Source: a virus. From it: DNA of 64,000 nucleotides. The translations under genes and the position numbers were made by a program. Numbering within the stretch: the stretch's first letter is position 1; each line of letters opens with the position of its first letter. The notes below the pieces were generated by a model. That model made no database searches. It was not told the origin of the DNA and worked only from the letters and a program-made list of their open reading frames with translations. The DNA lies in IMG/VR virus record IMGVR_UViG_3300037418_004082. One strand, given 5' to 3'. This document shows positions 1-64,000 of the stretch, piece by piece.

Positions 1-1
1 G

Positions 2-925
2 CTCACGAACGCTCGCGAGTGCGGCCTCGTGTCGTGGACGGCGCTGGAGGATCAGGAGCGCGAGCTGGTGACGCGCCCGCAGTGGAAGAACGCGCAGCGC
101 TTCATGGAGATCGTGATGCCGCAGTTCCACATCGACATGTGGGACAACCAGCCGCGTCGCGTCGAGGTGTGGGTCGAGAAGAAGGCCCTCTTGAACGCCG
201 TGCGACGCGTGTGCCACCCGCTCGACGTGCCCTACATCGCGTGCAAGGGCTACATGTCGGCCACGGAAGAGTGGCTCGCCGGCCAGCGCATCAAGCGGTA
301 CGCGGAGGTGTTCGGCCAGGAGACCACCATCATCTACCTGGGGGACCACGATCCCTCGGGCATCCACATGACGGAAGACCACATCACGCGTCTCGCGCGT
401 TTCGCGGAACGTCCCGTGGATGTGCGCCGTGTCGGTCTGAACTACGACCAGGTGCTGCGCTACAAGCCCCCTACCAACCCGACCAAAGACAAGGACTCGC
501 GCTCGCCGGAGTACATCGCCACGTTCTGGGACGCGGAGCCGACGGACTACTGCTTGGCTTGCGGCGACACCAAGCACGCGCCTAACGAGGATTGCGCGAG
601 CACGGCGCCGTGCTGGGAGCTTGACGCGTTGTCGCCGCGTCTCATCTCGCTCATCGTGAAGCGTGCAATCCTCGACGTGCGAGACAACGATGCGTGGGAT
701 GTGCGCGTGGAGTTCTTCAAGCAGGAGCAGCTCAAGCTCGCCAAGGCCGCCAACATGAACGTCGAGGACCTGGAGACCGACGACGATCCGCTGTACTCTT
801 ACGAGGAAGAAGAGCTGGACGACGAGCACGAAGAAGAGGATGACGAGAGCGAGGAAGAAGCCGAAGACCGCGCTCGTCGCGAGTACACCGGTGACGACGG
901 CGTCAGCGACCCGTTCGACGACTAA
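2..925 (+). CDS. Toprim-domain protein, Topo VI-A/Spo11/mini-A-like (5' truncated), with acidic C-terminal tail
   Basis: Frame is open from the window edge (LTNARECGLVSWTALED). Contains WDNQPRRVEVWVEKKAL (Toprim Glu) and IIYLGDHDPSG (DxD motif). D/E-rich tail. Confidence 0.7.
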   Translation, partial: LTNARECGLVSWTALEDQERELVTRPQWKNAQRFMEIVMPQFHIDMWDNQPRRVEVWVEKKALLNAVRRVCHPLDVPYIACKGYMSATEEWLAGQRIKRYAEVFGQETTIIYLGDHDPSGIHMTEDHITRLARFAERPVDVRRVGLNYDQVLRYKPPTNPTKDKDSRSPEYIATFWDAEPTDYCLACGDTKHAPNEDCASTAPCWELDALSPRLISLIVKRAILDVRDNDAWDVRVEFFKQEQLKLAKAANMNVEDLETDDDPLYSYEEEELDDEHEEEDDESEEEAEDRARREYTGDDGVSDPFDD

Positions 926-970
926 CGCTCGTATGGTATGATGTGTCCTTCGCACAAAGGAGGACGCATC

Positions 971-1279
971 ATGACCCGTATCACCGCCGCTTCCCTCGCC
1001 GTCGTGCTCGCCGGCACCTTGATGGTCGTCAAGCCTACCAAGGCCAACGACGTGGACCGCAGCACCTACCGCAGCGACACCGGCATCACCACGCCCATCG
1101 TCGCCAACCGGGGAGCTTCCCGCGAGGTCTGGGAATACAAGGTGGAGGAGTTCCCGCTCGCCAAGGACAAGCACTTCGAGGTGTGGCTTAACGAGCGAGG
1201 CAAGCAGGGTTGGGAAGTTTGCGGCGGCTCGCCGTTCCTCAACCGCTTCATGTTCAAGCGGCGCACGTACCGCTTCTAG
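971..1279 (+). CDS. Exported DUF4177-like protein
   Basis: SD AAGGAGG; hydrophobic N-terminus; WEYKVE..LNERGKQGWEV...FMFKR pattern. Confidence 0.65.
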   Translation: MTRITAASLAVVLAGTLMVVKPTKANDVDRSTYRSDTGITTPIVANRGASREVWEYKVEEFPLAKDKHFEVWLNERGKQGWEVCGGSPFLNRFMFKRRTYRF

Positions 1280-1330
1280 TTCACACGGTTCGCATCACGT
1301 TCGACGCACATTCGCATCAAGGAGGTTCAC

Positions 1331-1540
1331 ATGAACGGCCGCGTGGTTGGCTACAAGATGCACCCGGACACGCCTTTCGTTGGCGATCCGCCCGTGCCCC
1401 AGAGCCCCGATGGCACGACGCCCATCATGCCCCTGTACGACACGTTCACGATCGAGGTGCGTGCGACACGTGGCAGCTACGAGCACGGCGCGCTGCTGCA
1501 GAAGATGCAGTACGGCACGGAGTTCCACGTCAATGCCTAA
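1331..1540 (+). CDS. Hypothetical protein
   Basis: AAGGAGG SD; stop overlaps next start. Confidence 0.7.
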   Translation: MNGRVVGYKMHPDTPFVGDPPVPQSPDGTTPIMPLYDTFTIEVRATRGSYEHGALLQKMQYGTEFHVNA

Positions 1541-1886
1541 CTTCGCGATCACCATCCCCAAGGCGTTCTCCTGGGACGACTTCATGCGCGAGATGGACGT
1601 GCTCGCGAACAACATGGGCGAGACCAAGAACGTGCGCTTCCAGGGCAAGCCGCAGATGATGCAGCCCGGAGACCGCATGTACATCGTCTACGACGGCTTC
1701 GTGCGGGGCTACCTGGTGTACGAGGGCCACGTGTTCCTGCCGTCCGACTGGACGTGCTCGACCACCCAGCGCAAGATGAAGGCGGGCCACTACATGCGCC
1801 TGCGCGGCCCCTGGACGGAGACGCCCAAGTGGCCCATGCAGGGCTTCCAGGGCTACCGCCGCTACACGCCGCCGGAGGCCGTCTGA
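1533..1886 (+). CDS. PUA/ASCH-like domain protein (tentative)
   Basis: PGDRMYIVYDGFVRGY and C-terminal PMQGFQGYRRY resemble ASCH/PUA-fold motifs; translationally coupled. Confidence 0.45.
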   Translation: MPNFAITIPKAFSWDDFMREMDVLANNMGETKNVRFQGKPQMMQPGDRMYIVYDGFVRGYLVYEGHVFLPSDWTCSTTQRKMKAGHYMRLRGPWTETPKWPMQGFQGYRRYTPPEAV

Positions 1887-2320
1887 TGTTCTGGGTCACC
1901 GTGCTCGCGTGTTGGCTAGGCTACTGCATCTTGTTGACGGGTGTCGTGGTCATCTTCACGGTCTTCGCGGCCGTGCTGTTCGAGACTTTCAACAAGTACA
2001 TCGAGCGCTTCTTCCAACCATCACGTAACTCGTGGCTGCTCTTCAACTTCTTGTTGTGGCGTGCGTACAAACGCAAAGACGTCGAAAACATCGACCACCT
2101 CGAAGACGGTTTGCGTAAAGCACGCAACTACGATCGTGACGTGCACTCCCTGCAGAACGCCATCCACCTGTTGGTGGGCGCGCTCGACAACGATGGCACG
2201 AGCAACTATACGGTGGAAGAAGCGATTCGTCACGCCGTGAAGACGTCGCACGAGGCCAAGACGAGCTACGCGCCTATGCCGCGCATCCCGAAGGACAAGT
2301 CGCGTGCCCAGGAACCGTGA
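1886..2320 (+). CDS. Membrane protein
   Basis: TGATG coupling; long hydrophobic N-terminal segment. Confidence 0.7.
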   Translation: MFWVTVLACWLGYCILLTGVVVIFTVFAAVLFETFNKYIERFFQPSRNSWLLFNFLLWRAYKRKDVENIDHLEDGLRKARNYDRDVHSLQNAIHLLVGALDNDGTSNYTVEEAIRHAVKTSHEAKTSYAPMPRIPKDKSRAQEP

Positions 2321-2669
2321 CGCCTACACGTCGGACGGCAAGTTCTACCTGGACGAGAACGGCGAGATCACCAAGCAAGCCAGCATCGACGCGGAGAACG
2401 ATGGCTTGCTGGGCCACATCCGCATCTTCAACACGCACAGCATCTGCCTGATGGACCGCCAGACGCGCAACTCTCTCGACAATTGCCGCACAGCACCCAT
2501 CGAGTTCCAGCAGGACTGGAAGCCGGACGAGATGATGCGGTTCGCGCTGTGCGTGCTGCGCGCCAACGGCACGCCGGCCGCGCTCTTCGCAGCAGGTCAG
2601 CTCCAGGCGATGATCAAGGGAATGGCCGGCGATAACTCGCCCGTGCTGGGAGGCGACGGTGCCACGTAA
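2304..2669 (+). CDS. Hypothetical protein
   Basis: GTG start after AAGGA; GC3-rich codons. Confidence 0.65.
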   Translation: MPRNRDAYTSDGKFYLDENGEITKQASIDAENDGLLGHIRIFNTHSICLMDRQTRNSLDNCRTAPIEFQQDWKPDEMMRFALCVLRANGTPAALFAAGQLQAMIKGMAGDNSPVLGGDGAT

Positions 2670-2808
2670 GAAGCAGAGCGCCATCGAGCGCTGGGAAGAA
2701 GCCGTGTCGCACGCGACGGGCTACGGCTGCGACCCCGACGTGATCGCGAAGATCCAGGCCGACGAACAAGACCGCCTCAACGGCGGCGATGAGGAGGACG
2801 AACGGTGA
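2659..2808 (+). CDS. 49-aa hypothetical protein (MPRKKQSAIERWEEAVSHATGYGCDPDVIAKIQADEQDRLNGGDEEDER), absent from ORF track
   Basis: GGAGG SD at 2649-2653; fills the gap and overlaps the next start (GTGA). Confidence 0.65.
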   Translation: MPRKKQSAIERWEEAVSHATGYGCDPDVIAKIQADEQDRLNGGDEEDER

Positions 2809-3752
2809 CGACGAACCGTAAAGGCGGCAACGACCAACCCGTGCCCAACAAGTGCACGTGTAGCAAGGGTGACGACGCCAACTACCACGACAACGACTGC
2901 GCCACGCGATTCGAGCCGCTGTGCACGTCGCTCAACCACGCGCCGGGTTGCGGGCACCTTGGACCCGTTACGTCCGACGACATCAAGCTCGCCAACATCA
3001 CGTGCAGCGAGTGCCGCCACGTGAATACGCACGCCGAAGGTTGTCCTGCCGACCCCGCTCGTCAGCTTTCGGACCTGAACGTGCACCAGGGCGGCGCGCT
3101 CCCCACGCCGGAGACGGACCCGGAGAAGTTCAACCCGCAGGGGAAGTTCGTGTGCGAGGACTGCGGCTACCTGGGCCGCAAGCACGCCAAGCTCTGCCCG
3201 GAAAACCCGGAGACCATGCGCAAGGCCACGCCCACCGACGAGTTCATGTACATGCTCAAGAACTTCCTGAACGGAATGCCCGCCCAGGACCGCGACAACA
3301 TGATCTCCGGCGTCACGTTCCGCCTGCAGGGTATGGGGCCGGACGACTTCGTGGCCCGCCTGTACGAGGCGTCCTGCAAGCCCCCGGAGCCGACGGAGGA
3401 AGCGTTCGAGGATCTGCTCAAGACCTACACGGAGCACAAGCGGGAGCGTGACCGCCACGACGAGAAGATGCGCATGGCGTACGACAGCTTGCTGCCCCGC
3501 GCACTCGACGCCTATCGCGCAAAGCTGGCCCAGAGCGGCGAGCAGCTCGTGGCCGTCTCGTTGAAGGGGTTCAACCCGGCGCGTTCACACGGCAGCGTGC
3601 AGGCATCACTGACCAACGCCGAAGCACGTGCGTGGGTGCAGGCCGCGTGCATGGCGTACGCGAACCAGAACCTCGCGCAGTACGGGTTCGTGCAGCACTA
3701 CACGGTGTTCGGCTCTGCCGCGCGCAAGGACGACTTGAAGGAGAACCGGTAG
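2805..3752 (+). CDS. Protein with several CCHC-type zinc-binding repeats
   Basis: CTC..H..C, CSECRHVNTHAEGCP, CEDCGYLGRKHAKLCP. Confidence 0.7.
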   Translation: MTTNRKGGNDQPVPNKCTCSKGDDANYHDNDCATRFEPLCTSLNHAPGCGHLGPVTSDDIKLANITCSECRHVNTHAEGCPADPARQLSDLNVHQGGALPTPETDPEKFNPQGKFVCEDCGYLGRKHAKLCPENPETMRKATPTDEFMYMLKNFLNGMPAQDRDNMISGVTFRLQGMGPDDFVARLYEASCKPPEPTEEAFEDLLKTYTEHKRERDRHDEKMRMAYDSLLPRALDAYRAKLAQSGEQLVAVSLKGFNPARSHGSVQASLTNAEARAWVQAACMAYANQNLAQYGFVQHYTVFGSAARKDDLKENR

Positions 3753-4127
3753 ATGCGCCAGCCCAACGACCTCCCCGCCCACATCGTCCCGCTCTGGCCC
3801 GACAGAATGTTCTCGGCGGAAGACTTCCACCCGTTGATCAAGAAGGTGGTCGAGAACTACCGGTACATGGGCTACGCGCCATGGGACGAAGTACCGCCGT
3901 ACAAGCATGTCGTCGGCACGACGGTCTTCCACATCGTGTACGACAACAACCACATGATGTTCGGCATCTTCGAGATCAAGCCGATCACGCTGGACTTCAC
4001 GCGAACCCCTCATCCGTCCTTCACGATCCCCTTGACGGATGTCGCCCCGACGAAGGATGATGGTGGCAGGCAAGCAGGGCGCCTGGCCCCGGAGGATCTC
4101 CACCAGCCTGGCGTCCTGCAGCTCTAA
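3753..4127 (+). CDS. Hypothetical protein
   Basis: Starts directly after upstream TAG; typical codon usage. Confidence 0.65.
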   Translation: MRQPNDLPAHIVPLWPDRMFSAEDFHPLIKKVVENYRYMGYAPWDEVPPYKHVVGTTVFHIVYDNNHMMFGIFEIKPITLDFTRTPHPSFTIPLTDVAPTKDDGGRQAGRLAPEDLHQPGVLQL

Positions 4128-4170
4128 ACCCGCATCACATCCGCATTTCATTCGCATCACGGAGGGTCCA

Positions 4171-4581
4171 ATGGGCCGCAGTAGCTCGTCGTCCTCGTCT
4201 AGCTCCAGCTCGCGCTCGTCCAGCAGCTCCAGCTCGTCGCGCTCCTACAGCGCGCCGGTGCAACGCGTGACGATCAACAAGACGGTGTACGTGGCACCGG
4301 TGCGTCAGACGACGCTTGTTGTTCAGCCCGTTCGGCCGACGCTCGTCGTCGCGCCGCGCCCGGTGATCGTCCACGACCACACCACCTACATCCACCATGA
4401 TCAACCCGTCATCGTTGACGGGCCGGCGCCGGCTCTGCCGGTCGTCGTGCAGCCGCAAGCCCAGCCCGTGCCCGTCTACGCGTCGCAGCCCGACATGCAC
4501 TGGCTGTTCTACTTGCTGCTCGTCGCCCTCGGCATCGCGGTGGTCACGGCTTTCATCGCGGTGCGTTCGAACAGGAGCTGA
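4171..4581 (+). CDS. Poly-Ser N-terminus, Val/Pro-rich protein with C-terminal TM helix
   Basis: GGAGG SD; ~20 Ser; WLFYLLLVALGIAVVTAFIAV. Confidence 0.7.
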   Translation: MGRSSSSSSSSSSSRSSSSSSSSRSYSAPVQRVTINKTVYVAPVRQTTLVVQPVRPTLVVAPRPVIVHDHTTYIHHDQPVIVDGPAPALPVVVQPQAQPVPVYASQPDMHWLFYLLLVALGIAVVTAFIAVRSNRS

Positions 4582-4583
4582 TC

Positions 4584-4874
4584 ATGGCAGGCAACAAGCC
4601 CGGTCCCAACAAGGGCGATCCGCGGATGTCCGCGGCTGGCAAGAAGGGCGGCGAGACCGTCAAGCGCGAGCGTGGCCCGGAGTTCTTCAAGAGCATCGGC
4701 CAGAAGGGCGGCAAGGCGACGGCGGAGAAGTACGGCCCGGAGTTCTTCAGCCAGATCGGCCGCAAGGGCGGCGAGAGCCTGAAGCGCACGCACGGCGTCG
4801 AGTTCTACACCAAGATCGGGCGCAAGGGCGGCGCGAGCACGCGCACCAACAAGCGCAAGCGCGGCGAGGACTAG
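4584..4874 (+). CDS. KGG-repeat general stress protein (GsiB/YciG-like)
   Basis: Repeated ~20-aa unit xxxxGxEF(F/Y)xxIGxKGG. Confidence 0.85.
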   Translation: MAGNKPGPNKGDPRMSAAGKKGGETVKRERGPEFFKSIGQKGGKATAEKYGPEFFSQIGRKGGESLKRTHGVEFYTKIGRKGGASTRTNKRKRGED

Positions 4875-4954
4875 CGTCGTGTGGACGCTGAACCTGCCGC
4901 CGTTCTTCGTCCCCTTCGTGGCGCGTCCCTGGTGGATGCGCCATGGGTAGGGGG

Positions 4955-5161
4955 ATGGGCTTGCCCGGCATCGCGATGGCCGTGGCCCTGATGCTGGGCT
5001 GTGACGTGTCGCTGCCTGGCTTTGGGCGGGGACGCAAGGCACGCACGCCCAAACCCATCGACGTGACGCCAGGCCCGCCGACGTACGACGTGCAATCGTA
5101 CCACGAGCAGAACAGGGGCAAGGCCAAGAAGAAGCCCCGCAGCAAGCGCAAGAGGAAGTAG
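4955..5161 (+). CDS. Small putative lipoprotein with basic tail
   Basis: Hydrophobic N-terminus ending in LMLGC (lipobox-like); K/R-rich C-terminus. Confidence 0.5.
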   Translation: MGLPGIAMAVALMLGCDVSLPGFGRGRKARTPKPIDVTPGPPTYDVQSYHEQNRGKAKKKPRSKRKRK

Positions 5162-5162
5162 C

Positions 5163-5429
5163 ATGAGCACGCCGAACGAACAGCCGACCTTCAAGGGTCT
5201 CGTCAAGGACATCGTGGTCGCGTGCGTGTCGTTCGCGATCCTGTGGCCCGTCATCGTGACGTTGTCGGGCTTCCTCGACAAGCCGCCCGTCTACGAGTAC
5301 AAGGTCGAGACGTACCTGTCGTGGTGGGCGGAAACGCAGGCCAAGCAGCTCAACGACCAGGCCAAGCTCGGCTGGGAGTTCGTGGGCGTCGAGCGCGGCT
5401 TCTTCTACTTCCGCCGCGTGAAACACTGA
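5163..5429 (+). CDS. Membrane-anchored DUF4177-like protein
   Basis: TM segment, then YEYKVE...LNDQAKLGWEFVGV...FYFRR. Confidence 0.7.
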   Translation: MSTPNEQPTFKGLVKDIVVACVSFAILWPVIVTLSGFLDKPPVYEYKVETYLSWWAETQAKQLNDQAKLGWEFVGVERGFFYFRRVKH

Positions 5430-5812
5430 TGGGTAAGTTCTCGCTCGTCAACTACCTGCAGTTCACGCTCGTCGCACCTGGTGAAAGCCAGGAGCGCGTG
5501 CAGACGCTGGTCGAAGCCATCGCGCGTGACGTGAAGGCGTCGATTCACCGCCACGTAGGTATCGGCACCGAACGCGGCTACGCGGAGCGCGTCGTGCTGG
5601 GCACGGGCCCACGCCACATCGCGAGCATCCTGCTCAAGCTCACGCCCGTCATCCAGGAGGGCACGCGTCAAGCAGCCGAGCGAACTGCACTCCGCCACGC
5701 GAACGAACTCGCGCGGGAGCTGGAGCGCGTGTTCCGCACCACGTACGGCTACGAGCTGGCCGTGCGTGTCGAGCCCGATCCGACTGATGATGCCCTTGCG
5801 AGAGTCGTATGA
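5429..5812 (+). CDS. Hypothetical protein
   Basis: TGATG coupling. Confidence 0.6.
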   Translation: MGKFSLVNYLQFTLVAPGESQERVQTLVEAIARDVKASIHRHVGIGTERGYAERVVLGTGPRHIASILLKLTPVIQEGTRQAAERTALRHANELARELERVFRTTYGYELAVRVEPDPTDDALARVV

Positions 5813-5829
5813 CGAGCAAGGAGGTCCCC

Positions 5830-6219
5830 ATGTCCCACGATCGTGAAGAGCTGCCCGAAGAGATGTTCTGCGACCTGCACGGGTTCGCGTTCGAGCTGAT
5901 CGATGTGATGGAACTCGTGGACGAGGACGGCGCGAAGGAGCTGGTGGGTATCGTGCTCGTCGCGGAGATCGACGGCCAGGACTACGCGCTGTGCGCGGCA
6001 ATGAAGGACGAAGAAACCGTCCAGCATGACGAGGACGGCGCGATGGTGCTGTTCGTCATGCGCATCGACTCGCAGAAGGAAGGCGACGAGGTTCGCCACT
6101 TCTACACGGGCATCGGCAACACGCTGCACGCCACGTACGTGCTGCGTTGCATGCAAAACCTGGTGCAGGGTTACGACGAGGGCGAGAACGCCAAACCCGA
6201 CGACGAGGAGACCACGTGA
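5830..6219 (+). CDS. Acidic protein, DUF1292-like (tentative)
   Basis: AAGGAGG SD; ELVDEDG..EIDGQDYAL..VLFVMR pattern. Confidence 0.5.
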   Translation: MSHDREELPEEMFCDLHGFAFELIDVMELVDEDGAKELVGIVLVAEIDGQDYALCAAMKDEETVQHDEDGAMVLFVMRIDSQKEGDEVRHFYTGIGNTLHATYVLRCMQNLVQGYDEGENAKPDDEETT

Positions 6220-6539
6220 TCACCATCTGCTTGACCATCATGGTCGTGGCGTTCATCGCGGCCACGTGCTACGAGAGCACGCGCCCGGAGCAGCCCCCGG
6301 CGCCGCACGACTGCAGCATCCACGGCCACAACTACCAGCCCGCGTACGACGAGTCCGGCGGCCAGGACATCGACTTCAAGCTGCCCCAGGCAGGCCCGTT
6401 CCTGTCCGGCGCGGAGGTCGTGCGGATGGTCCAGATGTACACCGATGCCCTCAAGGCCGCCGGCCCGCACACCCGGACGTACGTCCACAGCGTCTGCACG
6501 TTCTGCGGCCTGACCGTGGACCGCCCGGACAAGAAGTAG
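6216..6539 (+). CDS. Membrane-anchored protein with C/H zinc ligands
   Basis: N-terminal TM; CSIHGHNY ... CTFCG. Confidence 0.65.
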   Translation: MITICLTIMVVAFIAATCYESTRPEQPPAPHDCSIHGHNYQPAYDESGGQDIDFKLPQAGPFLSGAEVVRMVQMYTDALKAAGPHTRTYVHSVCTFCGLTVDRPDKK

Positions 6540-6548
6540 GAGGCTCCC

Positions 6549-7226
6549 ATGTTCGACCCCGCGATCTTCGCCGCCGCGTACGGCCTGATGCACGCCTTGC
6601 ACGGCGTCGCCGACTACTGGCTGCAGACCGACTGGCAAGCCCAGAACAAGAGCAAAAACTTCCAGGCACTAAACACGCACGTGCTCGTGTACTCCATCGT
6701 GATGGTACTGGTGTTCTTCCCGTTGAGCCTGATGGGTTGGCACGAGCCCTTCTCGTGGACGGGCTATGCGTTCGGCGCGTGGATCTACTTGACGCACGCG
6801 TTCATGGACACGCGCAAGCCCATCGCGTGGTTCTGCGAGAAGACCAAGGGCTGGTCACGTGACGGCAAGGTGCACGTGACGCACACGCTCGAAGAGCTGA
6901 TCAGGATGCAAGGTGCGGCCGTCGTGAACTGCGCGGCCCAGCTCCCTTACATGGGCGGCTCCGACCCGTCCAAGCCCGGTACGCTGCCGCCCTTCGTCTA
7001 CGCGTCGGACGTCAAGAAGTTCTACGCCTACCGCCCACGCGCCGCCTCGTCGCTCGACACCGACTACGAGCTGGGTGGCTGGGTGCCGTTCGAGCCGGCC
7101 ACGGGCTACGCGCGCGAGCTGACCCCGCTGGAGACGGCCGTGCGGCTGCACGTGACCATCGCCATGGACCAGAAGTTCCACTACCTCACGCTCGCCATCG
7201 CGGCGTTGTTCCTGTCCTGGAAGTAA
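6549..7226 (+). CDS. DUF3307-family membrane protein with large insertion
   Basis: HGVADYWLQTDWQAQNK..THVLVY, THAFMD, MDQKFH. Confidence 0.8.
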   Translation: MFDPAIFAAAYGLMHALHGVADYWLQTDWQAQNKSKNFQALNTHVLVYSIVMVLVFFPLSLMGWHEPFSWTGYAFGAWIYLTHAFMDTRKPIAWFCEKTKGWSRDGKVHVTHTLEELIRMQGAAVVNCAAQLPYMGGSDPSKPGTLPPFVYASDVKKFYAYRPRAASSLDTDYELGGWVPFEPATGYARELTPLETAVRLHVTIAMDQKFHYLTLAIAALFLSWK

Positions 7227-7237
7227 GGAGACCCGTC

Positions 7238-7462
7238 ATGCCCAACATCCTCGTCGTCACCAACGCCGCCGTCAACCGTGTCGTCAAGATCAACTTCGCT
7301 AACGTGTTGAGCTATTTCGCGCACGACAAGAAGCTCGACACGCCCCCTGACCGTAAAGGCGCCAAGCCCGTGCACGCTTGGGTCGTCCTCGTCACGGGCG
7401 AGCAAGTTCCCGTGACGGACACGGTCGAGCAGATCGACAAGAAGATCGCCAACTTCACCTAG
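7238..7462 (+). CDS. Small protein, weakly FlbD-like
   Basis: AAGGAG SD; VVLVTGEQVPVTDTVEQIDKKI. Confidence 0.55.
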   Translation: MPNILVVTNAAVNRVVKINFANVLSYFAHDKKLDTPPDRKGAKPVHAWVVLVTGEQVPVTDTVEQIDKKIANFT

Positions 7463-7521
7463 CATCCCACATGCTGTGGACGACCCGTCGCACACAGCGA
7501 CCCATCAGAGAGGCCCCTCCC

Positions 7522-7830
7522 GTGAAGTACATCGTCAAGCAGTTCGAGGTCGATGCCGTCCAGCTCAAGGGCGCGTGCACGATCCCCAACACCGCCAACC
7601 CCGACCAGCCCATCGAAGGCCAGGCCGGCGACTGGCTGATCATCATGCCGAACGGCCACCAGGCCATCTTGTCGGACGAGAAGTTCCACGAGGCGTACGA
7701 GCTGCCGGCCGCGCCCAAGCGCCGCTCCTCGCCCACGCCCGCCGACGGCGACAACACCAACCCCACGCCGCCGGCCGCGCCCAAGCGTGGCAATGGCAAG
7801 AGGACCGCGGCGCCCGCGGAGGCGGAGTAA
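7522..7830 (+). CDS. Conserved phage hypothetical protein
   Basis: KQFEVDAVQ..GQAGDWLII.PNG....SDEKFHEAYE, a common phage family pattern; start uncertain. Confidence 0.65.
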   Translation: MKYIVKQFEVDAVQLKGACTIPNTANPDQPIEGQAGDWLIIMPNGHQAILSDEKFHEAYELPAAPKRRSSPTPADGDNTNPTPPAAPKRGNGKRTAAPAEAE

Positions 7831-7831
7831 G

Positions 7832-7900
7832 ATGCCGGTGTGTCCGTTCTGCAAGGAGCTGACCGTCTGCGTCTGCACGCGCCGTAAGGTGGCGCGCTGA
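7832..7900 (+). CDS. 22-aa Cys-rich micropeptide MPVCPFCKELTVCVCTRRKVAR
   Basis: GGAG SD; begins 1 nt after the upstream stop and its TGA overlaps the next ATG; CxxC...CxC. Confidence 0.5.
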   Translation: MPVCPFCKELTVCVCTRRKVAR

Positions 7901-8448
7901 TGTCGGCCGACGTGGAGAAGGGCCGCATCGAACTGCGCCGCACGATTGGCCCTGGCGGCGAGCTGGTGCTGACCACGCTGGAGCTGCCGGAAGGCTCGCC
8001 GCCGCACCTGCTGGTCGGCAAGATGGGCTGCACGTCGCACGGGATGCTGAACTACCAGTACAGCGGCCCCGTGCCGGAGCTGGTGAACCCGGTCTGCACG
8101 CCCTGCGAAGGCCCCGGGGTGCAGCTCGTCCGCCGCTTTATGGGGCCGGGCAAGCTCGTGCTCTCGTTCCACAACAACCTGGACCGCGAGCAGGACTTCT
8201 GGTTCGAGGGCTGGCTGAAGCCACAGACGGACCTGGAGATCCTGCCGCCCGCCCGCGGTAAGTCCAAGCGCCAGGCCCGCCTGGACGCCAAGAAGGCCGC
8301 CGAAGACCAGGTCGCTCGCGACGAGGCCAAGAAGCTGGGCTTGCCCACGGACGCCGACGAGGTGGACGAGGAAGAGCGCGAGGACGACGCGCACGGCACC
8401 GGCACGCCCCCGCCGATCAAGCGGCTCGAACTGCCAGGGAAGGACTAA
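7900..8448 (+). CDS. Hypothetical protein
   Basis: Coupled ORF with typical codon usage. Confidence 0.65.
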   Translation: MSADVEKGRIELRRTIGPGGELVLTTLELPEGSPPHLLVGKMGCTSHGMLNYQYSGPVPELVNPVCTPCEGPGVQLVRRFMGPGKLVLSFHNNLDREQDFWFEGWLKPQTDLEILPPARGKSKRQARLDAKKAAEDQVARDEAKKLGLPTDADEVDEEEREDDAHGTGTPPPIKRLELPGKD

Positions 8449-8452
8449 GCCC

Positions 8453-8689
8453 ATGACCACTACGTTCGAACAGGTTCAGCAGATCGTGGTCGATCAACTG
8501 GGCGTCGATCCCGACCTCGTGCACGACGGTGCCGATCTCGTGCAGGACCTGGGAGCGGACTCGCTCGACGTGGTCCAGATCGTGCTCGACGCCGAAGATA
8601 AGTTCAACATCGAGATCCCCGACGAGACCGCGAGCGAAGTCACCACGGTGAGTGACCTCGTGGCCCTCGTTGACAAGACGAAAGGCTAG
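8453..8689 (+). CDS. acpP: Acyl carrier protein
   Basis: FEQVQQIVVDQLGV...DLGADSLDVVQIVLDAEDKFNIEIPDE; phosphopantetheine-attachment Ser in DSL. Confidence 0.95.
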   Translation: MTTTFEQVQQIVVDQLGVDPDLVHDGADLVQDLGADSLDVVQIVLDAEDKFNIEIPDETASEVTTVSDLVALVDKTKG

Positions 8690-8698
8690 GTAGTTCAC

Positions 8699-9244
8699 GT
8701 GCCCCGTACCCTCACCAACACCACGCTCGACGGCGCCAAGAAGAAGATCCCCGACCTCGAAGTGTTCGGCGGCGACGACTGGAAGCTGCTCAACAAGGCG
8801 TCCAGCGAAGAAGAAGGCTGGATGAAGACCACCAAGGCGTACGAGATCCCCGGCGTCGGGTGCCTCGTGCAGTGCGAGACGATGCAGCGCAACGGCGACA
8901 GCGTCCAGATCGCCACCATCGACCAGGCCGACGAGAACGTGATCAAGTCGTTCCGCGATCGCGCGGAGGCCGAAGGCGGCAAGCTGGTCAACGAGCGCAA
9001 GTACGAGCACTCGTACATCAAGGGCCAGGCGCAGTCGCCGTTCTCGCCGCCGTCCAACCACCCGGAGATGCAGGGCGAGAAGGTGACGACCACGCTCGTC
9101 GAGTTGACCTTCGCCCACAAGGGCCAGTGGTGGGCGTTGTCCGGCGGCGACCCGACCTTCGTGCCCGGCGTGCGCATCGACACGCAGTACGACGCGGACG
9201 GCAAGACCGTGATCAGCCGGAAGCTCGTCAAGATCGACTCGTAA
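8699..9244 (+). CDS. Conserved phage hypothetical protein
   Basis: LLNKASSEEEGWMKTTKAYEIPGVGCLVQ...TFVPGVRID. Confidence 0.7.
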   Translation: MPRTLTNTTLDGAKKKIPDLEVFGGDDWKLLNKASSEEEGWMKTTKAYEIPGVGCLVQCETMQRNGDSVQIATIDQADENVIKSFRDRAEAEGGKLVNERKYEHSYIKGQAQSPFSPPSNHPEMQGEKVTTTLVELTFAHKGQWWALSGGDPTFVPGVRIDTQYDADGKTVISRKLVKIDS

Positions 9245-9328
9245 CCGTTTCCGTGCGGCCGCGCTGGATTCTAATCGAATCCGGGGCGGCCGTCATCGTT
9301 TTTGCAAGCCAGGGAGGATAACTAAACC

Positions 9329-9700
9329 ATGGACCCGTACCGCAGACCGACCCCGGAACTCGACCATCCCGACGAGGAGGTGAAGCCCATGCGCCCGCGC
9401 AACAAGATCCTGCAGGACACCGCCGGCCACCCGAACCACGTGATGATCGAGGTGTTGCTCGACGTCCGCGACCACCTGGCCGACGTCAAGACGCATCTCG
9501 CGCAGATCCAGGCGCGCCAGGACAAGACGCTGGAGAAGCTGGACGAGATCTACCACGAGCTGCCGCCACGCTCCGACGCCGACGACGCCATCAAGGCGAT
9601 CAAGCAACTCGCGGGCGAGGTCAGCAGCGAGCTGGAGGGTCCTCGCGCGCTGGACGTGTTCTGCAGCGCACTCCTTCGGGAAACGCCTCACGAGAACTAG
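9329..9700 (+). CDS. Hypothetical coiled-coil protein
   Basis: GGAGG upstream; helical composition. Confidence 0.7.
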   Translation: MDPYRRPTPELDHPDEEVKPMRPRNKILQDTAGHPNHVMIEVLLDVRDHLADVKTHLAQIQARQDKTLEKLDEIYHELPPRSDADDAIKAIKQLAGEVSSELEGPRALDVFCSALLRETPHEN

Positions 9701-9727
9701 GCAAAACATCAGACAAGCGGGTATAAT
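9698..9727 (+). promoter_or_regulatory. Candidate host sigma70-type promoter (TAGGCA-N18-TATAAT)
   Basis: Perfect -10 TATAAT at 9722-9727 in an intergenic gap; weak -35. Confidence 0.5.
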
Positions 9728-9773
9728 GGCCTCCGTATCGCATTCGCATCACATTCGAATGGCGGAGGCCGTC

Positions 9774-10364
9774 GTGCTGGAAGATGAAGATTGGCGAGCC
9801 CGTGCGCTCGCGGCAGAAGAACGTGCCACGTCGGCCGAAGCCAGCGTCATCAAGTTCATGCAGAGCAAGGACGAGTGGCACGCCGTTGCCATTCGTGTGA
9901 CGGGCGAACGTGACGAGGCGCGCAAGGCGTTGACGGCAGCGGAAGAAGCGAAGGCCGACGCCAACCGCTGGTGCACGCACTGGCAGACGATGGCCCACAC
10001 GTTGATGGACGTCAAGAACGACGTGCAGGGCATCTTGATCGAGTTGGTCAAGGTCAAGGACCTGAAGGACACGCAAGGCAAGACGCCGGAGTACGAGGAG
10101 CGCCAGCCCAAGGTGTGGCAGGCCGCTCGTATGCACGTGCTGTCGGCGATGCGCGACTGGCTGCGCCCCGGCGGCCCCTCGGAGTACCTGCCCCCGCCCG
10201 ACAGCTACGCCGGCCAGCTCGCGCGGATCGAAGCGGCCGCGCACACGCTGATGGACGTCATCACGAAGGCGCGCCGCGCACCCGACAACATGACCGAAGA
10301 GGAGGCGATCCAGGTGCTCGCCGAAGCCTGCGGTCGCACGTTCTACCGTCGCCCTACACCATAG
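9774..10364 (+). CDS. Hypothetical coiled-coil protein
   Basis: GTG start 5 nt after GGAGG; the ATG at 9726 overlaps the -10 box and is unlikely. Confidence 0.65.
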   Translation: MLEDEDWRARALAAEERATSAEASVIKFMQSKDEWHAVAIRVTGERDEARKALTAAEEAKADANRWCTHWQTMAHTLMDVKNDVQGILIELVKVKDLKDTQGKTPEYEERQPKVWQAARMHVLSAMRDWLRPGGPSEYLPPPDSYAGQLARIEAAAHTLMDVITKARRAPDNMTEEEAIQVLAEACGRTFYRRPTP

Positions 10365-10376
10365 GAGGACCTGCCC

Positions 10377-10643
10377 ATGTCGTTCCACCCGCGCGATCTC
10401 CTGGCCATGGGCGATACGCTCGCCCAGACCACCGGCTTGCCCAGCCAGGCCAAGCTGCAGCACCAGTTCCTGGAGGAGGCGCTGCCGCAGGCCACGCCCG
10501 ACTTCGTGTGGAAGACCACGATGAACGGGCAGAGCTGCGAGCTGACGCTGGCAGAGTGCCGTGACTACTACAAGGAGCTGTGTGAACGGCTGGAGTTGAA
10601 GCCCAAGGCTACGTGCCTGACGACGCAGGAGAACGCGGAATGA
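10377..10643 (+). CDS. Hypothetical protein
   Basis: AGGAGG SD. Confidence 0.7.
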   Translation: MSFHPRDLLAMGDTLAQTTGLPSQAKLQHQFLEEALPQATPDFVWKTTMNGQSCELTLAECRDYYKELCERLELKPKATCLTTQENAE

Positions 10644-11107
10644 ACGCGCAAGAATGGGAAGACGAGAGCAACCGCGTGCTGCTGATCCTGCGGCCGCACA
10701 TGACGGATCGTCAACGAGACCACGTGAACGACTTCATCGACGAGGTGAAGGCGGAGCTGACGAAGCAGCCGCTCAACAAGACGTGGAAGGAAACGGCCGA
10801 CCACTTCCACACGTTGTTCGCTCGCGAGAACAAGCCGCGCTTCAAGGCCACGAACACGTTGAACGTCGTGTTCCAGTTCATGGGCTTCGCGCAGCGTTGG
10901 GTGCCGCCGTCGGACCTGACCATCGAGAGTGCGCCCAACCGGCGCACGCACCGCTTCGAGGTGGAGATCGAGGCGTCGCTGCGTGGCGGCGGTCCGACGG
11001 GTGACCAGCGGCCCACGAAGGAGCAGATCCAGAACGTGGCCTACAACAAGCTCAAGGCCAGCATCGGGCTGACCGACATCGAGTTCGTCAAGGTGACGGT
11101 GCTCTGA
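10640..11107 (+). CDS. Hypothetical protein
   Basis: ATGA overlap with upstream gene. Confidence 0.7.
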   Translation: MNAQEWEDESNRVLLILRPHMTDRQRDHVNDFIDEVKAELTKQPLNKTWKETADHFHTLFARENKPRFKATNTLNVVFQFMGFAQRWVPPSDLTIESAPNRRTHRFEVEIEASLRGGGPTGDQRPTKEQIQNVAYNKLKASIGLTDIEFVKVTVL

Positions 11108-11379
11108 TGCCGATCGACGGCTGGCACCTGTGCCTGGACAAGCTGCAGCACCCCGACGACCAGCAAGACGCCCGGCTCGCACTGGCGCGCGAGCTGGTCC
11201 CGCTCGCCGACCAGATCCTGTGCGCCAAGATGACGCTCCGGGAGAAGGTCAAGGCGCGCGAGGACGCGGAAGCGGCATACAAGACGGCGTGCGACGAGGA
11301 GGCCGCCGCGCAGTCACGCTTGCTGACGCTGCAGACCGCATACGACAACCGCGTGAAGGCCGGGGTGATCGCGCCGTGA
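11107..11379 (+). CDS. Hypothetical coiled-coil protein
   Basis: TGATG coupling. Confidence 0.65.
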   Translation: MPIDGWHLCLDKLQHPDDQQDARLALARELVPLADQILCAKMTLREKVKAREDAEAAYKTACDEEAAAQSRLLTLQTAYDNRVKAGVIAP

Positions 11380-11627
11380 AGAAGCTGCGGCGCGTCTGGC
11401 GCAACGTGCGAGCGCTGTGGGTCCACTGCCCCAGCCTGCGCCTGCCGATGGTCGTGTGCGTGCTCGCGTGGGTGGCCCTCATCGTGCTGGGCGCTCGACT
11501 TGGCGTGGACTTCGTCAAGATGTGGGTCGCCTGCCCCGACCTGCACGTACAGATGACGTTCGGCGCCATCGCACTCGTAACCTTCGAGGTCTGGTTCTTT
11601 CGTTGGGCGTTGCGCAAGGAGAAGTAG
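11376..11627 (+). CDS. Small 2-TM membrane protein
   Basis: GTGA overlap; two hydrophobic segments. Confidence 0.6.
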   Translation: MKKLRRVWRNVRALWVHCPSLRLPMVVCVLAWVALIVLGARLGVDFVKMWVACPDLHVQMTFGAIALVTFEVWFFRWALRKEK

Positions 11628-11630
11628 CAC

Positions 11631-12872
11631 GTGGTCCTGTCGGTCATCAACCAGCTCGAACAAACCAGCGGCAACGCGCGCATCGAAGCTTTGCGTGCTG
11701 GTGACAGCGAGCTGTTACGCACGATCCTCTTGTACACGTACAATCCGCGTTGGACGTACGGCATCAAGCAGGTGCCGGAGTGGTCGTGTCACGACGAGCG
11801 CTGCGGCCACAACCTGACGATCGAGCAGTGGCTCCGACTGTTGGACCGCCTGGCCGCCCGGGAGCTTACGGGCCACGCGGCCCAGCAGGCGGTGGCTGCT
11901 GCTCTCCACGGGCTGGCGCACGTCGGTGGACCTCGCCTGGTCGATCTGTGCACGCGGGTGCTGCTGCGCGACCTTCGCGTGGGGCTCAACACCAAGAGCA
12001 TCAACAAGGTCTTCCCGGACCTCGTGCCCGTCCACCAGATGATGCTCGCGCAGCCCTACGAGGAGAAGCGCCTGGGCGATGACGAGTTCTTCATCATCGA
12101 CTGGAAGAACGACGGCTTCCGGTGCGAGGTGAAGGCCGACGCGCACGACGTCGAGCTGCTCACGCGCAACGGCAACATCATCAAGGGCTTCGACCAGGTG
12201 CGCTTCGGCGTGCAGGAGCTGGTCAAGGTCGTCGGCGGGGACTTGAACCTCGACGGCGAGCTGATGGTGCCGATGTTCGTGGACGAGGACGAGGGCGTGG
12301 ATCGCGCGGCCGCGATGCCGAACGTGCCCCTCGTGCTGTTCGACCTCATCAGCACGAACGCGGTGACGGAGATGAACGAGAGCACGCCGCTGCACCGCCG
12401 CCTCGCGTTCATGCAGAAGTACGTCAATCTCGTCGCCAACCCGTTCGTGCACCACTCGCCCGCGTACGTGTCGAACAACCGATCGCACATCGACATCTAC
12501 TTCCGTCACGTGCTCGACCAGGGCGGCGAGGGCGTGATGGTCAAGCGGTACGCGTCGCCGTACGTGCGCAAGCGCAGCTACGACTGGATGAAGTACAAGC
12601 CCACGAAGGACATCGACCTCGTCATCCACGGCTGGTTCGAGGGCGAGAAGGGCAAGAAGTTCGAGGGCACGTTGGGCGGCTTCCTCGTGATGCACGGGGA
12701 CGTCGAGGTGCGCGTGCCACCCGGCAAGGGCATCAAGGACAAGAAGCGCCACGAGCTGTGGGAGAAGCGCGAAGCGTGCGTCGGCCAGACGCTGGAGATC
12801 CAGTACCTGGAGGAGACGCCCGACGGAAGCTTGCGCCACCCGCGTTTCGTCCGTCTGCGAGCAAACAAGTAG
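11631..12872 (+). CDS. lig: ATP-dependent DNA ligase
   Basis: Motif I WKNDGFRC, III LDGEL, IIIa LFDLI, IV GEGVMVK, V WMKYKP; C-terminal OB fold with SLRHPRF. Confidence 0.95.
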   Translation: MVLSVINQLEQTSGNARIEALRAGDSELLRTILLYTYNPRWTYGIKQVPEWSCHDERCGHNLTIEQWLRLLDRLAARELTGHAAQQAVAAALHGLAHVGGPRLVDLCTRVLLRDLRVGLNTKSINKVFPDLVPVHQMMLAQPYEEKRLGDDEFFIIDWKNDGFRCEVKADAHDVELLTRNGNIIKGFDQVRFGVQELVKVVGGDLNLDGELMVPMFVDEDEGVDRAAAMPNVPLVLFDLISTNAVTEMNESTPLHRRLAFMQKYVNLVANPFVHHSPAYVSNNRSHIDIYFRHVLDQGGEGVMVKRYASPYVRKRSYDWMKYKPTKDIDLVIHGWFEGEKGKKFEGTLGGFLVMHGDVEVRVPPGKGIKDKKRHELWEKREACVGQTLEIQYLEETPDGSLRHPRFVRLRANK

Positions 12873-12879
12873 GCGAGCT

Positions 12880-12887
12880 GATAATCC
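12880..12887 (+). promoter_or_regulatory. GATAATCC candidate phage promoter
   Basis: Intergenic, upstream of the SD of gene 12906. Confidence 0.55.
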
Positions 12888-12905
12888 AACCGGAGGGCTA
12901 AGACC

Positions 12906-13739
12906 GTGTTGGATCAACTCAAGGCCGATACCCAGGCCGTCGTCGCGGGGTTGCGTAACGACCTCAAGACCACGCAGACGCAGCTCGACGAGGTTCGCAA
13001 GTTGACGCGCGAGACGCTGGAGCGGATGTACTTCTACGCCGGCAAGGCGAAGGACGCGGAGGATCGCAACGTCGTCCTGACGGCGCGCATCCGCGAGCTG
13101 GAGGACGAGCTGGTCAGGCTGCGCCCCACCGTGGAGGTGAGCAAGCCCAAGGAGCCCGTCGTCCCCGTGGCAGAGCTGCGCACGCCGCAGACGCTGCCGG
13201 TGAAGGTCCTCACGAAGTGCGCCAACTGCCCGGCGCAGTTCGAGCGCGGCCACGGCTACTGGGGCGCCTTGTGCAACGACTGCCGGGCGACCGTCAAGCC
13301 GGCACTGGAGGCCAAGAAGGCGGGAAAAGCGTCGAGCGACGCGGCACCTGGTGGTGAGAAGCCGGCGCCTAAACCCAAGCAAGCCAAGCCGGCCGACAAG
13401 CAGCCACAAGCACCAGCTTACACCAGCACGCGCGGCCTGGTCAAGTGCGTGAGCTGCTCGAACAACAAGGTGGACTTCGAGAAGGAAGGCCCGCGCTGCC
13501 GGGCGTGTCGCGAAGACATGGCTCCGGCCAACCCGCTGCCCAAGCGCACCGGCGCGATCGTCGCGGCCTACGCGGACAAGCCGGCCTGCGCGTCCTGCAA
13601 ACATGCCCAGAAGTGCCCGTACTGCAAGGTTCCAACGGGCAAGCCGTGCGAACACCTGGAGCTGGGCTTCATCTGCGGCTTGTCGAAGGCGAACGCTTGC
13701 GTGCCGACGGTCTTCGGCCACCTGCGCGAGCCGTCGTAG
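12906..13739 (+). CDS. Coiled-coil plus multi zinc-finger protein
   Basis: N-terminal heptads; several CxxC pairs. Confidence 0.75.
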   Translation: MLDQLKADTQAVVAGLRNDLKTTQTQLDEVRKLTRETLERMYFYAGKAKDAEDRNVVLTARIRELEDELVRLRPTVEVSKPKEPVVPVAELRTPQTLPVKVLTKCANCPAQFERGHGYWGALCNDCRATVKPALEAKKAGKASSDAAPGGEKPAPKPKQAKPADKQPQAPAYTSTRGLVKCVSCSNNKVDFEKEGPRCRACREDMAPANPLPKRTGAIVAAYADKPACASCKHAQKCPYCKVPTGKPCEHLELGFICGLSKANACVPTVFGHLREPS

Positions 13740-13764
13740 TTGGAGCACTTCACGAACCGTAACA

Positions 13765-13772
13765 GATAATTC
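13765..13772 (+). promoter_or_regulatory. GATAATTC candidate phage promoter
   Basis: Intergenic. Confidence 0.55.
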
Positions 13773-13818
13773 AACCAGTCCGTGTGACGTTTCGTGCGCA
13801 CACGAAAGCGAGGCTGGT

Positions 13819-13956
13819 ATGCCACAACTGAACGGCGAACCCGACCGGTTAACGTGGCGCGAGTTCGCGTTGGTGCTCTTGTGTTTGCTCGTGTGCCTGA
13901 CATCCGAATGCAATCGCGTGCCACCTCCCGTGTACTATTCGCCCTACGAACGATGA
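13819..13956 (+). CDS. 45-aa small membrane protein
   Basis: GAGG SD; FALVLLCLLVCL. Confidence 0.45.
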   Translation: MPQLNGEPDRLTWREFALVLLCLLVCLTSECNRVPPPVYYSPYER

Positions 13957-13967
13957 AGGAGACGTAA

Positions 13968-14522
13968 ATGAAACGCTGGATGACGTACTTGCTGTTGGCA
14001 CTGATGGTGCTGCTGTCGTTGACGCCGCTCGCGCAGTCGAAGACCACGCGTGAGCCCGTGCAGAAATTGATCCACGCCACGATCACGGACGTACACGACG
14101 GCGACACCGTCACGGCGCTGGTCGATCCATTGACCGTGCTGCACGTACGTTTGTTGGGTATCGACGCACCGGAGCTGAAGCAGGCGCCCTGGGGCGTGAA
14201 GTCGCGCGACACCTTGAAGGCCCTCGTGATGGGCAAGCTCGTGGCGATCATCGTGATGGACGCGGACCACCCGACCGACGTGTACGGCCGCACGCTGGCC
14301 TACCTGTGGGTCGGCAGCACCATGGTGCAGGAGCAGCTCGTGCTCGCGGGCATGGCCCAGACGAAGTTGTACGGCAAGGCGCCCAAGGACTTCCAGCGCC
14401 TGGTGGCGGCGGAAGCGATGGCGAAGGCAGCGCACGCGGGCTTGTGGAGCGACGAGGCGTTCATCGCGCCGTCGGACTGGCGCAAGCAGCACCATGTTGG
14501 GAAAGCCGGCGCCGGGAGATAA
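13968..14522 (+). CDS. Secreted thermonuclease (SNase-like)
   Basis: Signal peptide; VHDGDTV, VRLLGIDAPE, DVYGRTLAY, LVLAGMA, AKAAHAGLWS. Confidence 0.95.
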   Translation: MKRWMTYLLLALMVLLSLTPLAQSKTTREPVQKLIHATITDVHDGDTVTALVDPLTVLHVRLLGIDAPELKQAPWGVKSRDTLKALVMGKLVAIIVMDADHPTDVYGRTLAYLWVGSTMVQEQLVLAGMAQTKLYGKAPKDFQRLVAAEAMAKAAHAGLWSDEAFIAPSDWRKQHHVGKAGAGR

Positions 14523-14525
14523 TCC
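14518..14525 (+). promoter_or_regulatory. GATAATCC candidate promoter heading the RNA-gene island
   Basis: Overlaps the nuclease stop codon. Confidence 0.55.
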
Positions 14526-14822
14526 AGGTATGAGCGCTCAACGCGTTTGAATAGCCGAAAGGCGCGGGGAGGCGGTAGTGGTGCACCGCCCGTCTTCCTG
14601 TCTCTGGGGGCTTGACGCAGAGTGCCGCCGCAGCGTAGTCTGCACGTAGGTGATGATAGCCGGCCTGCCTGCCGGAGGGAGCCTTGGGTCGTCGGGTCGA
14701 AGCGCGCGAGCGTGATGGGACCAACCGCGTGGGGGACGGCCGCACCTGGCGGGGTCGGTGTCCACGTGAACCGCTGCGAGCGCGAGGCGCGGCTCTTGGG
14801 CAAGGCCGAACGTGCTTTTCTC

Positions 14823-14914
14823 GGCGAAGCAAGCTGCAGTGCGCCACGCCGGAGGTGGCAGGCTCCCGTTCCAGGAGCCCGGGAAACCCGCAGGTTCGAC
14901 TCCTGCCTTCGCCA
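14823..14914 (+). ncRNA. Atypical tRNA-like RNA A
   Basis: Perfect acceptor GGCGAAG/CTTCGCC+A; T arm GCAGG-TTCGACT-CCTGC; arm GGCTCC-CGTTCCA-GGAGCC (no U33); variable hairpin; 31-nt D region. Confidence 0.65.
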
Positions 14915-14950
14915 CTTGACGAACGCGATGGTCGTCTGCTAAAGTAGCTC

Positions 14951-15022
14951 CGCGCTGTAGAGCAGTGGCAGCTCGCGTGGCTCATAACCACGAGGTCGTC
15001 GGTTCAAGTCCGATCAGCGCAA
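14951..15022 (+). tRNA. Initiator tRNA-fMet (CAT)
   Basis: Full cloverleaf; C1:A72 mismatch, A11:U24, anticodon loop CTCATAA; CCA not encoded. Confidence 0.93.
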
Positions 15023-15097
15023 CTTGCCGGGCCGCTTGGCGTGGGTTACCGTTTTGGACAGTGATCCCCACGTCGAACTTTTGTCTGGCAAACCTCT

Positions 15098-15156
15098 GGG
15101 GGTGGGAGTGAATCCGGCTGCTAAAGCGGCCCCGGGAGTAGCACCCGGTTCCCCCT
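15098..15156 (+). ncRNA. Minimal tRNA-like element B (59 nt)
   Basis: GGGGG/CCCCC closing stem; hairpin GGCTGC-TAAA-GCGGCC; T-arm-like CCGGG-AGTAGCA-CCCGG. Confidence 0.35.
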
Positions 15157-15161
15157 TCAAC

Positions 15162-15289
15162 GTAAGCACTAGCTACAAGCCGTGTCGCGAGGCACGGACA
15201 CCGCCCGGGTGACCGGGGTTCACGGTGGGCAGAGCGACTTGAGGGGCAACCCTCTTGCGGGTTCCCGGTTCGAGCCCGGGGTGCGTACA
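15162..15289 (+). ncRNA. tRNA-like RNA C: acceptor plus T arm enclosing three GNRA hairpins
   Basis: GTAAGCAC/GTGCGTAC+A; TAGC after the acceptor; T arm CCCGG-TTCGAGC-CCGGG; GCGA, GTGA and GCAA loops. Confidence 0.6.
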
Positions 15290-15290
15290 G

Positions 15291-15362
15291 GCTCCTCTAG
15301 CTCAACGGTAGAGCGCTCGCCTGATAAGCGGGAGGCACCAGGGTCAGTACCTGGGTGGAGCA
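15291..15362 (+). tRNA. tRNA-Ile (GAT) with degenerate T loop
   Basis: D arm GCTC-AACGGTA-GAGC; anticodon loop CTGATAA; T loop GTCAGTA; one acceptor mismatch. Confidence 0.8.
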
Positions 15363-15364
15363 CT

Positions 15365-15468
15365 GCCAAGCCGAACGTACGGACCGCGACCGCAAGGCGT
15401 AGGGACGTCGGACGTGACCCGACCCGCAAGGGCGGGGGTAGGTTAAAGAAGTCCTGCCGGCGGCACCA
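15365..15468 (+). ncRNA. tRNA-like RNA D ending in an encoded ACCA
   Basis: GCC(AA)GCCG/CGGCGGC+A+CCA; GTAGG-10nt-CCTGC arm; GTCGG-ACGTGAC-CCGAC arm; two GCAA tetraloops. Confidence 0.55.
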
Positions 15469-15503
15469 ACTTCGGGTTCCGTAACCATCCTGCACTCACG
15501 GCG

Positions 15504-15511
15504 GATAATCC
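15504..15511 (+). promoter_or_regulatory. GATAATCC candidate phage promoter
   Basis: Intergenic, upstream of gene 15531. Confidence 0.55.
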
Positions 15512-15530
15512 TCTTAGAGGGTTGCCCGCC

Positions 15531-15884
15531 GTGAGTGTTTCTGTTACGCCACACGCCATCCAGCGCTACATCGAGCGCGCGTTCAACACGTCGCCCGACG
15601 CGGCGGCCAAGTTGATCATGAACTGCGTGCTCATGGCCAAGGGCCGCAAGAAGCGTGGCCGGGACATGCTGATCCGGCGCGTGCGCATCCTGGACGGCCG
15701 GGGCGTCGAGCACTTCTACCTGAAGTTCGTCACGCCCCAGCGCAAGCGCGTGTACCTCGCGGTGGACGCCCGGCTGTCGATCGTCTACACCGTGCTGACG
15801 CTGGAGATGTTCAAGGATCTGATCGGATCGCCCAGGCCGCGCACCGCGAAACGTCGTGACGACGCGGAGTTAAGCGACGATTAA
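15531..15884 (+). CDS. Hypothetical protein (HAxxRxxER motif, possible BECR-fold nuclease-like)
   Basis: VTPHAIQRYIER. Confidence 0.6.
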   Translation: MSVSVTPHAIQRYIERAFNTSPDAAAKLIMNCVLMAKGRKKRGRDMLIRRVRILDGRGVEHFYLKFVTPQRKRVYLAVDARLSIVYTVLTLEMFKDLIGSPRPRTAKRRDDAELSDD

Positions 15885-15916
15885 TATTACGTTACAAGAA
15901 AGTTATCCAAAACCCG

Positions 15917-15946
15917 TTGACGGATCGGGAGCGGTCGCGGTAACGT
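15917..15946 (+). promoter_or_regulatory. Candidate host sigma70-type promoter TTGACG-N18-TAACGT
   Basis: Good -35 preceded by an AT-rich UP-like tract (15881-15912). Confidence 0.45.
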
Positions 15947-15949
15947 ATG

Positions 15950-16470
15950 AGAGTCCCGGTTGGGACGACGCTCTGCTCCCGGTTGTGTCGGGTGCGCTGC
16001 ACGGTTTCCTCCTCTGGTGAGCTTGCCGCCTTCGATGGTAGTAGCTACCCGGCGAAAGGAGCCCAACGTGCGCCCTCCATGACCCCGACGAACGTCGAGT
16101 CCACCCTCCCGGAACTCGATCGGTTCTCCGAACCCTCCCCTGGGTTCGCGCCGACGGAACGATGCTCTCGGCTCTCCTGCTTCGGCGGGGCCCAGAATCG
16201 GGAGCTATCCGCTTCACTCGCCCACGTGTGGTGCCTGGCAGCAATGCCTACTCCGTGCAAAGCTCGTGACGCGCGAGATGTCGTTCTGGCCCAGGTCCTG
16301 GTGTCGCGGCCAGGTTCCGTGCTTCCTCGTGTTGCAGGCTCGACGGCGATTAAAAGGCTGCTACCTCCGAACGCGGCATCCGGTGCTGCTGGCCCTCGTG
16401 GTCCGCGCGCCCACCGCAGGCAATCGCCAACCGACCCCCGTCGAGCCTCGTGCCCGGCGGGGTGTTTCGT
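15950..16470 (+). ncRNA. Candidate large structured non-coding RNA
   Basis: No ORF with native codon usage; cUUCGg loop (16181), GGCA-GCAA-TGCC, perfect 11-bp long-range stem 16336-16346/16438-16448. Confidence 0.45.
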
Positions 16471-16523
16471 TTGTGACGCTTCGTTACAAGTTCGAAATGT
16501 GACGGTTCATAAAGCTTGTCTGA

Positions 16524-16532
16524 TGATATACT
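16524..16532 (+). promoter_or_regulatory. Extended -10 promoter TG-A-TATACT inside an imperfect palindrome
   Basis: TCTGATGA-TATAC-TCGTCAGA; SD AAGGAGG follows. Confidence 0.45.
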
Positions 16533-16553
16533 CGTCAGAAGGAGGGCCGTCGC

Positions 16554-16817
16554 TTGTCGTTGCTGAACCACCGTCGCTACCACCTGGTCACCACCGTCGA
16601 GCAGAACAGCTCCGTGACCAAGAGCGTCCCCGCCCTGAAGATGGTCGTCAACGGTCCAACGTCCGCGGGCGCCATGCAGGCGTTGCAGGCCAAGCTCTCC
16701 AACTTCGCGATGAGCGTGCACGCGGGCGAGCGTCGCCTCCCCAAGTCCGACGCGCGCCCCGGCTTGGAGTACCTGGCGTTCGACCTGGTGATGGAGCACG
16801 ATCTCGCGCGTCGCTAG
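16554..16817 (+). CDS. Hypothetical protein
   Basis: AAGGAGG SD; TTG start. Confidence 0.65.
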   Translation: MSLLNHRRYHLVTTVEQNSSVTKSVPALKMVVNGPTSAGAMQALQAKLSNFAMSVHAGERRLPKSDARPGLEYLAFDLVMEHDLARR

Positions 16818-16824
16818 ATAATTG
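16817..16824 (+). promoter_or_regulatory. GATAATTG candidate phage promoter
   Basis: Immediately after a stop, before the first virion-type gene. Confidence 0.5.
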
Positions 16825-16850
16825 GATCGTCGCAACCCTACGCGAGGTCC

Positions 16851-18308
16851 ATGATGCCCCTCCTGCACGATCCCGTCGTCATCTTCGTGAAAGCCGCGAG
16901 CGACGACTTGACGGCTACGCTGCTCGCCATCTCCGAAGCCGGCCTGCAGAAGAGCGCGAGCCAGTCGCCCGACGCCGTCGGCCTGGCCATGTACAAGGTC
17001 GCCGCGGAGCACGGCTTCGACCTGGACGACCTGATCGAGAAGCAGGCGGACTTCGAGCTGGCGAGCCACTGGCTGATGGGCTGCGAGCTGGCGAAGGCGG
17101 CCGGGCTGCTCACGCCGGGCCAGGCCCACGCGTTCGAGATGGAGAAGGCCGCGCTCGTGGAGCAGGCGGCCCGCGCGGGCGGCGCGTTCATGAACGCGGT
17201 CAAGGCGGTGGTCAACCCCGTCAAGAGCATCGCGGGCAAGGTGCGCGCCGGCATGCAGGACTATCAGCTCGCTCGTGCGATCAACAAGAGCGAGGTGAAC
17301 CCGGCGGCCGTGAAGGCGCCCACGCCCACCGTGGCGCAGGGCTCGACGTCGCGCGGCCTGTACCAGGACAACACGAACGCGGCCAAGGCGCAGGCCGGGC
17401 GCGCGAACGAGAACTACTTCCGTGGTCGCGAGGCGTCCACGCCGCAGCACTTCAACCAGCTCGCGCACGCGAACGATGCTGCGCGTTCGCACGCGCAGCA
17501 GACGGCTGGCATGAACGCCGTCCACGTGCAGAACCACGACGCGGCCGCCGCGGGCGTGCCGCACACGATGACCCCCGTGCAAGCGCCGGCCGGTCCGTCG
17601 AACATGCCCCACGTGCCGGCCATGGCCCCGCACCAGCAGCCCATCGGCACCCAGACGCCCGACGCGTTCAGCCTGGCTCGCGGCCGGGGCACGCTCCTGC
17701 GTCACCAGGCGGAAGCCCAGCGCGGGCCTATCACGGCCCAGCAGTACGCGCACGCCAACAGCGCGTCGCCGCGCCCGACCCAAGGTCAGGCCGCGATGGC
17801 GATGGGTGGGCACGACCAAGCCGTCGCGGACTTCCACGCGCAGCGCGCCGCCAAGGGCTTCGGCAAGGGCGCCCCGGTGGAGAACGGCACGCCCGCGGGC
17901 GGCCCCGGCCACCTGACGCCCGAACAGCAGCAGGCCGTGCGCCAGCTCCGCATCGAGCAGCAGGGCAAGTACCACCCGCAGCCGCAGCAGGGCCCGGAGC
18001 CTGCGCCCGCTCCCGCCCAGCCGCAGCACCAGGAGATCCCCTTGCTGCAGGGCCACGCGGCCGGCAACGGCGCGCCCACCGGTCCCGCGGATTCCGCGCT
18101 GGCGAACGCGCCCGCTCCGACCAACCAGCTCCACCAGGACTGGGAGGCCGCCAAGAACTGGATGCGCCAGCCCGTGCACCCGAACGCGGGCGGCATCACC
18201 CGCGGCCACGCCGCACTCGCGCTGGGCACCGCCGGGGCGGGCCTGGGAGCGGGCATTGTCGGCAGCGCCGTGCTGGCCGGCAACCACGCGCACCGGCAGC
18301 AAGGTTAG
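16851..18308 (+). CDS. Putative internal virion protein: KxA-rich N-terminus, Q/A/P/H low-complexity middle, C-terminal glycine zipper
   Basis: ITRGHAALALGTAGAGLGAGIVGSAVLAG. Confidence 0.7.
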   Translation: MMPLLHDPVVIFVKAASDDLTATLLAISEAGLQKSASQSPDAVGLAMYKVAAEHGFDLDDLIEKQADFELASHWLMGCELAKAAGLLTPGQAHAFEMEKAALVEQAARAGGAFMNAVKAVVNPVKSIAGKVRAGMQDYQLARAINKSEVNPAAVKAPTPTVAQGSTSRGLYQDNTNAAKAQAGRANENYFRGREASTPQHFNQLAHANDAARSHAQQTAGMNAVHVQNHDAAAAGVPHTMTPVQAPAGPSNMPHVPAMAPHQQPIGTQTPDAFSLARGRGTLLRHQAEAQRGPITAQQYAHANSASPRPTQGQAAMAMGGHDQAVADFHAQRAAKGFGKGAPVENGTPAGGPGHLTPEQQQAVRQLRIEQQGKYHPQPQQGPEPAPAPAQPQHQEIPLLQGHAAGNGAPTGPADSALANAPAPTNQLHQDWEAAKNWMRQPVHPNAGGITRGHAALALGTAGAGLGAGIVGSAVLAGNHAHRQQG

Positions 18309-18319
18309 AGGAGACGGAC

Positions 18320-18904
18320 ATGCAGCAGAACCAGGACGTCGCGGAGCAGGTCAAGCAGGCGTTCGCCGCCGACCCGTACTTCCAGAAGATGGAGGTCCTC
18401 AAGGCCGCCGGCCAGCTCGCGCCGGAGACCTTGCACCTGTACGAGCAGGAGAAGGAAGCCGCGTTCGAGGCACTGACCCGCCCGTTCCGCGCGCTTTCGC
18501 GGGGCGTCGGGGCCGTTGCCGACTCGCCGATGAAGGGCCAGATGGGGCTGGGCGAGCGCTTGAGCACCGCGCTCAAGGCGACGCGCCAGAGCATGGGCGT
18601 CCTCAAGAAGGAGGACGCCGCGTCGGCCGCCGCGGCCCAGACCATGAAGCAGACCCGCCAGCAGGCGGTGCTCGACGCGCACGCGAAGCAGGACGGCTCC
18701 GGCAGCGCCGCGACGTTCACGCCGCCGTCGATGATGGACAAGGCCCGCCACTTCTTCGGCAAGCCGCTCGACGCCAACGACCCCAAGGGCTTCACGCGCG
18801 GCCACGCGGCGATGGCGCTGGGTGGTCTCGGCGCACTGGGCGCGGGCACCGGCGCCGTGGCGCACCACTTGATCGCAGGTGGTCAGCCGTCGCCCGACAC
18901 GTAA
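18320..18904 (+). CDS. Putative internal virion protein with glycine zipper (C-terminus paralogous to 16851)
   Basis: GAGGAG SD; FTRGHAAMALGGLGALGAGTGAVA. Confidence 0.75.
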   Translation: MQQNQDVAEQVKQAFAADPYFQKMEVLKAAGQLAPETLHLYEQEKEAAFEALTRPFRALSRGVGAVADSPMKGQMGLGERLSTALKATRQSMGVLKKEDAASAAAAQTMKQTRQQAVLDAHAKQDGSGSAATFTPPSMMDKARHFFGKPLDANDPKGFTRGHAAMALGGLGALGAGTGAVAHHLIAGGQPSPDT

Positions 18905-18923
18905 AAGCCAAGCAAGCTAACGC

Positions 18924-18959
18924 AGTCCTACGTCAACCTTGACGTAGGACTTTTTGTTT
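18924..18959 (+). terminator. Intrinsic terminator
   Basis: AGTCCTACGTCAA/TTGACGTAGGACT inverted repeat followed by TTTTGTTT. Confidence 0.85.
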
Positions 18960-18982
18960 GGGCGCGTTCCTGCACGTCTGTT

Positions 18983-18990
18983 GATAATTC
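18983..18990 (+). promoter_or_regulatory. GATAATTC candidate phage promoter
   Basis: Directly after a terminator, before the fibre gene. Confidence 0.65.
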
Positions 18991-19034
18991 CTCCAGCCAT
19001 CTGATCGACCCCACACGTGTAATGGAGGTTCCGC

Positions 19035-20504
19035 ATGCCGGACGCTGGTATTTTCAACGGTACGCGCATCAAGGACAACTCGACGCCCGACGTCAAGCTG
19101 CAGACCATCTCGTCTGCCGGCAAGGTTGCCAACAGCGCCACCACGGCCACCAACCTGAACACCGCCTCGGCGATCGTCGCCCGTGACGCCAGCGGCAACT
19201 TCGCTGCCGGCCTCATCACCGCTTCCTTCAGCGGCGACGCCTCCCTGGCGACCAACCTGAACGCCTCGAACCTCGCGTCGGGCACCGTGCCGCTCGCCCG
19301 CATCAGCGGCATCACCAACACGGAGATCGCGGCCGGCGCGGCCATCGTGGACACCAAGCTGGCGACCATCTCGACCGCCGGCAAGGTCGCGAACTCCGCC
19401 ACCACCGCGACCGCGGCGGCCACCGCTTCCGCCATCGTGGCGCGCGACGGCTCCGGCGATGCGGCCTTCCACCAGATCACCGTGGCAGTGGACCCCACCT
19501 CCGCGCTGCAGGTCGCCACCAAGCAGTACGTGGACGGCATCGCGACCGGCCTGGAGCTGAAGGCGTCGGTCCGCGCGGCCACCACCGGCGCGCTGCCCGC
19601 CAACACCCGCACCGGCAACGTGCTGACGGCCTCCGCCAACGGCGCGCTCCCCGCGCAGGACGGCGTGACCCTGATCGCGGGCGACCGCATCCTGGTCAAG
19701 GACGAAGCGACCGCCGCCAACAACGGCATCTACACGGTCACCAACGCCGGTGGCGCCGGTGCCGCGTTCGTGCTGACCCGCTCGGCCGACGCCGACAACT
19801 CGCCCGGCCAGGAAGTCTCGGCCGGCATGTTCACCTTCGTCGAGGAGGGCACCACCCTCTCCGACACCGGCTGGGTGCTGGTCACCAACAACCCCATCAC
19901 GCTGAACACGACCTCGCTGTCGTTCAGCCAGTTCTCCGGCGCCGGCCAGATCGTCGCGGGCAACGGCATCTCGAAGTCGGGCAACACCCTGTCGGTCCTG
20001 GCCGATTCTGGTGACGGCTCGATCGCGGTGACCGTGTCGGGCGTCAAGGTGGCCGCGAACGGCATCAGCAACAGCCACATCGCGACCAACGCCGCGATCG
20101 TGGACACCAAGCTGGCGACGATCAGCACCGCCGGCAAGGTCGCGAACTCCGCGACCACTGGTACGGCTTCGTCCAACGCCAACACCCTGGCGCTGCGCGA
20201 CGCCAACGGCCGCACCCAGTTCGCCGACCCGTCGGCCGCGCAGGACGCCGCGACCAAGAACTACGTGGACGGCAAGATCGCCGGCACCCTGGTGGACAAC
20301 GAGGTGCCCACCGGCACCATCAACGGCACCAACCCGACGTTCACGCTGGCGCACTCCCCGATCTCGGGCTCCACCCACCTCAACGTGGACGGCATCTCCC
20401 TGATCGAAGGCGTGCACTACACGCTGACCGGTTCGACGCTGACCTACGGCACGAACCTGCAGCCCGCCACCGGCGAGACGCACCGCATCTCCTACCGCTA
20501 CTAA
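19035..20504 (+). CDS. Tail fibre / virion appendage protein 1
   Basis: 3x TIS(T/S)AGKVANSATT; ATKQYVD; GDRILVKD..NNGIY..LTR; C-terminal EVPTGTINGTNPTFTL module. Confidence 0.8.
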   Translation: MPDAGIFNGTRIKDNSTPDVKLQTISSAGKVANSATTATNLNTASAIVARDASGNFAAGLITASFSGDASLATNLNASNLASGTVPLARISGITNTEIAAGAAIVDTKLATISTAGKVANSATTATAAATASAIVARDGSGDAAFHQITVAVDPTSALQVATKQYVDGIATGLELKASVRAATTGALPANTRTGNVLTASANGALPAQDGVTLIAGDRILVKDEATAANNGIYTVTNAGGAGAAFVLTRSADADNSPGQEVSAGMFTFVEEGTTLSDTGWVLVTNNPITLNTTSLSFSQFSGAGQIVAGNGISKSGNTLSVLADSGDGSIAVTVSGVKVAANGISNSHIATNAAIVDTKLATISTAGKVANSATTGTASSNANTLALRDANGRTQFADPSAAQDAATKNYVDGKIAGTLVDNEVPTGTINGTNPTFTLAHSPISGSTHLNVDGISLIEGVHYTLTGSTLTYGTNLQPATGETHRISYRY

Positions 20505-20520
20505 TCCTAGCGGGGCTCCA

Positions 20521-20559
20521 GGAGGGCCGGGCGACCCATAGGGGTTGCCCGGCCCTTCC
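20521..20559. repeat. GC-rich intergenic stem-loop without U tract
   Basis: GGAGGGCCGGGCGACCC / GGGTTGCCCGGCCCTTCC. Confidence 0.6.
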
Positions 20560-20563
20560 GGCT

Positions 20564-20571
20564 GATAATTC
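20564..20571 (+). promoter_or_regulatory. GATAATTC candidate phage promoter
   Basis: Follows the stem-loop; precedes fibre gene 2. Confidence 0.65.
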
Positions 20572-20607
20572 CTTTGAAACACGCGCGCCACGCGCGGGGA
20601 GAACGTG

Positions 20608-22602
20608 ATGGCCGACGCCGGTATCTTCAACGGGACGCGCATCAAGGACAACACCGTCCCGGACATCAAGCTGCAGACGATCAGCACCGCGGGCAAGGTC
20701 GCGAACTCGGCCACGACGGCCACGAGCGCCAACACGAACTCGGCGATTGTCGCACGTGACGGCAGTGGCGGCTTCAGCGCGGGCGCGGTGAGCGTCACGA
20801 CGTTGACCACCTCGACAACTGCCGTGAACGCCAACCGTGCCGCCAACGTGGTGGCACAGGGTGGTTCCGGCGGCGCGACGAACGGCGGCGGCAACAGCGT
20901 CTTGTTCGGCCACTCGAACTCGGGTTTCACGGCGACGCTCGGCGCGTTCAGCGGCCTGGGCTACCCGTTGCTGGGCTTCTATTGCTACCACTCCGCCACC
21001 GCGAGCACGATGAAGCGCGCGTCGGCCACGAACCTGCCCTCGCTGCTGTACGTGGACACGAACGGCAACCTCGTCTACCAGACCGCACCCGCGGGCACCG
21101 TGGACGCCGACATCACGAACTTCACGACGCGCCTGCAGATCGCGAACACCGGCCAGGTGACGATTGGCGACGGCAGCGGCATCGCCAACCTGGCCGCCGG
21201 CAACCTCGCGTCCGGCACCGTCCCCTTGGCGCGCTTGAGCGGCATCACGACGAGCCAGCTCTCCGCCACCGCGGGCATCGTGTACGCCCAGCTCTCGATC
21301 GCGAACTCCATCGTGAACGCCGACATCGCGGCCGCTGCCGCCATCGCCTACAGCAAGTTGGCCTTGGCGAACTCCATCACGAACGCGGACCTCGCGGGCA
21401 GCATCGCCGACACGAAGCTGCTGACCATCAGCACCGCGGGCAAGGTGGCGAACAGCGCGACGACCGCGACCAACGCCAACACGGCCAGCGCCATCGTCGC
21501 GCGTGACGGGTCGGGCAACTTCGCGGCCAACATGATCAGCATCGGTGGCACGCCCACCAACGGCACCGACGTGGCGACCAAGGCGTACGTGGATGCGGCC
21601 GTGCAGGGCCTCGACGTCAAGGCCAGCGTGCGCGTCGCGACGACCGCCGCATTGACCGGCACGTACGCGTCCGGTCCCCAGACCTTCACGCTGACCGCCA
21701 CGGGCGTGCTCACGATCGACGGCGTTGCCACCGTGCTGAACGACCGCATCCTCGTGAAGGACCAGGTAACGGCTTCGCAGAACGGCATCTACACCGTGAC
21801 GACCGCGGGCGCCGTGGGTGTGGCCGCGGTACTCACGCGTGCGAGCGACATGAACACCTCCGCCGAAGCGTCGGCGGGCTCGTTCACCTTCGTCGAGGAA
21901 GGCACCGTCAACGACAACAGCGGCTGGGTGCTCACGAGCAACCAGCCCATCACGCTCGACACCACGTCGCTCGCCTTCACGCAGTTCAGCGGCGCGGGCC
22001 AAGTGATCGCCGGCAACGGCATCTCGAAGTCCGGCAACACGTTGAGCGTGCTCAACGCGGACGGCACGATCAGCGTGACCGTGTCCGGCATCGCCGTCGC
22101 CACGGGCAGCATCAGCAACACCCACATCGCGACGGGCGCGGCCATCGCCTACAGCAAGTTGTCGCTGGGCAATTCGATCGTCAACGCCGACATCGCCGCG
22201 GGCGCCGCCATCGTGGACACCAAGCTCGCCACCATCAGCACGGCGGGCAAGGTCGCCAACTCCGCGACGACGGGCACCGCATCGAACACCGTCAACACGC
22301 TCGTGCTGCGTGACGCGAATGGCCGCACGCAGATGGTCGATCCCTCCGCCGCGCAGGACGTGGCGACGCGTAACTTCGTGGATACGCGTCGTGTCAGCGA
22401 GGTGCCGTCCGGCACGGTCAACGGTACGAACCAGACGTTCACGTTGTCGAACACGCCGCGTACCGGGTCGCTCGACCTGTTCTTGAACGGCATTCGCCTG
22501 GAGCTGACGACGCACTACACGCTCTCCACGAACACCATCACGTTCGTGTCCGGCTTCCAGCCCGATGCCACGGAGAACTTCCGGGCCAACTACCTGCTCT
22601 AG
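20608..22602 (+). CDS. Tail fibre / virion appendage protein 2 (paralogue of 19035)
   Basis: Same N-terminus (DAGIFNGTRIKDN), same repeats and C-terminal module, plus a unique ~130-aa insert. Confidence 0.8.
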   Translation: MADAGIFNGTRIKDNTVPDIKLQTISTAGKVANSATTATSANTNSAIVARDGSGGFSAGAVSVTTLTTSTTAVNANRAANVVAQGGSGGATNGGGNSVLFGHSNSGFTATLGAFSGLGYPLLGFYCYHSATASTMKRASATNLPSLLYVDTNGNLVYQTAPAGTVDADITNFTTRLQIANTGQVTIGDGSGIANLAAGNLASGTVPLARLSGITTSQLSATAGIVYAQLSIANSIVNADIAAAAAIAYSKLALANSITNADLAGSIADTKLLTISTAGKVANSATTATNANTASAIVARDGSGNFAANMISIGGTPTNGTDVATKAYVDAAVQGLDVKASVRVATTAALTGTYASGPQTFTLTATGVLTIDGVATVLNDRILVKDQVTASQNGIYTVTTAGAVGVAAVLTRASDMNTSAEASAGSFTFVEEGTVNDNSGWVLTSNQPITLDTTSLAFTQFSGAGQVIAGNGISKSGNTLSVLNADGTISVTVSGIAVATGSISNTHIATGAAIAYSKLSLGNSIVNADIAAGAAIVDTKLATISTAGKVANSATTGTASNTVNTLVLRDANGRTQMVDPSAAQDVATRNFVDTRRVSEVPSGTVNGTNQTFTLSNTPRTGSLDLFLNGIRLELTTHYTLSTNTITFVSGFQPDATENFRANYLL

Positions 22603-22633
22603 CCCCGGATGGGGTGAACCACCACCGCCTGCT

Positions 22634-22641
22634 GATAATTC
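22634..22641 (+). promoter_or_regulatory. GATAATTC candidate phage promoter
   Basis: Intergenic, upstream of AGGAG SD. Confidence 0.65.
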
Positions 22642-22665
22642 AAACGGCACGCACAGGAGACACGC

Positions 22666-23775
22666 ATGGCGTACGATTCGACCGGACCCGGGGCCCACAT
22701 CCCGGTCAAGCGCATCAAGCCGATCACCGCCGACTGGATCGGCGATGCGAATGGCACGGGCACGAACCCCAACCTGCAGGGGTATCTCGATCTGCGTCGC
22801 CGCTACCGCGGCAACGTGGCGAACGTCGCCGCGCTCCCCAGCTCGAACCTCGTGAACGGTGACTGGGTCCTGGTGCTCGACGACGGCAGCGGAAGCCCGG
22901 CCATCAAGGTCTACGACCTGGCGAGCACGAGCTGGAAGTCGATCTCCAGCGGTGGCACCGCGGGCGTGGACGGCGCGTACGTGCTGGTCTCGCCGACCTC
23001 CACCAACGTCTACCCGCTGCCCTACTCGAAGCTGAACGAGAAGGTCTTCCTGGGCGGCATCCCGCAGGTACAGGGCACCGACTACACGCTCGACGGCGCC
23101 GGCAACTTCAGCTTCGTGGGCGGCCAGCCGGCCTCGAATCTCGACGTCCTCGTGACGTGCTCCACCACCTACACCGCGAGCAGCGCGGGCGGCGGCGCGA
23201 TGTCCACCCCCGTGATCGTGGCGGCCGACGCCGGCACCAGCAACGCGACCTACACGCTGCCGGGCTCCGGCCTGAACGAGTGGGTCTTCAAGGGCGGCGC
23301 GGTCCAGGTGCTCGGCACGGACTACACGAAGTCGAGCGGCAAGATCACTTTCGTCGCGGGTAACATCCCGGCCACGTCGCCGTCGGAGCCCGTGATCATC
23401 TCGTGCTCGATCGCGCCGATGCTCGGAACCGACGCGGTCACGCTGGGCGGCCACGCGAGCACCTACTTCAAGCCGGTGGACACCGTCGTGAAGCAGACCG
23501 GTCTCGCGTCGAACCACACGATGGCCGCGTGGGAAGCGTTCCTGCTCACGTTGACGGGCCCGACCACGAACAAGGTCGTCGTGCCCGCCGCGAGCACCGC
23601 CGGCCAACAGGTGACCATCAAAGACGTGGGCAACAGCTTCGGTGCGTACAACGTGCAGGTGATCCCCAGCGGCACGGACACGATCGAAGGCGACACGAGC
23701 GGCATGCTGATGAACCAGAGCCGGATGTCCATCACCCTCATGTCGGACGGCGTGGGCGGCTGGTGGCTGATCTAA
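22666..23775 (+). CDS. Virion structural / fibre-associated protein
   Basis: RRRYRGNVA..GDWVLV module; two GTDYT modules; C-terminal TIKD..GTDTIEG..SITL..GWWLI module. Confidence 0.7.
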   Translation: MAYDSTGPGAHIPVKRIKPITADWIGDANGTGTNPNLQGYLDLRRRYRGNVANVAALPSSNLVNGDWVLVLDDGSGSPAIKVYDLASTSWKSISSGGTAGVDGAYVLVSPTSTNVYPLPYSKLNEKVFLGGIPQVQGTDYTLDGAGNFSFVGGQPASNLDVLVTCSTTYTASSAGGGAMSTPVIVAADAGTSNATYTLPGSGLNEWVFKGGAVQVLGTDYTKSSGKITFVAGNIPATSPSEPVIISCSIAPMLGTDAVTLGGHASTYFKPVDTVVKQTGLASNHTMAAWEAFLLTLTGPTTNKVVVPAASTAGQQVTIKDVGNSFGAYNVQVIPSGTDTIEGDTSGMLMNQSRMSITLMSDGVGGWWLI

Positions 23776-23787
23776 GGAGACGAGACG

Positions 23788-24726
23788 ATGACGTACATCC
23801 CCGGTTCTTCGGCCGCGGCCAGCCAGACCGTCTTCCCCTACGCGGGTAACACGGCCTTGCCCGACCTCTACGTGCCTGCAGGCCAGAGCGTCAACCACGA
23901 CAGCACGAAGCAGTACAACGAGATCTTCGTCGAGAAGGGCGGCACGCTCACCATGTCGGGCTCGCTGGCGATCATGAAGATTCGCTGCCTGACCCTGATC
24001 GTGGCCGGCACGGTTCACGTGGACGGCCTGGGCTTGGCTGGTGGCGCGGGTGCCGCGGCGCCCGGGGGTACGTCCCAGGTGTCCGGCTCGTCGGGCACGG
24101 CCGGCACCGGCGTGAATGGTAACGCGTCCGCGGGCGCTGGCGGCACGGCGTCCGGCGCGGCCGGTCAGCAGTGCGGTGGCGGTGGTGGCGGCGCGGCCGG
24201 CACGCACAACACCGCGGGTACGACGGGCACCACCGGTGCGACCGGTTCCAGCGGCGGCGCGGGTGGCGCGGGCGGCTCTTCCGCCGGCAGCACCTACAAC
24301 GAAGCCACGGGTGGCCGCTTTGGCTCCGGTGGTGGCGGTGGCGGCTCGGGCGGCGTCGGTGCGGGCGGTGGCCTGGGTGGCAGCGGCGGCGGCGCGGGCG
24401 GCGCGGGCGGTGGCATCATCGACATCTTCGCCCAGACGGTGACGATCCTCGCGGGCGGCATCATCTCGGCCAACGGCGCCAACGGCACCACGGGCGCGGC
24501 CAGTGCGGTCAACGGCACCAACAATGGCGGCGGCGGCGGTGGAGGTGGCGGCGGCGGTGCCGGCGGCACCGTGAAGGTCCGCTACACCGGCACTTACACC
24601 AACAACGGCACCGTGCGTGCCAACGGCGGTTCGGCGGGTTCGGGCGGCAGCAGCAGCACGGGCGGTGTCGGCGGCGCGGGTGGTGTCGGCGGCACGGGCG
24701 TCGTGGACGTCGCGCAGACGACGTAA
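23788..24726 (+). CDS. Glycine-rich virion protein 1
   Basis: Poly-Gly runs; FNEIFVEKGGTL; GGGIIDIFA; GTVRANGG. Confidence 0.75.
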   Translation: MTYIPGSSAAASQTVFPYAGNTALPDLYVPAGQSVNHDSTKQYNEIFVEKGGTLTMSGSLAIMKIRCLTLIVAGTVHVDGLGLAGGAGAAAPGGTSQVSGSSGTAGTGVNGNASAGAGGTASGAAGQQCGGGGGGAAGTHNTAGTTGTTGATGSSGGAGGAGGSSAGSTYNEATGGRFGSGGGGGGSGGVGAGGGLGGSGGGAGGAGGGIIDIFAQTVTILAGGIISANGANGTTGAASAVNGTNNGGGGGGGGGGGAGGTVKVRYTGTYTNNGTVRANGGSAGSGGSSSTGGVGGAGGVGGTGVVDVAQTT

Positions 24727-24736
24727 GGAGTAGCCG

Positions 24737-25051
24737 ATGTCTCGCAAGGGAGCACGTAACGCGACGCGTCGCGCCATCACGAACGTCTCGACCGCCACGT
24801 ACACCGTCAAGTCGGACGACGATTACATCTGCGTGAACCGCAACGGCGCCGTCACGCTCACGCTGCCGGGCACGCCCACGCAGGGTGACGAGTACGAGAT
24901 CAAGGACGATGGTGGCTTTGTGTCCGCGTCCCAACCTCTCACGCTCAACGGAAACGGCAAGCTCATCGACGGCGCGAGCACGTTCGTGATGGACGGCGCC
25001 AAGTCCGCGATCAAGGTCACGTACAACGGTACGCAGTACAACGTCAGCTAA
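24737..25051 (+). CDS. Small fibre-tip-type beta-sandwich protein
   Basis: TLTLPGTPTQGDEYEIKD..LIDG..AIKVTYNG.QYNV. Confidence 0.7.
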   Translation: MSRKGARNATRRAITNVSTATYTVKSDDDYICVNRNGAVTLTLPGTPTQGDEYEIKDDGGFVSASQPLTLNGNGKLIDGASTFVMDGAKSAIKVTYNGTQYNVS

Positions 25052-25062
25052 GGAGCATCACC

Positions 25063-25956
25063 ATGGCCTACCCCGGAACTTCGAGCGCGAGTTCGGCGAC
25101 GAGCGGTTTGTCTTCGGGCACCGTCCTGAACGACCTGTACGTCAGCGCGGGCACGACCGTCAACCTCGACAGCCTGACCGACAAGCAGTTCAACGAGGTC
25201 TTCGTCGAAAAGGGCGGCACGCTGTCCGTCGCCGCGGCGTCGTCTGCCATCCTCAAGCTGCGCTGTAAGACCCTGGTCTTGAACGGCACCATCTCCGTGG
25301 ACGCCAAGGGCAACCCCGGCGGCACCGGTGGCGCGACCGGCACCAGTGGTGGCGCGGGCTCGCCGGGTAGCGCGGGCACCGGGCCCAACGGCAACAACGG
25401 GGCCGGTGCGGCGGGCGCCTCGGGGGCCAACGGCGGTGGCGGTGGCGCGGGCGCATCGCACGGCAGCACGGGCACGAACGGGACGGCTGCTGTTCAAGGT
25501 GGCGCGCTTGGCGGCACCGCTGGTGGCAGCTACACCGAAACCTCGGCCGGTCGTCAGGGTGGCGGAGGTGGCGGTGGCGGTGGCGCGGGTGCCGCGAACT
25601 CTTCGGCCGGCAATGGTGGCAATGGTGGCAATGGCGGTGGCGTCATCGACATCCTTGCCCAGGACATCACGATCGGCTCGGCTGGCGTGATCACGGCCAA
25701 CGGCGGCGGCGGCGGAGGTGGCGGTGGCGGCTTGACCGGCTCGCCCAACTTCGGCGGCGGTGGTGGTGGTGGCGGTGGTGGCGGTGCCGGCGGCACCGTG
25801 AAGATTCGCTACACCAACTCCTACACCAACAACGGCACCGTGCGCGCCAATGGTGGTGCAGCCGGAACGGGCGGCACCAACCAGTTCAGCTCCGCGAGCG
25901 GCGGCAACGGCGGCGCGGGTGCGAACGGCATCGTGGACGTCGCGCAGACGACCTAA
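25063..25956 (+). CDS. Glycine-rich virion protein 2 (paralogue of 23788)
   Basis: DLYVSAG, FNEVFVEKGGTL, YTNNGTVRANGG, VDVAQTT shared with 23788. Confidence 0.75.
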   Translation: MAYPGTSSASSATSGLSSGTVLNDLYVSAGTTVNLDSLTDKQFNEVFVEKGGTLSVAAASSAILKLRCKTLVLNGTISVDAKGNPGGTGGATGTSGGAGSPGSAGTGPNGNNGAGAAGASGANGGGGGAGASHGSTGTNGTAAVQGGALGGTAGGSYTETSAGRQGGGGGGGGGAGAANSSAGNGGNGGNGGGVIDILAQDITIGSAGVITANGGGGGGGGGGLTGSPNFGGGGGGGGGGGAGGTVKIRYTNSYTNNGTVRANGGAAGTGGTNQFSSASGGNGGAGANGIVDVAQTT

Positions 25957-25986
25957 CGACATCTGATACGAAAGGAACACCGTCCC

Positions 25987-26571
25987 ATGCAAGTCATCGT
26001 GGTTCAGTCCCAGCACGACGCGGCCTCCCGCGCTCTGGTCGCCGCTCTCGAAGCGGCCGGCGCGCAGGTCACCCTGCTCGACGCCTACAGCCCGGCGGAC
26101 GAAGCGGCCGTCAACGAGCTGCCCGTGCAGGTGACGCACCTGCCCTGCGTGGCGATCAAGCACGGCGCGACCGTGGTGGCAGAGCTGCAGCACGAGCTGC
26201 TCGACGTCGCCTCCGTGGTGGCCTTCGCCAAGGGTGTCCTGCCCGCCGTGATCGAGGTGCCGCGCGTGAACTGGGTGACGGGTAGCCCCGTCCAGCTCAA
26301 GGCCGTCTCGTCGTCCTCGTCGGACGCCGCGGCCGTGCGCGTGTCGGTGGACGGCGCGGCCGTGGCCCAGGCCACGCGCACCGTGGTCACGCCCGCCGAA
26401 GACCCGGAGGATCCGCCGGTCGTCGCGCACGAGCCCGTCTCGTTCGTGAACGGCGTCGCGACGTTCGACGTGACCTTCGCGGAGCCCGGCACGCACACCG
26501 TCACCATCGGCGACTTCGTCGCGACCTTCGAAGTGGCCGAAGCGCCGCCGGCTCCCGCGCCCGAAGAGTAA
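25987..26571 (+). CDS. Glutaredoxin-like fold (no CxxC) fused to an Ig-like domain (tentative)
   Basis: SQHDAASRAL..VTHLPCVAI; NGVATFDVTFAEPGTHTVT. Confidence 0.5.
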   Translation: MQVIVVQSQHDAASRALVAALEAAGAQVTLLDAYSPADEAAVNELPVQVTHLPCVAIKHGATVVAELQHELLDVASVVAFAKGVLPAVIEVPRVNWVTGSPVQLKAVSSSSSDAAAVRVSVDGAAVAQATRTVVTPAEDPEDPPVVAHEPVSFVNGVATFDVTFAEPGTHTVTIGDFVATFEVAEAPPAPAPEE

Positions 26572-26595
26572 GCCCACCACGAGGAGCACCCGCCC

Positions 26596-27027
26596 ATGCC
26601 TGGCATTCACGAGCAAGAAGTCAAGAGCCTGGAGACCGCTATGTTCGAGGCGTCGGGGTCCTACCCCAGCACGTTCACGAACATCGGTCCCGCGTTCGTC
26701 GCGCCCTACGACCTCACCGTCGTGAGCGTCGAGGTGATCGTGGAGGCCAACGGGTCGGGCGGTGGCTACAGCGAGTTCGACGTCGTGGCCGGTGCGTCTG
26801 GTAACGCGCCTGCCACGATCCTCTCGACCAAGCCTCGCGTGCCGGGTAACGGCGGCGTGTGGGGTAGGTCGGGCGTGACGGCAAGCAGCGTGGCCGCCGT
26901 AGTGAACGGCACGGGAAACTACGCGAAGGGCACGATCTTCTCGTGCAACATCACGTCGGCTGGCAACCAGCCGCCCACCACTAACCCGGTTTCGGCGACG
27001 GTCGTCATGACCTACAGGAGGCAGTAA
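26596..27027 (+). CDS. Virion beta-sandwich protein
   Basis: GAGGAG SD; beta-rich; in the fibre cluster. Confidence 0.65.
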   Translation: MPGIHEQEVKSLETAMFEASGSYPSTFTNIGPAFVAPYDLTVVSVEVIVEANGSGGGYSEFDVVAGASGNAPATILSTKPRVPGNGGVWGRSGVTASSVAAVVNGTGNYAKGTIFSCNITSAGNQPPTTNPVSATVVMTYRRQ

Positions 27028-27030
27028 GCC

Positions 27031-27534
27031 ATGGGTACGTTCAACACTGGCAGCACCGGGGGCTCTATCTCCGCTGTAGGTTCCGTCCGCGACCTGTTCA
27101 CGGTGGACAAGCACAAGGTCCTCAACCTGACGTCTGGCTCCTACACGGTCCCGGCGGGCAAGACTTTCTACATGATCGCCGCCTACATGGTGACCGCGGC
27201 GGGCGCGGCCCGCATCATGTACACGCCGTCGGGTGGCTCTGCCACGGCCTTGATGGGCAACATCAACGTCAACACCGCCAAGGTGGTCTGCGACACCCTG
27301 CCCATCGTAGGCGGCGCCGCGGGAGTCTACCCGAACGCCTTGTGGTCCTACCCGACCCCGGGCACCATCACCACCAGCGCCGCGCCGGGCCAACTCTCCG
27401 ACCCGGCCGCCTTGCCCGCTTCTACTGCTCTCGTCACGCGCGTCGCGGGTTGGTATATCCACGCGTTCCCCGCCGGCACCGTGATCGCGAACGAGTCCGG
27501 CATGGCCGCCCAGATCCAGGGCTTCGAAGTCTAA
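27031..27534 (+). CDS. Virion beta-rich protein
   Basis: GGAGG SD; YTVPAGKTFYM. Confidence 0.65.
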   Translation: MGTFNTGSTGGSISAVGSVRDLFTVDKHKVLNLTSGSYTVPAGKTFYMIAAYMVTAAGAARIMYTPSGGSATALMGNINVNTAKVVCDTLPIVGGAAGVYPNALWSYPTPGTITTSAAPGQLSDPAALPASTALVTRVAGWYIHAFPAGTVIANESGMAAQIQGFEV

Positions 27535-27548
27535 GGAGGACATCGCAC

Positions 27549-27842
27549 ATGTGGTTTATCATCGACGGGGAGACGCAGATGCGGATGTCGAACGCCAACG
27601 ACGACGTCATCAAGGACGCGCTGGTCGGGCACTACCCCACGGCCACGCTCTACCGCCACGCGTCGGACGCCGACCACGCCGCGGCGCTCGCGCACCTGGA
27701 TGCGGGCACCGTGGAGGACGGCGTCTTCCACTCGGCCAACAACACGGGCAGCGTGAACCTCGCGGTGAACCCGCCGGTGTTCGAGCTGCGTGACGCCGAC
27801 GACACGGTGGTCGCCAGCCAGCCGTTGGAGCTGGTCTCCTAG
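27549..27842 (+). CDS. Hypothetical protein (possible fibre assembly chaperone)
   Basis: AAGGAGG SD; ends the fibre operon. Confidence 0.6.
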   Translation: MWFIIDGETQMRMSNANDDVIKDALVGHYPTATLYRHASDADHAAALAHLDAGTVEDGVFHSANNTGSVNLAVNPPVFELRDADDTVVASQPLELVS

Positions 27843-27859
27843 CAGCCAACCATATTTAT

Positions 27860-27921
27860 CGTCTCCCGGACCCGCGCCTGATAATTCCACCAGGCGCGGG
27901 TCTTTGTCGTGTCGGGAGACG
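27860..27921 (+). promoter_or_regulatory. Double hairpin with GATAATTC in the loop; outer stem pairs the SD of gene 27926
   Basis: GACCCGCGCCTG/CAGGCGCGGGTC (12 bp) and CGTCTCCCG/CGGGAGACG (9 bp). Confidence 0.7.
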
Positions 27922-27925
27922 GTCA

Positions 27926-28450
27926 ATGTTTGCCTGGTTCGTGAAGGGTTTCAATTGGCTCAAGCTGTGCTGGTCCGCCGTGATCAGCGCGTGCTTCCGC
28001 TTGGAGCGCCGCGCGATCGGCCCCTTCGCCTCGCCCGTCGAGGTCTGGCAGTACCTGGAGCGGCACTACACCTACACCGGCGACAAGCTGCTCGGCATGA
28101 ACGTGGACTTCTACATGGACCCGTTCAAGTTCCAGACGGCCATGGAGCTGGGCAAGGCCAAGGACCTGCCGATCGACTGCGACGACGTGGCGAGCTGGGC
28201 GTACCACGCGCTTCTCACGGTGCCGAACTGCAAGCCGCGTGTGATGGTCCTGCATGACGCGCCGCCGTACGACGGGTGCCACTGCATCTGCGTGTTCGAA
28301 CTCGACGGCAAGTACGGCGCGATCGACACGAACGGCTTGTCCACGCTGCCGGACCTCTCGGAAGCGACCATCTGCGCCCACTGGAAAGCGTTGTACGCCG
28401 CTTCCCACTACGAGTACCACACGGCAACGGTGGTCACGTGTCCCTGGTAG
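27926..28450 (+). CDS. Transglutaminase-like cysteine protease
   Basis: Putative triad IDCDDVA / HCICVF / AIDTNG. Confidence 0.7.
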   Translation: MFAWFVKGFNWLKLCWSAVISACFRLERRAIGPFASPVEVWQYLERHYTYTGDKLLGMNVDFYMDPFKFQTAMELGKAKDLPIDCDDVASWAYHALLTVPNCKPRVMVLHDAPPYDGCHCICVFELDGKYGAIDTNGLSTLPDLSEATICAHWKALYAASHYEYHTATVVTCPW

Positions 28451-28470
28451 ACGAGAAGGAGCGCCCGGCC

Positions 28471-28761
28471 ATGGCGAACGAGAAAGAGATTCACGACGCC
28501 CTGACCGCGATGGAGCACCGCAACCAGGAGCGTCACGAGGCCCAGATGGCGATCCTCCAGGGTCGTCACGACGACAACGGCCAGTGGCACCCCGGCATCG
28601 CGCCGCGGCTTGTCGAGCTGGAGAAGTGGAAGCTGCTCAAGGAGCAGCAGGACCTGGAGCACGCCAAGCACCAGCTCACCTGGAAGCACGGCGCGGCCAT
28701 CACGTTCCTGTCGGTGGGCCTCTCCAAGCTCATCGACTTCATCAGCACCCACATGAAGTAA
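28471..28761 (+). CDS. Coiled coil with C-terminal TM (XhlA-like holin candidate)
   Basis: AAGGAG SD; adjacent to amidase; HGAAITFLSVGLSKLIDFI. Confidence 0.55.
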   Translation: MANEKEIHDALTAMEHRNQERHEAQMAILQGRHDDNGQWHPGIAPRLVELEKWKLLKEQQDLEHAKHQLTWKHGAAITFLSVGLSKLIDFISTHMK

Positions 28762-28772
28762 GGAGGCTCGTC

Positions 28773-29432
28773 GTGAGCACCATCACCCCCATCAAAAGCT
28801 TCGACATCTGCAGCGACGGCTTCGGCGAGATCGACCTGCCGGGCTTCGGCACGATCTCGCACTGCAGCGAGAACGACCAGCGTCACGGCGACTTCCTGCC
28901 CGTGAAGGGCACCGTCATGCACTGGACCGCCTCGTCCAACCGCATGCTGACCTTCGACGGCTACCACTTCAACATCGCGGACAACGGCAAGGAAGCCGCC
29001 GTCATCAAGACGCTGGGCGTGAGCGAGAAGGGCAAGCACCTGTGGGGTCGCAACACCCACTTCGCCGGCTTCGCGTACTGCGCGACGGCCGACGACAGCA
29101 AGCCCAACTACGGCCCCGGCGCGCCGACCGTGCGCCAGCGCGTCGCGATGCAGACCGTGGTCGCGGAGTTCTGCGCGTGGCGCCGCGTGGATCCGCGCGT
29201 GATGATCGAGGTCCAGAAGATGGCGTCCAACGCCTCCAGCATCTGGGCCGTGGACGGCACCATCAAGGTGCCCACCGTCGCGTCGCACCAGACGTTCGCC
29301 ATCCCGGACGGCTACGGCCGCGAGCGCTGGGACACCGGCAAGCTGCTGCCGGAGGACGCCAAGGCGATCGTCGCGATCTACCTGGACCTCAAGGCCGGCA
29401 AGCGCCAGTTCATGTTCAAGCACCTCTTCTAA
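28773..29432 (+). CDS. N-acetylmuramoyl-L-alanine amidase (Amidase_2) endolysin
   Basis: VMHWTA, YHFNI, HLWGRN, VASHQ, RWD; AAGGAGG SD. Confidence 0.85.
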   Translation: MSTITPIKSFDICSDGFGEIDLPGFGTISHCSENDQRHGDFLPVKGTVMHWTASSNRMLTFDGYHFNIADNGKEAAVIKTLGVSEKGKHLWGRNTHFAGFAYCATADDSKPNYGPGAPTVRQRVAMQTVVAEFCAWRRVDPRVMIEVQKMASNASSIWAVDGTIKVPTVASHQTFAIPDGYGRERWDTGKLLPEDAKAIVAIYLDLKAGKRQFMFKHLF

Positions 29433-29464
29433 ACCCTGCTCGTCAGGTAGAAAGGACCTCCCCC

Positions 29465-29773
29465 ATGACCCCCACCCTCCAGCAAGCCCTCCAGGTCGCG
29501 CCCCTCGTGCTCGGCCCCATCGCCTCCGCCGGCCTCCAGGCCATCAAGAACTCGCCCGTGCCGCTCAACGCCGGCCAGGTCGCCACGCTGCGCCTGGTGC
29601 TGGCGCTGACGTCGATCGCGTGCGGCGTCGGCCTGGCCTGGCTCGGCGGCTCGCTCGCCACCTTCGACCTCAACGGCGCGGCCACCGCCGCCTGGGACGC
29701 GATCCTGATGTACGCGTCGGCTTCCGCCGCGTACGAGCACGTGGGCAGCGGCGAGAAGCCCGCCCAGCCGTAA
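29465..29773 (+). CDS. Holin candidate (2-3 TM)
   Basis: 102-aa hydrophobic protein directly after the endolysin. Confidence 0.65.
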   Translation: MTPTLQQALQVAPLVLGPIASAGLQAIKNSPVPLNAGQVATLRLVLALTSIACGVGLAWLGGSLATFDLNGAATAAWDAILMYASASAAYEHVGSGEKPAQP

Positions 29774-29797
29774 CTCCAGCCCAGGGAGGCAGCATCC

Positions 29798-32700
29798 ATG
29801 TCCGAACCGACGCCGCACGGCTACAGCTCCGAAGCCGCGCAGAACCAGATGGTCGCCCTCACCGAAGCGCTGCTCGCGCTCGCGGCGGGGGACGGCCTGA
29901 AGGCCACCATCACCAACCCGTTGGTGGTGCACGACCAAGCGACCGTCATCATCAACGATGGCGCGAACGTGGACGGCGTCGATGCGACCATCCGCGGCAC
30001 GGTGGCGCCCAACGCCACCGACGCCACGGTCAAGGAGCTGGCGGTGAACGACCGCGACGTCGTGGCCGCGCTCGCCAGCCTGCTGACTTCCCTGGGCACC
30101 CTCAACACGACGGCCGGCGCGCTCGCCACGGAGGGCAAGCTGTCGGACGTGGAGCTGGCGGTGGGCACCACCATCACGCTCCTGGGCGACGTGATCGACC
30201 TGTTGACCGCCATCGGCACGGGCCAGGCCACCGCCGCCAATCAGACCGCCTTGAACAACGCCGTCGGGGCGGTCAAGACGGCCGTGGACGCCACCACCAC
30301 CGCCATCCAGGCGACGACGACGTCGGTTGGAACGGTAAAGAGCAGCGTAGATGCTGTGAAAACGTCCGCGGATACCATCAACACCTCGGTTCTGGCCGTG
30401 CAGGCGTCCGTGGACGCGGCGACGGCGGCAATCGAGGCCGTGCAGGCTTCGGTGGACACCGCCTCGGCCGGCGTCACGGACGTGAAGGACGCGGTGGACC
30501 TCGCCACGGCGGCGGTGACCGACGTCAAGGCCAGCACCGAACTGGTCAAGACCGCGGTCAACACGACCAAGGCCGCCGTGGACGCGGTGAAGACCTCGGT
30601 CGATGCGGTGAAGACCGCCGTGGATGCCAACGCCACGGCCACGGGCACCGTGAAAACCGCGGTGGACACCGCGAAGGGCGCGATCGACGCCACGACCACC
30701 GCCGTGACCGCGACCAAGGGCTCGGTGGACCAGCTTCACGCGGACCTCACCGGCACGGGCGGCACCAACGCGAAGATCGACGCCGTCAAGACCAGCGCCG
30801 ACGCGACCAAGGCCGCGGTGGACCTCGTCAAGACCGCGACCGACGCCGTCGCCACGGCCGTGAGCCAGGTGAACGGTAGCGTCGTGGCCCTGAACGGCCA
30901 CATCGACGCCGTGGGGACCGCCGTCGCGGGTACGACCGCGGCGGTGAACAGTGTGGGCACCGCGGTGGCCGGCACCACGGCGGCCGTGACCGCGGCCAAG
31001 GGCTCGGTGGACCAGGTCAACACGACCCTGGGTCAGACCAACGCCAAGTTGGACGCGGTGAAGAGCGCCACCGACGCGGTGAACGCGAGCGTCGCGGGTG
31101 TAGAGGACACGCTCACCGACGTCGCGGCGACCGTAGGCAACCTCGACACCACCATGCAGGCCGTCAAGGACAGCATGGATACGGTCGCTGCCAACTCCAG
31201 CGCCGTCAAGGATTCCGTGGATGGTGTCGAGACCCTGATCACCGGTGTGGCGACCGCCGTGGACACCGCGGCGGCGAACATGCTGCTCGTGAAGGATGCC
31301 GTGGACACCGCGGCGGCCGACATCGAAGGCGTCGCGACCGACGTCGAGGCGGCGACCGCCGCCATCAACGCACTGCCCGCTCACCTGGACGCCACCACCA
31401 CGGCCGTGACCGGGGTCAATACGACCCTGGGCACGACCAACTCCAAGGTGGACGCGGTCAAGACCAGCGTGGACACCGTCAACACGACGCTCACGCCGCT
31501 GGGCGGTAAGCTCGACGCCATCAAGACCTCGACGGACACCATCAACACGACGCTCGGCACCACCAATACCAAGGTGGATGCCGTGAAGACCAGCGTGGAC
31601 GCGGTGAACACCACCGCCGGCCAGGTCAAGACCGGCGTGGACCTCTTGCACACCGATCTCACGGGCGCGGCTGGCACGAACGCGAAGATCGACGCGGTCA
31701 AGGCCAGCACCGACCTCGTGAAGGCCAGCACGGACGCGGTGAACACCACCGCCGGCACGATCAAGACCTCGGTGGACCAGGTCAAGACCGCGGCCGACGC
31801 CACCACGACTGCGGTGAGTGGAACCACGACGGCCGTCGGGCAGGTGAAGACCGCGGTGGACGCCACGACCACCGCCGTCGGACTGGTCAAGGGGTCCGTG
31901 GACACGGTGAACACCTCTGTGGGCACCGTCAACACGAGCGTGGGCCAGGTGAAGACGTCGGTGGACGCCGTGAAGGCCGATCTCGACACCACGAACACGA
32001 TCCTGGGCGCGGCCAACAACACGAACCTGCCCGTCAACTACACCGGCGTCTTCGGCGTGCTGAAGAGCATGTGGGACAAGGCCATCAATGGCAGCGCCAA
32101 CGAAGGCTTCAAGGTACTGCTGAACGGCACGCCGATCGACGGCGAGGCCCTGCCGGCCGGCGCGGGCGTGGGCGGCATCGGATGGTTGTCCTACATCCGC
32201 TCGATGTTCGGCAGCACGAGCGTCGTCAACTCCGTCATCTGGCTGCTGCGGTCTATCTACGATCGCCTGGCCGCCAAGCGCTCGGGTATCGTCGAGATCA
32301 ACACGGGCCTCGTGACCACCAACGCGATCGTGGCTTACCAGTACCGCGCGCTCAAGTCGTGGACCGTGCCCAACGGTTTCATCTTCGCGCTGGAGTACCT
32401 GTCGGGCCTATCGAGCGCGGCACCCGTGACGATCCGCGCGTGCGAGGAGCTGGACTTCGGCACGTTTTCCGTGACGGGCGCGCTGGCCGGCACGTTCACC
32501 GACGACCCCAACGGTGCGGCGACGGAGACCTACGAGTGGTGGGGTGACGTATACCTGGAAGTCACGACGCCCATCACGAGCGGCGGCGGCTCGGCGACCG
32601 ACACCTTCCAGATCACCTACAAGGACGATAACAACGCGACCCAGACCGTCAACGTGGTGACCCAGCGCGGTGACGCCACGGGCACGCGCTACGCCGTGCC

Positions 32701-32959
32701 GCTCGTCGGGGTGGGCCTCAAGGACATCACGGCCATCACAAAGACCGCGGGCACCAACGCGGCCGGGGCGTTCAAGGTGTCGGCGTGCCGCGAGCTGGGC
32801 GTGGTGGCGCCGTTCAACGCGGGGTCGGCCATGTGCACGTACCCCGAACGCGCATCGGCCAAGGGCGGGCGCCGCTTCGTTCTGTCGATGACCAACAGCG
32901 GCACCGCGAGCGTGAGCGTGCGCGCGTCGGCGCTGGGCGAGTTGCGGGTGGAGGCTTAA
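29798..32959 (+). CDS. Long heptad-repeat coiled-coil fibre with C-terminal beta domain
   Basis: About 580 aa of V-D-A-V-K-T-(A/S)-type heptads. Confidence 0.8.
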   Translation: MSEPTPHGYSSEAAQNQMVALTEALLALAAGDGLKATITNPLVVHDQATVIINDGANVDGVDATIRGTVAPNATDATVKELAVNDRDVVAALASLLTSLGTLNTTAGALATEGKLSDVELAVGTTITLLGDVIDLLTAIGTGQATAANQTALNNAVGAVKTAVDATTTAIQATTTSVGTVKSSVDAVKTSADTINTSVLAVQASVDAATAAIEAVQASVDTASAGVTDVKDAVDLATAAVTDVKASTELVKTAVNTTKAAVDAVKTSVDAVKTAVDANATATGTVKTAVDTAKGAIDATTTAVTATKGSVDQLHADLTGTGGTNAKIDAVKTSADATKAAVDLVKTATDAVATAVSQVNGSVVALNGHIDAVGTAVAGTTAAVNSVGTAVAGTTAAVTAAKGSVDQVNTTLGQTNAKLDAVKSATDAVNASVAGVEDTLTDVAATVGNLDTTMQAVKDSMDTVAANSSAVKDSVDGVETLITGVATAVDTAAANMLLVKDAVDTAAADIEGVATDVEAATAAINALPAHLDATTTAVTGVNTTLGTTNSKVDAVKTSVDTVNTTLTPLGGKLDAIKTSTDTINTTLGTTNTKVDAVKTSVDAVNTTAGQVKTGVDLLHTDLTGAAGTNAKIDAVKASTDLVKASTDAVNTTAGTIKTSVDQVKTAADATTTAVSGTTTAVGQVKTAVDATTTAVGLVKGSVDTVNTSVGTVNTSVGQVKTSVDAVKADLDTTNTILGAANNTNLPVNYTGVFGVLKSMWDKAINGSANEGFKVLLNGTPIDGEALPAGAGVGGIGWLSYIRSMFGSTSVVNSVIWLLRSIYDRLAAKRSGIVEINTGLVTTNAIVAYQYRALKSWTVPNGFIFALEYLSGLSSAAPVTIRACEELDFGTFSVTGALAGTFTDDPNGAATETYEWWGDVYLEVTTPITSGGGSATDTFQITYKDDNNATQTVNVVTQRGDATGTRYAVPLVGVGLKDITAITKTAGTNAAGAFKVSACRELGVVAPFNAGSAMCTYPERASAKGGRRFVLSMTNSGTASVSVRASALGELRVEA

Positions 32960-32962
32960 GCT

Positions 32963-34405
32963 ATGGACAACATGTACGCCTCGGTGGACTACCCGGGCTT
33001 CGCGCGCTTGCGCGACGAGTACGACGCGGACTTCGCGGAATGTCGCGACGAGCTGGGCATCGAGCTGCGCACGGTCGGCTCGGTGCTCTACGTGCGCACC
33101 CGCATCGACCTGGTCAAGCCCGAAGACGCGGCGCACCTGGCGGACTACGTGAAGCGGCTGCAGAAGTTCGCCAACAAGCCGATCCCGAAGCGCGAGGTGC
33201 GCTTCATCATGCCGGACTTCTCCCAGCCAGAAGACTGGGACTCGCGCACGTGCGGCGACGTGGTGATGTGGCTGCTTGGTGGCGTCGCGATCAACCCGCT
33301 CTCGAACCAGTGGTTCAACCAGGCGGGCTACGCCGCCTTCCAGACTTGGCTTGCGAGCGGTCGTACCGACATGGCGGCGTTCATCGGCATGCTCTCGAAC
33401 ACGATTCCTTACGACTTCTACGACGACGTCAACTACAAGCTGTACGACTCGAACTCGAAGGATACGTCCGGTAACTACACGGGTAACCTCGTGGCCTGGC
33501 TCGATCTCAACCCCGCAAACACCGTGAACGGTGCGCCCGTGTGGAAGAACGCGGCGGGCGAGGTAGTGGTGCATTACGACTCGCGTCGCAAGATCCCGAC
33601 GTTCACGCGTGAAACCAACACGACCGACCTCACCATCTTGAGCCTGACGCACGATGGTACGATCGAACCACTGACGGGCACGAACCCGCTGACGGTGGAT
33701 GTGGGCACCCAAGCCGATACTTACAAGATCGGCTACGCGGGCGTGACGGTGGACAACGTGAACTGGGTGGCTGGTGAGACCGTGTCGATCGACGCGGGCA
33801 GCGCCGGCCGCATCATGGTGCTCCTGTCGGCCACGCGTCCTGGTTACCTGCCCAGCAGCGACAACGTCGTGGTCACGGCCACCCTCAACCCTACGGGTCG
33901 TCGCTGGGTGCGCCAGAACCCCGACACGGGCCTCTGGGACGTGGACGTCACGTCCAGCCGCTACCGCCTGCGGCCTTACGAGGGTTGGAAGCTGCGTGTT
34001 CGTCAAGTCGTGCTGCGCGGCAAGGCCCAGCTCTACTTCAACGGCAAGCTGATGTACCAGGGCGCGGGCTACGCGGAGCCGGACCCCGACTACCCGCCCG
34101 GCGTGAACGGCAACCCACCGGCACCCGGCATCTGGGTGGACCCCACGCAGTCGTTCGTCTACTCCAGCATGAGCGACTTCAAGGCCGGCGTGAACGAGTA
34201 CCAGCCGCCCGATGCCAACGGTTACATGGCGCTGATCTACGACTACTCGAAGACCATGTCGCAGACCATCGACGGCAAGCGGGGTGTGAACGGCGCGCCG
34301 GGGGCGCAGCAGTTCGTGGACATCTACATCGACAACCACCAGCCCATGACCCAAACGGACCTCGCGGAGGCCACGTTTATCTGTGTGAACATCAGGAGTT
34401 TGTAA
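32963..34405 (+). CDS. Hypothetical virion-associated protein
   Basis: Coupled to the fibre gene; beta-rich C-terminal half. Confidence 0.7.
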   Translation: MDNMYASVDYPGFARLRDEYDADFAECRDELGIELRTVGSVLYVRTRIDLVKPEDAAHLADYVKRLQKFANKPIPKREVRFIMPDFSQPEDWDSRTCGDVVMWLLGGVAINPLSNQWFNQAGYAAFQTWLASGRTDMAAFIGMLSNTIPYDFYDDVNYKLYDSNSKDTSGNYTGNLVAWLDLNPANTVNGAPVWKNAAGEVVVHYDSRRKIPTFTRETNTTDLTILSLTHDGTIEPLTGTNPLTVDVGTQADTYKIGYAGVTVDNVNWVAGETVSIDAGSAGRIMVLLSATRPGYLPSSDNVVVTATLNPTGRRWVRQNPDTGLWDVDVTSSRYRLRPYEGWKLRVRQVVLRGKAQLYFNGKLMYQGAGYAEPDPDYPPGVNGNPPAPGIWVDPTQSFVYSSMSDFKAGVNEYQPPDANGYMALIYDYSKTMSQTIDGKRGVNGAPGAQQFVDIYIDNHQPMTQTDLAEATFICVNIRSL

Positions 34406-34929
34406 TGCTGCTTCCCTTGAACGAATACCAGCCCGGCGACGTGCTCGTGCAATCCAAGGGCCAGCCGTGGGTGTTCGCGGCGAACCTCGTGCTGGGCCAC
34501 CCGTATCCGCACGCGGCGATGGTGCACAGCATCGGCTTGATGAGCGTGTACATCCTCCAGAACAGCTACAACGGCATCCACATCGAGCCGTGTCGCAACC
34601 TCGACCAGTTCGAAGTGTGGCGCCCCTTGTGCGATGACGAGACCAAGCGCAAGGCCATCACGTGGATGGAGAAGCACTGCGGCGAGATGTACGGCTACGA
34701 CCGGCTGGCGGAACTGGTGCTCGGCTACCGCGAGGGCTGGTTCGAACGCCCCGGCATGGACGACGACCCGTCGCAGGACGGCCGCCGCAAGGTGTGCTCG
34801 GAGACGATCGCGCTGGCCTACTACCGGGCTGGCTACGACCTGGTGCCCGACGTGGACAACCGCGACACGATGCCGTTCGAGCTGCGCAACCCTGCTCGCT
34901 TGGTCGAGATTCGCCCCTCGGGCGCTTAA
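34405..34929 (+). CDS. Permuted papain-like NlpC/P60 (YiiX/YaeF-type) enzyme
   Basis: PGDVLV..HAAMV (His first) ..YGY..VCSETIALAYYRAG (Cys last). Confidence 0.85.
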   Translation: MLLPLNEYQPGDVLVQSKGQPWVFAANLVLGHPYPHAAMVHSIGLMSVYILQNSYNGIHIEPCRNLDQFEVWRPLCDDETKRKAITWMEKHCGEMYGYDRLAELVLGYREGWFERPGMDDDPSQDGRRKVCSETIALAYYRAGYDLVPDVDNRDTMPFELRNPARLVEIRPSGA

Positions 34930-34939
34930 GGAGGAACGT

Positions 34940-35254
34940 ATGAGCTACATGGGCAAGCGTCTGCGCGTCCTCGACGCCAGCCAGCTCCAGCATCTGCAGT
35001 CGGCCACGCTCGAAGGGTCGCTGCCCGCGGCGGACATCCCCATCGTGTTCGACGAGGTGCCGGTAGGCGCCATCAACGGCATCAACGACACATTCACGCT
35101 GGCGCACACGCCGGTGAGTGGTGTGGAGTTGAAGCTGGATGGCGTGGACCTCGTGCCGGTCGTGCACTACACGCTGTCGGGTAACACCGTCACGTTCGTC
35201 TCGACGTTCATTCCACAGACGGGCGAGAACCTCACGGCCAGCTACGAATACTAA
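34940..35254 (+). CDS. Stand-alone copy of the fibre C-terminal module
   Basis: EVPVGAINGINDTFTLAHTP...VHYTLSGNTVTF...PQTGENLTASY. Confidence 0.75.
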   Translation: MSYMGKRLRVLDASQLQHLQSATLEGSLPAADIPIVFDEVPVGAINGINDTFTLAHTPVSGVELKLDGVDLVPVVHYTLSGNTVTFVSTFIPQTGENLTASYEY

Positions 35255-35263
35255 GAGGGCACC

Positions 35264-35437
35264 ATGCACGACGACCACGAGCTGCTGACGGAAGACGACG
35301 AGACCTATCCGCGTCGAAAGAAGATCAAGACCGACAAGCAGCCCGTGGCCGAACCGGGCACGCGGGCCAAGCAGCCGGTGAAGCGTGAGCCCCGCACGCC
35401 GACCAAGTTCGACTTCACGCGGCGCAAGCCCCGCTAG
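35264..35437 (+). CDS. 57-aa acidic-then-basic peptide (absent from ORF track)
   Basis: AGAGG SD; MHDDHELLTEDDETYPRRKKIK... Confidence 0.55.
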   Translation: MHDDHELLTEDDETYPRRKKIKTDKQPVAEPGTRAKQPVKREPRTPTKFDFTRRKPR

Positions 35438-35459
35438 GGGGTGATCGGCGGGCGAGGAG

Positions 35460-35467
35460 GATAATTT
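35460..35467 (+). promoter_or_regulatory. GATAATTT candidate promoter; ATG at +1
   Basis: ATG starts 12 nt after the G; a GGAGG also overlaps. Confidence 0.55.
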
Positions 35468-35471
35468 AGGT

Positions 35472-36032
35472 ATGTTCGACCATCTGCGCCGCGGCCTCCT
35501 GGCCGTCACTCGCTTGAACCCCTTCTACGCCGACGACGTCGGCGACCGTACCGCTGGCGGCAACAACCACGTCCAGGACTTCCTCGACGCGCGTCGGCAC
35601 TACCGCGGCAACGTGGCCGACCTCACGGCGCGCAACGGCCTTGCCAACAAGGTCGCGGGCGACTGGGTGATGGTGCTGTCGGCCGGCGGCCTGCCGCGCA
35701 TCGACGTGTGGAACGGCACCGCGTGGGTGATGTTGCGCTTCACCGTCGAGCCGACCATCCAGCACACGTTCCCGTACACGTTGACCGCGGCCGATCAGGA
35801 GCTGGTCTGCGCGAGCACGGCGAACGCGAACGCCGACGTCACGCTGCCGGCCAACCCCTACAAGGGCCAGAAGCACACCGTCAAGGACGGCAAGGGCGAC
35901 TCGAACGTGTACCGCGTGCGCGTCTTCCCTTCGGGCATGGACTTGATCGACGGCGAGCCCTACGTGGACCTGTTGAGCGAGTACATGTCGCTCACGTTCA
36001 TGTGGAACGGATTCCAGTGGAACATCCTGTAG
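35472..36032 (+). CDS. Virion protein, short paralogue of 22666
   Basis: LDARRHYRGNVA..GDWVMV; TVKDGKG..DLIDG..SLTFMWNG.QWNIL. Confidence 0.75.
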   Translation: MFDHLRRGLLAVTRLNPFYADDVGDRTAGGNNHVQDFLDARRHYRGNVADLTARNGLANKVAGDWVMVLSAGGLPRIDVWNGTAWVMLRFTVEPTIQHTFPYTLTAADQELVCASTANANADVTLPANPYKGQKHTVKDGKGDSNVYRVRVFPSGMDLIDGEPYVDLLSEYMSLTFMWNGFQWNIL

Positions 36033-36058
36033 CGTTCCTCTGACGTAAGGAGCGCACG

Positions 36059-39000
36059 ATGCCGGATTACTATAGCGACGATCCGACGCAGTTCGATGCG
36101 CGGAGCAACCAGAGCGCCCAGAACCTGAACCAGGCCGCCGACGCCTTCGATAGTGCGTCGTCGCGGCTGTCGCAGTCCGTCTCGGCGTTGAGCACGAACC
36201 TGCTGGGCCAGATCCAGCAGGTGCAGTCCGGGCAGCTCGCGCAGGCCGTGGCGCCCGGCATGAACCCGTTCGCCCAGATGGGCGCGCTCGCGGCGGCCAG
36301 CTACGGCCGCGGCATGAACCCGTACGCGCCCCAGATGGCCATGGCCCAGGACATGTACCAGCGCCAGGCCCAGATGAGCCTCGCGGGGATGGGCGCGGCC
36401 GGGATCATGACGCCGTTCGGCGACCCGACCATCAACCCGTTCATGACGCCGACGCAGCCCATGTACGCGCTGCCCACGCAGTTCCTGCAAGCGTACGGCT
36501 CGCCCGGTCAGCCGGGTGACCCCGCGCGCAGCCGGTTCTTCTTCGGCACCGGCGCGGGCTCCGCGGCGAGCCTCGCGCACCAGGCCATCGCCACGCAGTT
36601 CTTCGGCGGCTTCGGCAACGACAACCTGGAGGACCGGGTGTTCCGCTACGCGGAGCGCAACCAGCAGTACGGCGCGGAGAACATCGCCCGGCTGACGCGC
36701 GACGTCAGCGGCAACCTGGCGAGCATCGGTGGTGGCATCTTGGGCGGCATGGCCCTGGGTCAGTTGGCCTTGCCCATTCCCGGCGTCGGTGCGCTCGCGG
36801 GCGGCGTGCTGGGCGGCATGGCCGGCTTCGCCGTGGGCGACGCGCCCTTCGGCATGGTGGACCGCATGGCGCGGCCGTACCGCCAGACGGCGATGGACAT
36901 GCGTGACTACACCGCGCCGTACATGCGCGGCCAGCGCTTGGGCGGCGGGATGTCGTTCCGCGAGACCTTGGGGCTGCAGCGCGATCTGGAGAAGCAGATC
37001 AGCCGCGACAACTTCTTCAACGCGCAGGACTACCAGCAGCTCATCGGCATGGCGGGTGAGACCGGCCTGTTCTCGATGACGAGCAACAAGGACCAAGCGC
37101 TCAAGGCCGTCGAGCGTCTGGGCGACAGCGTGAAGACGCTCTTCCAGCTCGGCGTGAAGAGCCGCGAGCAGCTCGACGTCATCGCGACGAGCTTCAACCA
37201 GTTGGGCATCAACCCGTCGTCCGACCCGCACCGCATGGCCAACGTCTTCACGACGCTCGCCGCGCAGGCGCAGTCCGCCGGCATGAGCACCACGCAGATC
37301 ATGCAGGCCAGCGCGCCCGCCGCCCAGATGGCCATGGCCCAGGGCCTGGGTCCGCTCGCCGGCATGCAGATGAGCGCGACCAACCTGGGCTTCGGCGGCG
37401 GCTTCTTCCGCAGCGGCATGGCCAGCGGCTTCGACCAGGCGTACTTCGGCGGCGCCCAGGGCTTCGGCCAGACGCTGACGCGCGCCAACATGGCGATGTT
37501 GCGCACCGGCATCGGCCAGACGATGATGGCGGGCCTGTTTGCGCCCGGCAGCAACCTGATGGGCACGTTGATGGGCCAGGGCGGCTCGATGACGCCGGAA
37601 GCGCTGATCGGCGCGGTCGGCGGCCACGCCATGGACCCGATGGGCTTCATGGGCATGCAGGCGGAGATGCCGGAGCTGACCCAGAACCTGGGCAACTTCC
37701 TGCAGCCGGCGATGCTCGACAACGCCATGCAGACCTACCGCCAGCTCACCGGCGACCACGGGCAGATCGACCTGCGCAAGTTCCGCGGCTTCCTGATGGC
37801 GGCCTACGGCCTGGACGAGCAGGCCGCGCTCGCCATGACCAAGCAGATCGGCGCGATGCCCCAGATCGCCGCCGACGCGCGCCGCAGCATCGGCGATCAG
37901 CGCAGCATCCTGCGTATGGAGCAGCTCCGTCGCCCGACGCTCGCGCGCCAGATCGAGAAGTTCAAGGAGCGCACGGTGGACGCCTTCGCGACGGAGGCCG
38001 ACGTGAAGCTGCACGAGTTCGGGCTGGGCGTGCTGGACACCACGGCCCAGGCGGCCACCGGCCTGGCCGGCGCCGTGGGGCTGAACGACTTCCTGCGCCC
38101 CTACGGCATGGAGTTCCGCGGCGGCAGCACCTGGGAGGAGTTCACCACCGGCCGCCGCGTCGCGGACCTGGGAAGCCAGTCCAGCCTCCTCGATCCCGTG
38201 CGTTCGCTGCAGGATGCCCAGCAAGCAGACAAGATTCTGCAGAACCTGGGCATGAGCCGCGAGATGGTGGGCCTTTCGCCCTCCCAGCGCGCCGGCTACA
38301 TCCAGGACAAGCAGATCGCGGATCGCCTGCGTGCGGGCGGCCCGGGAATGGAGAGCGTCGTCCGTCGCACGCTGGAGGCCGCGGGTATCCAAGGCGGCGA
38401 CGCTTCGCGCTTCCTCGACTCGTTCGAGACGCGCCGCTTCACGCCGGACCAGATGGACGCCTTGAGCAAGCGCTCCGACCTCGTGCGCCGCATGCTGGAC
38501 CGCACGACCGCCTTGTCGCCGTCGGGCGGTGGCGCGTCGCACGAGCAGATGCGAGACATCGTCGCGCAGGCCGTTGGGCAGCGTTACGACGAGGACCAGG
38601 TGGCTAACGTCAATGTCATCAAGGGCCTCGCGAACTATTACAACCCCGACAGCGATGCGGCGAACCGCAACTTGAAGGACATCGCGATTACGCAGTTGAC
38701 GGACGCGGGTACACGTGAAGCTCTCTTCAAGGGGCTGTCGCCGAACGATGACCCGTTGAAGCAGCGCGACGACTTCATGCAACGCGTCGCACAGATGGAC
38801 CCGGAACTCAAGGGCAAGAGCCTGATGGAGATCCGGGACAACCCCATGCTCGCGGCGAAGCTCGCCCAAAAGTCTGCCGCCCTCGCGGACACGCACGCGG
38901 CCGCCATGAGCGCGTGGCGCTCGTCGATCGTGAAGAACGACGCCATCGGTGGCGCGCTGATCGCCTCGGCGGTCGGTACGCCACTGGCCGCTCCGGTCGG

Positions 39001-40336
39001 CGCGGCCATGGGTGCCGCGTTCGGCGTCGTGCACGGCATGGTGGCCCAGGGCGTGGAGCACCTGGTCAACCGCGAGGGCCAGGTCGCCGACCAGCTCGCG
39101 AGCACGTTCCGCGGGATGAACGACAACCCGGGTGGCCGCGAGCTGGGCGTCGAGGCGCTGCACAAGGCCATGGAGGCCACCGCCGACAACATCACCGGTG
39201 CGATGGGCTACTTCGGCCAAGGCTGGACCGCGGGTTCCGGGGGCAGCAAGGTTCGAGAGGCCCTCAAGGCTGAAGGTCAGAAGGGGCTCGTCAACGCGCG
39301 CGTATTGTCGATGTCCTCCGTCTCGAACCTGATCCGCAGCGCCGGCTCGATCGCTGCCGCCAAGCAAGCGCTGATCGCCCAGGGCATGTCACCGGAGACG
39401 GCCGACGCGACGCTGAAACAAGCAGGGGCAACGGATACGAACTTGTCCGCGTCGGAGTTGGCCGCCAACATCGACTCCGACCAGCAGAGCCGGCTCGATC
39501 GCGCCGTACGTGACGGTCTGATGACCAAGGACGAGGCCGCGAAAGTCTCGGAGGCGGCTATGGCGCTGCGCAACAGCGGGGCCGACGGCGCGAAGGTCAC
39601 GAAGCTGCTCGACGACCAGGTGAACAACCTGAACGCCGGGCTGGCCTACAGCCGCAAGCACCTCGACGCGGGCCAGCGAGATGCCCTGGAAGATGCCTTC
39701 CGGGGTCACTTCGGCACGGCGGGGGCTCGTGACCTCGTGAGCCGCCTCCAGGCCAACGACATGGGCGCCGTCCAGCAGGCCGCGGGCTTGGCGTTCACGG
39801 ACAAGGCCCAGGCGGCCGCCGTTCAGCAGATCGCGCAGTTCGTGGGTGCGTCGGGTGGCGGCCGGGCCAATGCCCAGAAGATCAAGGCCGCGCTCGAAAA
39901 GGCCGGCGTCGGCAAGTTCTCCGACGAGGAGCTGGCCGGCATGGACACCAAGGGCCTGGGCGCCGCGCTGCGTCAGACCATCGTGGACCGCCTCGCGCCG
40001 GGCAGCGGCGGCGAGCAGCCGGGGATGCGCTACGGCAAGGGCTTAAGCGGCACCGCGGCCGACAGCGAGCGCGCCGCGGAGACCCAGCTCAAGCTGCTCT
40101 CCAAGATGGAGGCCCTCGCCGGCCAGTTCGACGCCACGCGGGTCAAGCAGACCCAGGAGGCGGTGGACAAGATGACGTCGGCCGTGGGCGGCGAAAACTC
40201 TGCTTTCGTCAAGGCGCTGAATAATTTTACCAAGGCCCTTTCGGAGAAGAACACGCTCACGGGCAGCATCAAGGTGGACCTCGTGCGCAACAAGGGCGAG
40301 GGCACGTACAAGATGCAAGTGCCGGGCCAGACGTAG
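36059..40336 (+). CDS. Tail tape-measure protein (putative)
   Basis: 1425 aa, helical, A/G/M/Q-rich, with hydrophobic GG segments; precedes baseplate-type genes. Confidence 0.7.
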   Translation: MPDYYSDDPTQFDARSNQSAQNLNQAADAFDSASSRLSQSVSALSTNLLGQIQQVQSGQLAQAVAPGMNPFAQMGALAAASYGRGMNPYAPQMAMAQDMYQRQAQMSLAGMGAAGIMTPFGDPTINPFMTPTQPMYALPTQFLQAYGSPGQPGDPARSRFFFGTGAGSAASLAHQAIATQFFGGFGNDNLEDRVFRYAERNQQYGAENIARLTRDVSGNLASIGGGILGGMALGQLALPIPGVGALAGGVLGGMAGFAVGDAPFGMVDRMARPYRQTAMDMRDYTAPYMRGQRLGGGMSFRETLGLQRDLEKQISRDNFFNAQDYQQLIGMAGETGLFSMTSNKDQALKAVERLGDSVKTLFQLGVKSREQLDVIATSFNQLGINPSSDPHRMANVFTTLAAQAQSAGMSTTQIMQASAPAAQMAMAQGLGPLAGMQMSATNLGFGGGFFRSGMASGFDQAYFGGAQGFGQTLTRANMAMLRTGIGQTMMAGLFAPGSNLMGTLMGQGGSMTPEALIGAVGGHAMDPMGFMGMQAEMPELTQNLGNFLQPAMLDNAMQTYRQLTGDHGQIDLRKFRGFLMAAYGLDEQAALAMTKQIGAMPQIAADARRSIGDQRSILRMEQLRRPTLARQIEKFKERTVDAFATEADVKLHEFGLGVLDTTAQAATGLAGAVGLNDFLRPYGMEFRGGSTWEEFTTGRRVADLGSQSSLLDPVRSLQDAQQADKILQNLGMSREMVGLSPSQRAGYIQDKQIADRLRAGGPGMESVVRRTLEAAGIQGGDASRFLDSFETRRFTPDQMDALSKRSDLVRRMLDRTTALSPSGGGASHEQMRDIVAQAVGQRYDEDQVANVNVIKGLANYYNPDSDAANRNLKDIAITQLTDAGTREALFKGLSPNDDPLKQRDDFMQRVAQMDPELKGKSLMEIRDNPMLAAKLAQKSAALADTHAAAMSAWRSSIVKNDAIGGALIASAVGTPLAAPVGAAMGAAFGVVHGMVAQGVEHLVNREGQVADQLASTFRGMNDNPGGRELGVEALHKAMEATADNITGAMGYFGQGWTAGSGGSKVREALKAEGQKGLVNARVLSMSSVSNLIRSAGSIAAAKQALIAQGMSPETADATLKQAGATDTNLSASELAANIDSDQQSRLDRAVRDGLMTKDEAAKVSEAAMALRNSGADGAKVTKLLDDQVNNLNAGLAYSRKHLDAGQRDALEDAFRGHFGTAGARDLVSRLQANDMGAVQQAAGLAFTDKAQAAAVQQIAQFVGASGGGRANAQKIKAALEKAGVGKFSDEELAGMDTKGLGAALRQTIVDRLAPGSGGEQPGMRYGKGLSGTAADSERAAETQLKLLSKMEALAGQFDATRVKQTQEAVDKMTSAVGGENSAFVKALNNFTKALSEKNTLTGSIKVDLVRNKGEGTYKMQVPGQT

Positions 40337-40348
40337 CGCGAGGACACC

Positions 40349-43300
40349 ATGCCGAACACGAACATCACCAACGAAGTCGCCGGCTGGTTCGGCGCCAACC
40401 CCGCGCTGGCCCACGGCAACTACGTCATCAAGAAGGTCGAGGCCACGTACAAGAAGAACTACGACGTCGTGCAAGCGTCGCCGTCGAACCCTGCCGTCGA
40501 TGCGACCGTCGCGAAGCTCACGGCACTCCGCGTGCTCGACACCGTAAGCGGCACGGCTTTCACGTCGCCGCAGGCCGAAATGCGTGGCTACCTCAAGGAG
40601 TCGCAGAAGGCGGTCGGCACGGGTGAGTTGCGCAGCGCGAACAACTTGGCCTTGCCCGTGGAGAAAGGTATCGACGCGAACTTCACGTACACGGGTGGGG
40701 GTTCCATCCGCGTGACGGCGCACAGCAGCCCGCTGCCGCTGGCGACCGTCGCCGTCGGCGACTACGTGGCCGTCAAGAACCGCTCGAACACGCTGGGCGT
40801 GGTGACCCTCGTGGAGTCCACCAACGGCTCCGACGCGGGCGTCGCCGCGACCGTGCTGGAGACGGCCGTCTACCCGTTCCACGCGGGCGGTCAGCTCGCA
40901 CGTCAGCCGGGCGTCGAATGGCAGGTGATCGCGGGCGTCAAGGCGGCCGTGAACTTCAACGCCGTGACGGGTCAGGGCGTCGTGGTTTCCGCGGCCGGCG
41001 CCGACTTCACCGGCGTGGTTCAGGTCGGCGACTACGTGCACCTCACGGCGCGCACCACCGCGCCGACGACCACCAACCCCACCATCGCGGGCTACTACCG
41101 CGTGCAGCAGGTGGCCGCCTCCGCGCTGCTCCTGGAGCGCAAGGCGTACACCCGCACCGGCGAGGGCGTCTACGTCCAGTCCAGCTCGGCCTTGCCCAAC
41201 ATCGACGACGTGGCCGACTTCACGGTCCTGCGTACGCGCGCCAACGCGCTCTTCCTGCGCCACGCCGGCCAGCTCTTCACCGGTGTACAGACCGGCGACT
41301 GGCTGCGCACGGACTACAGTGGCGGGCGGGTCTTCCAGGTGCAGGAGGTGCCCACCCTGGGCCTGATGCTGCTCGTGCCCACCAACTACAGCGGCACCAG
41401 CGCGCCGTACACGCTCGACAACACGACCATCCCGGACTTCACCGCCACGGTGAGCTACTCCGTCACGCGAGCGCCGTATGGTCAGCTCGCGTCCTTCACG
41501 TTGACCGACCCCAGCGCCACGTTCACTGGCGTGGCCCACGTGGGCGACTTCGTGCAGCTCACCGCGCGATCGGGTCCGCTCGACTCGACCGTGGACCCCG
41601 CCACGACGGTCGGGTACTACCTGATCACGAACGTCGCGACCCACACGCTCGAATTGAGCAATCAACGATACCAGCTCAACAGCAGCACGTTCTCCACCAC
41701 GGGTCAGTCCGTGTACAAGTCGTACAACGATCGCGCGGACTACCACGTGTTCAAGAGCACGCGCACGTACCCGTACTCGCGTGACACCGACGGAAGCCCG
41801 ATCATCTACCAGGTGATGAGCAAGGACGGTACGGGCTTCGACCTCTACCCCCAGCGCTACCACCAGTACGACCCCGTGCTGTTCGAAATGCACTACCAGA
41901 CGCTCGCCGGCAGCGTCTCCGCGTTCCAGGACTTTTTCGACTTCGACCTGATCAAGGTGTACGGCCCCAAGCTGTACCTCTACAAGCCTGGAGCGGACTT
42001 CTCGGCCGTCACGGCGGGCGCCAACACGTTCATGTTGGGCAAGGCCCGCCTCCTGCCGCCGGCCACCTCCAGCACGCGCACGAGCACCGTCAACGCGGCC
42101 TACGCCGTCGAGTCGAAGCCGTCGGCCTCGAACGAGGTCCTGTTCTTGAGCCGCACGCCTTCCCAAGGCCGTCAGCTCGACAGCGCGAACCCCGCCCAGC
42201 GCTTCGCGCCCTACGACGCCCACCCGAGCCTCGCGCTGTCCGATGGAAGCTGGAAGGAGCCCTGCGACTACCGTGTGGTGCTGCAGGACCCCACGACCTT
42301 CGAGAAGGTCGAGCTGGTGGGCTTGACCACCGGCGTTGCGTCGGCCATCCACGTGGGCGACTACCTGGCGTTCACGTCGGGTGCGCCGCGCGAGGCGGCG
42401 GCCGACTTGCACCCGGGCGCCTTCACGACCGTGCTGTTCAAGGTGATCGGCACGGGTGCCACCAGCGTCACCCTCGATCAGGACCACGTCTACATTTCGA
42501 GCGTTGGTACGCCACCCATTGGCGTGAACGACCTCGACGAGCTGCCGTTCGACCCCACCACGTACTCGTCGTTCGCGTACGGGCTCACCGGCGCGGCCAA
42601 GCGTCGTGCCACGACGACGGATTACATGGTGCTAAAGCAGGGCGTATTCAACAACGCCATCACGCCTGGCTCGGACTACGCGCTGATCAAGTTCAAGCCG
42701 CCGTCGTCTACCACCTACCTCACGTTGACCGTGCTCGTGCACGCCTTCGGTGGCGGCACGGTCACGCTGTACCCGTTCGAAGTCACGGGGGCAGACGGAA
42801 CGTTTGCGATCACGACCAACCCGTTCACGTATGACTTCCGCAACCTCGACGTGGTCCACCTCCAGATCGTGCGACCCAACGGTCAGCTCGACATGGTCAA
42901 CGACTACCTGGCGGCCTTCAACACGGGCTTCGCCTTGCCGGGCGAGGTGGGCAAGAAGGCGGCGCTCGATGCGCGCCTCGCGAACATCTTTCGCGCCGAC
43001 GTGGACGACGCACGCAACCGTGAGACCGCGGAGTTCACCCTGGGCCAGCTCGCGCAGCTCGTACCGGACCAGCAGGTGACCCTGCGCGGCTTCGGCGAGG
43101 GCGGTGCCACGGGCACGCCCGGGACGCTGACGGTCAAGGCGCTGGCCGACGCGCTGAACGGGATGTACGTGGCCGGCACGCCGATGGCGCAGGTGATCCA
43201 GTACCAGAACGCGCTGGCGGCCGCCTGCGTGGTGGACGTCATCGACGCGCTCAAGACGAAGACCGTCCAGGACCTGAAGGACCTGTACATCGACTTCTAC

Positions 43301-45004
43301 CTGCAGCAGCTCGGCTGGACGAGCGACGCGGCGTTCGTGGATGACCCGTTCTTCCCGGCGACGAGCGACATCAAGGCCAGCGTGAAGGCGCAGGCCCTGG
43401 GCAAGGCCGACTTCGCGGCGCGGATGGTCACGGCCATCTCCAAGATCTTCGTGGACCGCGGCCGCAACGACATCGCGGGCGTGCTGACGAGCCAGTTGAA
43501 CAACCTGGTGCCGCTCGTGCGCGACGCGCTGCCCGTCAACTACGGCACCTTCAAGGATCGCTACTTCGTGCGGGATGGCGGCCAGGCCGACTTCACCACG
43601 TCGTTCGCGGGCTTCCTGGCCTTCTTCGTGAAGGGCCTCGCGAGCGACCAGGCCAAGGCGCGTCGGCAGGCGTTCCAGGGCCTGATCGGCGTGCCGCCAG
43701 AGCCCAGCCTGCGCCAGCGCAAGCGCAGCTACAGCCGCGCCCGCAACAAGGGCCGGATGCTGCGCACGCACCGGGGCGACCTCCAGAACCACGCCAGCCA
43801 GACCAACGACCCGAACCTGCTGCAGGTGCTGGGCAACAAGATCGCGGACCTGGGCAACCAGATCCTCGACGCCGACGCCATCACCAACAGCATCGCGGGC
43901 TTCCTCCTCCCCATGGGCGAGCTGCCCCCGCCGCTGTTCGGCTCCGGGGTATCGCCCGATGACCAGCAGGCCGTGGTGGATCAGATGGCGAACGAGAACG
44001 CGGAGGATGCGCCTCCGGGCAACGCGTCGCTCTCCAACGCGTCCATCCCCCAGGCGCCCATCACGTCTACCGTCAGCGCGTCGGTGCCGCGCACCACGCC
44101 GACGTTCGACACGCTGCGCGAGCCGGCGTTACAGGGCGTCACGGTGACCAACCTCTTCGACAAGGACATTCACGACTTCCGTGTCACGCACGCGATCGTG
44201 CCGTACTACACGCTGAACTCGTCGCGCTTCGAGAACGCTTCCAATGTGGCGAGCATCTCGCTGGTGGACTTCGACTTCGTGCCGGTAGACGACGTCATCG
44301 ACTTGGGCGAGCTGGGTACGCTCGACGTAGACTCGTCAGGTATCGTCGCCTACAACCAGTTCATGCTCACGACGGTGGGCGAGAGCTACGCGGAGAAGTT
44401 CCAGCTCGATGACACGCTGCTGGGTTCGTTCGTGATGTTCTTGATGGGCGAGAAGCCGGAAGTGTGGTCCATGAACGGCAACCTGATCAACGACATCGCG
44501 TCGGACCAGGTCTCCAAGTTCCGCGCGCTCTACGAGAACTACATCCGCGGCAGCGTGCTCGCGCAGCAACAGCAGCTCGTTTGCTTGACCGTGCCGGCCA
44601 TCTCGTTGAAGCTGTACTGCGTGCCCGTGGCCCTGAACATCCAGGCGAACTCGGACGGCAGCGACGTGCTGGTGCCGTTCTCGATGCAGTTCGTCAAGGT
44701 GGCGCACCGGCAGATCCCGATGTTCCGCAAGCTCAACACGCCCAGCGTGCCGATCAGCAACTTCGTGTCGTTCCTGCACAAGCAGACCGGCCTGGTGGGG
44801 CGTCAGGGCGGCACGGGCCGCTCGTCCGCTCGCACCAAGCCTGGCGCAGCGCCGCTGCCCTTCGGCCCCACCAACGAAGAGCTGGGCGTGCTGGGCAAGG
44901 CCGTCTCCGCGATCACCGATCCGGCGGGGGCGGTGAAGGCAGCGACGTCCGCGTTCCAGAGCGTGCTCGACGCACCGGACGTCATGCCGCGCCTGTTCGG
45001 TTAA
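40349..45004 (+). CDS. Large tail/baseplate protein
   Basis: 1551 aa; repetitive beta modules (VGDYV/VGDFV); C-terminal tail-tube-like domain (FLMGEKPEVWSMNG..YENYIRG). Confidence 0.6.
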   Translation: MPNTNITNEVAGWFGANPALAHGNYVIKKVEATYKKNYDVVQASPSNPAVDATVAKLTALRVLDTVSGTAFTSPQAEMRGYLKESQKAVGTGELRSANNLALPVEKGIDANFTYTGGGSIRVTAHSSPLPLATVAVGDYVAVKNRSNTLGVVTLVESTNGSDAGVAATVLETAVYPFHAGGQLARQPGVEWQVIAGVKAAVNFNAVTGQGVVVSAAGADFTGVVQVGDYVHLTARTTAPTTTNPTIAGYYRVQQVAASALLLERKAYTRTGEGVYVQSSSALPNIDDVADFTVLRTRANALFLRHAGQLFTGVQTGDWLRTDYSGGRVFQVQEVPTLGLMLLVPTNYSGTSAPYTLDNTTIPDFTATVSYSVTRAPYGQLASFTLTDPSATFTGVAHVGDFVQLTARSGPLDSTVDPATTVGYYLITNVATHTLELSNQRYQLNSSTFSTTGQSVYKSYNDRADYHVFKSTRTYPYSRDTDGSPIIYQVMSKDGTGFDLYPQRYHQYDPVLFEMHYQTLAGSVSAFQDFFDFDLIKVYGPKLYLYKPGADFSAVTAGANTFMLGKARLLPPATSSTRTSTVNAAYAVESKPSASNEVLFLSRTPSQGRQLDSANPAQRFAPYDAHPSLALSDGSWKEPCDYRVVLQDPTTFEKVELVGLTTGVASAIHVGDYLAFTSGAPREAAADLHPGAFTTVLFKVIGTGATSVTLDQDHVYISSVGTPPIGVNDLDELPFDPTTYSSFAYGLTGAAKRRATTTDYMVLKQGVFNNAITPGSDYALIKFKPPSSTTYLTLTVLVHAFGGGTVTLYPFEVTGADGTFAITTNPFTYDFRNLDVVHLQIVRPNGQLDMVNDYLAAFNTGFALPGEVGKKAALDARLANIFRADVDDARNRETAEFTLGQLAQLVPDQQVTLRGFGEGGATGTPGTLTVKALADALNGMYVAGTPMAQVIQYQNALAAACVVDVIDALKTKTVQDLKDLYIDFYLQQLGWTSDAAFVDDPFFPATSDIKASVKAQALGKADFAARMVTAISKIFVDRGRNDIAGVLTSQLNNLVPLVRDALPVNYGTFKDRYFVRDGGQADFTTSFAGFLAFFVKGLASDQAKARRQAFQGLIGVPPEPSLRQRKRSYSRARNKGRMLRTHRGDLQNHASQTNDPNLLQVLGNKIADLGNQILDADAITNSIAGFLLPMGELPPPLFGSGVSPDDQQAVVDQMANENAEDAPPGNASLSNASIPQAPITSTVSASVPRTTPTFDTLREPALQGVTVTNLFDKDIHDFRVTHAIVPYYTLNSSRFENASNVASISLVDFDFVPVDDVIDLGELGTLDVDSSGIVAYNQFMLTTVGESYAEKFQLDDTLLGSFVMFLMGEKPEVWSMNGNLINDIASDQVSKFRALYENYIRGSVLAQQQQLVCLTVPAISLKLYCVPVALNIQANSDGSDVLVPFSMQFVKVAHRQIPMFRKLNTPSVPISNFVSFLHKQTGLVGRQGGTGRSSARTKPGAAPLPFGPTNEELGVLGKAVSAITDPAGAVKAATSAFQSVLDAPDVMPRLFG

Positions 45005-45016
45005 GAGGGCCTTCTC

Positions 45017-46459
45017 GTGATCAACGTCGTGTTCGCTCCCTGGCGCGTCGATGGCTCGCTCGCCATCATCTCGTGGAAGGTCTACCCGACCACCGGTCTC
45101 GCGCAAGTGGATCGCGTGGACTACCGGGTGTGGCGTGACGACAGCACGCCCGTTGTTGTCACCACGACCGACCTCACCAAGGAAGTGTCGATTGACGTCA
45201 CCAACTTCAACGGCGACCTGTTCGCGGAAGTGGTGGCGTACGACGCCGTCGGCAACACCAAGACGGAACTGACCGAACTATCGGTGAACAATCACGTGCC
45301 GCCCACGCCGCCCGATTGGCTGACGTACGACGCCTTCGGTTCCTCGTCGCTGACGCTGCGCTGGGGCGCGAGCTTCGTGTCCAACACCACGGTGAGCTGG
45401 AAGGTGTACCACCGCCAGGCCAGCGGCACCACGCCACTCGCGATCGTGCCGGTCTCCCAACTTTCCGCGTTCATCGCCATCGACCTGACCACGGTGGACG
45501 ACCTGTACGTGGTGGGTGTGGACGCCGACGGTCACGAGAGCGCGCCGTCGCCCGTGCTGGACCTGACGCCGCAGCTCGCGGGCCCCGTGATCGAGTTCAC
45601 GTCCTGGACGATGGGCGTGGTGAAGGCCACGATCGCGTTCTCGATCTCCGGCCCGCGGCCGATCGCGGCCGTGAGCTGGGTGGCGAAGCGCGCGGGCGTC
45701 GTGGTGGGCGAAGGGCTGACCGCGGGCACCGTGAACATCGACGTGGTGGACTTCGAGGGCCCGGTCGAGCTGTCCGTGACGGCCGTGGACGACCAGAACG
45801 TCAGCCGCACGGCCGTGGTGCACGCCCGGGTCTGGAATCGCATCCCGCGCCGCCCCGTGATCGAAGCGCAGGCGGTGGGCACCACCTACATCCGCCTGGA
45901 GGCCGGCAAGGACTTCGACGACCCCGCGACGGTGGCCTACGTCGAGGTCACGGGCCTGGGGCTGACCGTGCGACAGCCGGCGCCCTTCGTCTACACGTTC
46001 ATGGCGCTGCAGCCCGACACGGAGTACACGTTCACCGCGCGGGCCATCAACCCGGGCGGCTTCGCGGGTGCCGACAGCCAGCCATTCACCGTGCGGACCT
46101 TCGAGGACGTCTCCGCGACGGAGCCGGTGCCCGGCGCGCTCGTGCCGGGGCCGGTGCTCGCGCAGATTCTGCCATGGATGACCGGCGACCTGCTAGAATA
46201 CCTGTTGCAGGCAAGCGCGGACACCCGGGTCCGCGATGTCGCCAGCAAGCAGATCGTTCGCACTCCCGACGCCTTCGACCCGTTCCTCGCCATGGTGGCG
46301 CCCATCGCGGCGTCGCTGGGCAAGACCATCCGGGACGAGACCTCCGACTCCGCCAGCATGGAAGCCTCCTGGCTGATCGACAAGACGCCGGACACCCTGG
46401 GCAAGCTGGTCGTGTTGGCAGAGCGCGTGGCGTTCGGCAGCATCCTCAACAAGGGGTAG
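45017..46459 (+). CDS. Fibronectin type III repeat virion protein
   Basis: PPTPP..SLTLRW..WKVY; ALQPDTEYTFTARAIN. Confidence 0.8.
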   Translation: MINVVFAPWRVDGSLAIISWKVYPTTGLAQVDRVDYRVWRDDSTPVVVTTTDLTKEVSIDVTNFNGDLFAEVVAYDAVGNTKTELTELSVNNHVPPTPPDWLTYDAFGSSSLTLRWGASFVSNTTVSWKVYHRQASGTTPLAIVPVSQLSAFIAIDLTTVDDLYVVGVDADGHESAPSPVLDLTPQLAGPVIEFTSWTMGVVKATIAFSISGPRPIAAVSWVAKRAGVVVGEGLTAGTVNIDVVDFEGPVELSVTAVDDQNVSRTAVVHARVWNRIPRRPVIEAQAVGTTYIRLEAGKDFDDPATVAYVEVTGLGLTVRQPAPFVYTFMALQPDTEYTFTARAINPGGFAGADSQPFTVRTFEDVSATEPVPGALVPGPVLAQILPWMTGDLLEYLLQASADTRVRDVASKQIVRTPDAFDPFLAMVAPIAASLGKTIRDETSDSASMEASWLIDKTPDTLGKLVVLAERVAFGSILNKG

Positions 46460-46462
46460 CGC

Positions 46463-49400
46463 ATGGACTCGGAAGACAAGAACCTCCCGCTCACGTTCGA
46501 GGACAAGTGCGGATTCTACGTCGAGGGCGTGCTGTGCGCGTTCGCCGTGATCCAGTGGATCGTGGAAGCCGGCGCGGTGCCGCAGATGTTCGTGACCATC
46601 CCGGCCACCCCGGAGATGCGCTCGCTGTCGCGCCGGGCGCGCGTTCACTTCCTGGTGGAGGAGCCCGCGCCGCCGCACGACATCGTGTGCATCTTCGAGG
46701 GCGAGGTGAGCGGGCGCGACTTCAAGAAGAGCGCCGACGGTCGTGGCTTGTCGTTCCCCGTGCACCACGTCGTGTGGCACCTCGACCAGTACGAGATGGA
46801 AGCCCTCGACAACCTCGTGTACATCCGCGCGTTGCTCAACGGAACCGCGTCTACCGAGAACGTCGTCGCGACCGTCACGGGTTCGCTGCTCGAACTCTTC
46901 ACGCCGGACAACCTGGTGGCGATTCTTAACGACCCCGCTTACGTGGACAAGACGACCATCGCGCCGGGCGTCAAGACGGCCAAGGTCTCCGCCGATAAGT
47001 TGACGGTGGGTGACTTCGTGCGCGGCGCGTTCTTGTTGTACCGTCACGTGTTCAACAACAGCCGCATCGCCGCCACCTACACGAACGACGCGATGACCTT
47101 CCACCAGTTGGGTGCGCGGTTCCAGTTGCCGGACCCCGCCGTGGTGGACTGGACGGACCTCTACAAGCGCTTGATGTTCGCCTTGCTGACGCGCGGCGTC
47201 AACGCGGCCGGCGGCAAGCAGACCTTCTTGGACCTGGTGCGCACGGTCTGTGCGCAGTTCCTGCACCAGGTGGTGGTCCAGCCGCACGCGGAGTCCGTCA
47301 CCAAGCAAGTGCAGATCAAGCCGCAGACCTTCTTCAACGCCATCCCGAACTGCAACGTGGTCTTCCCCAGCATGACAGGCGAGGTGGACTTCCAGGAGTC
47401 CTTCACCAACAAGCCGACCCGCATGCGCACGATGTTCATGCCGTTCGGGTTGTCGCCCGACCAGGACGTGTCCGTGCTCAACCGCTACTTCACCGTCTAC
47501 GCGCCGGTAGAGCTGCAGTGGCGCTGGGAAGGCATCAGCCAGGTGGCGGCGCAGAGCAAGCCCACCGCGCCACAGCGCGCCGTGGACGCGAAGACCAAGG
47601 CGCCGATCATCAAGAAGCCGGTGGACGGCATCCCGTTCGTCACGCAGGAGGAAGACGCTCGCGGCATCGTGAGCGTGGACTACCCCATGCCGCCGATGTT
47701 GAACTACGCCATCATGAGCGAGGTCTCGACGTACACGCGTGACGCCATCGACGCGAACCTCTCGCCCGTGGACGGCACGAGCGATCCCGCGGAGGTCTAC
47801 AAGCGGCTCCAGTCCGGCACGGAAACGGACCGCCTCACGAAGTACCGCGCCTTCTTGTCGTTGGCGCTGGGCCACGCGAACGGCATCGACCCGCAGCGCT
47901 TCAAGAGCGCGCCGTACCTGCGCGAGTTCGTGAACCTCGACAAGCTGGGCGGCGTCGTGCTGCCCGACACGCCCACGATGGTGCCCACGCGCATCGCGCT
48001 GATGCCGCTTCCCATCAAGGTCAACCTCAAGAACCACACGCCGACGCGCCAGGCGCTCGTGAACACGGGCGTGAACTACCTGGTCACGCGCGATGGCGTG
48101 GTGGTCGAGATCCTGCGCCGCGATCACCAGCTCTTCCCGGAGCCGCTCGCGCTGCCCCTGGGCCTGAAGCTCGCGGGCGTCGGCAACCCGGGCGACTACG
48201 CGGCCCTCAACAAGCTCGTGCCGCCCTTCGGCGTGGCGCGCTCCGAAGCGCGCGGGATGATCGACTTCCAGGCGAAGAACCTCGTGGTGCCGCCCGTGGT
48301 CTACCCGGAGGCGGCCGCCGTCGCGACCAACGCCAGCTACGGCGACTACGTGCTCCTGCGTCCGGCCGTCGCATCGAACCAGCCGATCAACTTCCAGACC
48401 GTGCGGTCGAGCACGATGGACGACGCGATGTTCGCGCGCATCCGGGCCGGCGAGACGTCCGTTCACCTCGAAGGCGGCGGGCTGTCCGTGAGCGGCGTCG
48501 TGCAGGGCAAGACGCACTACGTCAAGACGAACGGCAACGCGAGCCAGAACGACAACTGCTTCGTGCTCAAACTGCCGGAGAGCATCAAGATTCCGTTCGG
48601 CGTGCCGTTGACGTTGACCATCAACACGAAGACGTCGTTCGTCGCCGGTAAGCCGTGGCTGTTCTGCAACCACACGAAGCAGGCCACGTCGGCCAGCACG
48701 CTGTCACACTGGGCCAACCTGGGCGCGAACCAGGGCATCGACGCGGCCGTTGCCGACAACCAGGTGGTCGGCGGCAACGTCGGCACCGTGGTGATCGGCT
48801 TCGAGACCCTGAACGGCACCCTTACCGGCCAGCAGGCCACGATGGGCGCGTTCCTCTGCGCGGCCATCCGCCAGATGGGCGTGAAGTCGGTGGGCGAGAC
48901 CAAGGCGCCGAAGCTGGGCCCCGCGACCATCCTGATGGAGAACGTGGTCGAAGCGTCCAGCCTGTACGGCCCTGGAGCGCGCCTGGACACGTCGGTGGGG
49001 CCGCTCGACGTGAACGGCATCAAGGCGCAGGTGAGCTTCTTCGAGCAGCAGCTCTTCAAGGACTTCAACACCTGGGACAAGGACCTCACCGCTGGCAACA
49101 CCAGCTCGATCGGCGCACCGGCCGTGGACGTGTCGGCGGCCGACCGCCCCACGGCGCTGCCGGTGGACCCCGCAACCCACTCCGTTTTCGCGGACAACGC
49201 CGATCTGCCGACCACGCCCGGGATGACGCCGGTGTCTGACGCCGACGCGAAGAAGCTGAACGCCATCGGCTTTAACGGCGCGACGCTGCAGAACTTCGTG
49301 CACAACTACGTGTCGGGCTACTTGAATCACCAATTCTACAACGCCCGGCTGGGTCCTCAATCGTACACCGGTCGTGTCGAGTGGAACCCGTACATGATGG

Positions 49401-50371
49401 TGGACTATCCTGCCTTGATCGTAGACAACGAGCACACGTCGTTCGACTTGGTGGGCCACGTGCACGCCATCGCGATGACGTTCACGCCCACGTCGGTCGA
49501 ACAGCAGGTGACGTACACGCACCTGCGACCGGCCATCGGTGCCGTGGACGTCGTGCAGACCGACGAGGGCAAGGCGACGCCGGTCGGTCAGCGTGAAGCG
49601 ATGATCCCGTTCAAGACGGCGCGCAAGCAGGAGCTGATCTACGTGATGCCGCCCGACCGCAAGATCGCGCGGGACCCGGTGGCCTACCAGCAGTACCTGA
49701 AGGCGCAGGGGCTGTTCATCCCGGAGACCTTCTTGCCGATTCAGCTCCACGACCTGGGCGCGCACAAGCCGCCGCCGTTCCTGTACACGGGCGGCTTCGG
49801 GCTGGGCAAGCAGTTCCTGTCGTTCGACAAGACCGGCGTACCCAACAGCTTCCGGGACTTCAGCGGCTACGCGATCTACCTGGGCTACGTGACGGAGGCC
49901 AACAACCAGAAGGCGCTGCCGACGCACGAGAACAACCTGGTGTTCGCGGACACCCTGGGGACGCTCGACCGTGCCAAGGACGTCCAGACCGCCTACCAGT
50001 TCACCCGCCGGCCCATCCAGAAGGTCGGCCAGAACGACCTGACGAAGCGGCAAGCCTGCTTGGTGGCCTGGGCCGACGAGGCGGAGGAGCTGAACGGCGA
50101 CGTCGCCACCGGCAGCGAGAATTTCGGGCTCTCGCTCCTCAACCAGGTGCTCGCGCCCCTGGGCAAGAAGCCGACGCCCGCGGCCAAGCAGAAGGCCCAG
50201 GTGGGCTTCGGCGAGGCCATCGTGGTCTACACCGTGCCGCCGACGTACGACGCGAAGGGCAACATCACCGCGAAGGGCACCACGCTGGAGTTCGACGAGC
50301 AGGTGCGGGCGCTCGTGCGAGCGCACACCTTCCGGGTGCGGCGTAAGGAAGCCATCTGGGACGGCCGCTGA
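46463..50371 (+). CDS. Baseplate hub protein (gp27/late-control-D-like) with large insert
   Basis: FYVEGV..VHFL..IFEGEV.G..GRGLSF N-terminus; PNCNVVFP; YNAR..YTGRVEWNPYMMVDYPALIVD. Confidence 0.6.
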   Translation: MDSEDKNLPLTFEDKCGFYVEGVLCAFAVIQWIVEAGAVPQMFVTIPATPEMRSLSRRARVHFLVEEPAPPHDIVCIFEGEVSGRDFKKSADGRGLSFPVHHVVWHLDQYEMEALDNLVYIRALLNGTASTENVVATVTGSLLELFTPDNLVAILNDPAYVDKTTIAPGVKTAKVSADKLTVGDFVRGAFLLYRHVFNNSRIAATYTNDAMTFHQLGARFQLPDPAVVDWTDLYKRLMFALLTRGVNAAGGKQTFLDLVRTVCAQFLHQVVVQPHAESVTKQVQIKPQTFFNAIPNCNVVFPSMTGEVDFQESFTNKPTRMRTMFMPFGLSPDQDVSVLNRYFTVYAPVELQWRWEGISQVAAQSKPTAPQRAVDAKTKAPIIKKPVDGIPFVTQEEDARGIVSVDYPMPPMLNYAIMSEVSTYTRDAIDANLSPVDGTSDPAEVYKRLQSGTETDRLTKYRAFLSLALGHANGIDPQRFKSAPYLREFVNLDKLGGVVLPDTPTMVPTRIALMPLPIKVNLKNHTPTRQALVNTGVNYLVTRDGVVVEILRRDHQLFPEPLALPLGLKLAGVGNPGDYAALNKLVPPFGVARSEARGMIDFQAKNLVVPPVVYPEAAAVATNASYGDYVLLRPAVASNQPINFQTVRSSTMDDAMFARIRAGETSVHLEGGGLSVSGVVQGKTHYVKTNGNASQNDNCFVLKLPESIKIPFGVPLTLTINTKTSFVAGKPWLFCNHTKQATSASTLSHWANLGANQGIDAAVADNQVVGGNVGTVVIGFETLNGTLTGQQATMGAFLCAAIRQMGVKSVGETKAPKLGPATILMENVVEASSLYGPGARLDTSVGPLDVNGIKAQVSFFEQQLFKDFNTWDKDLTAGNTSSIGAPAVDVSAADRPTALPVDPATHSVFADNADLPTTPGMTPVSDADAKKLNAIGFNGATLQNFVHNYVSGYLNHQFYNARLGPQSYTGRVEWNPYMMVDYPALIVDNEHTSFDLVGHVHAIAMTFTPTSVEQQVTYTHLRPAIGAVDVVQTDEGKATPVGQREAMIPFKTARKQELIYVMPPDRKIARDPVAYQQYLKAQGLFIPETFLPIQLHDLGAHKPPPFLYTGGFGLGKQFLSFDKTGVPNSFRDFSGYAIYLGYVTEANNQKALPTHENNLVFADTLGTLDRAKDVQTAYQFTRRPIQKVGQNDLTKRQACLVAWADEAEELNGDVATGSENFGLSLLNQVLAPLGKKPTPAAKQKAQVGFGEAIVVYTVPPTYDAKGNITAKGTTLEFDEQVRALVRAHTFRVRRKEAIWDGR

Positions 50372-50377
50372 TAATTC
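50370..50377 (+). promoter_or_regulatory. GATAATTC candidate promoter heading the sigma/RNAP operon
   Basis: Overlaps the hub stop codon; GGAGG SD follows. Confidence 0.65.
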
Positions 50378-50393
50378 CTTTGGAGGGACCCTC

Positions 50394-51023
50394 ATGAGCA
50401 ACAAGCCGAACATCAACGCCGAACCGTCCGCGATGGCCGAAGTGGCCGGGGGCGCCGGGATGATTCTGGGGGTCGGCGGGTTCGCCGCCGCGCTCGCCAA
50501 GAAGAAGCCGTCGGCGCTCGCCGCGATGGCGAAGCACGCGGGTCTCGAACGCTTCGACGCCGACGACGCGTCGCACCGATCGGCCATCGGCGCTTTCGTG
50601 GCGCGCGAGAAGGCCGCGACCGTCACCGCCTGGGCCGCCCTGACGCCCGACGAGAAGCTGGCCCAGAAGTCCGCCTTCGAGGTCCGCTTCGGCACCCTGG
50701 AGAGCGCGGAGCGCCTGGTGGCGTTCGCGGAGAAGACCGCGGGCTTGTCGGAGAGCGACAAGGACCTGCTGCGCAAGGACCCGCAGGCTCTGCGCGACAC
50801 GGCCGCGGTGATGGACAAGCTCCGCCAGCGCACCTTCCTGGGCGCGATCGCGGGCACGGCCCTGGGCCACGGCATCGGCGAGTCCGCGCCCGCTCGCATC
50901 GGCGGCATGCTGGCCGGCGGCGCGCTGGGTGGTACGCTGGGGGCGCTCTCCGCGAACCCGAACGGCGACATGGCGCGCGTCTACGCGAGCGCGCTGGAGC
51001 GCCGGCAGCAGAAGCTGACCTGA
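50394..51023 (+). CDS. Glycine-zipper protein (putative internal virion/ejection protein)
   Basis: GGAGMILGVGG; LGAIAGTALGHGIG; GGMLAGGALGGTLG; AEKTAG. Confidence 0.7.
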   Translation: MSNKPNINAEPSAMAEVAGGAGMILGVGGFAAALAKKKPSALAAMAKHAGLERFDADDASHRSAIGAFVAREKAATVTAWAALTPDEKLAQKSAFEVRFGTLESAERLVAFAEKTAGLSESDKDLLRKDPQALRDTAAVMDKLRQRTFLGAIAGTALGHGIGESAPARIGGMLAGGALGGTLGALSANPNGDMARVYASALERRQQKLT

Positions 51024-51024
51024 C

Positions 51025-51786
51025 ATGGGCAGCTTCCGTGACGTCCTTCGCCGCCGGGCCGACAACGCCCCGGTGGCGCCCGCGCCTCGGCCAGAGGTCG
51101 CCTTTGACGAGCGGTGCAAGGCCGCTGCCAAGGCGCGCCCGCAGCCGCCGGAGGTAGAGCTGCCGGCGACGCCGTCGAACGTCTTCGTGCAGTACCAGCC
51201 GCTGATCGACAAGACGGTCGGCCGCTGGGCCAGCTCGGGTTTGCCCAAGGTGGTGCTCGACGCGGAGGCGAAGCGGATCGTCGCGAAGGCGCTGGGCAGT
51301 CACGACCCGTCGAAAGGTACGCTGGGGCTGCACCTGCAGAACCACCTCCAGCAGATGGACGCCTTCGTCAACACGTTCGCGCCGGACGTGCGCGTGCCGC
51401 TTGACCGTCTGCGCGACGTGAACAAACACGTGAGCGACGACATCGCGTTTCGTGTGGACCACGGGTATGCGCCGCAGAACGCCGGAGCGCTGAACAAGTT
51501 CCAGACCAACCTCTACTCGAAGGTACAAGCGGGTGGCTTCTCGCAGCCCGTGAAGGAGGATCTGGGGCACGAGCAGATCGCGATGGACTTCCTCTACCAC
51601 GACCTGCCCAAGACGCACAAGCTGGTTTTCGCGCACAGCGTTGGCTACAACGGCATGCCGAAGCTCACCACCAATGACCTCGCTACCAAGCTGGGCGTGA
51701 GCGCCGGCCGCGTCAGCCAGTTGAAGAACGACATCGCCCAGCGGGCACACGAGTACAACTACGCGATCGAGAGCCTGATGCGATGA
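51025..51786 (+). CDS. Phage sigma70-family factor (divergent regions 2 and 4)
   Basis: QYQPLIDKTVGRW..AEAKRIVAKALGSHDPSKG..DVRVP (region 2); HKLVFAHSVGYNG..TTNDLATKLGVSAGRVSQL (region 4 HTH). Confidence 0.8.
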   Translation: MGSFRDVLRRRADNAPVAPAPRPEVAFDERCKAAAKARPQPPEVELPATPSNVFVQYQPLIDKTVGRWASSGLPKVVLDAEAKRIVAKALGSHDPSKGTLGLHLQNHLQQMDAFVNTFAPDVRVPLDRLRDVNKHVSDDIAFRVDHGYAPQNAGALNKFQTNLYSKVQAGGFSQPVKEDLGHEQIAMDFLYHDLPKTHKLVFAHSVGYNGMPKLTTNDLATKLGVSAGRVSQLKNDIAQRAHEYNYAIESLMR

Positions 51787-52688
51787 ACAAGCAAGCCTAC
51801 ACCCTGCTGCACGCGGTGGACCCGATCGGGAACCAGGACTGGATCCCGGCGCCCAGTATGCTGCCGGAGGACCTGAACGGTCAGCCGGTCACGATGCTGC
51901 GCGCTTACCGCGAGGACAACCCGCACCTCCACGCGCTCGCGCAAGCCGTCATGCTGGGCGGCGTGCGCATGCTCCCCCGTCACATGCTCGTCGATCCGGC
52001 ACACCCCCGCAAGAAAGAGGCCACCATGTCCCGTCCGCACGACATCTTCCTCGCCAAGCAAGCGGCGGAGGGGTTCGACCCCATCCTGCAGCACCCCAAC
52101 CTGGCCGCCAAGCCGAAGGGCATGGACGAGCTGGCGGAGCGCAAGAAGCAGTACCAGATCGGCGCGAGCCTGGGCGGCGGTCTGGGTGCGGTCGCGGGCC
52201 TGGGCGGCGGCCTGCTGGCGGAGCGCGCGATCGGCCTGCGTTCGCCGATGATCCCGGCCTACGGCGCGCTCGCGGGTGCGTCGCTGGGTTCGGCGGCGGG
52301 CGTGGGCGCGGCCCAGCTCGGCCGCTTCATCGGCAAGCTCAAGCGCCACGATCGCGCGGCGGACGACTACGAGCGCCAGACCGGCACGTCGCTGCCGTTC
52401 GACGTGCGCCACCCGTACATGGCCCGCGTCGCCCCGCTCGTGGCGTCGAGCCTGATGGGCTCGGCCGTGGGCCACGCGATGGCTCACCGCCACGGCCTCT
52501 CCGGTCTGCAGGGCGCGCTGCTGGGCAACGTGGCGGGCTCTACCATCGGCGCCGTGCTGACGCCGGGCACGCTGGCCGTGCTGCAGGGTCGCCGTGACGC
52601 CCTGCTGAAGGGCAAGGTCAACCAGCGCATGCTCTCGCAATCCGTCGTGGACGAAGACACCCTCGACGAGCAGGCGATGCGGGGGTAG
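51783..52688 (+). CDS. Glycine-zipper protein; possible internal start at 52026
   Basis: GASLGGGLGAVAGLGGGLLA; four hydrophobic GxxxG tracts; FLAKQAA. Confidence 0.7.
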   Translation: MNKQAYTLLHAVDPIGNQDWIPAPSMLPEDLNGQPVTMLRAYREDNPHLHALAQAVMLGGVRMLPRHMLVDPAHPRKKEATMSRPHDIFLAKQAAEGFDPILQHPNLAAKPKGMDELAERKKQYQIGASLGGGLGAVAGLGGGLLAERAIGLRSPMIPAYGALAGASLGSAAGVGAAQLGRFIGKLKRHDRAADDYERQTGTSLPFDVRHPYMARVAPLVASSLMGSAVGHAMAHRHGLSGLQGALLGNVAGSTIGAVLTPGTLAVLQGRRDALLKGKVNQRMLSQSVVDEDTLDEQAMRG

Positions 52689-52690
52689 AC

Positions 52691-55600
52691 GTGCGCACGC
52701 CCCAATCCCTCTTCAAGGACATGGCCCGCGAGTTCGGCGAGGGTCTCACGCACGCGTTTCCGATCGTCACGCCCGACAAGAAGGCCGTGGCGATCACCGC
52801 CGTGCACGTGCCGACGATGCTCGACCCCACGGACTACAACGCCCAGAAGGACACCATCATGAAGGGCGGCACGTGGGGCGTGCCCGTCAAGGCGACGGTC
52901 GCCATGCACGACGCCAAGGGGAAGGTGACGAGCAAGCACGACGTGCGCGTGGGCTTCTTGCCGACGCCCACGAACCGCCACACGTTCATCATCAACGGCA
53001 AGGAGTACCAGGTGAACATGCAGCGCCGCCTGCGGCCCGGCGTGTACACCAAGTTCAACCAGCTCGGCCAGGCGACGGCGGACTTCAACCTGGGCAAGGG
53101 CCGCAACTTCGCGCTTGCGCTCGACCCGGAGAAGAACCAGGTGGAGATGAAGTTCGGCAGCTCGCGCGTGCCGCTGCTGCCGGTGCTGAAGCACGTCTTC
53201 GGCAAGACCACGCTGGGGCTGGGCAAGGCGTTCGACGCGCCGATGGGCGCCGACGCGGAGCTGACCGCGCTCAAGGACCTGCATGCGCTGGTGCTCAAGA
53301 ACCAGACGGTGCCGTCGGACAAGACCGGGATCGTGCACGGGTTGCAGGACTACTTCCAGGCCACGCAGCTCGAACCCGCCGTCACGAAGCTCGTCGTGGG
53401 GGAGGCGCACAGCAACGTCAACGGTGACGTGCTCCAGCTCGCGGCGAAGCAGTTGCTCGCCGTGCACAAGCGCGAAGTGGACCCGTCGGGCAAGGACCAG
53501 ATGGCGTTCACGGAAGTGCACGGCGTCGAGGACTTCCTGCGCGAGCGCGTGCAGAAGAACCGCGGGATGATCGGTTACAAGCTGCGTCCACGCATCGAGA
53601 AGTACGATGACGTGCGCGAGTTGAAGCTGCACCAGTATGTGCAGCCGCTGATCGACGACTTCTTCACGAAGAGCGCGCAGAGCAACCACGTGATGCAGAT
53701 CAACCCCCTGGAGATGAAGGAGAACGCCTACAAGCTCTCCAGCCTGGGCGAAGGCGCCATCGGCGACACGCACGCCGTGACGCCGGAGGTGCGCGTCATC
53801 CACCCCAGCTCGATGGGCTTCATCGACCCCGTGCGCACGCCCGACAACGCCAAGGCCGGCGTGGACGTGCGCCTGGCGCTGGGCGCGAGCAAGGTGGGCA
53901 AGAACCTGCTGATCGACGTGCAGGACCGCAACGGCGAGTTCGTCTCGATGTCGCCGGAGAAGCTCTACGACAAGGTGGTGGCTCACGACAAGGAGCCCGT
54001 GGAGAACGGGCTCGTGCGCGCCATCCACCGCGGCCAGCTCGTGGACGTGTCGCCGTCGAAGGTGGACTACCGCCTACAGGCCGACCGCCAGTTCACCGTC
54101 AGCACGACGCTCGTGCCGTTCCTCGCGAACACGCACGCGCACCGCGCCGCGATGGGCGCCAAGATGCTGGGCCAGGCCGTGAGCCTGGTCGATCGCGAGC
54201 CGCCCATCGTGGACACCCCGCACTCGGAGATCGCGGGCGAGTTCGCGTCGCTGCGCAGTCCCGTCGCGGGGACGGTCAGCAAGATCGAGAAGGGCGTCAT
54301 TCACATCAAGTCGGGCGACACGACGCACAAGGTGAACTTCCCTTACGAGTTCCCGCTCAACGGGCACTCGTTCCTGCACGCGACCCCCGTCGTGAAGGCG
54401 GGTGACACGGTGACCAAGAACCAACTGCTCGCCGACACCAACTTCACGCAGAACGGTCAGCTCGCGTTGGGCAAGAACCTCACCGTGGCCTACTTGCCGA
54501 TGAAGGGCCTCAACCACGAGGACGCGGTGGTCGTCACGCGAAGCGGCGCGGCCAAGCTCACGAGCCAGCACCAGCACATCGAAGAGGTGGAGATCGACGG
54601 GCGCAGCGTACACGACAAGAAGAAGTTCCAGGCCCACTTCCCGGGTCGCTTCGAGCTGCAGCACCTGGGCAAGCTGGACGACCAGGGCGTCGTGAAGGTC
54701 GGCACCCGGCTGCAGGAAGGCGACCCCATCCTTGCGAGCCTGCGCAAGCGGCTGATGTCGCCGGAGCAGCTCCTGCTGGGCAAGGCCAACAAGGGCCTGG
54801 TCGAACCGTTCAGCGACACCAGCGTGACCTGGGACAAGCCGTACGAAGGGCGTGTCACGGGCGTCGAGAAGACGTCCAAGGGCATCAAGGTGTCCATCTC
54901 GGCCGTGGCGACGCTGCAGGAGGGCGACAAGCTCTGCGGCCGGCACGGCAACAAGGGCGTCGTGGCGGCCATCATCCCGGACGCGGAGGCCCCGCGCACC
55001 GCCGACGGCAAGGTGCCCGACGTGATCCTGAACTCCGCCGGCCTGACGAGCCGCATGAACAACGGCCAGATCTACGAGGTCGTGGCCGCCAAGGCGCTCC
55101 AGGCGCTGGGCAAGGCAGGGCAGAAGTTCCCGCACTTCGCGGGCGTCAACACGCACCAGCTCGTGAAGATGCTGCGCGACAAGGCCGGCATCAGCGAGAC
55201 GGAGCAGCTCTACGACGGCACGACCGGCCGCAAGCTGGGCGGGCCGGTGCTGATGGGCCCCATGTACATGCTCAAGCTGTTCAAGCAGGCGGAGACCGGA
55301 TTCTCCGCGCGCTCCGGCGGCGATTACGACATCGACCTGCGGCCCACCAAGGGCGGCGAGGAGGGCGCGAAGTCGGTGGGCCACCTCGACCTGTATGGCC
55401 TGCTCGCGCACGGGGCGCGGGCGTTCGTGCGCGACGCCCACATGAAGAGCGAGTACAACCCGGAGGTCCTCACCGCGATGTGGAAGGGCCAGCCGCTGCC
55501 GCCGCCCAAGCCCACGTTCGCCTTCAAGAAGTTCGAGGCGATGCTGGGCGGCATGGGCGTTAACGTGAAGAAGGAGGGGCACACGCTGCAGCTCCTGCCG

Positions 55601-56980
55601 CAGACCGACGCGGAGACCCTGGCCCGGTCCAGCGGTCCTATCGTGCGTCCGCTCACGGTCAACGACAAGCCCGACCCCGTCACCAACCTGCCCTTCCGCC
55701 CGGAGGCGGGTGGCCTGTTCGACCCCAACGCCACGGGTGGGCTCGTGGGCACGCGTTGGAGTCACATCCCGCTCGCGGAGCCGATCGTGAACCCCTTGTT
55801 CCACAACGCCGCACGCACGTTGTTAGGATTGACCAAGGACGAGTTCAATGCTAACCTGTATGATCGCGGCGCAGTGCACGTCAAGCAACAACTTGCGGCC
55901 ATCGACGTGCCCGCACGTATCGACGAACTTAAGCATCAGCTCGTGAACACGAACGCCGTGTCGAAGCGTGACGGCATTCACAAGCAGTTGAAGTACCTCA
56001 CGGCATTACACAAGAGCGGACTCCGTCCAGAAGATGCGTACATCATGCACCACGTGCCCGTCGTGCCTCCTCACGTGCGGCCCATCTACCCGGACCCCGA
56101 CACGGGACGACTTGTCGTGTCGGACGCGAACGTTCTCTACAAGAACCTGATGCTCGTGAACGACCAGCTCGCGCAGCACAAGAACCTCGGCGACGCGGAC
56201 ACGATCCGCGCGTTGCGTCACGGGTTGAATGATGCGTTCGCCAAGGTGCAGGGCCTCGATGCACCAGCCGAGCAGATGTCGAAGGAGAAGCCCGCCGTGG
56301 GCTTCCTCAAGGTCATCACGGGCACCGGCCAGGCCAAGGATGGCTTCTTCCAGGCGAAGCTCGTGAGCCGGCGCCAGGACATCGCCGGTCGCGGCGTCGT
56401 GGTGCCGGATACGAGCCTGGGCATCGACGAGCTGGGCGTGCCCAAGGCCATGGCCTGGAAGATCTACCGCAACCACGGCATCGGCGAGTTGGTGCAGAGC
56501 GGTATGCCCCTCGTGGCGGCCGCCCGCGAGTTCGAAGACCAGACGCCGACCGCCGAAAAGGCCGTGCTTTCGGCCATGAAGAAGTTCCCGACCGTGATCT
56601 CGCGTGCGCCCTCGCTCCACAAGTTCAACATCGCGGCCTTCCGGCCTCGGATGGTGGAGGGCAAGAGCCTGCGCGTGAACACGCTCGTGCTCAAGGGGTT
56701 CAACATGGACTTCGACGGGGACCAGGTCAACGTGCACGTACCCATCTCGCCGGAAGGCGCGAAGGATGCGGTCACGCGGATGCTGCCTTCCGCCAACCTG
56801 TACAACCCCTTGAACTCCGCGCCGATCCACGTGCCGTCTCAAGAGACGGTGCTGGGTCTGTGGAAGGCGACCAACGTCGCCGGGAAACCGCCCGTTCGCT
56901 CCTTCGCCACCCAACAGGAAGCGACCGCGGCTTACCGACGGGGTGAGATCGGCATCACCGACCCCATTTCCATCGGTTGA
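52691..56980 (+). CDS. rpoB-rpoC(N): RNA polymerase beta subunit fused to the N-terminal half of beta'
   Basis: Beta motifs TFIINGKE, DPVRTPD, GDKLCGRHGNKG, SRMN.GQ, GPMYMLKL; beta' motifs PVVPPHVRP, RAPSLH, NMDFDGD, PSQETVLG. Confidence 0.97.
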   Translation: MRTPQSLFKDMAREFGEGLTHAFPIVTPDKKAVAITAVHVPTMLDPTDYNAQKDTIMKGGTWGVPVKATVAMHDAKGKVTSKHDVRVGFLPTPTNRHTFIINGKEYQVNMQRRLRPGVYTKFNQLGQATADFNLGKGRNFALALDPEKNQVEMKFGSSRVPLLPVLKHVFGKTTLGLGKAFDAPMGADAELTALKDLHALVLKNQTVPSDKTGIVHGLQDYFQATQLEPAVTKLVVGEAHSNVNGDVLQLAAKQLLAVHKREVDPSGKDQMAFTEVHGVEDFLRERVQKNRGMIGYKLRPRIEKYDDVRELKLHQYVQPLIDDFFTKSAQSNHVMQINPLEMKENAYKLSSLGEGAIGDTHAVTPEVRVIHPSSMGFIDPVRTPDNAKAGVDVRLALGASKVGKNLLIDVQDRNGEFVSMSPEKLYDKVVAHDKEPVENGLVRAIHRGQLVDVSPSKVDYRLQADRQFTVSTTLVPFLANTHAHRAAMGAKMLGQAVSLVDREPPIVDTPHSEIAGEFASLRSPVAGTVSKIEKGVIHIKSGDTTHKVNFPYEFPLNGHSFLHATPVVKAGDTVTKNQLLADTNFTQNGQLALGKNLTVAYLPMKGLNHEDAVVVTRSGAAKLTSQHQHIEEVEIDGRSVHDKKKFQAHFPGRFELQHLGKLDDQGVVKVGTRLQEGDPILASLRKRLMSPEQLLLGKANKGLVEPFSDTSVTWDKPYEGRVTGVEKTSKGIKVSISAVATLQEGDKLCGRHGNKGVVAAIIPDAEAPRTADGKVPDVILNSAGLTSRMNNGQIYEVVAAKALQALGKAGQKFPHFAGVNTHQLVKMLRDKAGISETEQLYDGTTGRKLGGPVLMGPMYMLKLFKQAETGFSARSGGDYDIDLRPTKGGEEGAKSVGHLDLYGLLAHGARAFVRDAHMKSEYNPEVLTAMWKGQPLPPPKPTFAFKKFEAMLGGMGVNVKKEGHTLQLLPQTDAETLARSSGPIVRPLTVNDKPDPVTNLPFRPEAGGLFDPNATGGLVGTRWSHIPLAEPIVNPLFHNAARTLLGLTKDEFNANLYDRGAVHVKQQLAAIDVPARIDELKHQLVNTNAVSKRDGIHKQLKYLTALHKSGLRPEDAYIMHHVPVVPPHVRPIYPDPDTGRLVVSDANVLYKNLMLVNDQLAQHKNLGDADTIRALRHGLNDAFAKVQGLDAPAEQMSKEKPAVGFLKVITGTGQAKDGFFQAKLVSRRQDIAGRGVVVPDTSLGIDELGVPKAMAWKIYRNHGIGELVQSGMPLVAAAREFEDQTPTAEKAVLSAMKKFPTVISRAPSLHKFNIAAFRPRMVEGKSLRVNTLVLKGFNMDFDGDQVNVHVPISPEGAKDAVTRMLPSANLYNPLNSAPIHVPSQETVLGLWKATNVAGKPPVRSFATQQEATAAYRRGEIGITDPISIG

Positions 56981-56991
56981 ATCACCATCGC

Positions 56992-57022
56992 GCGACGCGG
57001 GGACCACGTGGCCCTCGCGTCG
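56992..57022. repeat. Stem-loop after the RNAP gene (possible terminator, no U tract)
   Basis: GCGACGCGGGG / CCCTCGCGTCGC. Confidence 0.45.
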
Positions 57023-57066
57023 CACCACTGTCGAAGCACATTCGTGTATGGTAGGAGAGATTACGC

Positions 57067-59871
57067 ATGCTCTTGAAAGACCTTCCGCTCCGCGTGCAAA
57101 CCATCGCGGCGCAGTCCGTTCGTGTGTCGGACAACGCCCAAACGGTGATGGAGAAGCGCTACTACGTGAAGGATGACCAGCGCAAGCCCACGGAAGACGT
57201 GGACGGCATGTACTGGCGGGTGGCCTTCACGCTGGCTCTGATCGACGTCCGCTACGGCGGCAACCCCACGCTCCTGATGGAGCAGACCCAGGACGGTCTG
57301 TACGAGGTCTCGGAGTTCGAGGCCGACGACGCGATCATCTACGCGGCCGCGCTGCGCTTCTACCGCGTGATGCGCGACGGCATGTGGCTCCCCAACAGCC
57401 CCTGCGTCGCCAACGCGGGCGCTCGCACCGGCCAGCTCTCGGCCTGCTTCGTGCTGCCCATCCCCGACGACCTGGAGGGCATCTTCGAGACCGTGAAGCA
57501 GGCGGCCCTGATCCACCAGACCGGCGGCGGCACGGGCTTCGCCTTCAGCCGCCTGCGCCCCAAGAACGACATCGTCAACTCCTCCAAGGGCAACTCCAGC
57601 GGCCCGGAGTCCTTCCTGGAGGTCTTCAACGCCTCCACGGAGTCCATCAAGCAGGGCGGCATGCGCCGCGGCGCCAACATGGGCATCCTGCGCATCGATC
57701 ACCCGGACATCGAGAGCTTCATCGTCAAGAAGCTGGAGCCGGGCGTGTGGGCCAACTTCAACGTCAGCGTGGGCGTCACCGACGCTTTCGAGCAGGCCCT
57801 GGAGGCGGAGGATGACCGCTACGAGCTGATCAACCCGCGCAGCGGCCCGACCGGTCAGTTCCTGCACGCGCGCCAGGTGCTCAAGAGCATCGTGAAGTGC
57901 TCGTGGACTCGCGGCGAGCCCGGCCTGGTCTTCCTGAACCGCATGAACCGGGAGAACCCCGTGCCGCACGCGGGCGAGTACGAGGCGACCAACCCTTGCG
58001 GCGAACAGCCCCTGATCCCCTACGAGTCCTGCAACCTGGGCTCGATCACGCTCGATCGCTTCGTCGTTCCCGCGGTTCCCGGTCGCTACACGGCGGAGAC
58101 CCAGACCCACGGAGAGTCTTCCGGTCGGCTGTGGATCCCGGGGCAGCCCGCGCGGATCGACTGGGACGGCCTGGCCGCTGCGGTCAAGATCGGCGTCTGG
58201 GCGATGGACAACGTCGTGGACGCCAACGCCTACGTGCCCAAGGTGCCCCAGATCGCGCAGATGGCCCTGTACACCCGCAAGATCGGCCTGGGCATCATGG
58301 GCCTGGCCCGCGCCCTGTTCAAGCTCAAGCTGGGCTACCACACGCCCGAAGGCCGCGAGATGGCCGCCTTGCTCTTCGCCTTCATCGACGCGCACGCCAA
58401 GCTGGCGTCGCAGGAGTTGTCGAAGCAGCGCGGCGTGTACCCGTACTACGCGGAGCACCGCGAGGAGTCGGAGAGCTTCCACCGCCGGCTGTTCGCGAAG
58501 CGCCAGAAGGCCGTGGAAGGCTACATCGGGACCGGTGTCGTCGCCAACGTCGGCGTGTGGAACATCGTGCACAAGCTCTACGGTCAGGCCATCGACCAGC
58601 TCCCGACGCACGGTATGCGCAACTCCACGACCGGCACGATCGCGCCCACCGGCACGCTCTCGATCTTCCACGAGACCTCCGGCGGCTGCGAGCCCGTGTT
58701 CGCCATCGTGTTCACGCGCTTCCAGGCCGACGAGGAGATGCCCGACACCGACCCCGTCGTGCGTCAGGAGCTGCTCGACATCTTCGGCGGCGACGAGACG
58801 ATGGTGGCCCGCGTGCTGGAGATCGTCCAGAAGCAGGAAGCCGAAGGCGGCATCGACGGCTCGCTGGTCAGCGCGCTGAAGCTGGGCTTCCTGCGCGGCT
58901 TCGGTACGATCGAGCAGTACGAAGCGCTCACGCAGGCGTCGGAGTACCTGGTCTGCGCGCCCGACGTGCACCCGATGGACCACGTGCGCATGCAAGCCGG
59001 GCTGCAGATCTTCAACGACAGCGCCGTGTCGAAGACGATCAACTTCTCGGAGAACGCCACGGAGCAGGACATCGAAGACGCGATGATGCTCGCCATCAAG
59101 TTGGGCGTCAAGGGCATCACCGTGTACCGCGACAAGAGCCGCGAGTTCCAACCGCTCACCGCCGGCACGAAGTCGAGCAAGGCGTTGGCGGAGAAACCCG
59201 TTGACACGAACGTCGTGACGACGTTTAATGGGGAGACCACCACGCTCCCCACGACAACGGAGGTCAAGCCGGTGACGACCAGCACCCAGGGACCGCGTCC
59301 GCGCACCGAAGACCTGTTCGGCTTCACGCGCACCATCACGACCGGAGACGGGAAGCTCTACGCCACGCTGAACTACGACGAGTTCGGCATGCGCGAGGTC
59401 TTCCTGAACATCGGGCGTTCCGGCGGCACGACCCACAGCTTCGGCGAAGCGTTGGGCCGCATGGTCACGCTCGCGCTCCAGAACGGCGTGGACCCCGACG
59501 CGATCGCGTCCAACCTGGTGGGCATCCGCAGCTCCGATCCGTCGGGCTTCGGGGCGAGCCGGGTGCTGTCCATCGCCGACGGCGTGGGGCAGTTGCTCAA
59601 GAACGCGCCGCGATCGCTGAAGGAGCTGTACGCGCCGGAGGCACCCCTGCACGGTCGCGGCGGCGCCCACGGCAGCGGGTACGTCCACATCCAGCAGCTC
59701 CCGCCCGTCGAGGTCACGGTGGGCGCCGCCCAGACGCAGGACGAGCGCACCTACCGCGTGCAGGTGCTGGGCGAGAGCCCGGACTGCCCGGACTGCGGCA
59801 AGGCGCTCCGCTTCGAGGAGGGGTGCAAGAAGTGCCCCGACTCCGTCTGCGGTTACAGCGCCTGCTCGTAA
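57067..59871 (+). CDS. nrdJ: Class II (B12-dependent) ribonucleotide reductase with TSCPD domain and Zn ribbon
   Basis: PNSP, QLSACFV, GGGTG, RRGANMG, TNPCGEQ, ESCNLGSI, TIAPTG, VSKTIN; C-terminal CPDCG..EEGC..C..CGYS. Confidence 0.95.
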   Translation: MLLKDLPLRVQTIAAQSVRVSDNAQTVMEKRYYVKDDQRKPTEDVDGMYWRVAFTLALIDVRYGGNPTLLMEQTQDGLYEVSEFEADDAIIYAAALRFYRVMRDGMWLPNSPCVANAGARTGQLSACFVLPIPDDLEGIFETVKQAALIHQTGGGTGFAFSRLRPKNDIVNSSKGNSSGPESFLEVFNASTESIKQGGMRRGANMGILRIDHPDIESFIVKKLEPGVWANFNVSVGVTDAFEQALEAEDDRYELINPRSGPTGQFLHARQVLKSIVKCSWTRGEPGLVFLNRMNRENPVPHAGEYEATNPCGEQPLIPYESCNLGSITLDRFVVPAVPGRYTAETQTHGESSGRLWIPGQPARIDWDGLAAAVKIGVWAMDNVVDANAYVPKVPQIAQMALYTRKIGLGIMGLARALFKLKLGYHTPEGREMAALLFAFIDAHAKLASQELSKQRGVYPYYAEHREESESFHRRLFAKRQKAVEGYIGTGVVANVGVWNIVHKLYGQAIDQLPTHGMRNSTTGTIAPTGTLSIFHETSGGCEPVFAIVFTRFQADEEMPDTDPVVRQELLDIFGGDETMVARVLEIVQKQEAEGGIDGSLVSALKLGFLRGFGTIEQYEALTQASEYLVCAPDVHPMDHVRMQAGLQIFNDSAVSKTINFSENATEQDIEDAMMLAIKLGVKGITVYRDKSREFQPLTAGTKSSKALAEKPVDTNVVTTFNGETTTLPTTTEVKPVTTSTQGPRPRTEDLFGFTRTITTGDGKLYATLNYDEFGMREVFLNIGRSGGTTHSFGEALGRMVTLALQNGVDPDAIASNLVGIRSSDPSGFGASRVLSIADGVGQLLKNAPRSLKELYAPEAPLHGRGGAHGSGYVHIQQLPPVEVTVGAAQTQDERTYRVQVLGESPDCPDCGKALRFEEGCKKCPDSVCGYSACS

Positions 59872-59885
59872 GGTAGAACCAGAGG

Positions 59886-59910
59886 CCCCCGGCGATTGCC
59901 GGGGGTTTTT
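59886..59910 (+). terminator. Intrinsic terminator
   Basis: CCCCCGGC-GATT-GCCGGGGG-TTTTT. Confidence 0.9.
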
Positions 59911-59920
59911 GCTTGGGGCG

Positions 59921-59928
59921 GATAATTC
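59921..59928 (+). promoter_or_regulatory. GATAATTC candidate promoter for a leaderless helicase mRNA
   Basis: After a terminator; ATG 12 nt after the G; no SD. Confidence 0.7.
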
Positions 59929-59932
59929 AAGC

Positions 59933-61489
59933 ATGCGACCTTACGAACTCTTCCTCGCCAAGACCGCTCGCCTCCGGCCCGACATCGAGCTGGCGCCCCA
60001 TCAGCAAGAGGCCGTCGAACGCGTGGCGCGCACGCGAGCCCAACTGCTCGCGCACGGCACGGGCACCGGCAAGACCGGCACGAGCGCGGCCGCCGTCGAG
60101 CGCCTGCGCGAGCTGGGCAAGGCCAAGCGCACGCTCGCCGTCGTGCCGGCGCCCTTGATCGACAACTACGCCGACGAGGGCGTGAAGAAGTTCACGGACC
60201 AGTCCGTCACGAAGCTGGGTCCTGACGGTACGCCGGGTCATCATCACATCGACAGCAAGCTGCCCAACAGCAGCTACTACGTCGTGAGCAACGAGATGTT
60301 CCGCAAGGACCCTCACAAGTATATCGACCGCACGGGTGCCGACACCGTCATCTGGGACGAGGCGCACAAGGGCCGATCGGAAGAGTCGCTCAACTACCAC
60401 GCGATGAAGTCGATCCGTCACAAGGTGAAGAACTTCATCGCGCTCACCGGCACGCCCGCGATGAACCACCCGCACGACATCGTCCCGCTGATTGACGTGG
60501 TCAGCAACGGCCAGCATAACCTGGGCACGACGGCCCAGTTCGACAAGCTGTACACGACCACGCGCACGCGGACGCACGGTCCGCTCGCCTGGGCGGGCAT
60601 CGGGCCGAAGACGCAGGAGGTGGTGCTGAAGAACCAGCACATGCTGCGGCCGGAGCTGAACAAGCACATCCACTACGTGCCCGTCGAGGATGTCGTGAAG
60701 AACATGCCGAAGAAGATCGTGCACACGCACGAAGTCGAGATGAGCCCACATCAGAAGTCGCTGTACGACTTCACGATGGGCCAGATCGACCCGGCGACGC
60801 GTGCGAAGATCAAGAACAACGTGCCCGTGAGCCAGGGGGAAGCACGCTCGATCCTCACGAAGATCGTACGCACGCGCCAGTTGTCGAACGCCGTACACAC
60901 GATGGACTCCGGTCACGACGCGGGCTCGGCCGCCGAAGCGACGCCCAAGATGCGCCGGATGCTCGACGACGTGCACCGTCACCTGCAAGAGCATCCCGGC
61001 AACAAGGCGATCGTCTACACGAACCTGGTGCACGGCGGCGTGGACGCGGCCGTCGCCGGGCTCAAACACCGCGGCTACGAACCGGGCGTCTTCACGGGCA
61101 CCCAGCAGCAGGCGCGCAGCGAGCGCACCCAGCACATCAAGGACTACATGGCAGGCCACAAGCGCGTGATGGTCATCAACAGCGCCGGCACGGAGGGTCT
61201 CAACCTGCCGGGCACGACGGCGCACTTCACGCTCGACGGCCACTTCAACCCCAAGGTGACCGAACAAGCCGAAGCGCGTGGTATCCGGGCGGGCTCCCCC
61301 GTCAAGGAGGTCCACGTGCACCGCTACCTCTCGACGCCGCCCAAGGTGTTCGGTCTCTTCAAGAGCCCGGAGACGAGCGTGGACCAGTGGGTCTACAACG
61401 TCGCCGCACGCAAGGAGCACTTGAACAACCAGGTGCTCACGTTGTTGGATCGTGGAGGACAGCGGCATGTCGATCGGAAAGCACTTTAG
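59933..61489 (+). CDS. SNF2-like SF2 helicase/translocase
   Basis: LAPHQ, AHGTGTGKT, VVPAPL, DEAH, LTGTP, GTEGLNL, EQAEARGIR. Confidence 0.9.
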   Translation: MRPYELFLAKTARLRPDIELAPHQQEAVERVARTRAQLLAHGTGTGKTGTSAAAVERLRELGKAKRTLAVVPAPLIDNYADEGVKKFTDQSVTKLGPDGTPGHHHIDSKLPNSSYYVVSNEMFRKDPHKYIDRTGADTVIWDEAHKGRSEESLNYHAMKSIRHKVKNFIALTGTPAMNHPHDIVPLIDVVSNGQHNLGTTAQFDKLYTTTRTRTHGPLAWAGIGPKTQEVVLKNQHMLRPELNKHIHYVPVEDVVKNMPKKIVHTHEVEMSPHQKSLYDFTMGQIDPATRAKIKNNVPVSQGEARSILTKIVRTRQLSNAVHTMDSGHDAGSAAEATPKMRRMLDDVHRHLQEHPGNKAIVYTNLVHGGVDAAVAGLKHRGYEPGVFTGTQQQARSERTQHIKDYMAGHKRVMVINSAGTEGLNLPGTTAHFTLDGHFNPKVTEQAEARGIRAGSPVKEVHVHRYLSTPPKVFGLFKSPETSVDQWVYNVAARKEHLNNQVLTLLDRGGQRHVDRKAL

Positions 61490-61724
61490 CGGTAACGACG
61501 AGACGACGGCCATCAACGTGTACAAGCTCTCGTTGATCGGCGTCGCCGACCTACGTGACGTGTGCGATCGTCACCATCTACCCGTGCGCATCGACGTGAT
61601 GCTACCGGGCACGAAACAGGAGTTCATCCAGGTTGTAGCGCCGCACGCGCAGATGCTACAATTTGTGTTCTATCTGTTCAACAACGAGTTCAACTACAAG
61701 TACGAGTTAGGGAGCACGCCGTGA
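61467..61724 (+). CDS. Hypothetical protein
   Basis: GGAGG SD; TGA overlaps the start of the beta' C gene. Confidence 0.6.
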   Translation: MSIGKHFSGNDETTAINVYKLSLIGVADLRDVCDRHHLPVRIDVMLPGTKQEFIQVVAPHAQMLQFVFYLFNNEFNYKYELGSTP

Positions 61725-63565
61725 GCCGCGTCACCACCATTGGTCAACTCCTAGTCGAGGACGCCCTCCCGAAGGGCGTGAAGTCGCCGGGCTTGCTCGA
61801 CAAGTCCGGGATGGGCAAGCTCTTGAGCACCGTCGCCCAGACGCACCCGCAGCAGTACGGCGAGGTCGTGAAGTCGATCCGCGACGTCGGCAACCAGGTG
61901 GCCTTCGAGACGGGCAGCAGCTTCACGCTGGAGGATCTGGAGCCCAAGACGGGGATGCGCGACGCCGCGTTCGAGGAACACGAGGCAGAACTGCTGGCCG
62001 CGCGCAAGGCGCTCTCCGCCGACCCGCGCTCGACGGCGCTGCAGGCCCGGAAGATCGGTGTCCTCGCGAAGATCGAGGAGACTATGAACAAGGGCATCGG
62101 CGCGTTCGTCAAGAAGGCGCCCGACAACCTTACCGCCTGGGTAGCCTCTGGCGCCCGCGGCGACGTCGCGATGGCTCGCCAGATGGTCGGGATGGCCGGC
62201 ATGAACTTGGACGCCGCCAACCGTCTGATCCCGGAGATCGCGAAGCGGAGCTTGAGCGAGGGCTTGAGCCCTATCGACTTCCACGTGCACGCGCAGGGTG
62301 CGCGGCGCGGTCTCGTCAACACGTACCTGGCCGTGCGCGACCCCGGCGCGTTCGCCAAAGAGCTGAACACCATCCACATGGACATGCTCGTCACGGGCGC
62401 CGATTGCGGCACGACGCACGGCCGCGAGATGCTGACGTCCGACCCGGACATCGTGGACCGCTGTCTGGCCCAGGACGTGGCCGGCGTGGGCTACCGCAAC
62501 GACGTCATCACGACGGCCATGCGCGACGCGCTCGTGAAGCGTCACAAGACGGTGCAGGTCCGCTCGCCGCTGACGTGCACCCAGGTCACGGGCGTCTGCG
62601 CGCACTGCTTGGGGCTGAACGAGGAAGGCCGCCTGCCGCCGGTGGGTGAGCACGTGGGCCTCAAGGCGGCGCAAGCGCTCACGGAGCCCCTGACCCAGCT
62701 CGCGCTCAACCAGAAGCACACCGGCGGCGTCGTGGGCGCCGGCCGCAGCCCGCTGCAGAAGATCCTGACCTTCATGCACGCGCCCAAGAACTTCCCCGGC
62801 GCCGCGCCGCTCGCCCGCGCGAGCGGGACGATCACGTCGATCGACAAGGCGGCCGCGGGCGGCTACCACGTCCACATCGGCGAGCTGCAGCACTACGTCG
62901 GCCCGGAGTCGGAGCTGCGGGTCAAACCCGGCCAGGCCGTGGCCGCGGGCGACGTGTTGGGCAGCGGCCAGCCCAACCCGGTCGAGGTGGTGGCCTACAA
63001 GGGGATGCAGGAGGGCCGGCGCTACTTCGCCGACGAGCTGAAGAAGACCTACGCCGACGCGGGCATCCGCGGGCAGGGTCGCATCTTCGAGACCGTGGCA
63101 CGTGGCATCCTCAACCTGGGCCAGGTGGTGTCCGGCGGCCGCCACGACTACACGCCCGGCGAGATGGTCCACTGGAACGCCATCCAGGAACACCTCCCGA
63201 CCTCGCACGAGAGCGTCGCGACCGGCGGCGCCACGGGACGGATTCTCGCGCAGGAGGCCGGCGGCCTGCTCCCCTACACCACCCTCACCGCGACCCACGT
63301 GGAGAAGCTCAAGAAGCTGGGCTTGCCCAATGTGCCGGTCTTCCACAAGGACGCCCTCGTGGTGCGGCCGGTGATGCTGGGGACGGAGCGCGCGGCCCTG
63401 CACAAGGACGACTGGCTCGCGAACCTGGCCTTCCGCTTCGTCAACCGCACGTTCAAGGAGAACGCGGCCACGGGCGCCAAGGCGACGGTAGGCGGGGGCT
63501 TCAACCCCATCCCCACGTTCGTCTACGGCCAGCACTTCGGCGAAGGCAAGGGAGGGCGCTACTAA
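61721..63565 (+). CDS. rpoC(C): RNA polymerase beta' C-terminal subunit
   Basis: TTIGQLL..LDK; SGARG; QMVGMAG; EGLS; GARRGL (bridge helix); DCGT, RSPLTC..GVCAHC (Zn site); EPLTQLALNQKHTGG (trigger loop). Confidence 0.96.
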   Translation: MSRVTTIGQLLVEDALPKGVKSPGLLDKSGMGKLLSTVAQTHPQQYGEVVKSIRDVGNQVAFETGSSFTLEDLEPKTGMRDAAFEEHEAELLAARKALSADPRSTALQARKIGVLAKIEETMNKGIGAFVKKAPDNLTAWVASGARGDVAMARQMVGMAGMNLDAANRLIPEIAKRSLSEGLSPIDFHVHAQGARRGLVNTYLAVRDPGAFAKELNTIHMDMLVTGADCGTTHGREMLTSDPDIVDRCLAQDVAGVGYRNDVITTAMRDALVKRHKTVQVRSPLTCTQVTGVCAHCLGLNEEGRLPPVGEHVGLKAAQALTEPLTQLALNQKHTGGVVGAGRSPLQKILTFMHAPKNFPGAAPLARASGTITSIDKAAAGGYHVHIGELQHYVGPESELRVKPGQAVAAGDVLGSGQPNPVEVVAYKGMQEGRRYFADELKKTYADAGIRGQGRIFETVARGILNLGQVVSGGRHDYTPGEMVHWNAIQEHLPTSHESVATGGATGRILAQEAGGLLPYTTLTATHVEKLKKLGLPNVPVFHKDALVVRPVMLGTERAALHKDDWLANLAFRFVNRTFKENAATGAKATVGGGFNPIPTFVYGQHFGEGKGGRY

Positions 63566-64000
63566 TGGGAAGCAAGCGGGTGATGGGGAACTTCGGGCCG
63601 CCGGTGCCGGAGGATCCCCTGGCGATCGGTGCGGAGACCGAAGTCCAGCAGGCCGACATCGCGGCGATGATCGACCGCGTGCAAGGGCTCGTCTCGACGC
63701 GCTACGACATGCTGCCCATCTTCGTGCAGAGCGGCCTCTTGAGCGTGCTGCAGCAGAGCTACAGCGACGACCCCGATTACACGTGGGACAACGACCCCGA
63801 TCGTTCGCGTATCGTCATCACGCGTGACTGGCGTCGTGACGAGCAGAACCGTGATACGCGCCCCATCTTGTCGGTCTCGTTCAAACAATCCGTTGGCAAG
63901 CCCTACGCGATGGGCGATGCGATGGCTCGCACCGGGCTCGACACGGCGCTCGTCGAGAAGCGTAGCGTGATGGACATCTCGACCTTCGAGATCGTGGCAT
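63565..64000 (+). CDS. Hypothetical protein, possibly neck/tail-completion type (3' truncated)
   Basis: TAATG coupling; 145 open codons to the window end. Confidence 0.6.
   Translation, partial: MGSKRVMGNFGPPVPEDPLAIGAETEVQQADIAAMIDRVQGLVSTRYDMLPIFVQSGLLSVLQQSYSDDPDYTWDNDPDRSRIVITRDWRRDEQNRDTRPILSVSFKQSVGKPYAMGDAMARTGLDTALVEKRSVMDISTFEIVA

Follow-up and report, generated by a model that had tools for sequence, protein, structure and literature searches.

A GATAAT motif at operon starts of an uncultured phage as the candidate core of a phage-specific sigma70-family promoter

The window, a 64,000-nucleotide stretch of the 153,476-bp IMG/VR record IMGVR_UViG_3300037418_004082, includes 12 copies of the hexamer GATAAT, all 12 on the plus strand and each of them intergenic or overlapping a stop codon. 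The intergenic copies are found at 12880, 13765, 15504, 18983, 20564, 22634, 27880, 35460 and 59921, while those at 14518, 16817 and 50370 overlap a TAA, a TAG and a TGA, respectively. A sequence-only reading of this DNA had proposed the motif as a promoter at these places, and its positions, coding-strand orientation and placement were confirmed exactly. The fuller pattern given there, GATAAT(T/C)Y, describes most window copies but not 16817, which falls outside it because the sequence at that point is GATAATTG.

The copies of the candidate promoter, described here as 11-nucleotide plus-strand sites, are placed as follows. GCTGATAATCC (12877..12887) is intergenic, 26 nt 5′ of the start codon, and heads a gene coding for a 277-aa protein (12906-13739). 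ACAGATAATTC (13762..13772) heads a 45-aa hydrophobic ORF (13819-13956) followed by a nuclease-like gene (13968-14522), whose TAA is overlapped by the next copy (14515..14525). This copy heads a non-coding RNA/tRNA island with tRNAs at 14833-15363, and the ATG at its inferred +1 opens only a 6-codon frame. After the tRNA-Ile, GCGGATAATCC (15501..15511) heads gene 15531-15884, and the copy with the weakest fit (16814..16824) overlaps the TAG of gene 16554-16817 and heads gene 16854-18308. An intrinsic terminator, consisting of a hairpin and a U tract (18924..18951, plus strand; −21.1 kcal/mol, z −4.3), directly precedes GTTGATAATTC (18980..18990), which heads a gene for a fibre/decoration-like virion protein (19035-20504). 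The perfect 11-mer GCTGATAATTC is found at 20561..20571, preceded by a 17-bp hairpin (20521-20558) and heading another fibre/decoration-like gene (20608-22602), and again at 22631..22641, where it heads gene 22666-23775. A 12-bp hairpin (27869-27902) has CCTGATAATTC (27877..27887) in its loop. This copy heads gene 27926-28450, and both the site and part of the hairpin are kept in the related genome G002. GAGGATAATTT (35457..35467) appears to serve a leaderless transcript, since the ATG of the baseplate/fibre-like gene 35472-36032 is located at the inferred +1, and the operon that starts there continues into proteins of 1425, 1551, 480 and 1302 aa. A further perfect copy (50367..50377) overlaps the TGA of gene 46463-50371 and heads the RNA polymerase operon; its orthologue is kept in G002 and in a second relative, G001, and reads TATAAT in a third, G003. 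The last copy, GCGGATAATTC (59918..59928), adjoins a second plus-strand intrinsic terminator (59884..59913; −27.5 kcal/mol, z −3.9) located after the ribonucleotide reductase gene (57067-59871). It is also of the leaderless type, with the ATG of an SNF2 helicase gene (59933-61489) at the inferred +1, and the operon continues into the gene for the C-terminal half of the polymerase beta′ subunit. Four window copies are directly after, or within, strong hairpins or terminators. The earlier claim that two of the copies directly follow intrinsic terminators is borne out, the hairpins and U tracts before 18983 and 59921 being real.

The phage polymerase consists of two genes and is bacterial-like. 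The first (52691..56980, plus strand) codes for a 1429-aa fusion of beta to the N-terminal half of beta′ and includes the catalytic NMDFDGD motif, and the second (61721..63565, plus strand) codes for the 614-aa C-terminal half of beta′. No alpha subunit was found. The clamp helices of beta′ are the docking place of sigma region 2, and the beta′ part of the fusion aligns gap-free through them (E 5.5e-54), the helices being of normal length. Two sigma70-family proteins are also encoded. SigmaB (51025..51786, plus strand; 253 aa), inside the RNA polymerase operon, is divergent: its match to Pfam Sigma70_r4 (E 0.0025) is below the cut-off. In a Foldseek comparison of its AlphaFold2 model with the PDB, each of the best 50 matches listed was a sigma-factor chain or model (best E 2.7e-4), and by predicted fold SigmaB is sigma-like. 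SigmaA (301 aa; record positions 107075-107980, outside the window) has an intact, recognisable region 2 (Pfam Sigma70_r2, E 3.6e-10), near enough to bacterial RpoD for detection by phmmer, and aligns to residues 380-581 of Escherichia coli sigma70, i.e. regions 2 to 4; W433 and T440 are conserved, and Q437 has become K. Its PDB matches include RpoD (1.8e-8) and FliA (5.6e-5). GATAAT is absent from the coding strand of the sigmaA operon, and a close orthologue of sigmaA was not detected in isolated phages. The sigmaA, sigmaB and polymerase genes are found together in all four related genomes.

The abundance of the motif is well above expectation. Shuffling of the window gave 2.65 ± 1.5 copies of GATAAT on both strands together (largest value 6) against the 12 observed, and GATAATYY occurs 11 times against 0.72 expected. 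The whole record has 29 copies, which makes GATAAT the commonest of all 384 five-A/T hexamers (mean 6.1), and 20 of the 29 precede the tRNA island or a gene in the same orientation by 12-54 nt, in a record whose non-coding share is 9.3% according to the gene calls of this analysis, made with a simple GC3-based caller. By intergenic enrichment GATAAT ranks directly below the Shine-Dalgarno word AAGGAG and above all other hexamers of the record, and CTGATAATTC words are among its most over-represented 8-mers under a Markov model. A codon-aware count over the record, the check proposed with the sequence-only reading, gave an intergenic excess of about 15 times the 1.3 copies expected per strand. 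The count inside genes (2 sense and 5 antisense copies against 0.75 and 3.1 under the null) is at expectation, and therefore the ORFs are not depleted of the motif. When 11-mers with up to two mismatches to GCTGATAATTC were collected, the hexamer was intact in all intergenic ones except one.

The geometry of the element was determined from an alignment of 31 sites from this phage (G000) and G002, chosen because they contain GATAAT, so that the invariance of the hexamer, including G(−12), in 31/31 sites of the two genomes reflects selection on that word. The consensus is cGGCT-GATAAT-TC-N3-Y-R. Counting from the G, position +11 is a pyrimidine in 30 of 31 sites and +12 a purine in 29 of 31. With the G taken as −12, GATAAT spans −12 to −7, GGCT −16 to −13, and TC occupies −6 and −5. 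In sigma70-family −10 elements A(−11) and T(−7) are the bases flipped out by sigma region 2, and GATAAT retains both on the non-template strand. The Y-R step is located 7 nt past the hexamer, which is where a sigma70-type polymerase starts, and we infer that transcription begins at this conserved purine, in agreement with the +1 predicted earlier about 12 nt after the G. Gene 35472 and the helicase gene, the latter in G000, G002 and G001, have their ATG exactly at +12 and no Shine-Dalgarno sequence; the recurrence of the helicase arrangement, whose geometry is the same in G002 and G001, at the inferred +1 in three related phages implies a leaderless mRNA. Both the CGGCT directly upstream of the hexamer and a weak TTGGG about 19 bp upstream are significant. 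More than a bare hexamer, the element comprises the 11-mer (C)GGCT-GATAAT-TC and, upstream of it, a weak TTGGG/A+T-rich region. The description "−10-only" was consequently roughly right but omitted the GGCT extension, the TC and the upstream region, and the statement that there is no shared −35 holds for TTGACA-like hexamers at 16-18 bp but not for TTGGG.

Comparison with the relatives adds to this picture. G002, whose polymerase and SigmaA are 64% and 62% identical to those of this phage, has retained GATAAT in 9 of 11 orthologous upstream regions, with flanks around the sites diverged to 39% identity in an ungapped comparison. The more distant G003 (polymerase 55% identical) has CCCTATAATA in the same geometry; the 8-mer core of its motif CCTATAATA occurs 15 times against 0.36 expected, and of the 25 TATAAT copies in G003, 16 are intergenic, co-oriented and followed by the Y-R step at an unchanged distance. 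In G001, GATAAT and TATAAT are mixed at orthologous sites. The rigid flanks of the motif are particular to each relative. Residue differences between SigmaA of G000/G002 and that of G003 accompany the differing motif, a single contrast.

Taken together, we consider it probable (about 0.65) that the GATAAT motif is the core of a phage-specific, sigma70-family −10-type promoter read through a phage-encoded sigma factor. Such a promoter fits the orientation of the sites, their placement before genes and after terminators, the Y-R step, the leaderless ATGs, the conservation at orthologous positions and the absence of the motif from the early-gene clusters, where ordinary TATAAT-type promoters are present. 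The likeliest reader would be SigmaA, preferred to SigmaB because of residue conservation and operon logic only. SigmaA, whose own operon lacks a GATAAT promoter, would bring a polymerase core to some 20 sites, those in front of virion operons, the tRNA/RNA island, genes for helicase and nucleotide metabolism, and the polymerase operon itself. The core would probably be the phage's own beta-beta′N plus beta′C enzyme, at least after its synthesis or in the event of its injection, while the early small-gene clusters would use their TATAAT-type promoters, presumably read by the host holoenzyme. The motif does not mark one clear-cut phase of expression: besides late virion genes it precedes ribonucleotide reductase, helicase and tRNA genes, kinds that are commonly early or middle.

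The sequence-only reading had assigned the sites to the phage polymerase and its sigma. The phage does encode such a polymerase and two sigma70-family proteins, and a phage sigma may read the sites on the phage core or on the host core. SigmaA would in the latter case appropriate the host core, as do the phage sigmas T4 gp55 and SPO1 gp28, and the phage polymerase would serve other promoters or another purpose. The core enzyme is the sole difference between this alternative and the preferred reading. The position of the polymerase operon behind a GATAAT promoter speaks for it, since something else must transcribe that operon first; a reading purely by the phage enzyme therefore presupposes that the polymerase is injected or that the host core performs an initial round of transcription. 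The closeness of SigmaA region 2 to bacterial RpoD in phmmer is also in its favor, and phage sigma homologues act on the host core according to reviews (PMC7824862, PMC13282480). Nevertheless, we regard it as unlikely: the clamp helices of the phage beta′ are of normal length, both sigma genes co-occur with the polymerase in all four relatives, intergenic hexamer and 8-mer over-representation searches gave no second conserved motif for the phage enzyme, and virions of Salmonella phage Arash hold sigma and polymerase together (PMC10585845).

The participation of the host primary sigma was also considered. GATAAT differs from TATAAT in its first base only, a match at 5 of 6 positions that retains the critical A(−11) and T(−7). 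The host primary sigma could accordingly play a part, above all if an activator assists it; MotA/AsiA at T4 middle promoters is an example of phage help to the host holoenzyme. The weak upstream TTGGG/A+T-rich element, and the fact that the G003 counterpart is TATAAT itself, are compatible with the sites being weak −10 elements for that holoenzyme, with or without an upstream-bound phage activator. However, a TTGACA-like hexamer at 16-18 bp and a TG extension are absent from all 12 window sites, none of the 12 passes a two-hexamer sigma70 scan, and on these grounds a canonical primary-sigma promoter (TTGACA-N16-18-TATAAT) was rejected. Sites that pass the scan are enriched only in window positions 1-20000 (6 against 1.4 expected), and degenerate TATAAT, TATAGT and TATGAT promoters are found in small-gene clusters. 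The near-invariance of the hexamer and its flanks contrasts with those degenerate host-type promoters, and together with the G at −12 in every aligned site of both genomes and the rigid flanks peculiar to each relative it makes reading by the host holoenzyme improbable. Least probable of all, and in our opinion hardly credible, is that the motif is no promoter but is bound as an operator by a phage DNA-binding protein, or acts at cistron 5′ ends as a signal for RNA processing or stability. A palindrome, GATAAT-N4-ATTATC, with one occurrence in this record and two in G002, resembles an operator, so some protein may bind GATAAT; but the 20 canonical sites are asymmetric and strictly one-stranded, the Y-R step is fixed and the leaderless ATGs are at a polymerase-like distance, and several sites immediately follow terminators, at points that call for a new start.

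A bolder version of the phage-sigma promoter, which we put forward tentatively and would not bet on, is a self-contained viral transcription machine, in which an alpha-less two-gene beta-beta′ core and a phage sigma70-family factor would be packaged in the virion, injected, and transcribe about 20 operons, including the phage's own polymerase genes, without the host enzyme. If true, it would be the first case of a viral multisubunit RNA polymerase that depends on sigma and has a defined promoter. Reviews describe large phages as having either their own multisubunit RNA polymerase without sigma, or sigma factors without a polymerase (PMC7824862, PMC13282480); this phage and its relatives have both. 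In an uncultured phage of 65% G+C, a motif located before at least 20 genes or operons provides a concrete handle on a barely studied lineage, and the short, rigid, conserved candidate promoter with its predictable start makes the system directly testable. The motif also aids the annotation of such metagenomic genomes, as it marks operon starts, leaderless genes and the RNA island, and the drift from GCTGATAATTC to CCCTATAATA between relatives can be considered a natural experiment on the joint change of sigma and promoter.

Among known systems, the T4 late promoters, TATAAATA, have gp55 as their reader, which acts with gp33 and the sliding clamp. They share with the sites described here a short, rigid, A+T-rich −10-type element lacking a canonical −35, a location before virion genes of a large phage, and a reader that is a phage-encoded sigma-family protein, in our case a putative one. 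They differ in sequence and in the conserved G+C-rich upstream extension found here, in that SigmaA has regions 2 to 4 and gp55 region 2 only, in the phage's own beta-beta′ polymerase, and in that the present motif also heads non-late genes. A T4-type late system was rejected since SigmaA is not a region-2-only protein. The non-virion RNA polymerases of phiKZ and AR9 are similar in that short phage-specific promoters go with phage-encoded multisubunit enzymes, but those enzymes are split into four or five parts and lack a sigma that can be recognised from sequence (PMC7824862, PMC13282480), whereas this phage has a two-gene bacterial-like core, two sigma70-family proteins and a bacterial −10-like promoter; a promoter system of their type was rejected on account of the two polymerase genes and the two sigma70-family proteins. 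Phage Arash resembles this phage in its fused or near-fused bacterial-type beta-beta′ polymerase (33% identity, with 100% of the query aligned), its phage sigma and an adjacent helicase; the two are only very distantly related. Arash virions contain beta, beta′, sigma and helicase proteins in abundance, and the paper describes no promoters, the word "promoter" being absent from it (PMC10585845).

Judged by its sequence, the closest known element is the composite −10 of sigma28 (FliA/SigD/WhiG) promoters, (−15)GCCGATAA(−8), in which GC at −15/−14 acts as an extended element and is followed by GATAA with A(−11) flipped out (PMC12784957). T4 late TATAAATA, named earlier as the analogue, gives way to it as the nearest one. 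The upstream elements differ, being a weak TTGGG here and TAAA/TCTAAAG for sigma28, and the upstream profile of the phage sites has no TAAA that would correspond to the sigma28-type −35 TAAA(G); the genes controlled here are phage genes. Membership of SigmaA in the FliA/WhiG family was rejected, given a score of 36 bits on TIGR02479 (FliA; cut-off 189.6) and higher scores on RpoD-type models. The likeness is in the −10 element itself: the phage (−15)GCTGATAAT(−7), GCTGATAA, matches that of sigma28 at 7 of 8 positions in the same register.

The window contains 12 copies of GATAAT, all on the + strand, where 2.65 would be expected on both strands, and the longer form GATAATYY is found 11 times against an expectation of 0.72. 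As the sequence-only reading had described when it proposed a -10-only promoter of the phage, all of these copies are intergenic or lie across a stop codon, and the two terminators that it named are strong predicted hairpins followed by U tracts. A 17-bp hairpin precedes the copy at 20564. The whole record includes 29 copies, 20 of which are located 12-54 nt 5' of a co-oriented start codon or ahead of the RNA island, a stretch of tRNAs and non-coding RNAs; the non-coding share of the record is 9.3% by our own gene calls. GATAAT ranks first in abundance among the 384 hexamers with five A/T in the record and is second only to the ribosome-binding word AAGGAG in intergenic enrichment, and CTGATAATTC words are among the top over-represented 8-mers in a gene-free Markov test. 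No copy had been noticed earlier inside an ORF. A codon-aware null gave 0.75 sense and 3.1 antisense copies expected within genes, with 2 and 5 observed; therefore ORFs are not depleted, and the excess (about 15-fold) is that of intergenic copies oriented like the gene that follows.

The region 27869-27902 of the window includes a 12-bp hairpin and a U-rich tract, with the promoter copy at 27880 inside the loop, and would be a promoter superimposed on a terminator. Part of its stem (GCGCCTG/CAGGCGC) is kept in G002, one of the relatives of this phage.

Alignment of 31 sites, 20 from this phage and 11 from G002, gave a consensus consisting of ttGgG at -25 to -21 from the G, an A+T-rich patch, CGGCt-GATAAT-TC, three free bases, and a step with a pyrimidine in 30 and a purine in 29 of the 31 sites. 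Taking the G as -12 puts the hexamer at -12 to -7 and the purine at +1, which is the geometry of sigma70-family promoters. Among intergenic near-matches of the 11-mer core the hexamer is almost invariant. Two genes of the window, 35472 and the helicase gene at 59933, have their ATG exactly on the predicted +1 purine, without a Shine-Dalgarno, and the helicase genes of G002 and of a second relative, G001, have the same 13th-base ATG. An ATG at the start purine would imply leaderless mRNAs and is the strongest in-silico pointer to the RNA start. The ATG at 14530 was also considered as a leaderless gene and rejected, as its frame reaches a stop after 6 codons. The upstream TTGGG is weak, yet above all 2000 null draws, and part of this signal may come from the U tracts of terminators ahead of several sites. 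All 12 sites failed a two-hexamer sigma70 scan. The description "-10-only" needs softening to accommodate TTGGG.

An excess of sites passing the sigma70 scan was limited to window 1-20000 (6 vs 1.4 expected); this region, like the small-gene cluster at the right of the record, has degenerate TATAAT, TATAGT and TATGAT promoters. Host-like promoters being present in small-gene clusters and the GATAAT sites failing the scan, there seem to be two promoter classes, one host-like and placed before small genes that are presumably early, the other being the rigid 11-mer used elsewhere. The ordinary sigma70-like promoters (window 915-942, 9698-9727 and 14916-14945; record 100950-100978) are mostly in small-gene clusters, an example being cTGACA-N17-TATAAT before the gene at window coordinate 81336; one lies within the RNA island, immediately ahead of tRNA-Met. 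The 5' leaders of small early-type genes harbor a CA-rich word, (T)TCGCATCAC(A), frequently as 2-3 tandem copies, placed between the TATAAT-type promoter and the Shine-Dalgarno (window 949, 1289-1317, 4151 and 9743; record 19457-19500 and 101001), where it may enhance translation or serve as a binding site for a protein. CGTAAC and TTCGCA were considered as a second promoter class and rejected: copies of the former are mostly inside genes, and TTCGCATCAC is not at promoters but in the 5' leaders that follow TATAAT-type ones.

Searching IMG/VR with the polymerase identified three relatives at 55-65% identity. In G002 (68% G+C), GATAAT is found 14 times in the forward and 5 times in the reverse orientation, vs 0 and 2 for a control word, and the element is retained in 9 of 11 upstream regions with an orthologous downstream gene, the surrounding intergenic DNA being 39% identical. 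Some orthologous sites of G001 (57% G+C) are GATAAT and others TATAAT. An excess of GATAAT was absent from the third relative, G003 (complete, 208 kb), whose top over-represented word is CCTATAATA, with 15 copies of the 8-mer core where 0.36 would be expected; TATAAT occurs 25 times in G003, and 16 of these copies are ahead of co-oriented genes and have the same pyrimidine-purine step as this phage. The local motif heads the polymerase operon in all four genomes. These clade-wide local motifs suggest a single -10-type element that takes a distinct rigid form in each phage, which fits a phage-encoded reader drifting together with its sites.

A perfect palindrome, GATAAT-N4-ATTATC, is located just upstream of a Shine-Dalgarno once in the record, beyond the window (152357-152372, or 132656 in window coordinates), and twice in G002 (103996-104011 and 106159-106174). 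It is distinct from the one-stranded sites and resembles the operator of a dimeric protein or a pair of divergent promoters. The octamer GCGATCGC, the HIP1 palindrome of cyanobacteria, is found 240 times in G003 (67 expected), 66 times in G002 (15 expected) and in only 12 copies in this record; its over-representation may be informative on hosts or restriction avoidance.

The window corresponds to positions 19702-83701 of the IMG/VR record, which is 153,476 bp long and has a CheckV completeness of 74% and 65% G+C; nearly all genes of the window are on the + strand. They include a small-gene cluster (window 1-12,800), the RNA island, virion genes with a tape-measure-like protein, a ribonucleotide reductase and an SNF2 helicase. 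Two further genes make up a bacterial-type RNA polymerase, one coding for a fusion of beta with the N-terminal half of beta' (52691-56980), the other for the C-terminal half of beta' (61721-63565). This is the only polymerase set in the record, in which a search for an alpha subunit found none. Two proteins of unknown family, of 209 aa (50394-51023) and 301 aa (51783-52688), flank the sigma-like protein sigmaB directly 5' of the beta-beta'N gene and are candidate extra polymerase subunits, perhaps replacing alpha or omega. In G003 the match to beta-beta'N extends over 5.8 kb (L011 9898-15753), vs 4.3 kb here, and a homing endonuclease is annotated beneath the polymerase match in Vibrio phage D181; the polymerase gene of some relatives may include an insertion or intein. 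Megablast of 24 kb gave no match to isolated phages, and PHROGs assigned no function to most genes downstream of GATAAT sites. A 45-aa ORF missed by our gene caller (13819-13956), which includes a hydrophobic stretch, has GAGG as its ribosome-binding site and begins 54 nt past the promoter copy at 13765, probably encodes a small membrane protein. Among bacterial sequences, the large subunit of the ribonucleotide reductase (57067-59871) best matched Gemmatimonadota MAGs, but at no more than 36-38% identity, which hints weakly at a host phylum and does not suffice to name a host.

Two sigma70-family proteins are candidate readers of the sites. SigmaA, encoded beyond the window at record 107075-107980, shows region 2 clearly (Pfam E 3.6e-10) and, when aligned to residues 380-581 of E. 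coli sigma70, keeps W433 and T440 and has H in place of Y430 and K in place of Q437. Q437 of sigma70 is among the residues reading -12, and the lysine could suit a G at this position. The sigmaA gene is the second of an operon without GATAAT on its own strand, which fits a factor made first and then switching the sites on. SigmaB (window 51025-51786) is encoded within the polymerase operon and its detection by sequence was marginal; tblastn against isolated phages gave no match and a PDB sequence search no useful one. Its AlphaFold2 model, of moderate confidence, comprises two helical domains; of the PDB matches listed by Foldseek, the best 50 were all sigma-factor chains or models. The phage beta' aligns without gaps through the clamp helices, which dock sigma region 2, and sigmaA, sigmaB and the polymerase are found together in all four related genomes. 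SigmaA as a single query had no match in IMG/VR, and a four-sequence sigmaA alignment retrieved only the same three relatives and unrelated phage sigmas. A sigmaA protein search of four more distant RNAP-bearing records gave no match, and a Pfam Sigma70_r2 search of five records, an overlapping set, gave only divergent or weak matches. Because the IMG/VR searches gave no further close sigmaA, co-variation between sigma residues and bases -12 to -15 is limited to four genomes; G003 sigmaA differs at sigma70-equivalent positions 436, 440 and 455 and its motif differs too (CCCTATAATA promoters), which is one contrast and is not counted as evidence.

The reading of the GATAAT sites as promoters with a predictable start point appears well supported in silico, and a non-promoter role is highly improbable for elements that precede co-oriented genes with a pyrimidine-purine step at a fixed distance. 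The host holoenzyme, with or without an activator, is an unlikely reader of sites that fail the sigma70 scan. We favor promoters that depend on a phage sigma and are used mainly by the phage core, with a probability of about 0.65. Since the motif also heads the polymerase operon, its initial transcription would have to rely on the host core with sigmaA or on an injected phage enzyme. Use of the host core alone by the phage sigma throughout is unlikely, although less so than reading by the host holoenzyme. Purified virions of Salmonella phage Arash, a very distant relative, contain its beta, beta', sigma and helicase proteins in abundance (PMC10585845), which is a lead for this phage, not evidence. 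The SNF2 helicase begins MRPYELFLAKTA (window 59933-59968) and a G003 gene behind a TATAATA site (about 16040) begins MRPY; the MRP start could be a virion-targeting or processing tag, and the helicase orthologue is virion-associated in Arash (PMC10585845).

We found no paper describing promoters of the Arash-type lineage. The nearest known DNA element is the composite -10 of sigma28, (-15)GCCGATAA(-8), in which GC acts as an extended -10 and A(-11) is flipped out (PMC12784957); the phage consensus GCTGATAA agrees with it at 7 of 8 positions in the same register. However, the phage upstream element is not TAAA, and sigmaA does not score as a member of the FliA family. While phiKZ and AR9 have split polymerases without a sigma homologue (PMC7824862, PMC13282480), this record carries sigma70-family proteins beside the polymerase. 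The functional likeness is to the T4 late and SPO1 middle promoters, short phage-private elements read via a phage sigma, which in this case is the predicted reader.

Follow-up and report, generated by a model that had tools for sequence, protein, structure and literature searches.

The window (the whole stretch of 64,000 nt that was analysed, part of a 153-kb record of a large uncultured phage) carries the genes for a multisubunit RNA polymerase (RNAP) just after its tail module (tape measure and fibre-like genes) and on the same strand. They have been set out, with the genes and signals around them, in Table 1.

Table 1. Genes and putative regulatory signals in the RNAP region of the window.
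Feature	Position	Strand	Remarks
GATAATTC, -10-like promoter motif	50370..50377	+	24 nt upstream of first gene in the fusion-gene block
209-aa ORF	50394..51023	+	no Pfam, PHROG or NCBIfam match
253-aa weakly sigma-like protein	51025..51786	+	region 4 helix-turn-helix only
301-aa ORF	51783..52688	+	overlaps stop of sigma-like gene; ends 2 nt before fusion gene
beta part of fusion, aa 1-962	52691..55576	+	compact; RHGNKGV barrel motif, short flap-tip helix
beta'N part of fusion, aa 963-1429	55577..56980	+	clamp helices, catalytic barrel with NMDFDGD; ends ...DPISIG
Ribonucleotide reductase (RNR) large subunit (barrel + TSCPD domain)	57067..59871	+	between the RNAP halves
GC-rich hairpin then T run, terminator-like	59885..59911	+	direct sequence reading; between RNR gene and next promoter-like motif
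Second GATAATTC motif	59921..59928	+	5 nt before ATG of SNF2 gene; heads SNF2 - small ORF - beta'C
SNF2-family helicase, 518 aa from ATG	59933..61489	+	Pfam SNF2-rel_dom, ResIII, Helicase_C
85-aa ORF	61467..61724	+	stop overlaps beta'C start (GTGA)
beta'C, 614 aa	61721..63565	+	bridge helix, Cys4 zinc site, trigger loop, C-terminal clamp part

A single frame stays open for 1429 codons across the ORF at 52691-56980, which a preliminary description of this DNA had read as a fusion of beta with the N-terminal part of beta' (beta'N). That reading holds, and the features it named are at the coordinates it gave. RHGNKGV lies at aa 751-757 of the fusion protein, GMGVNVK at aa 954-960 (nt 55550-55570), NMDFDGD at aa 1338-1344 and PSQETVLG at aa 1382-1389. 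The statement that the ORF stops just after PSQETVLG was imprecise, since 40 further residues follow; beta' continues for 85 residues beyond NMDFDGD before the stop. In the HMM comparison that had been suggested for the two ORFs, Pfam Rpb2 and Rpb1 domains were matched in the fusion ORF and Rpb1 domains in the second one: Rpb2_3 and Rpb2_6 at fusion aa 336-881 (E 2e-57 for Rpb2_6), Rpb1_1 and Rpb1_2 at fusion aa 1093-1360 (E 9e-24), and Rpb1_4/Rpb1_5 in the separate C-terminal part, beta'C. PDB beta chains align with fusion aa 275-969 (E 1e-72) and PDB beta' chains with aa 1050-1418, corresponding to E. coli residues 174-540. At the junction, the alignment has beta joined to beta'N with no linker and with the beta' zinc-binding domain deleted. 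The clamp helices and short flap tip, the docking sites for sigma, are retained. The junction is no assembly artefact: the identical fusion protein is found on 7 contigs, the longest of 193,568 bp, the same beta/beta' junction occurs in > 100 independent protein clusters, and the counterpart in the cultured Salmonella phage Arash has been recovered with 100% peptide coverage (PMC10585845).

The remainder of beta' is indeed a separate protein beginning MSRVTTIGQ, with the GTG at 61721 as its start codon and GGGAG 6 nt upstream. Its Cys4 zinc site is formed by C229, C286, C293 and C296, and it aligns with residues ~660-1167 of actinobacterial beta' chains. Its AlphaFold model (pLDDT 83.4) is matched by bacterial beta' chains over 620-665 columns (E 1e-31 to 1e-33). 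The trigger loop has no SI3 insert, as had been noted, and the whole protein has 614 aa vs ~1320 for RpoC2. The Pfam, PDB and AlphaFold matches bear out the reading as a multisubunit RNAP of a phage, in which beta and beta'N are fused and beta'C is separate.

Among the neighbouring genes, the 209-aa ORF gave weak glycine-zipper-like leads only in an Atlas search, with no alpha-like sign. The sigma-like ORF after it matches Sigma70_r4 at E 0.0025 and 7.5e-5, both under the Pfam cut-off, with no match in PDB or NCBIfam; its gene is kept upstream of the fusion gene in loci L002, L004 and L008. The 301-aa ORF has no family match and no counterpart in Arash, and tandem paralogues of it are seen in L004 and L008. 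Two large genes are lodged between the RNAP halves, those for RNR (Pfam Ribonuc_red_lgC, E 4e-109, and TSCPD; phrog_84, E 3e-125) and for the SNF2 helicase. The latter matches RapA weakly, as one among many SNF2 models, and is a homologue (30% identity) of Arash gp217, which directly follows gp216. The 85-aa ORF is kept in L008 only, directly upstream of the beta'C gene there (35% identity). The window has 11 copies of the motif GATAATYY, each of them on the + strand, vs 0.72 expected; most copies lie 10-45 nt ahead of a start codon, and it precedes both RNAP units as well as tail-fibre genes.

The same arrangement is found well beyond this record. Seven of nine IMG/VR loci have the beta' cut at this very residue and two have no cut; the 120 nearest protein clusters include 80 cut in the same way, 30 full beta::beta' fusions and 7 cut elsewhere. 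Among the best 150 representatives matched by beta'C, 92 are stand-alone proteins starting M..TT(V/I)G(Q/R) and 40 are full fusions; the matches with E below 1e-30 number 1143 in all. The cut residue is shared by Arash (OQ632216), where gp206 (1525 aa) and gp216 (606 aa) are encoded 4.7 kb apart, and by Vibrio phages D69/D148/D181. Most split forms end within 0-5 residues of each other, with a conserved tail AAYRRGEI..DPIEI; the present enzyme carries the lineage tail ..AAYRRGEI..DP(I/V)xI on its first chain and the M..TT(V/I)G(Q/R) start on its second. In uncut homologues, the end of the first chain and the start of the second are contiguous residues. The uncut phage forms in L007, L009 and L017 (~2000-2120 aa) agree with the present enzyme in their tight junction and in having lost the zinc-binding domain. 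The gene family is rich in inteins (PF14528, PF14890; in-frame inserts). The layout is real, and is common to hundreds of uncultured phages and the cultured phage Arash. The rarity implied by the preliminary description is not supported, since fusion plus split is the standard pattern of a large phage lineage, some members of which are in culture (Arash; Vibrio phages D69/D148/D181). No account of such a fused-and-split RNAP came up in literature searches; the Arash paper labels the genes simply beta and beta', and does not mention fusion or split (PMC10585845).

The preferred reading, to which a probability of about 0.85 can be given, is that the two genes specify the catalytic core of a bacterial-type two-barrel RNAP that is carried by a phage and made of two polypeptides. 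It is most likely a sigma-dependent, alpha-less two-chain core made late in infection, and it is probably carried in the virion, as the Arash proteomics suggests. The first chain comprises beta and beta' through the catalytic barrel, so that both active-site barrels are on one chain; the second would have to dock non-covalently, like cyanobacterial RpoC2. In assembly, the covalent beta-beta' tether would do the work of the alpha dimer. An RpoD-like sigma, homologous to Arash gp196, is encoded at genome position 107075-107980, and a phage sigma with this core may read the -10-like GATAATYY promoters; the enzyme would be made late with the tail genes, packaged, and injected to start the next infection. 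A more far-reaching version can be put forward only tentatively: that this is a natural minimal bacterial-type RNAP -- two-chain, free of alpha and omega, zinc-finger-less and sigma-dependent -- in which the tether replaces the alpha platform and which travels in the capsid with its sigma and the SNF2 motor, to be injected at the start of infection. If that were true, the conserved cut would be no neutral accident but would have been kept for a function, for example in packaging, in ejection or in the order of assembly.

A possible but less probable alternative is that the enzyme is not packaged, serving instead as a non-virion polymerase for middle or late genes after early transcription by the host RNAP, like the nvRNAP of phiKZ or AR9. 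Consistent with this, there is only one RNAP set in the genome, and the encoded RpoD-like sigma could equally serve the host core. The virion proteome of Arash, which encodes the sigmas gp196 and gp10 and the helicase gp217, speaks against it: gp206 was its most detected protein, with 3516 spectra, above the major capsid protein, and gp216 (1210), sigma gp10 (467) and helicase gp217 (1148) were also present, though the authors concede that abundant infection-stage enzymes might carry over into, and so contaminate, purified virions (PMC10585845). Also in favor of packaging, both RNAP units here lie behind the tail module and have their motif in common with tail-fibre genes.

In a tree rooted on 8-12 bacteria, to which the bacterial sampling was limited, the phage enzymes form one clade and the bacteria another, with support 100 each. 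The enzyme thus lies outside the sampled cellular rpoBC lineages, and its split therefore arose independently of the cyanobacterial one, as the preliminary description had supposed. The split forms, together with a variant cut elsewhere, make up one clade (support 99 with FastTree and IQ-TREE), and one change suffices between full and split forms. Full fusions look basal, but a single full-fusion clade is not rejected (AU p 0.25); the polarity with full fusion first comes from event parsimony and from trees with a long outgroup branch. The cut falls in a variable loop after the catalytic barrel. Events may have begun with separate genes, which became a full beta::beta' fusion; a single cut in the variable surface loop would have come next and gene insertion last, with RNR and SNF2 entering between the halves here. 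It is rather unlikely, though less so than the other alternatives taken up below, that the split was not one ancient event, the loop being a hot spot cut repeatedly or the full fusions deriving from split ancestors that lost the genes in between. Cyanobacteria, plastids and both phiKZ-type polymerases have their cut at this seam too (PMC7598289), the distances separating the halves range from 1.4 to 5 kb across loci with unrelated contents, and the AU result leaves room for a single clade of full fusions. The variant cut elsewhere is continuous at this seam and nests inside the split clade, so that accounting for it takes either a re-joining or several cuts at a single hot spot. A single ancient cut is favored by the mostly shared end (within 0-5 residues) and common restart residue of the split forms, by their grouping in one clade, and by the count of events, the route from unfused to fused to cut taking fewer than any from a split ancestor.

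All cellular RNAPs need alpha, and one might expect this core also to require an alpha-like platform, supplied by alpha2 (and omega) of the host or by some phage protein not recognised as such, for example one from the operon; the 209-, 301- and 85-aa ORFs are tightly linked to the RNAP genes. These ORFs have no alpha-like features and are not conserved across the lineage, however, and this possibility seems improbable. The earlier statement that no alpha or omega is visible in the window extends to the entire 153-kb record, in which PF01000, PF01193 and PF01192 are all absent; very divergent analogues would escape such Pfam profiles, and the controls in the same search matched in 14/14 genomes. 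With the record ~74% complete (CheckV), an alpha-like gene could sit in the missing part, but PF01000 is also absent from five complete relatives (four of 208-214 kb, and Arash). The phiKZ- and AR9-type enzymes, moreover, work without alpha (PMC7598289).

That the two products are joined into a single working chain, by a split intein or by read-through, would fit with the inteins of this gene family but is very unlikely: the chain ends abut at residues contiguous in uncut homologues, so that intein halves would have no place there, the 4.7 kb separating the genes contain two large genes as well as a terminator-like hairpin and a promoter-like motif, and Arash gp206 and gp216 were reported as separate proteins (PMC10585845).

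The two-chain, fused-and-split core preferred here shares features with several known systems. As in the cyanobacterial and plastid RNAPs (gamma/RpoC1 + beta'/RpoC2, or beta' + beta''), beta' is divided past the catalytic barrel into separately encoded halves, which here too would assemble non-covalently. A split of the RpoC1/RpoC2 type was nevertheless rejected, the cut being 12-17 residues earlier here and SI3 being absent. As the preliminary description had stated, the phage cut immediately precedes the TTxGR-type motif and the cyanobacterial one follows it; the latter lies ~12-17 residues later, past the TTxGR helix; RpoC2 residues 10-14 align with beta'C residues 25-27, and cyanobacterial gamma extends ~75 residues beyond the end of the first phage chain. 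The cyanobacterial and plastid enzymes also differ in the large SI3 of RpoC2, in their separate beta, in having alpha and omega, and in belonging to unrelated lineages of the tree. Full beta::beta' fusions, with all of beta' in the chain, occur naturally in Helicobacter and Wolbachia, inside ordinary cellular lineages that keep alpha and omega. They and the uncut phage forms resemble the present enzyme in joining the C-terminus of beta to the N-terminus of beta' in one ORF, and differ from it in that the fused chain contains all of beta'.

The phiKZ/AR9-type RNAPs are likewise phage-encoded, lack alpha and omega, have beta' divided at the seam that follows the catalytic barrel and an SNF2-type helicase gene linked to that for beta'C, and include a virion-packaged form, as may be supposed here from Arash; they differ in that beta is also cut, giving four or five chains in two paralogous sets, and in being without any sigma and far more divergent (PMC7598289, PMC7824862). 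PHROG matches to them are partial only (E 1e-5 to 4e-22). The mReC enzymes (Weinheimer and Aylward 2020), compared here by their published description, also belong to tailed phages, have compact bacterial-type beta and beta' that align readily with cellular enzymes and branch outside bacteria, and are encoded among virion genes, but their beta (~1000 or 1365 aa) and beta' (~900-1010 aa) are separate proteins (PMC7481178). The enzyme would not pass the published filters, which call for beta and beta' as separate proteins, each of 800 aa or more, with NADxDGD in beta' (PMC7481178); here it is the fusion protein that carries the motif, and beta'C is 614 aa long. The filters exclude this layout, and the mRNAP-encoding Caudovirales clade as published thus leaves the enzyme out. 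The nearest parallels are Arash and Vibrio phages D69/D148/D181, with the same two-chain layout, gene order, strand and cut residue. In Arash, the sequences are distant (33% and 29% identity, the former for the fusion protein over its full length), small ORFs lie between the halves in place of RNR and SNF2, and the portal gene is just upstream, where the sigma-like gene and other ORFs are found here; as here, an SNF2-type helicase adjoins beta'C, a homologous RpoD-like sigma is encoded, and no alpha gene is found.

The source record spans 153,476 bp (G+C ~66%, completeness ~74% by CheckV), of which the window takes up record positions 19702-83701; unprefixed coordinates below are window positions. 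The first RNA polymerase chain, a beta::beta'N fusion, has Rpb2 domains 3 and 6 at amino acids 336-881 and Rpb1 domains 1 and 2 at 1093-1360 (Pfam). Its residues 275-969 align with beta chains of the PDB (best E 1e-72) and residues 1050-1428 with PDB beta' chains, residues 174-540 of E. coli beta' corresponding to 1050-1418. The preliminary description had read this ORF as beta running into beta', with three motifs along it (GMGVNVK, NMDFDGD and PSQETVLG); the Pfam and PDB alignments bear this out, and the motifs lie where it had put them. The separate 614-aa gene for beta'C that it had also reported is borne out as well; the product (chain 2) consists of Rpb1 domains 4 and 5 (Pfam) and aligns with the C-terminal half of beta'. 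Four cysteines of chain 2, C229, C286, C293 and C296, are invariant or nearly so within the family, and its AlphaFold model (pLDDT 83.4) matches bacterial beta' chains across 620-665 columns. Since the 614 residues align contiguously with actinobacterial beta', which itself has no SI3, chain 2 carries no SI3-type insert, in agreement with the earlier reading.

Principal features of the window (fusion aa, residue of the beta::beta'N protein)
Feature	Position	Remarks
Tail module	19035-34405	Upstream of RNAP block
Two fibre-like or decoration-like genes	19035-20504, 20605-22602	
Endolysin-like gene	28254-29432	
Tape-measure-like gene	29798-32959	
Four very large ORFs	36059-50371	No PHROG match; weak Pfam fn3 only in 45017-46459
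GATAATYY	50370 (+)	Heads operon ending in fusion gene
Fusion ORF (beta::beta'N)	52691-56980	1429 open codons
GMGVNVK	55550-55570	Fusion aa 954-960
NMDFDGD		Fusion aa 1338-1344
PSQETVLG		Fusion aa 1382-1389; 40 further residues downstream
Ribonucleotide reductase gene	57067-59871	Between RNAP halves
Terminator-like hairpin		Between RNAP halves, directly before 59921 motif
GATAATYY	59921 (+)	Heads SNF2-beta'C unit, directly past the hairpin
SNF2 helicase gene	59933-61489	Between RNAP halves
85-aa ORF	61467-61724	Its stop overlaps beta'C start (GTGA)
beta'C gene	61721-63565	GTG start at 61721, 6 bases past GGGAG; 614 aa, N-terminus MSRVTTIGQ

Several smaller features of the block were seen in relatives. 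The beta' C-terminal tail, NPIP...YG..FG.GK.G.Y (window 63480-63565), is conserved in split and uncut forms (family proteins P0031, P0039, P0054 and others); it did not align with bacterial beta', and the model falls below pLDDT 60 past about residue 590. The 85-aa ORF is kept in only one related IMG/VR locus (L008), directly upstream of the beta'C gene there, and may be either meaningless or the gene of a small accessory protein. Close relatives carry two or three tandem paralogues of the 301-aa ORF that immediately precedes the fusion gene (L004:8023-9824; L008:7813-9708). In L004, a 65%-identical relative, the ribonucleotide reductase gene between the halves matches as two pieces about 850 nt apart (L004:14366-17761), which points to an intein or a mobile-gene insertion there too.

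The junction within the fusion protein was examined in an alignment that also contains phage relatives and 12 rpoB-rpoC pairs from bacteria. There is no linker: the beta C-terminus, ..GMGVNVKKE, leads directly into the beta' N-terminus, GHTLQLLPQTD.., and the zinc-binding domain of beta' (CxC...CxxC) is deleted in every member of the phage clade in the alignment. The clamp helices are kept, as is the flap-tip helix in shortened form; these are the two main places where sigma docks. At the other end, the last residues of chain 1 (..DPISIG) and the first of chain 2 (MSRVTTIGQ) are contiguous in uncut phage homologues (..V-S/G-G-x-x-T-x-V-G-R/Q..), and bacteria have a variable hairpin of 0-45 residues at the same point; the cut therefore breaks the chain cleanly within a variable loop at the surface, immediately past the catalytic barrel. 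In solved structures the end of chain 1 falls at about residue 829 of Thermus beta', and residue 3 of beta'C corresponds to residue 664 of M. smegmatis beta'. The domains, the junction alignment and the cut alignment together confirm the combined fusion and split that had been proposed for this enzyme. An assembly or frameshift artefact at 55560-55600 was rejected on the evidence of more than 100 clusters with the same junction, seven contigs with an identical protein, and the proteome of the cultured Salmonella phage Arash. Joining of the halves by a split intein or by read-through is ruled out by the alignment with uncut homologues.

Ten ORFs lying between the halves in five related loci (L002, L003, L005, L006, L010) had no Pfam match, which speaks neither for nor against a homing endonuclease as the cause of the split. 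The RNAP genes of some relatives contain in-frame inserts of 200-500 codons (L002:9889-15765; L006:9752-15205; L007:1-6432; L010:9848-14875; L003:16491-19454). For many family members the Pfam records list intein and LAGLIDADG domains (PF14890, PF14528), and the polymerase family seems to be rich in inteins.

Contrary to what had been implied at the outset, the layout is not unique to the window, being carried by Arash, by most related loci and by most of the closest protein clusters. In tblastn searches of GenBank phages, full-length single-piece matches were found in Arash (33% identity) and in Vibrio phages D69, D148 and D181. The two Arash genes, gp206 (beta::beta'N, 1525 aa) and gp216 (beta'C, 606 aa), lie 4.7 kb apart on the same strand, with the helicase gene gp217 directly after gp216 and the sigma gene gp196 close by. 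Relatives with 31-65% identity are present at nine IMG/VR loci. The cut falls on the same residue in seven of them, whose halves are separated by 1.4-5 kb; the other two (L007, L009) are uncut, with one ORF of over 2100 codons apiece. Among the best 120 clusters at 90% identity, 80 are beta::beta'N, most of them ending 0-5 residues from the end of the window protein and sharing the conserved tail AAYRRGEI..DPIEI; another 30, of ~2000-2120 aa, are beta::beta' fused in full; and seven, of 1100-1140 aa, consist of beta and only about the first 100 residues of beta'. An exhaustive representative search with beta'C as query gave 5442 representatives at E <=1e-3 and 1143 at <=1e-30; of the best 150 matches, 92 are stand-alone with the same start point (M..TT(V/I)G(Q/R)LL) and 40 are full fusions. 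A third layout, in which the cut lies elsewhere, is seen on a relative's contig (L098:2411-8469), where a 1140-aa gene (beta and ~100 beta' residues) is directly followed by an 836-aa gene for the remainder of beta', which is continuous across the usual seam; P0110, P0114 and P0118-P0122 have this layout too. Complete phage-type beta::beta' fusion genes, with 34% identity to the window protein, are also present on two contigs binned into bacterial genomes, one in a Leptolyngbyaceae MAG (L017, 162 kb) and one in a Bacteroidales MAG (L018, 204 kb); the MAGs have probably taken in phage contigs or prophages.

Trees were limited to the region common to all layouts (~1400 columns) and were built with FastTree and with IQ-TREE LG+G4 (39 rows). 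Support is 100 both for a clade of the phage enzymes and for a clade of the 8-12 bacteria sampled across nine phyla, so the proposed check against an origin within cellular rpoBC sets the phage enzymes apart; identities to bacteria reach 25-31% at best. The split forms and the variant cut elsewhere make up one clade (99 in FastTree; SH-aLRT 99 in IQ-TREE LG+G4), full fusions lie at the base of the phage tree, and a single change between full and split is needed in a 116-row tree. Since a tree with all full fusions in one clade is not rejected by the AU test (p 0.25), their basal paraphyly is not secure. The split and full-fusion layouts have in common the linker-less junction and the loss of the zinc-binding domain. 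Event counting favours an origin from separate genes that first fused and were then cut once. The group cut elsewhere nests within the split clade, next to Arash, which implies either re-joining or repeated cuts.

The absence of a visible alpha or omega gene, previously noted for the window, extends to the whole record, in which neither alpha (PF01000, PF01193) nor omega (PF01192) was matched by searches that matched 14 of 14 control genomes. PF01000 likewise had no match in four complete relatives (208-214 kb) or in Arash, again with all 14 controls matched. A hidden alpha or omega was sought among the linked unknown ORFs using Pfam, PHROGs, NCBIfam and a protein atlas, which gave weak glycine-zipper-like leads and no more; nothing about the operon's unknown ORFs resembles alpha, and their conservation does not extend across the lineage. 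The record holds one RNAP set, with no second set found. An RpoD-like sigma gene, homologous to Arash gp196, lies at record 107075-107980. The only sigma match of a 253-aa ORF, which lies two genes ahead of the fusion gene, is a sub-threshold one to region 4, and the ORF has no similarity to gp196. The promoter-like motif GATAATYY occurs 11 times in the window (12880-59928), always on the + strand, against 0.72 expected, and in the whole record 20 times on the + strand and twice on the - strand; it stands 10-45 nt upstream of many start codons, including those of tail-fibre-like genes, the tRNA array and both RNAP units.

The core enzyme would consist of chain 1, with both barrels, and chain 2, with the bridge helix, the trigger loop and the remaining clamp parts, and the covalent beta-beta' tether would take the place of the alpha platform. 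E. coli beta and beta' are functional when artificially tethered, and Helicobacter has a natural fusion. A phage sigma would lead this core to -10-like promoters. The RNAP genes share a strand and a promoter-like motif with the tail module, downstream of which they lie. In the Arash virion, gp206 has the highest spectrum count (3516), with 1210 for gp216, 1148 for helicase gp217 and 467 for sigma gp10 (PMC10585845). From that proteome, the tail-module position and the common motif, we put the probability that the window enzyme is made late, packaged and injected at roughly 60%; that it is a non-virion middle or late polymerase seems, on the same evidence, rather unlikely.

The SNF2 helicase (59933-61489) begins with MRPYELFLAKTA, and near-identical N-termini, MRPYDVFLAKHA, MRPYELYLAKTA, MRPIDVYMTIKA and MRPAIVYLLLKE, are found on four otherwise unrelated ORFs (record 84530(-), 96766(+), 113455(-) and 127204(+)). 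They may represent a common N-terminal signal, possibly one for packaging.

To our knowledge, an alpha-type platform is used by every cellular multisubunit RNAP, the only well-studied exceptions being the very divergent phiKZ/AR9 enzymes. The Arash-type lineage can still be aligned residue by residue with bacterial RNAP and keeps sigma and its docking sites, with no detectable alpha or omega gene, no beta' zinc finger, and uncut, once-cut and differently cut versions. It is thus a natural experiment on how the two large subunits are held together, where RNAP tolerates cuts, and why cyanobacteria, plastids and phages reuse the same seam, and one that can be taken to the bench through its cultured member Arash. 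The gain from the window alone is modest: one more GC-rich, soil-type member, with ribonucleotide reductase and SNF2 genes between the halves.

All three of the tested defining features of the Arash-type lineage are present in the window enzyme, which is a member of it. The Arash paper names the RNAP genes beta and beta' without comment (PMC10585845), and no description of a phage enzyme made of beta::beta'N and beta'C was found in the limited library of literature searched. The multisubunit-RNAP-encoding Caudovirales (mReC; PMC7481178) have separate beta and beta' proteins and their published filters exclude the window layout; judged by that description and those filters, the window enzyme is outside mReC as published. 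In cyanobacteria, gamma extends ~75 residues beyond the point equivalent to the end of phage chain 1, and RpoC2 residues 10-14 align with residues 25-27 of phage beta'C. The cyanobacterial cut thus lies ~12-17 residues later, past the TTxGR helix, and the earlier placing of the phage cut before TTxGR stands, as does the independence claimed for the two splits. In both phiKZ-type polymerases, the cut in beta' comes "following the DPBB domain" and matches that of cyanobacteria in position (Sokolova et al., PMC7598289). The window enzyme combines a cyanobacterial-like split beta' at one end with a Helicobacter-like fusion at the other, and belongs to neither family.

Follow-up and report, generated by a model that had tools for sequence, protein, structure and literature searches.

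The open reading frame at 51025-51786 of the window (the whole 64,000-nucleotide stretch of viral DNA that was analysed) codes for a true sigma70-family factor, albeit a strongly diverged one, with a group-3-like architecture; it is here named P0001. The reading that best joins the evidence, and that we regard as probable, is that P0001 is a dedicated sigma factor of the RNA polymerase (RNAP) encoded by the phage itself, docking on this enzyme in the canonical way and choosing phage promoters. P0001 belongs to a family that constitutes the single-copy core sigma factor of a clade of phages of roughly 150-210 kb that possess their own bacterial-type RNAP and are mostly known from metagenomes.

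P0001 alone gives only faint matches to sigma factor models. In Pfam, Sigma70_r4 is matched below threshold at residues 212-236 (17.7 bits vs a cut-off of 24.1; E 0.0025), Sigma70_r2 and Sigma70_r3 are not matched, NCBIfam yields no match at all, and phmmer against the PDB returned a chance match to a GST only; the sigma matches were obtained with the family profile. phmmer identified 556 relatives of P0001 at E <= 1e-3, and a profile built from 50 relatives aligned RpoS, SigA and RpoD from the PDB over sigma2 to sigma4 with E-values of 2.5e-20 to 1e-16, with regions 2.1-2.4 of these proteins covered within the full-length match (E 2.5e-20). Among these 50 relatives Sigma70_r3 is matched by 45, Sigma70_r4 by 22 and Sigma70_r2 by two. 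The best NCBIfam matches of the relatives are FliA/WhiG and SigB/F/G, all sub-threshold with 15-50 bits vs cut-offs of 190-234, and neither P0001 nor its relatives can be assigned to a group-3 subfamily by these curated cut-offs. The architecture seen in the alignment and in the AlphaFold2 (AF2) model is that of group 3, i.e., sigma2-sigma3-sigma4 in approximately 230-260 residues without region 1.1 or the non-conserved insert; the stacking Tyr (Y430 position) and the Arg (W434 position) of group 3 are His103 and His107 in P0001. The AF2 model has a mean pLDDT of 83, with sigma2 and sigma4 above 90 and the helix-turn-helix (HTH) at 97-98. In a Foldseek search with this model the best 50 PDB matches were all sigma chains (probability 1.00), with global TM-scores that are low, about 0.35, as expected because P0001 is a multi-domain protein modelled free of core, and the structural matches in BFVD were phage sigma factors. 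Thereby the original prediction of a sigma70-family factor is borne out by profile and structure, its region 4 HTH by the family profile alignment, which runs through region 4.2, the Pfam match and the model confidence, and its region 2 remnant by the alignment of HDPSKG (93-98) and VRVP (122-125) with FDPERG and IRLP of RpoS. It had named the lack of a structural match to sigma domain 2 as evidence against itself; sigma matches were found.

The gene is located within the RNAP operon, as had been proposed. The stop and start codons of successive genes abut or overlap (51023/51025, 51783-51786 and 52688/52691), and the gene order is kept in the related loci L005 and L006, where genes for a 480-aa and a 1302-aa protein are followed by those for P0002, the sigma factor, P0003, the fused beta-beta'N subunit, ribonucleotide reductase and the SNF2 helicase (Table 1). 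P0002 has no Pfam or PHROG match, and paralogues of P0003 are found in relatives in one to several copies. The fused RNAP subunit carries the catalytic NMDFDGD at 56702-56725 and is 64-65% identical to its orthologues in L005 and L006. The hairpin that probably terminates the operon is not listed by a consensus scan. The coding sequence for the C-terminal half of beta' probably begins only near 61720, as some 50 codons at the head of this frame look non-coding; its tblastn alignment to phage Arash begins at residue 54. The MRP-type N-terminal tag of the SNF2 helicase is absent from P0001, and MGSFRDVLRRRA was rejected as such a tag as the resemblance is too weak.

Table 1. Features of the sigma factor gene and its surroundings; nucleotide positions refer to the window.
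Feature	Position	Strand	Basis
Promoter-like element GATAATTC, head of operon	50370..50377	+	16 nt before P0002 start codon
P0002, Gly/Ala-rich, 209 aa, first operon gene	50394..51023	+	ORF; weak homologues in the equivalent position of L005 and L006
Sigma70-family factor P0001, 253 aa, ATG start	51025..51786	+	Profile, AF2, Foldseek
P0001: unconserved N-terminal region	residues 1-49
P0001: sigma2	residues ~50-125
P0001: region 2.3 equivalent LGLHLQNHLQ	51322..51351 (residues 100-109)	+	Profile alignment to RpoS, family counts
P0001: shortened sigma3, remnant without ~13 residues (HTH part of region 3.1)	51400..51513 (sigma3: residues 126-163)	+	Two alignments, gap in P0001 only
P0001: sigma3.2-like linker	residues 164-181
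P0001: sigma4	residues 182-252
P0001: sigma4 HTH, region 4.2	51667..51735	+	Pfam Sigma70_r4 at 212-236, model pLDDT 97-98, family counts
P0003, Gly-rich, 301 aa, internal tag-like peptide MSRPHDIFLAKQAA at nt 52026	51783..52688	+	ORF, tag scan
RNAP beta fused to N-terminal half of beta', 1429 aa	52691..56980	+	Pfam Rpb2_6, Rpb1_1, Rpb1_2; PDB alignments
Ribonucleotide reductase large subunit, last operon gene	57067..59871	+	Pfam Ribonuc_red_lgC 4e-109
Likely intrinsic terminator at the operon end (GC-rich hairpin, then T5)	59884..59910	+	Read from sequence
Second GATAATTC element	59921..59928	+	4 nt before ATG of SNF2 helicase
SNF2-family helicase, N-terminus MRPYELFLAKTA (shared tag)	59933..61489	+	Pfam SNF2-rel_dom, tag scan
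RNAP beta' C-terminal half	61562..63565	+	Pfam Rpb1_5, Rpb1_4

The phage RNAP keeps the sites on which a sigma factor docks in bacteria, in agreement with the original prediction. The clamp helices SDANVLYKNLMLVNDQL (P0004 residues 1144-1160, nt 56120-56170) align with the beta' coiled-coil TSDLNDLYRRVINRNNRL. SPEQLLLGKA (P0004 residues 690-699, nt 54758-54787) occupies the place of TPEEKLLRAI of the flap tip in the alignment; with 9 bits the local match is weak, and conserved blocks on both sides fix its position. P0001 would dock in the canonical way, with its sigma2 contacting the clamp helices of beta' and its sigma4 the flap tip of beta.

The distribution of the family points to the same partner. 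Neither tblastn with P0001 as query against 50,697 isolate phage records (INPHARED) nor megablast of its locus gave a match, so that the more typical member P0031 was needed; with P0031 only Arash and the Vibrio phages D69, D148 and D181 were matched, and these are the same four INPHARED records that contain the full-length fused RNAP. Within 17 related IMG/VR records the sigma gene is single-copy in all 17 and accompanied by the RNAP in 16, including all eight records that are at least 90% complete. A protein with a canonical Sigma70_r2 is present in eight of the 17 and in two of the eight near-complete ones, and in several 100%-complete records the family member is the only sigma factor detected alongside the phage RNAP. 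Pairwise identities of sigma factor and RNAP co-vary (Mantel r 0.97; none of 5000 permutations reached this value), which reflects shared descent and not necessarily physical contact. A natural fusion of SNF2 and sigma was found in P0065. For most members of the clade, tens of kb lie between the sigma gene and the RNAP genes. Most metagenomic contigs with family members do not extend far enough for the surrounding genes to be seen. Apart from the Arash genome paper, no study of this sigma family was found in the literature.

To our knowledge most characterised phage sigma factors, such as T4 gp55 and SPO1 gp28/gp34, take over the core RNAP of the host (see also PMC7824862), and P0001 might act likewise. 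Where sigma70 has E407 in region 2.2, a Glu is retained in the family, and its sigma2 fold is standard overall, hence P0001 might also bind a bacterial core. However, we consider such a takeover unlikely, given that the family is found only together with the fused RNAP (four of four isolates, 16 of 17 records, eight of eight near-complete ones), that the gene of P0001 lies inside the RNAP operon, and that in the complete records with a single detected sigma factor the docking sites of the phage RNAP are conserved.

If P0001 serves the phage RNAP, it would direct it to phage promoters, the likeliest of which are -10-only elements of the form (T)GATAAT(TC) that head the operon and approximately 20 others. 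GATAATTC occurs seven times in the window, always on the + strand, vs 0.19 copies expected. GATAAT is the most over-represented word of the 153-kb genome with 24 copies on the + strand vs 4.4 expected, and it is found at the orthologous place of both tabulated elements (50370 and 59921) in L005. By eye no conserved -35 element is visible upstream of the GATAAT copies, sigma70-type -35/-10 pairs are not above chance in 45000-64000, and besides (C)TGATAAT(TC) no second promoter-like word was found in the genome, other over-represented words being GC-richer and apparently codon-driven. P0001 possibly reads -10-only GATAAT promoters. As a promoter of the whole clade GATAAT was rejected: 40 loci of the wider clade showed no enrichment of it near the sigma gene, so the motif is specific to the subclade of P0001.

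How such promoters could be opened depends on region 2.3. LGLHLQNHLQ aligns with FSTYATWWIR, thereby placing His103 at Y430, Asn106 at W433 and His107 at W434. Instead of the group 1/2 melting set Y425/Y430/W433/W434, P0001 contains Thr, His, Asn and His, and no Phe, Tyr or Trp is present in its residues 93-113. The original prediction was right on the absence of Tyr and Trp from this segment, while its register was off by one residue. Judged from the alignment of 152 family sequences, the loss of the aromatic melting residues is a family-wide trait that partly resembles known alternative sigma factors: the Y430 position is occupied by His in 107, Tyr in 22 and Phe in 16 sequences (Tyr or Phe in 38 of 152, about a quarter), the W433 position by Asn (95), Ser (17) or Thr (10), with no aromatic residue among those listed, and the W434 position by His (37), Asn (30), Gln (27), Tyr (18), Arg (13) or Trp (6).

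From the missing aromatics a different promoter-melting chemistry had been proposed, possibly tied to a G at -12 or to template-strand recognition as in the non-virion RNAP of AR9. The lack of any Tyr, Trp or Phe in residues 93-113, Gln and Ala at the Arg436- and Arg441-equivalent positions and the G at -12 of the promoter candidate would fit such a mechanism. It was shown that the group-3 factor sigma28, which has no Trp433/Trp434 dyad, still flips A-11 of the non-template strand and reads the G-12 A-11 element GCCGATAA (PMC12784957). New chemistry is therefore not required, and as group-3 sigma factors already do without the Trp wedge, missing aromatics alone do not imply it. Moreover, the imidazole ring of a His can stack on a base and could replace Tyr at the Y430 position, where about a quarter of the family has Tyr or Phe. 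GATAAT is present almost only on the coding (non-template) strand with the classic invariant A-11 and T-7, and P0001 aligns with bacterial sigma factors, has the same fold and shows no hallmark of AR9 gp226, so that template-strand recognition is without support. Hence there is no sign of a new melting mechanism in P0001, and we consider one very unlikely. For a dedicated sigma factor, the surface of His103, Asn106 and His107 would instead stand in for the Tyr430 stack and the Trp433/434 wedge; since these residues replace Tyr and Trp, A-11 may be captured by His stacking without a Trp wedge, as in sigma28 on GCCGATAA.

By its sequence P0001 stands apart from the rest of its family, with residue swaps, 13 residues missing from sigma3 and no NCBIfam match. 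The family is characterised by the motif TYDPxKG-xLxTH-xxN-xL...R...R-I-P-E together with FEHxxGxxGxP, of which P0001 bears the degenerate form SHDPSKG-TLGLH-LQN-HL...A...RVPL. Position 93 is His in P0001 and Tyr or Phe in 146 of 152 family sequences, and further near-invariant residues are swapped from Thr to Leu (102), from Arg to Ala (113) and from Glu to Leu (126). In sigma4, Ala, Gly and Ser of P0001 occupy what we take to be the positions of the -35-contacting R584, E585 and R588 (sigma70 numbering). By its motif, its single copy and its occurrence in a phage with a beta-beta'N RNAP, P0001 is nevertheless a member of the family of Arash gp10.

Outside the window, the genome of P0001 encodes a second, more canonical sigma factor of 301 aa (G000:C1:107075-107980) that keeps THAYW in region 2.3. 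P0001 might accordingly be a decaying or auxiliary copy, with the promoters of the phage RNAP, including GATAAT, being read by the 301-aa protein. The loss of four near-invariant residues and of ~13 residues of sigma3 as well as the missing NCBIfam match would agree with decay, the 301-aa factor scores above the Pfam Sigma70_r2 cut-off with Tyr and Trp still present in its region 2.3, and GATAAT, with its invariant A-11 and T-7, suits -10 reading in the manner of sigma70. On the other hand, the frame of P0001 is intact and translationally coupled in the RNAP operon, and the model gives its sigma2 and sigma4 a pLDDT above 90. It does not evolve faster, as with 43.6% identity it is no more distant from the L006 orthologue than the L005 protein with 45.3%. 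The L005 relative likewise has both sigma factors and the same GATAAT sites, and a canonical sigma factor was undetected in most near-complete genomes of the clade. We therefore regard decay as improbable and retain P0001 as the probable dedicated sigma factor of the phage RNAP.

One of the closest known systems is phage Arash, whose gp10, annotated as RNA polymerase sigma factor RpoS, was detected in virions together with RNAP subunits and the helicase gp217 (PMC10585845). The authors caution that virion preparations may be contaminated with non-structural proteins of high abundance (PMC10585845). Arash gp10 is a 234-aa sigma2-3-4 protein of the same family as P0001 (hhalign 99.9%, E 6e-37), and Arash possesses the same fused beta-beta'N RNAP, separate beta'C and SNF2 helicase, gp217 being the homologue of the helicase in the window. 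In its region 2.3, THVYNW, the Y430 position is occupied by His and the W433 position by Asn, as in P0001. Direct comparison gives only ~29% identity over a short stretch, and gp10 retains a full sigma3 and Trp at the W434 position, neither of which P0001 has. The gp10 gene is located in the structural module, ~118 kb from the RNAP genes, whereas that of P0001 lies inside the RNAP operon. As gp10 was detected in virions with RNAP and SNF2 helicase, the phage may package and inject its holoenzyme; the virion data concern Arash only. In its boldest form, which we put forward as a tentative and rather doubtful possibility, P0001 would be the virion-packaged dedicated sigma factor of a self-contained transcription machine of the phage (sigma with beta-beta'N, beta'C and SNF2) that is widespread in uncultured phages of 150-210 kb and opens -10-only GATAAT-type promoters by a His/Asn surface replacing the universal Tyr/Trp melting residues, with no sequence-specific -35 contact. 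The packaged machine would then be a bacterial-type holoenzyme orthogonal to that of the host. Even as a dedicated sigma factor alone, P0001 would form with the RNAP a compact holoenzyme orthogonal to the host's, and region 2.3 would represent a natural experiment in drift (Tyr to His, Trp-Trp to Asn-His) in which promoters are still opened. The family belongs to the core genes of a clade that comprises hundreds of metagenomic sequence clusters and only four isolates, Salmonella phage Arash and the three Vibrio phages.

Among cellular factors, sigma28 (FliA/WhiG, e.g., PDB 6PMI) is similar to P0001 in its sigma2-sigma3-sigma4 arrangement without region 1.1, in the absence of the Trp433/434 wedge and in a -10 element with G-12 A-11 (GCCGATAA vs GATAAT here). 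Pseudomonas aeruginosa sigma28 uses Y76 as stacking Tyr, and the Arg at the W434 position, conserved in group 3, contacts -12G (PMC12784957); both residues are His in P0001. Furthermore, sigma28 promoters need a -35 element, whereas none is visible at the GATAAT copies, and P0001 presumably partners with a core encoded by the phage.

AR9 gp226 and phiKZ gp68 give promoter specificity to the non-virion RNAPs of jumbo phages; as would hold for P0001, both the specificity subunit and the multisubunit RNAP are phage-encoded. In sequence, AR9 gp226 bears no detectable resemblance to sigma factors; it has no region 2.4, an extra 2.1bis helix and no sigma4 HTH, and this type possesses a large unique N-terminal domain (PMC9209446). 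P0001, in contrast, shows sigma similarity, the RVP motif of region 2.4 and the HTH; in its AF2 model the helices 58-67 and 75-92 are joined by a 7-residue loop with no additional helix, and neither gp226 nor gp68 is among its top structural matches in PDB and BFVD. The RNAP of P0001's phage is also much closer to bacterial beta/beta', with subunits that are fused and not split. While the specificity subunits of the phiKZ and AR9 RNAPs are barely recognisable as sigma factors, here a recognisable sigma70-family factor is found together with a more bacterial-like RNAP.

T4 gp55, SPO1 gp28/gp34 and the SigF-like proteins of Bacillus phages are also phage-encoded, diverged members of the sigma70 family, and such proteins are found among the BFVD matches of P0001. 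T4 late promoters are likewise -10-only; gp55 comprises a sigma2-like part only, whereas P0001 keeps sigma4. These phages, whose sigma factors redirect the host RNAP, have no RNAP of their own, whereas the family of P0001 is seen only together with a phage RNAP.

Searched alone, the sigma factor under study (P0001) gave a sub-threshold Sigma70_r4 match in Pfam (E 0.0025), a weak match in PHROG, no match in NCBIfam and nothing meaningful by sequence in the PDB. An exhaustive phmmer search revealed 556 relatives at E <= 1e-3 (74 with E <= 1e-10), which are mostly 210-260 aa long and align across residues 47-250. The profile of 50 relatives matched RpoS, SigA, RpoD, SigB, SigF and FliA chains in the PDB over the entire sigma2-sigma4 (best E 2.5e-20), and Pfam detected Sigma70_r3 in 45, r4 in 22 and r2 in only 2 of these 50 proteins. 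An AF2 model of P0001 built on the alignment of relatives has a mean pLDDT of 83 (over 90 in sigma2 and sigma4); the 50 top Foldseek matches to PDB structures are without exception sigma chains, and phage sigma factors are its closest structural matches among viral proteins. Since these matches are all sigma chains, the outcome that the original prediction named as speaking against it, a lack of any structural match to sigma domain 2, did not occur, and by profile and predicted structure P0001 is assigned to the sigma70 family. The best NCBIfam scores of its relatives fall on the group-3 models FliA/WhiG and SigB/F/G, far under cut-off. P0001 is a member of a new, strongly diverged sigma70-family branch tied to a phage-encoded bacterial-type RNAP.

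In the profile alignment, RpoS FSTYATWWIR aligns with lstHvtnhLk of the family and with LGLHLQNHLQ of P0001 (residues 100-109), so that Y430 is replaced by His103, W433 by Asn106, W434 by His107, F427 by Leu and Y425 by Thr; Phe, Tyr and Trp are absent from residues 93-113. The predicted loss of the region 2.3 aromatics is hence confirmed, with a register shifted by one residue and the same result. Over 152 aligned family members, the Y430 position holds His in 107, Tyr in 22, Phe in 16 and Trp in 2, the W433 position Asn in 95, Ser in 17 and Thr in 10 (none of the listed residues being aromatic), and the W434 position His in 37, Asn in 30, Gln in 27, Tyr in 18, Arg in 13 and Trp in 6. Judged from these columns, aromatic loss is a family-wide trait and not peculiar to P0001, which is an extreme case within its family: position 93 (F419) is His in P0001 alone and Tyr or Phe in 146 of the 152 members, near-invariant residues are changed at 102 (Thr to Leu), 113 (Arg to Ala) and 126 (Glu to Leu), and sigma3 is shorter by about 13 residues present in the closest relatives. 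The P0001 gene does not appear to be decaying, as P0001 and its sister on the related viral contig L005 are equally distant from the orthologue on contig L006 (43.6% and 45.3% identity).

P0001 was predicted to lie inside the RNAP operon, and the stop and start codons abutting or overlapping across the first four genes, from P0002 to the beta-beta'N fusion, bear this out. The IMG/VR virus record spans 153 kb (66% GC, estimated 74% complete), of which the window covers bases 19702-83701.

Features of the sigma-RNAP region (window coordinates)
Feature	Position	Strand	Remark
GATAATTC	50370	+	heads sigma-RNAP operon
P0002	50394-51023	+	precedes P0001 in gene row
P0001, 253 aa	51025-51786	+	ORF call
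P0003	51783-52688	+	between P0001 and RNAP gene
beta-beta'N fusion, 1429 aa	52691-56980	+	includes NMDFDGD
Ribonucleotide reductase large subunit	57067-59871	+	with TSCPD domain
Hairpin-T5, likely terminator	59884-59910	+	3' of ribonucleotide reductase
GATAATTC	59921	+	heads SNF2-beta'C unit
SNF2 helicase	59933-61489	+	after terminator
beta'C ORF	61562-63565	+	C-terminal half of beta'; after SNF2 helicase

The gene order is the same in both related contigs, L005 and L006, whose sigma factors are 54% and 44% and whose RNAPs are 64-65% identical to those of this phage. The ribonucleotide reductase gene sits between both RNAP genes, co-transcribed with sigma and beta-beta'N, also in L005 and L006; in L006 its match falls into two pieces about 850 nt apart and the gene may carry an insertion. 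The Gly-rich P0003 has glycine-zipper-like repeats and an internal tag-like peptide, MSRPHDIFLAKQAA, at 52026; relatives have two to four paralogues of it, lying between the sigma and RNAP genes (L005:10689-12584; L006:11204-13321). The first approximately 50 codons of the beta'C ORF (61562-61720, VRSSPSTRAHRRDATG...) are non-coding in appearance and, because homology to Salmonella phage Arash begins at residue 54, translation probably starts near 61720. Very large + strand genes lie 5' of the operon (29798-50371; 1053, 480, 1425, 1551, 480 and 1302 aa). The 1053-aa protein has tape-measure-like matches; besides such matches none was found in PHROG for these genes, and the 1302-aa protein is also without a Pfam match. 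The operon therefore looks to be placed within a structural module, as in Arash.

When a typical family member was compared with 50,697 isolate phage records, matches were confined to Arash and Vibrio phages D69, D148 and D181, and exactly these four encode the full-length fused RNAP; Arash gp10 is a clear member of the family (hhalign 99.9%). Each of 17 IMG/VR records with the family has exactly one strong profile match, and 16 of them encode the RNAP, including all eight that are at least 90% complete. A sigma factor detectable by Pfam region 2 is present in only 8/17 records and in 2/8 near-complete ones. Over 13 genomes, pairwise identities of sigma and RNAP co-vary (Mantel r 0.97, reached by 0 of 5000 permutations), which shows that the two are inherited together vertically as core genes and does not by itself show contact. 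The RNAP keeps its sigma-docking elements, as had been proposed: the beta' coiled-coil aligns well, the flap tip is aligned in position, if weakly, and both stretches are conserved within the clade. We infer that P0001 binds the phage RNAP and directs promoter choice. Metagenomic proteins (P0065, P0100, P0015, P0012) carry the family in natural fusions, namely SNF2 helicase-sigma (P0065, 770 aa, L007:254-2566), NUDIX-sigma (663 and 372 aa) and LigD-phosphoesterase/ligase-like-sigma (682 aa). The RNAP architecture varies within the clade (G005, G007-G011 and G013 versus G003, G006, G012, G014 and G002): some members encode the N-terminal parts of beta in genes of their own and fuse just the C-terminal part to beta'N (frames of about 1000 aa), and in others open frames of 2015-3371 aa surround the RNAP match, suggesting still larger fusions. 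The relative G006 (186 kb, 100% complete, with terminal repeats) has one in-frame TGA inside its sigma match (G006:C1:168828-169514, - strand), which may reflect a sequencing error, a split gene or recoding.

The element GATAATTC occurs seven times in the window, always on the + strand (0.19 expected), and GATAAT 24 times on the genome + strand (4.4 expected), the most over-represented genome word being (C)TGATAAT(TC). Nearly all GATAAT copies are intergenic, 5-40 nt 5' of a start codon, several directly behind terminators. L005 (70% GC) has only two GATAAT in 20 kb, both at the places orthologous to the copies at 50370 and 59921. In the hexamer, on the coding strand, A-11 and T-7 are invariant and G stands at -12. 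No conserved -35 is visible upstream of the copies, consistent with the absence of -35 readers from the family, in which the positions that we align with the -35-reading residues R584, E585 and R588 of sigma70 hold Ala, Gly and Ser. The likeliest SNF2 helicase start is an ATG only 4 nt past GATAATTC, which may leave the mRNA with almost no leader. The same genome encodes, outside the window, a second, more canonical sigma of 301 aa (G000:C1:107075-107980, +; L003:1417-2322) with a Sigma70_r2 match of 42 bits and THAYWKIK kept in region 2.3. Profile comparison shows no relationship between it and the P0001 family (hhalign probability 2%), and additional sigmas like it are present in only 8/17 related records. 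Either P0001 or this canonical sigma would be a candidate reader of the GATAAT promoters.

By mass spectrometry of Arash particles, gp10 was detected with 100% coverage and 467 spectra, together with the beta-type subunit gp206, which was the most abundant of all proteins found, and with beta' gp216 and helicase gp217; the authors caution that proteins expressed at high levels may be contaminants in preparations of this kind (PMC10585845). The SNF2 helicase N-terminus here is MRPYELFLAKTA, a peptide tag common to about six proteins of this genome (genome positions 84530-, 96766+, 113455-, 127204+; internal copy 71727+), with no clear copy in P0001. Given that caution and this lack, holoenzyme packaging into virions is plausible only. 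The system is where the interest lies: phage sigma and RNAP, paired as core components and possibly packaged, are metagenomically widespread and biochemically uncharacterised.

The missing aromatics had been taken to imply a different promoter-melting chemistry, possibly AR9-like template-strand recognition. No sequence similarity to sigma factors is detectable in AR9 gp226, which is devoid of region 2.4 and the sigma4 HTH and has an added 2.1bis helix forming a template-strand pocket (PMC9209446). None of these features is present in P0001, and the candidate promoter is a coding-strand element in which A-11 and T-7 show the classic conservation, which argues against such recognition. A different chemistry, though conceivable, is not needed, as wedge-less alternative sigmas are known: sigma28, without the Trp dyad, reads GCCGATAA with the non-template A-11 flipped onto its Tyr, and its residue at the W434 position contacts G-12 (PMC12784957). 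A sigma of group-3-like build that has no wedge and reads G-12 A-11 thus follows a known pattern, and what is known of alternative sigmas accounts for most of the mechanistic novelty that had been claimed. P0001 and sigma28 both lack the Trp dyad, whereas a His at the position of the stacking Tyr is what is new here.
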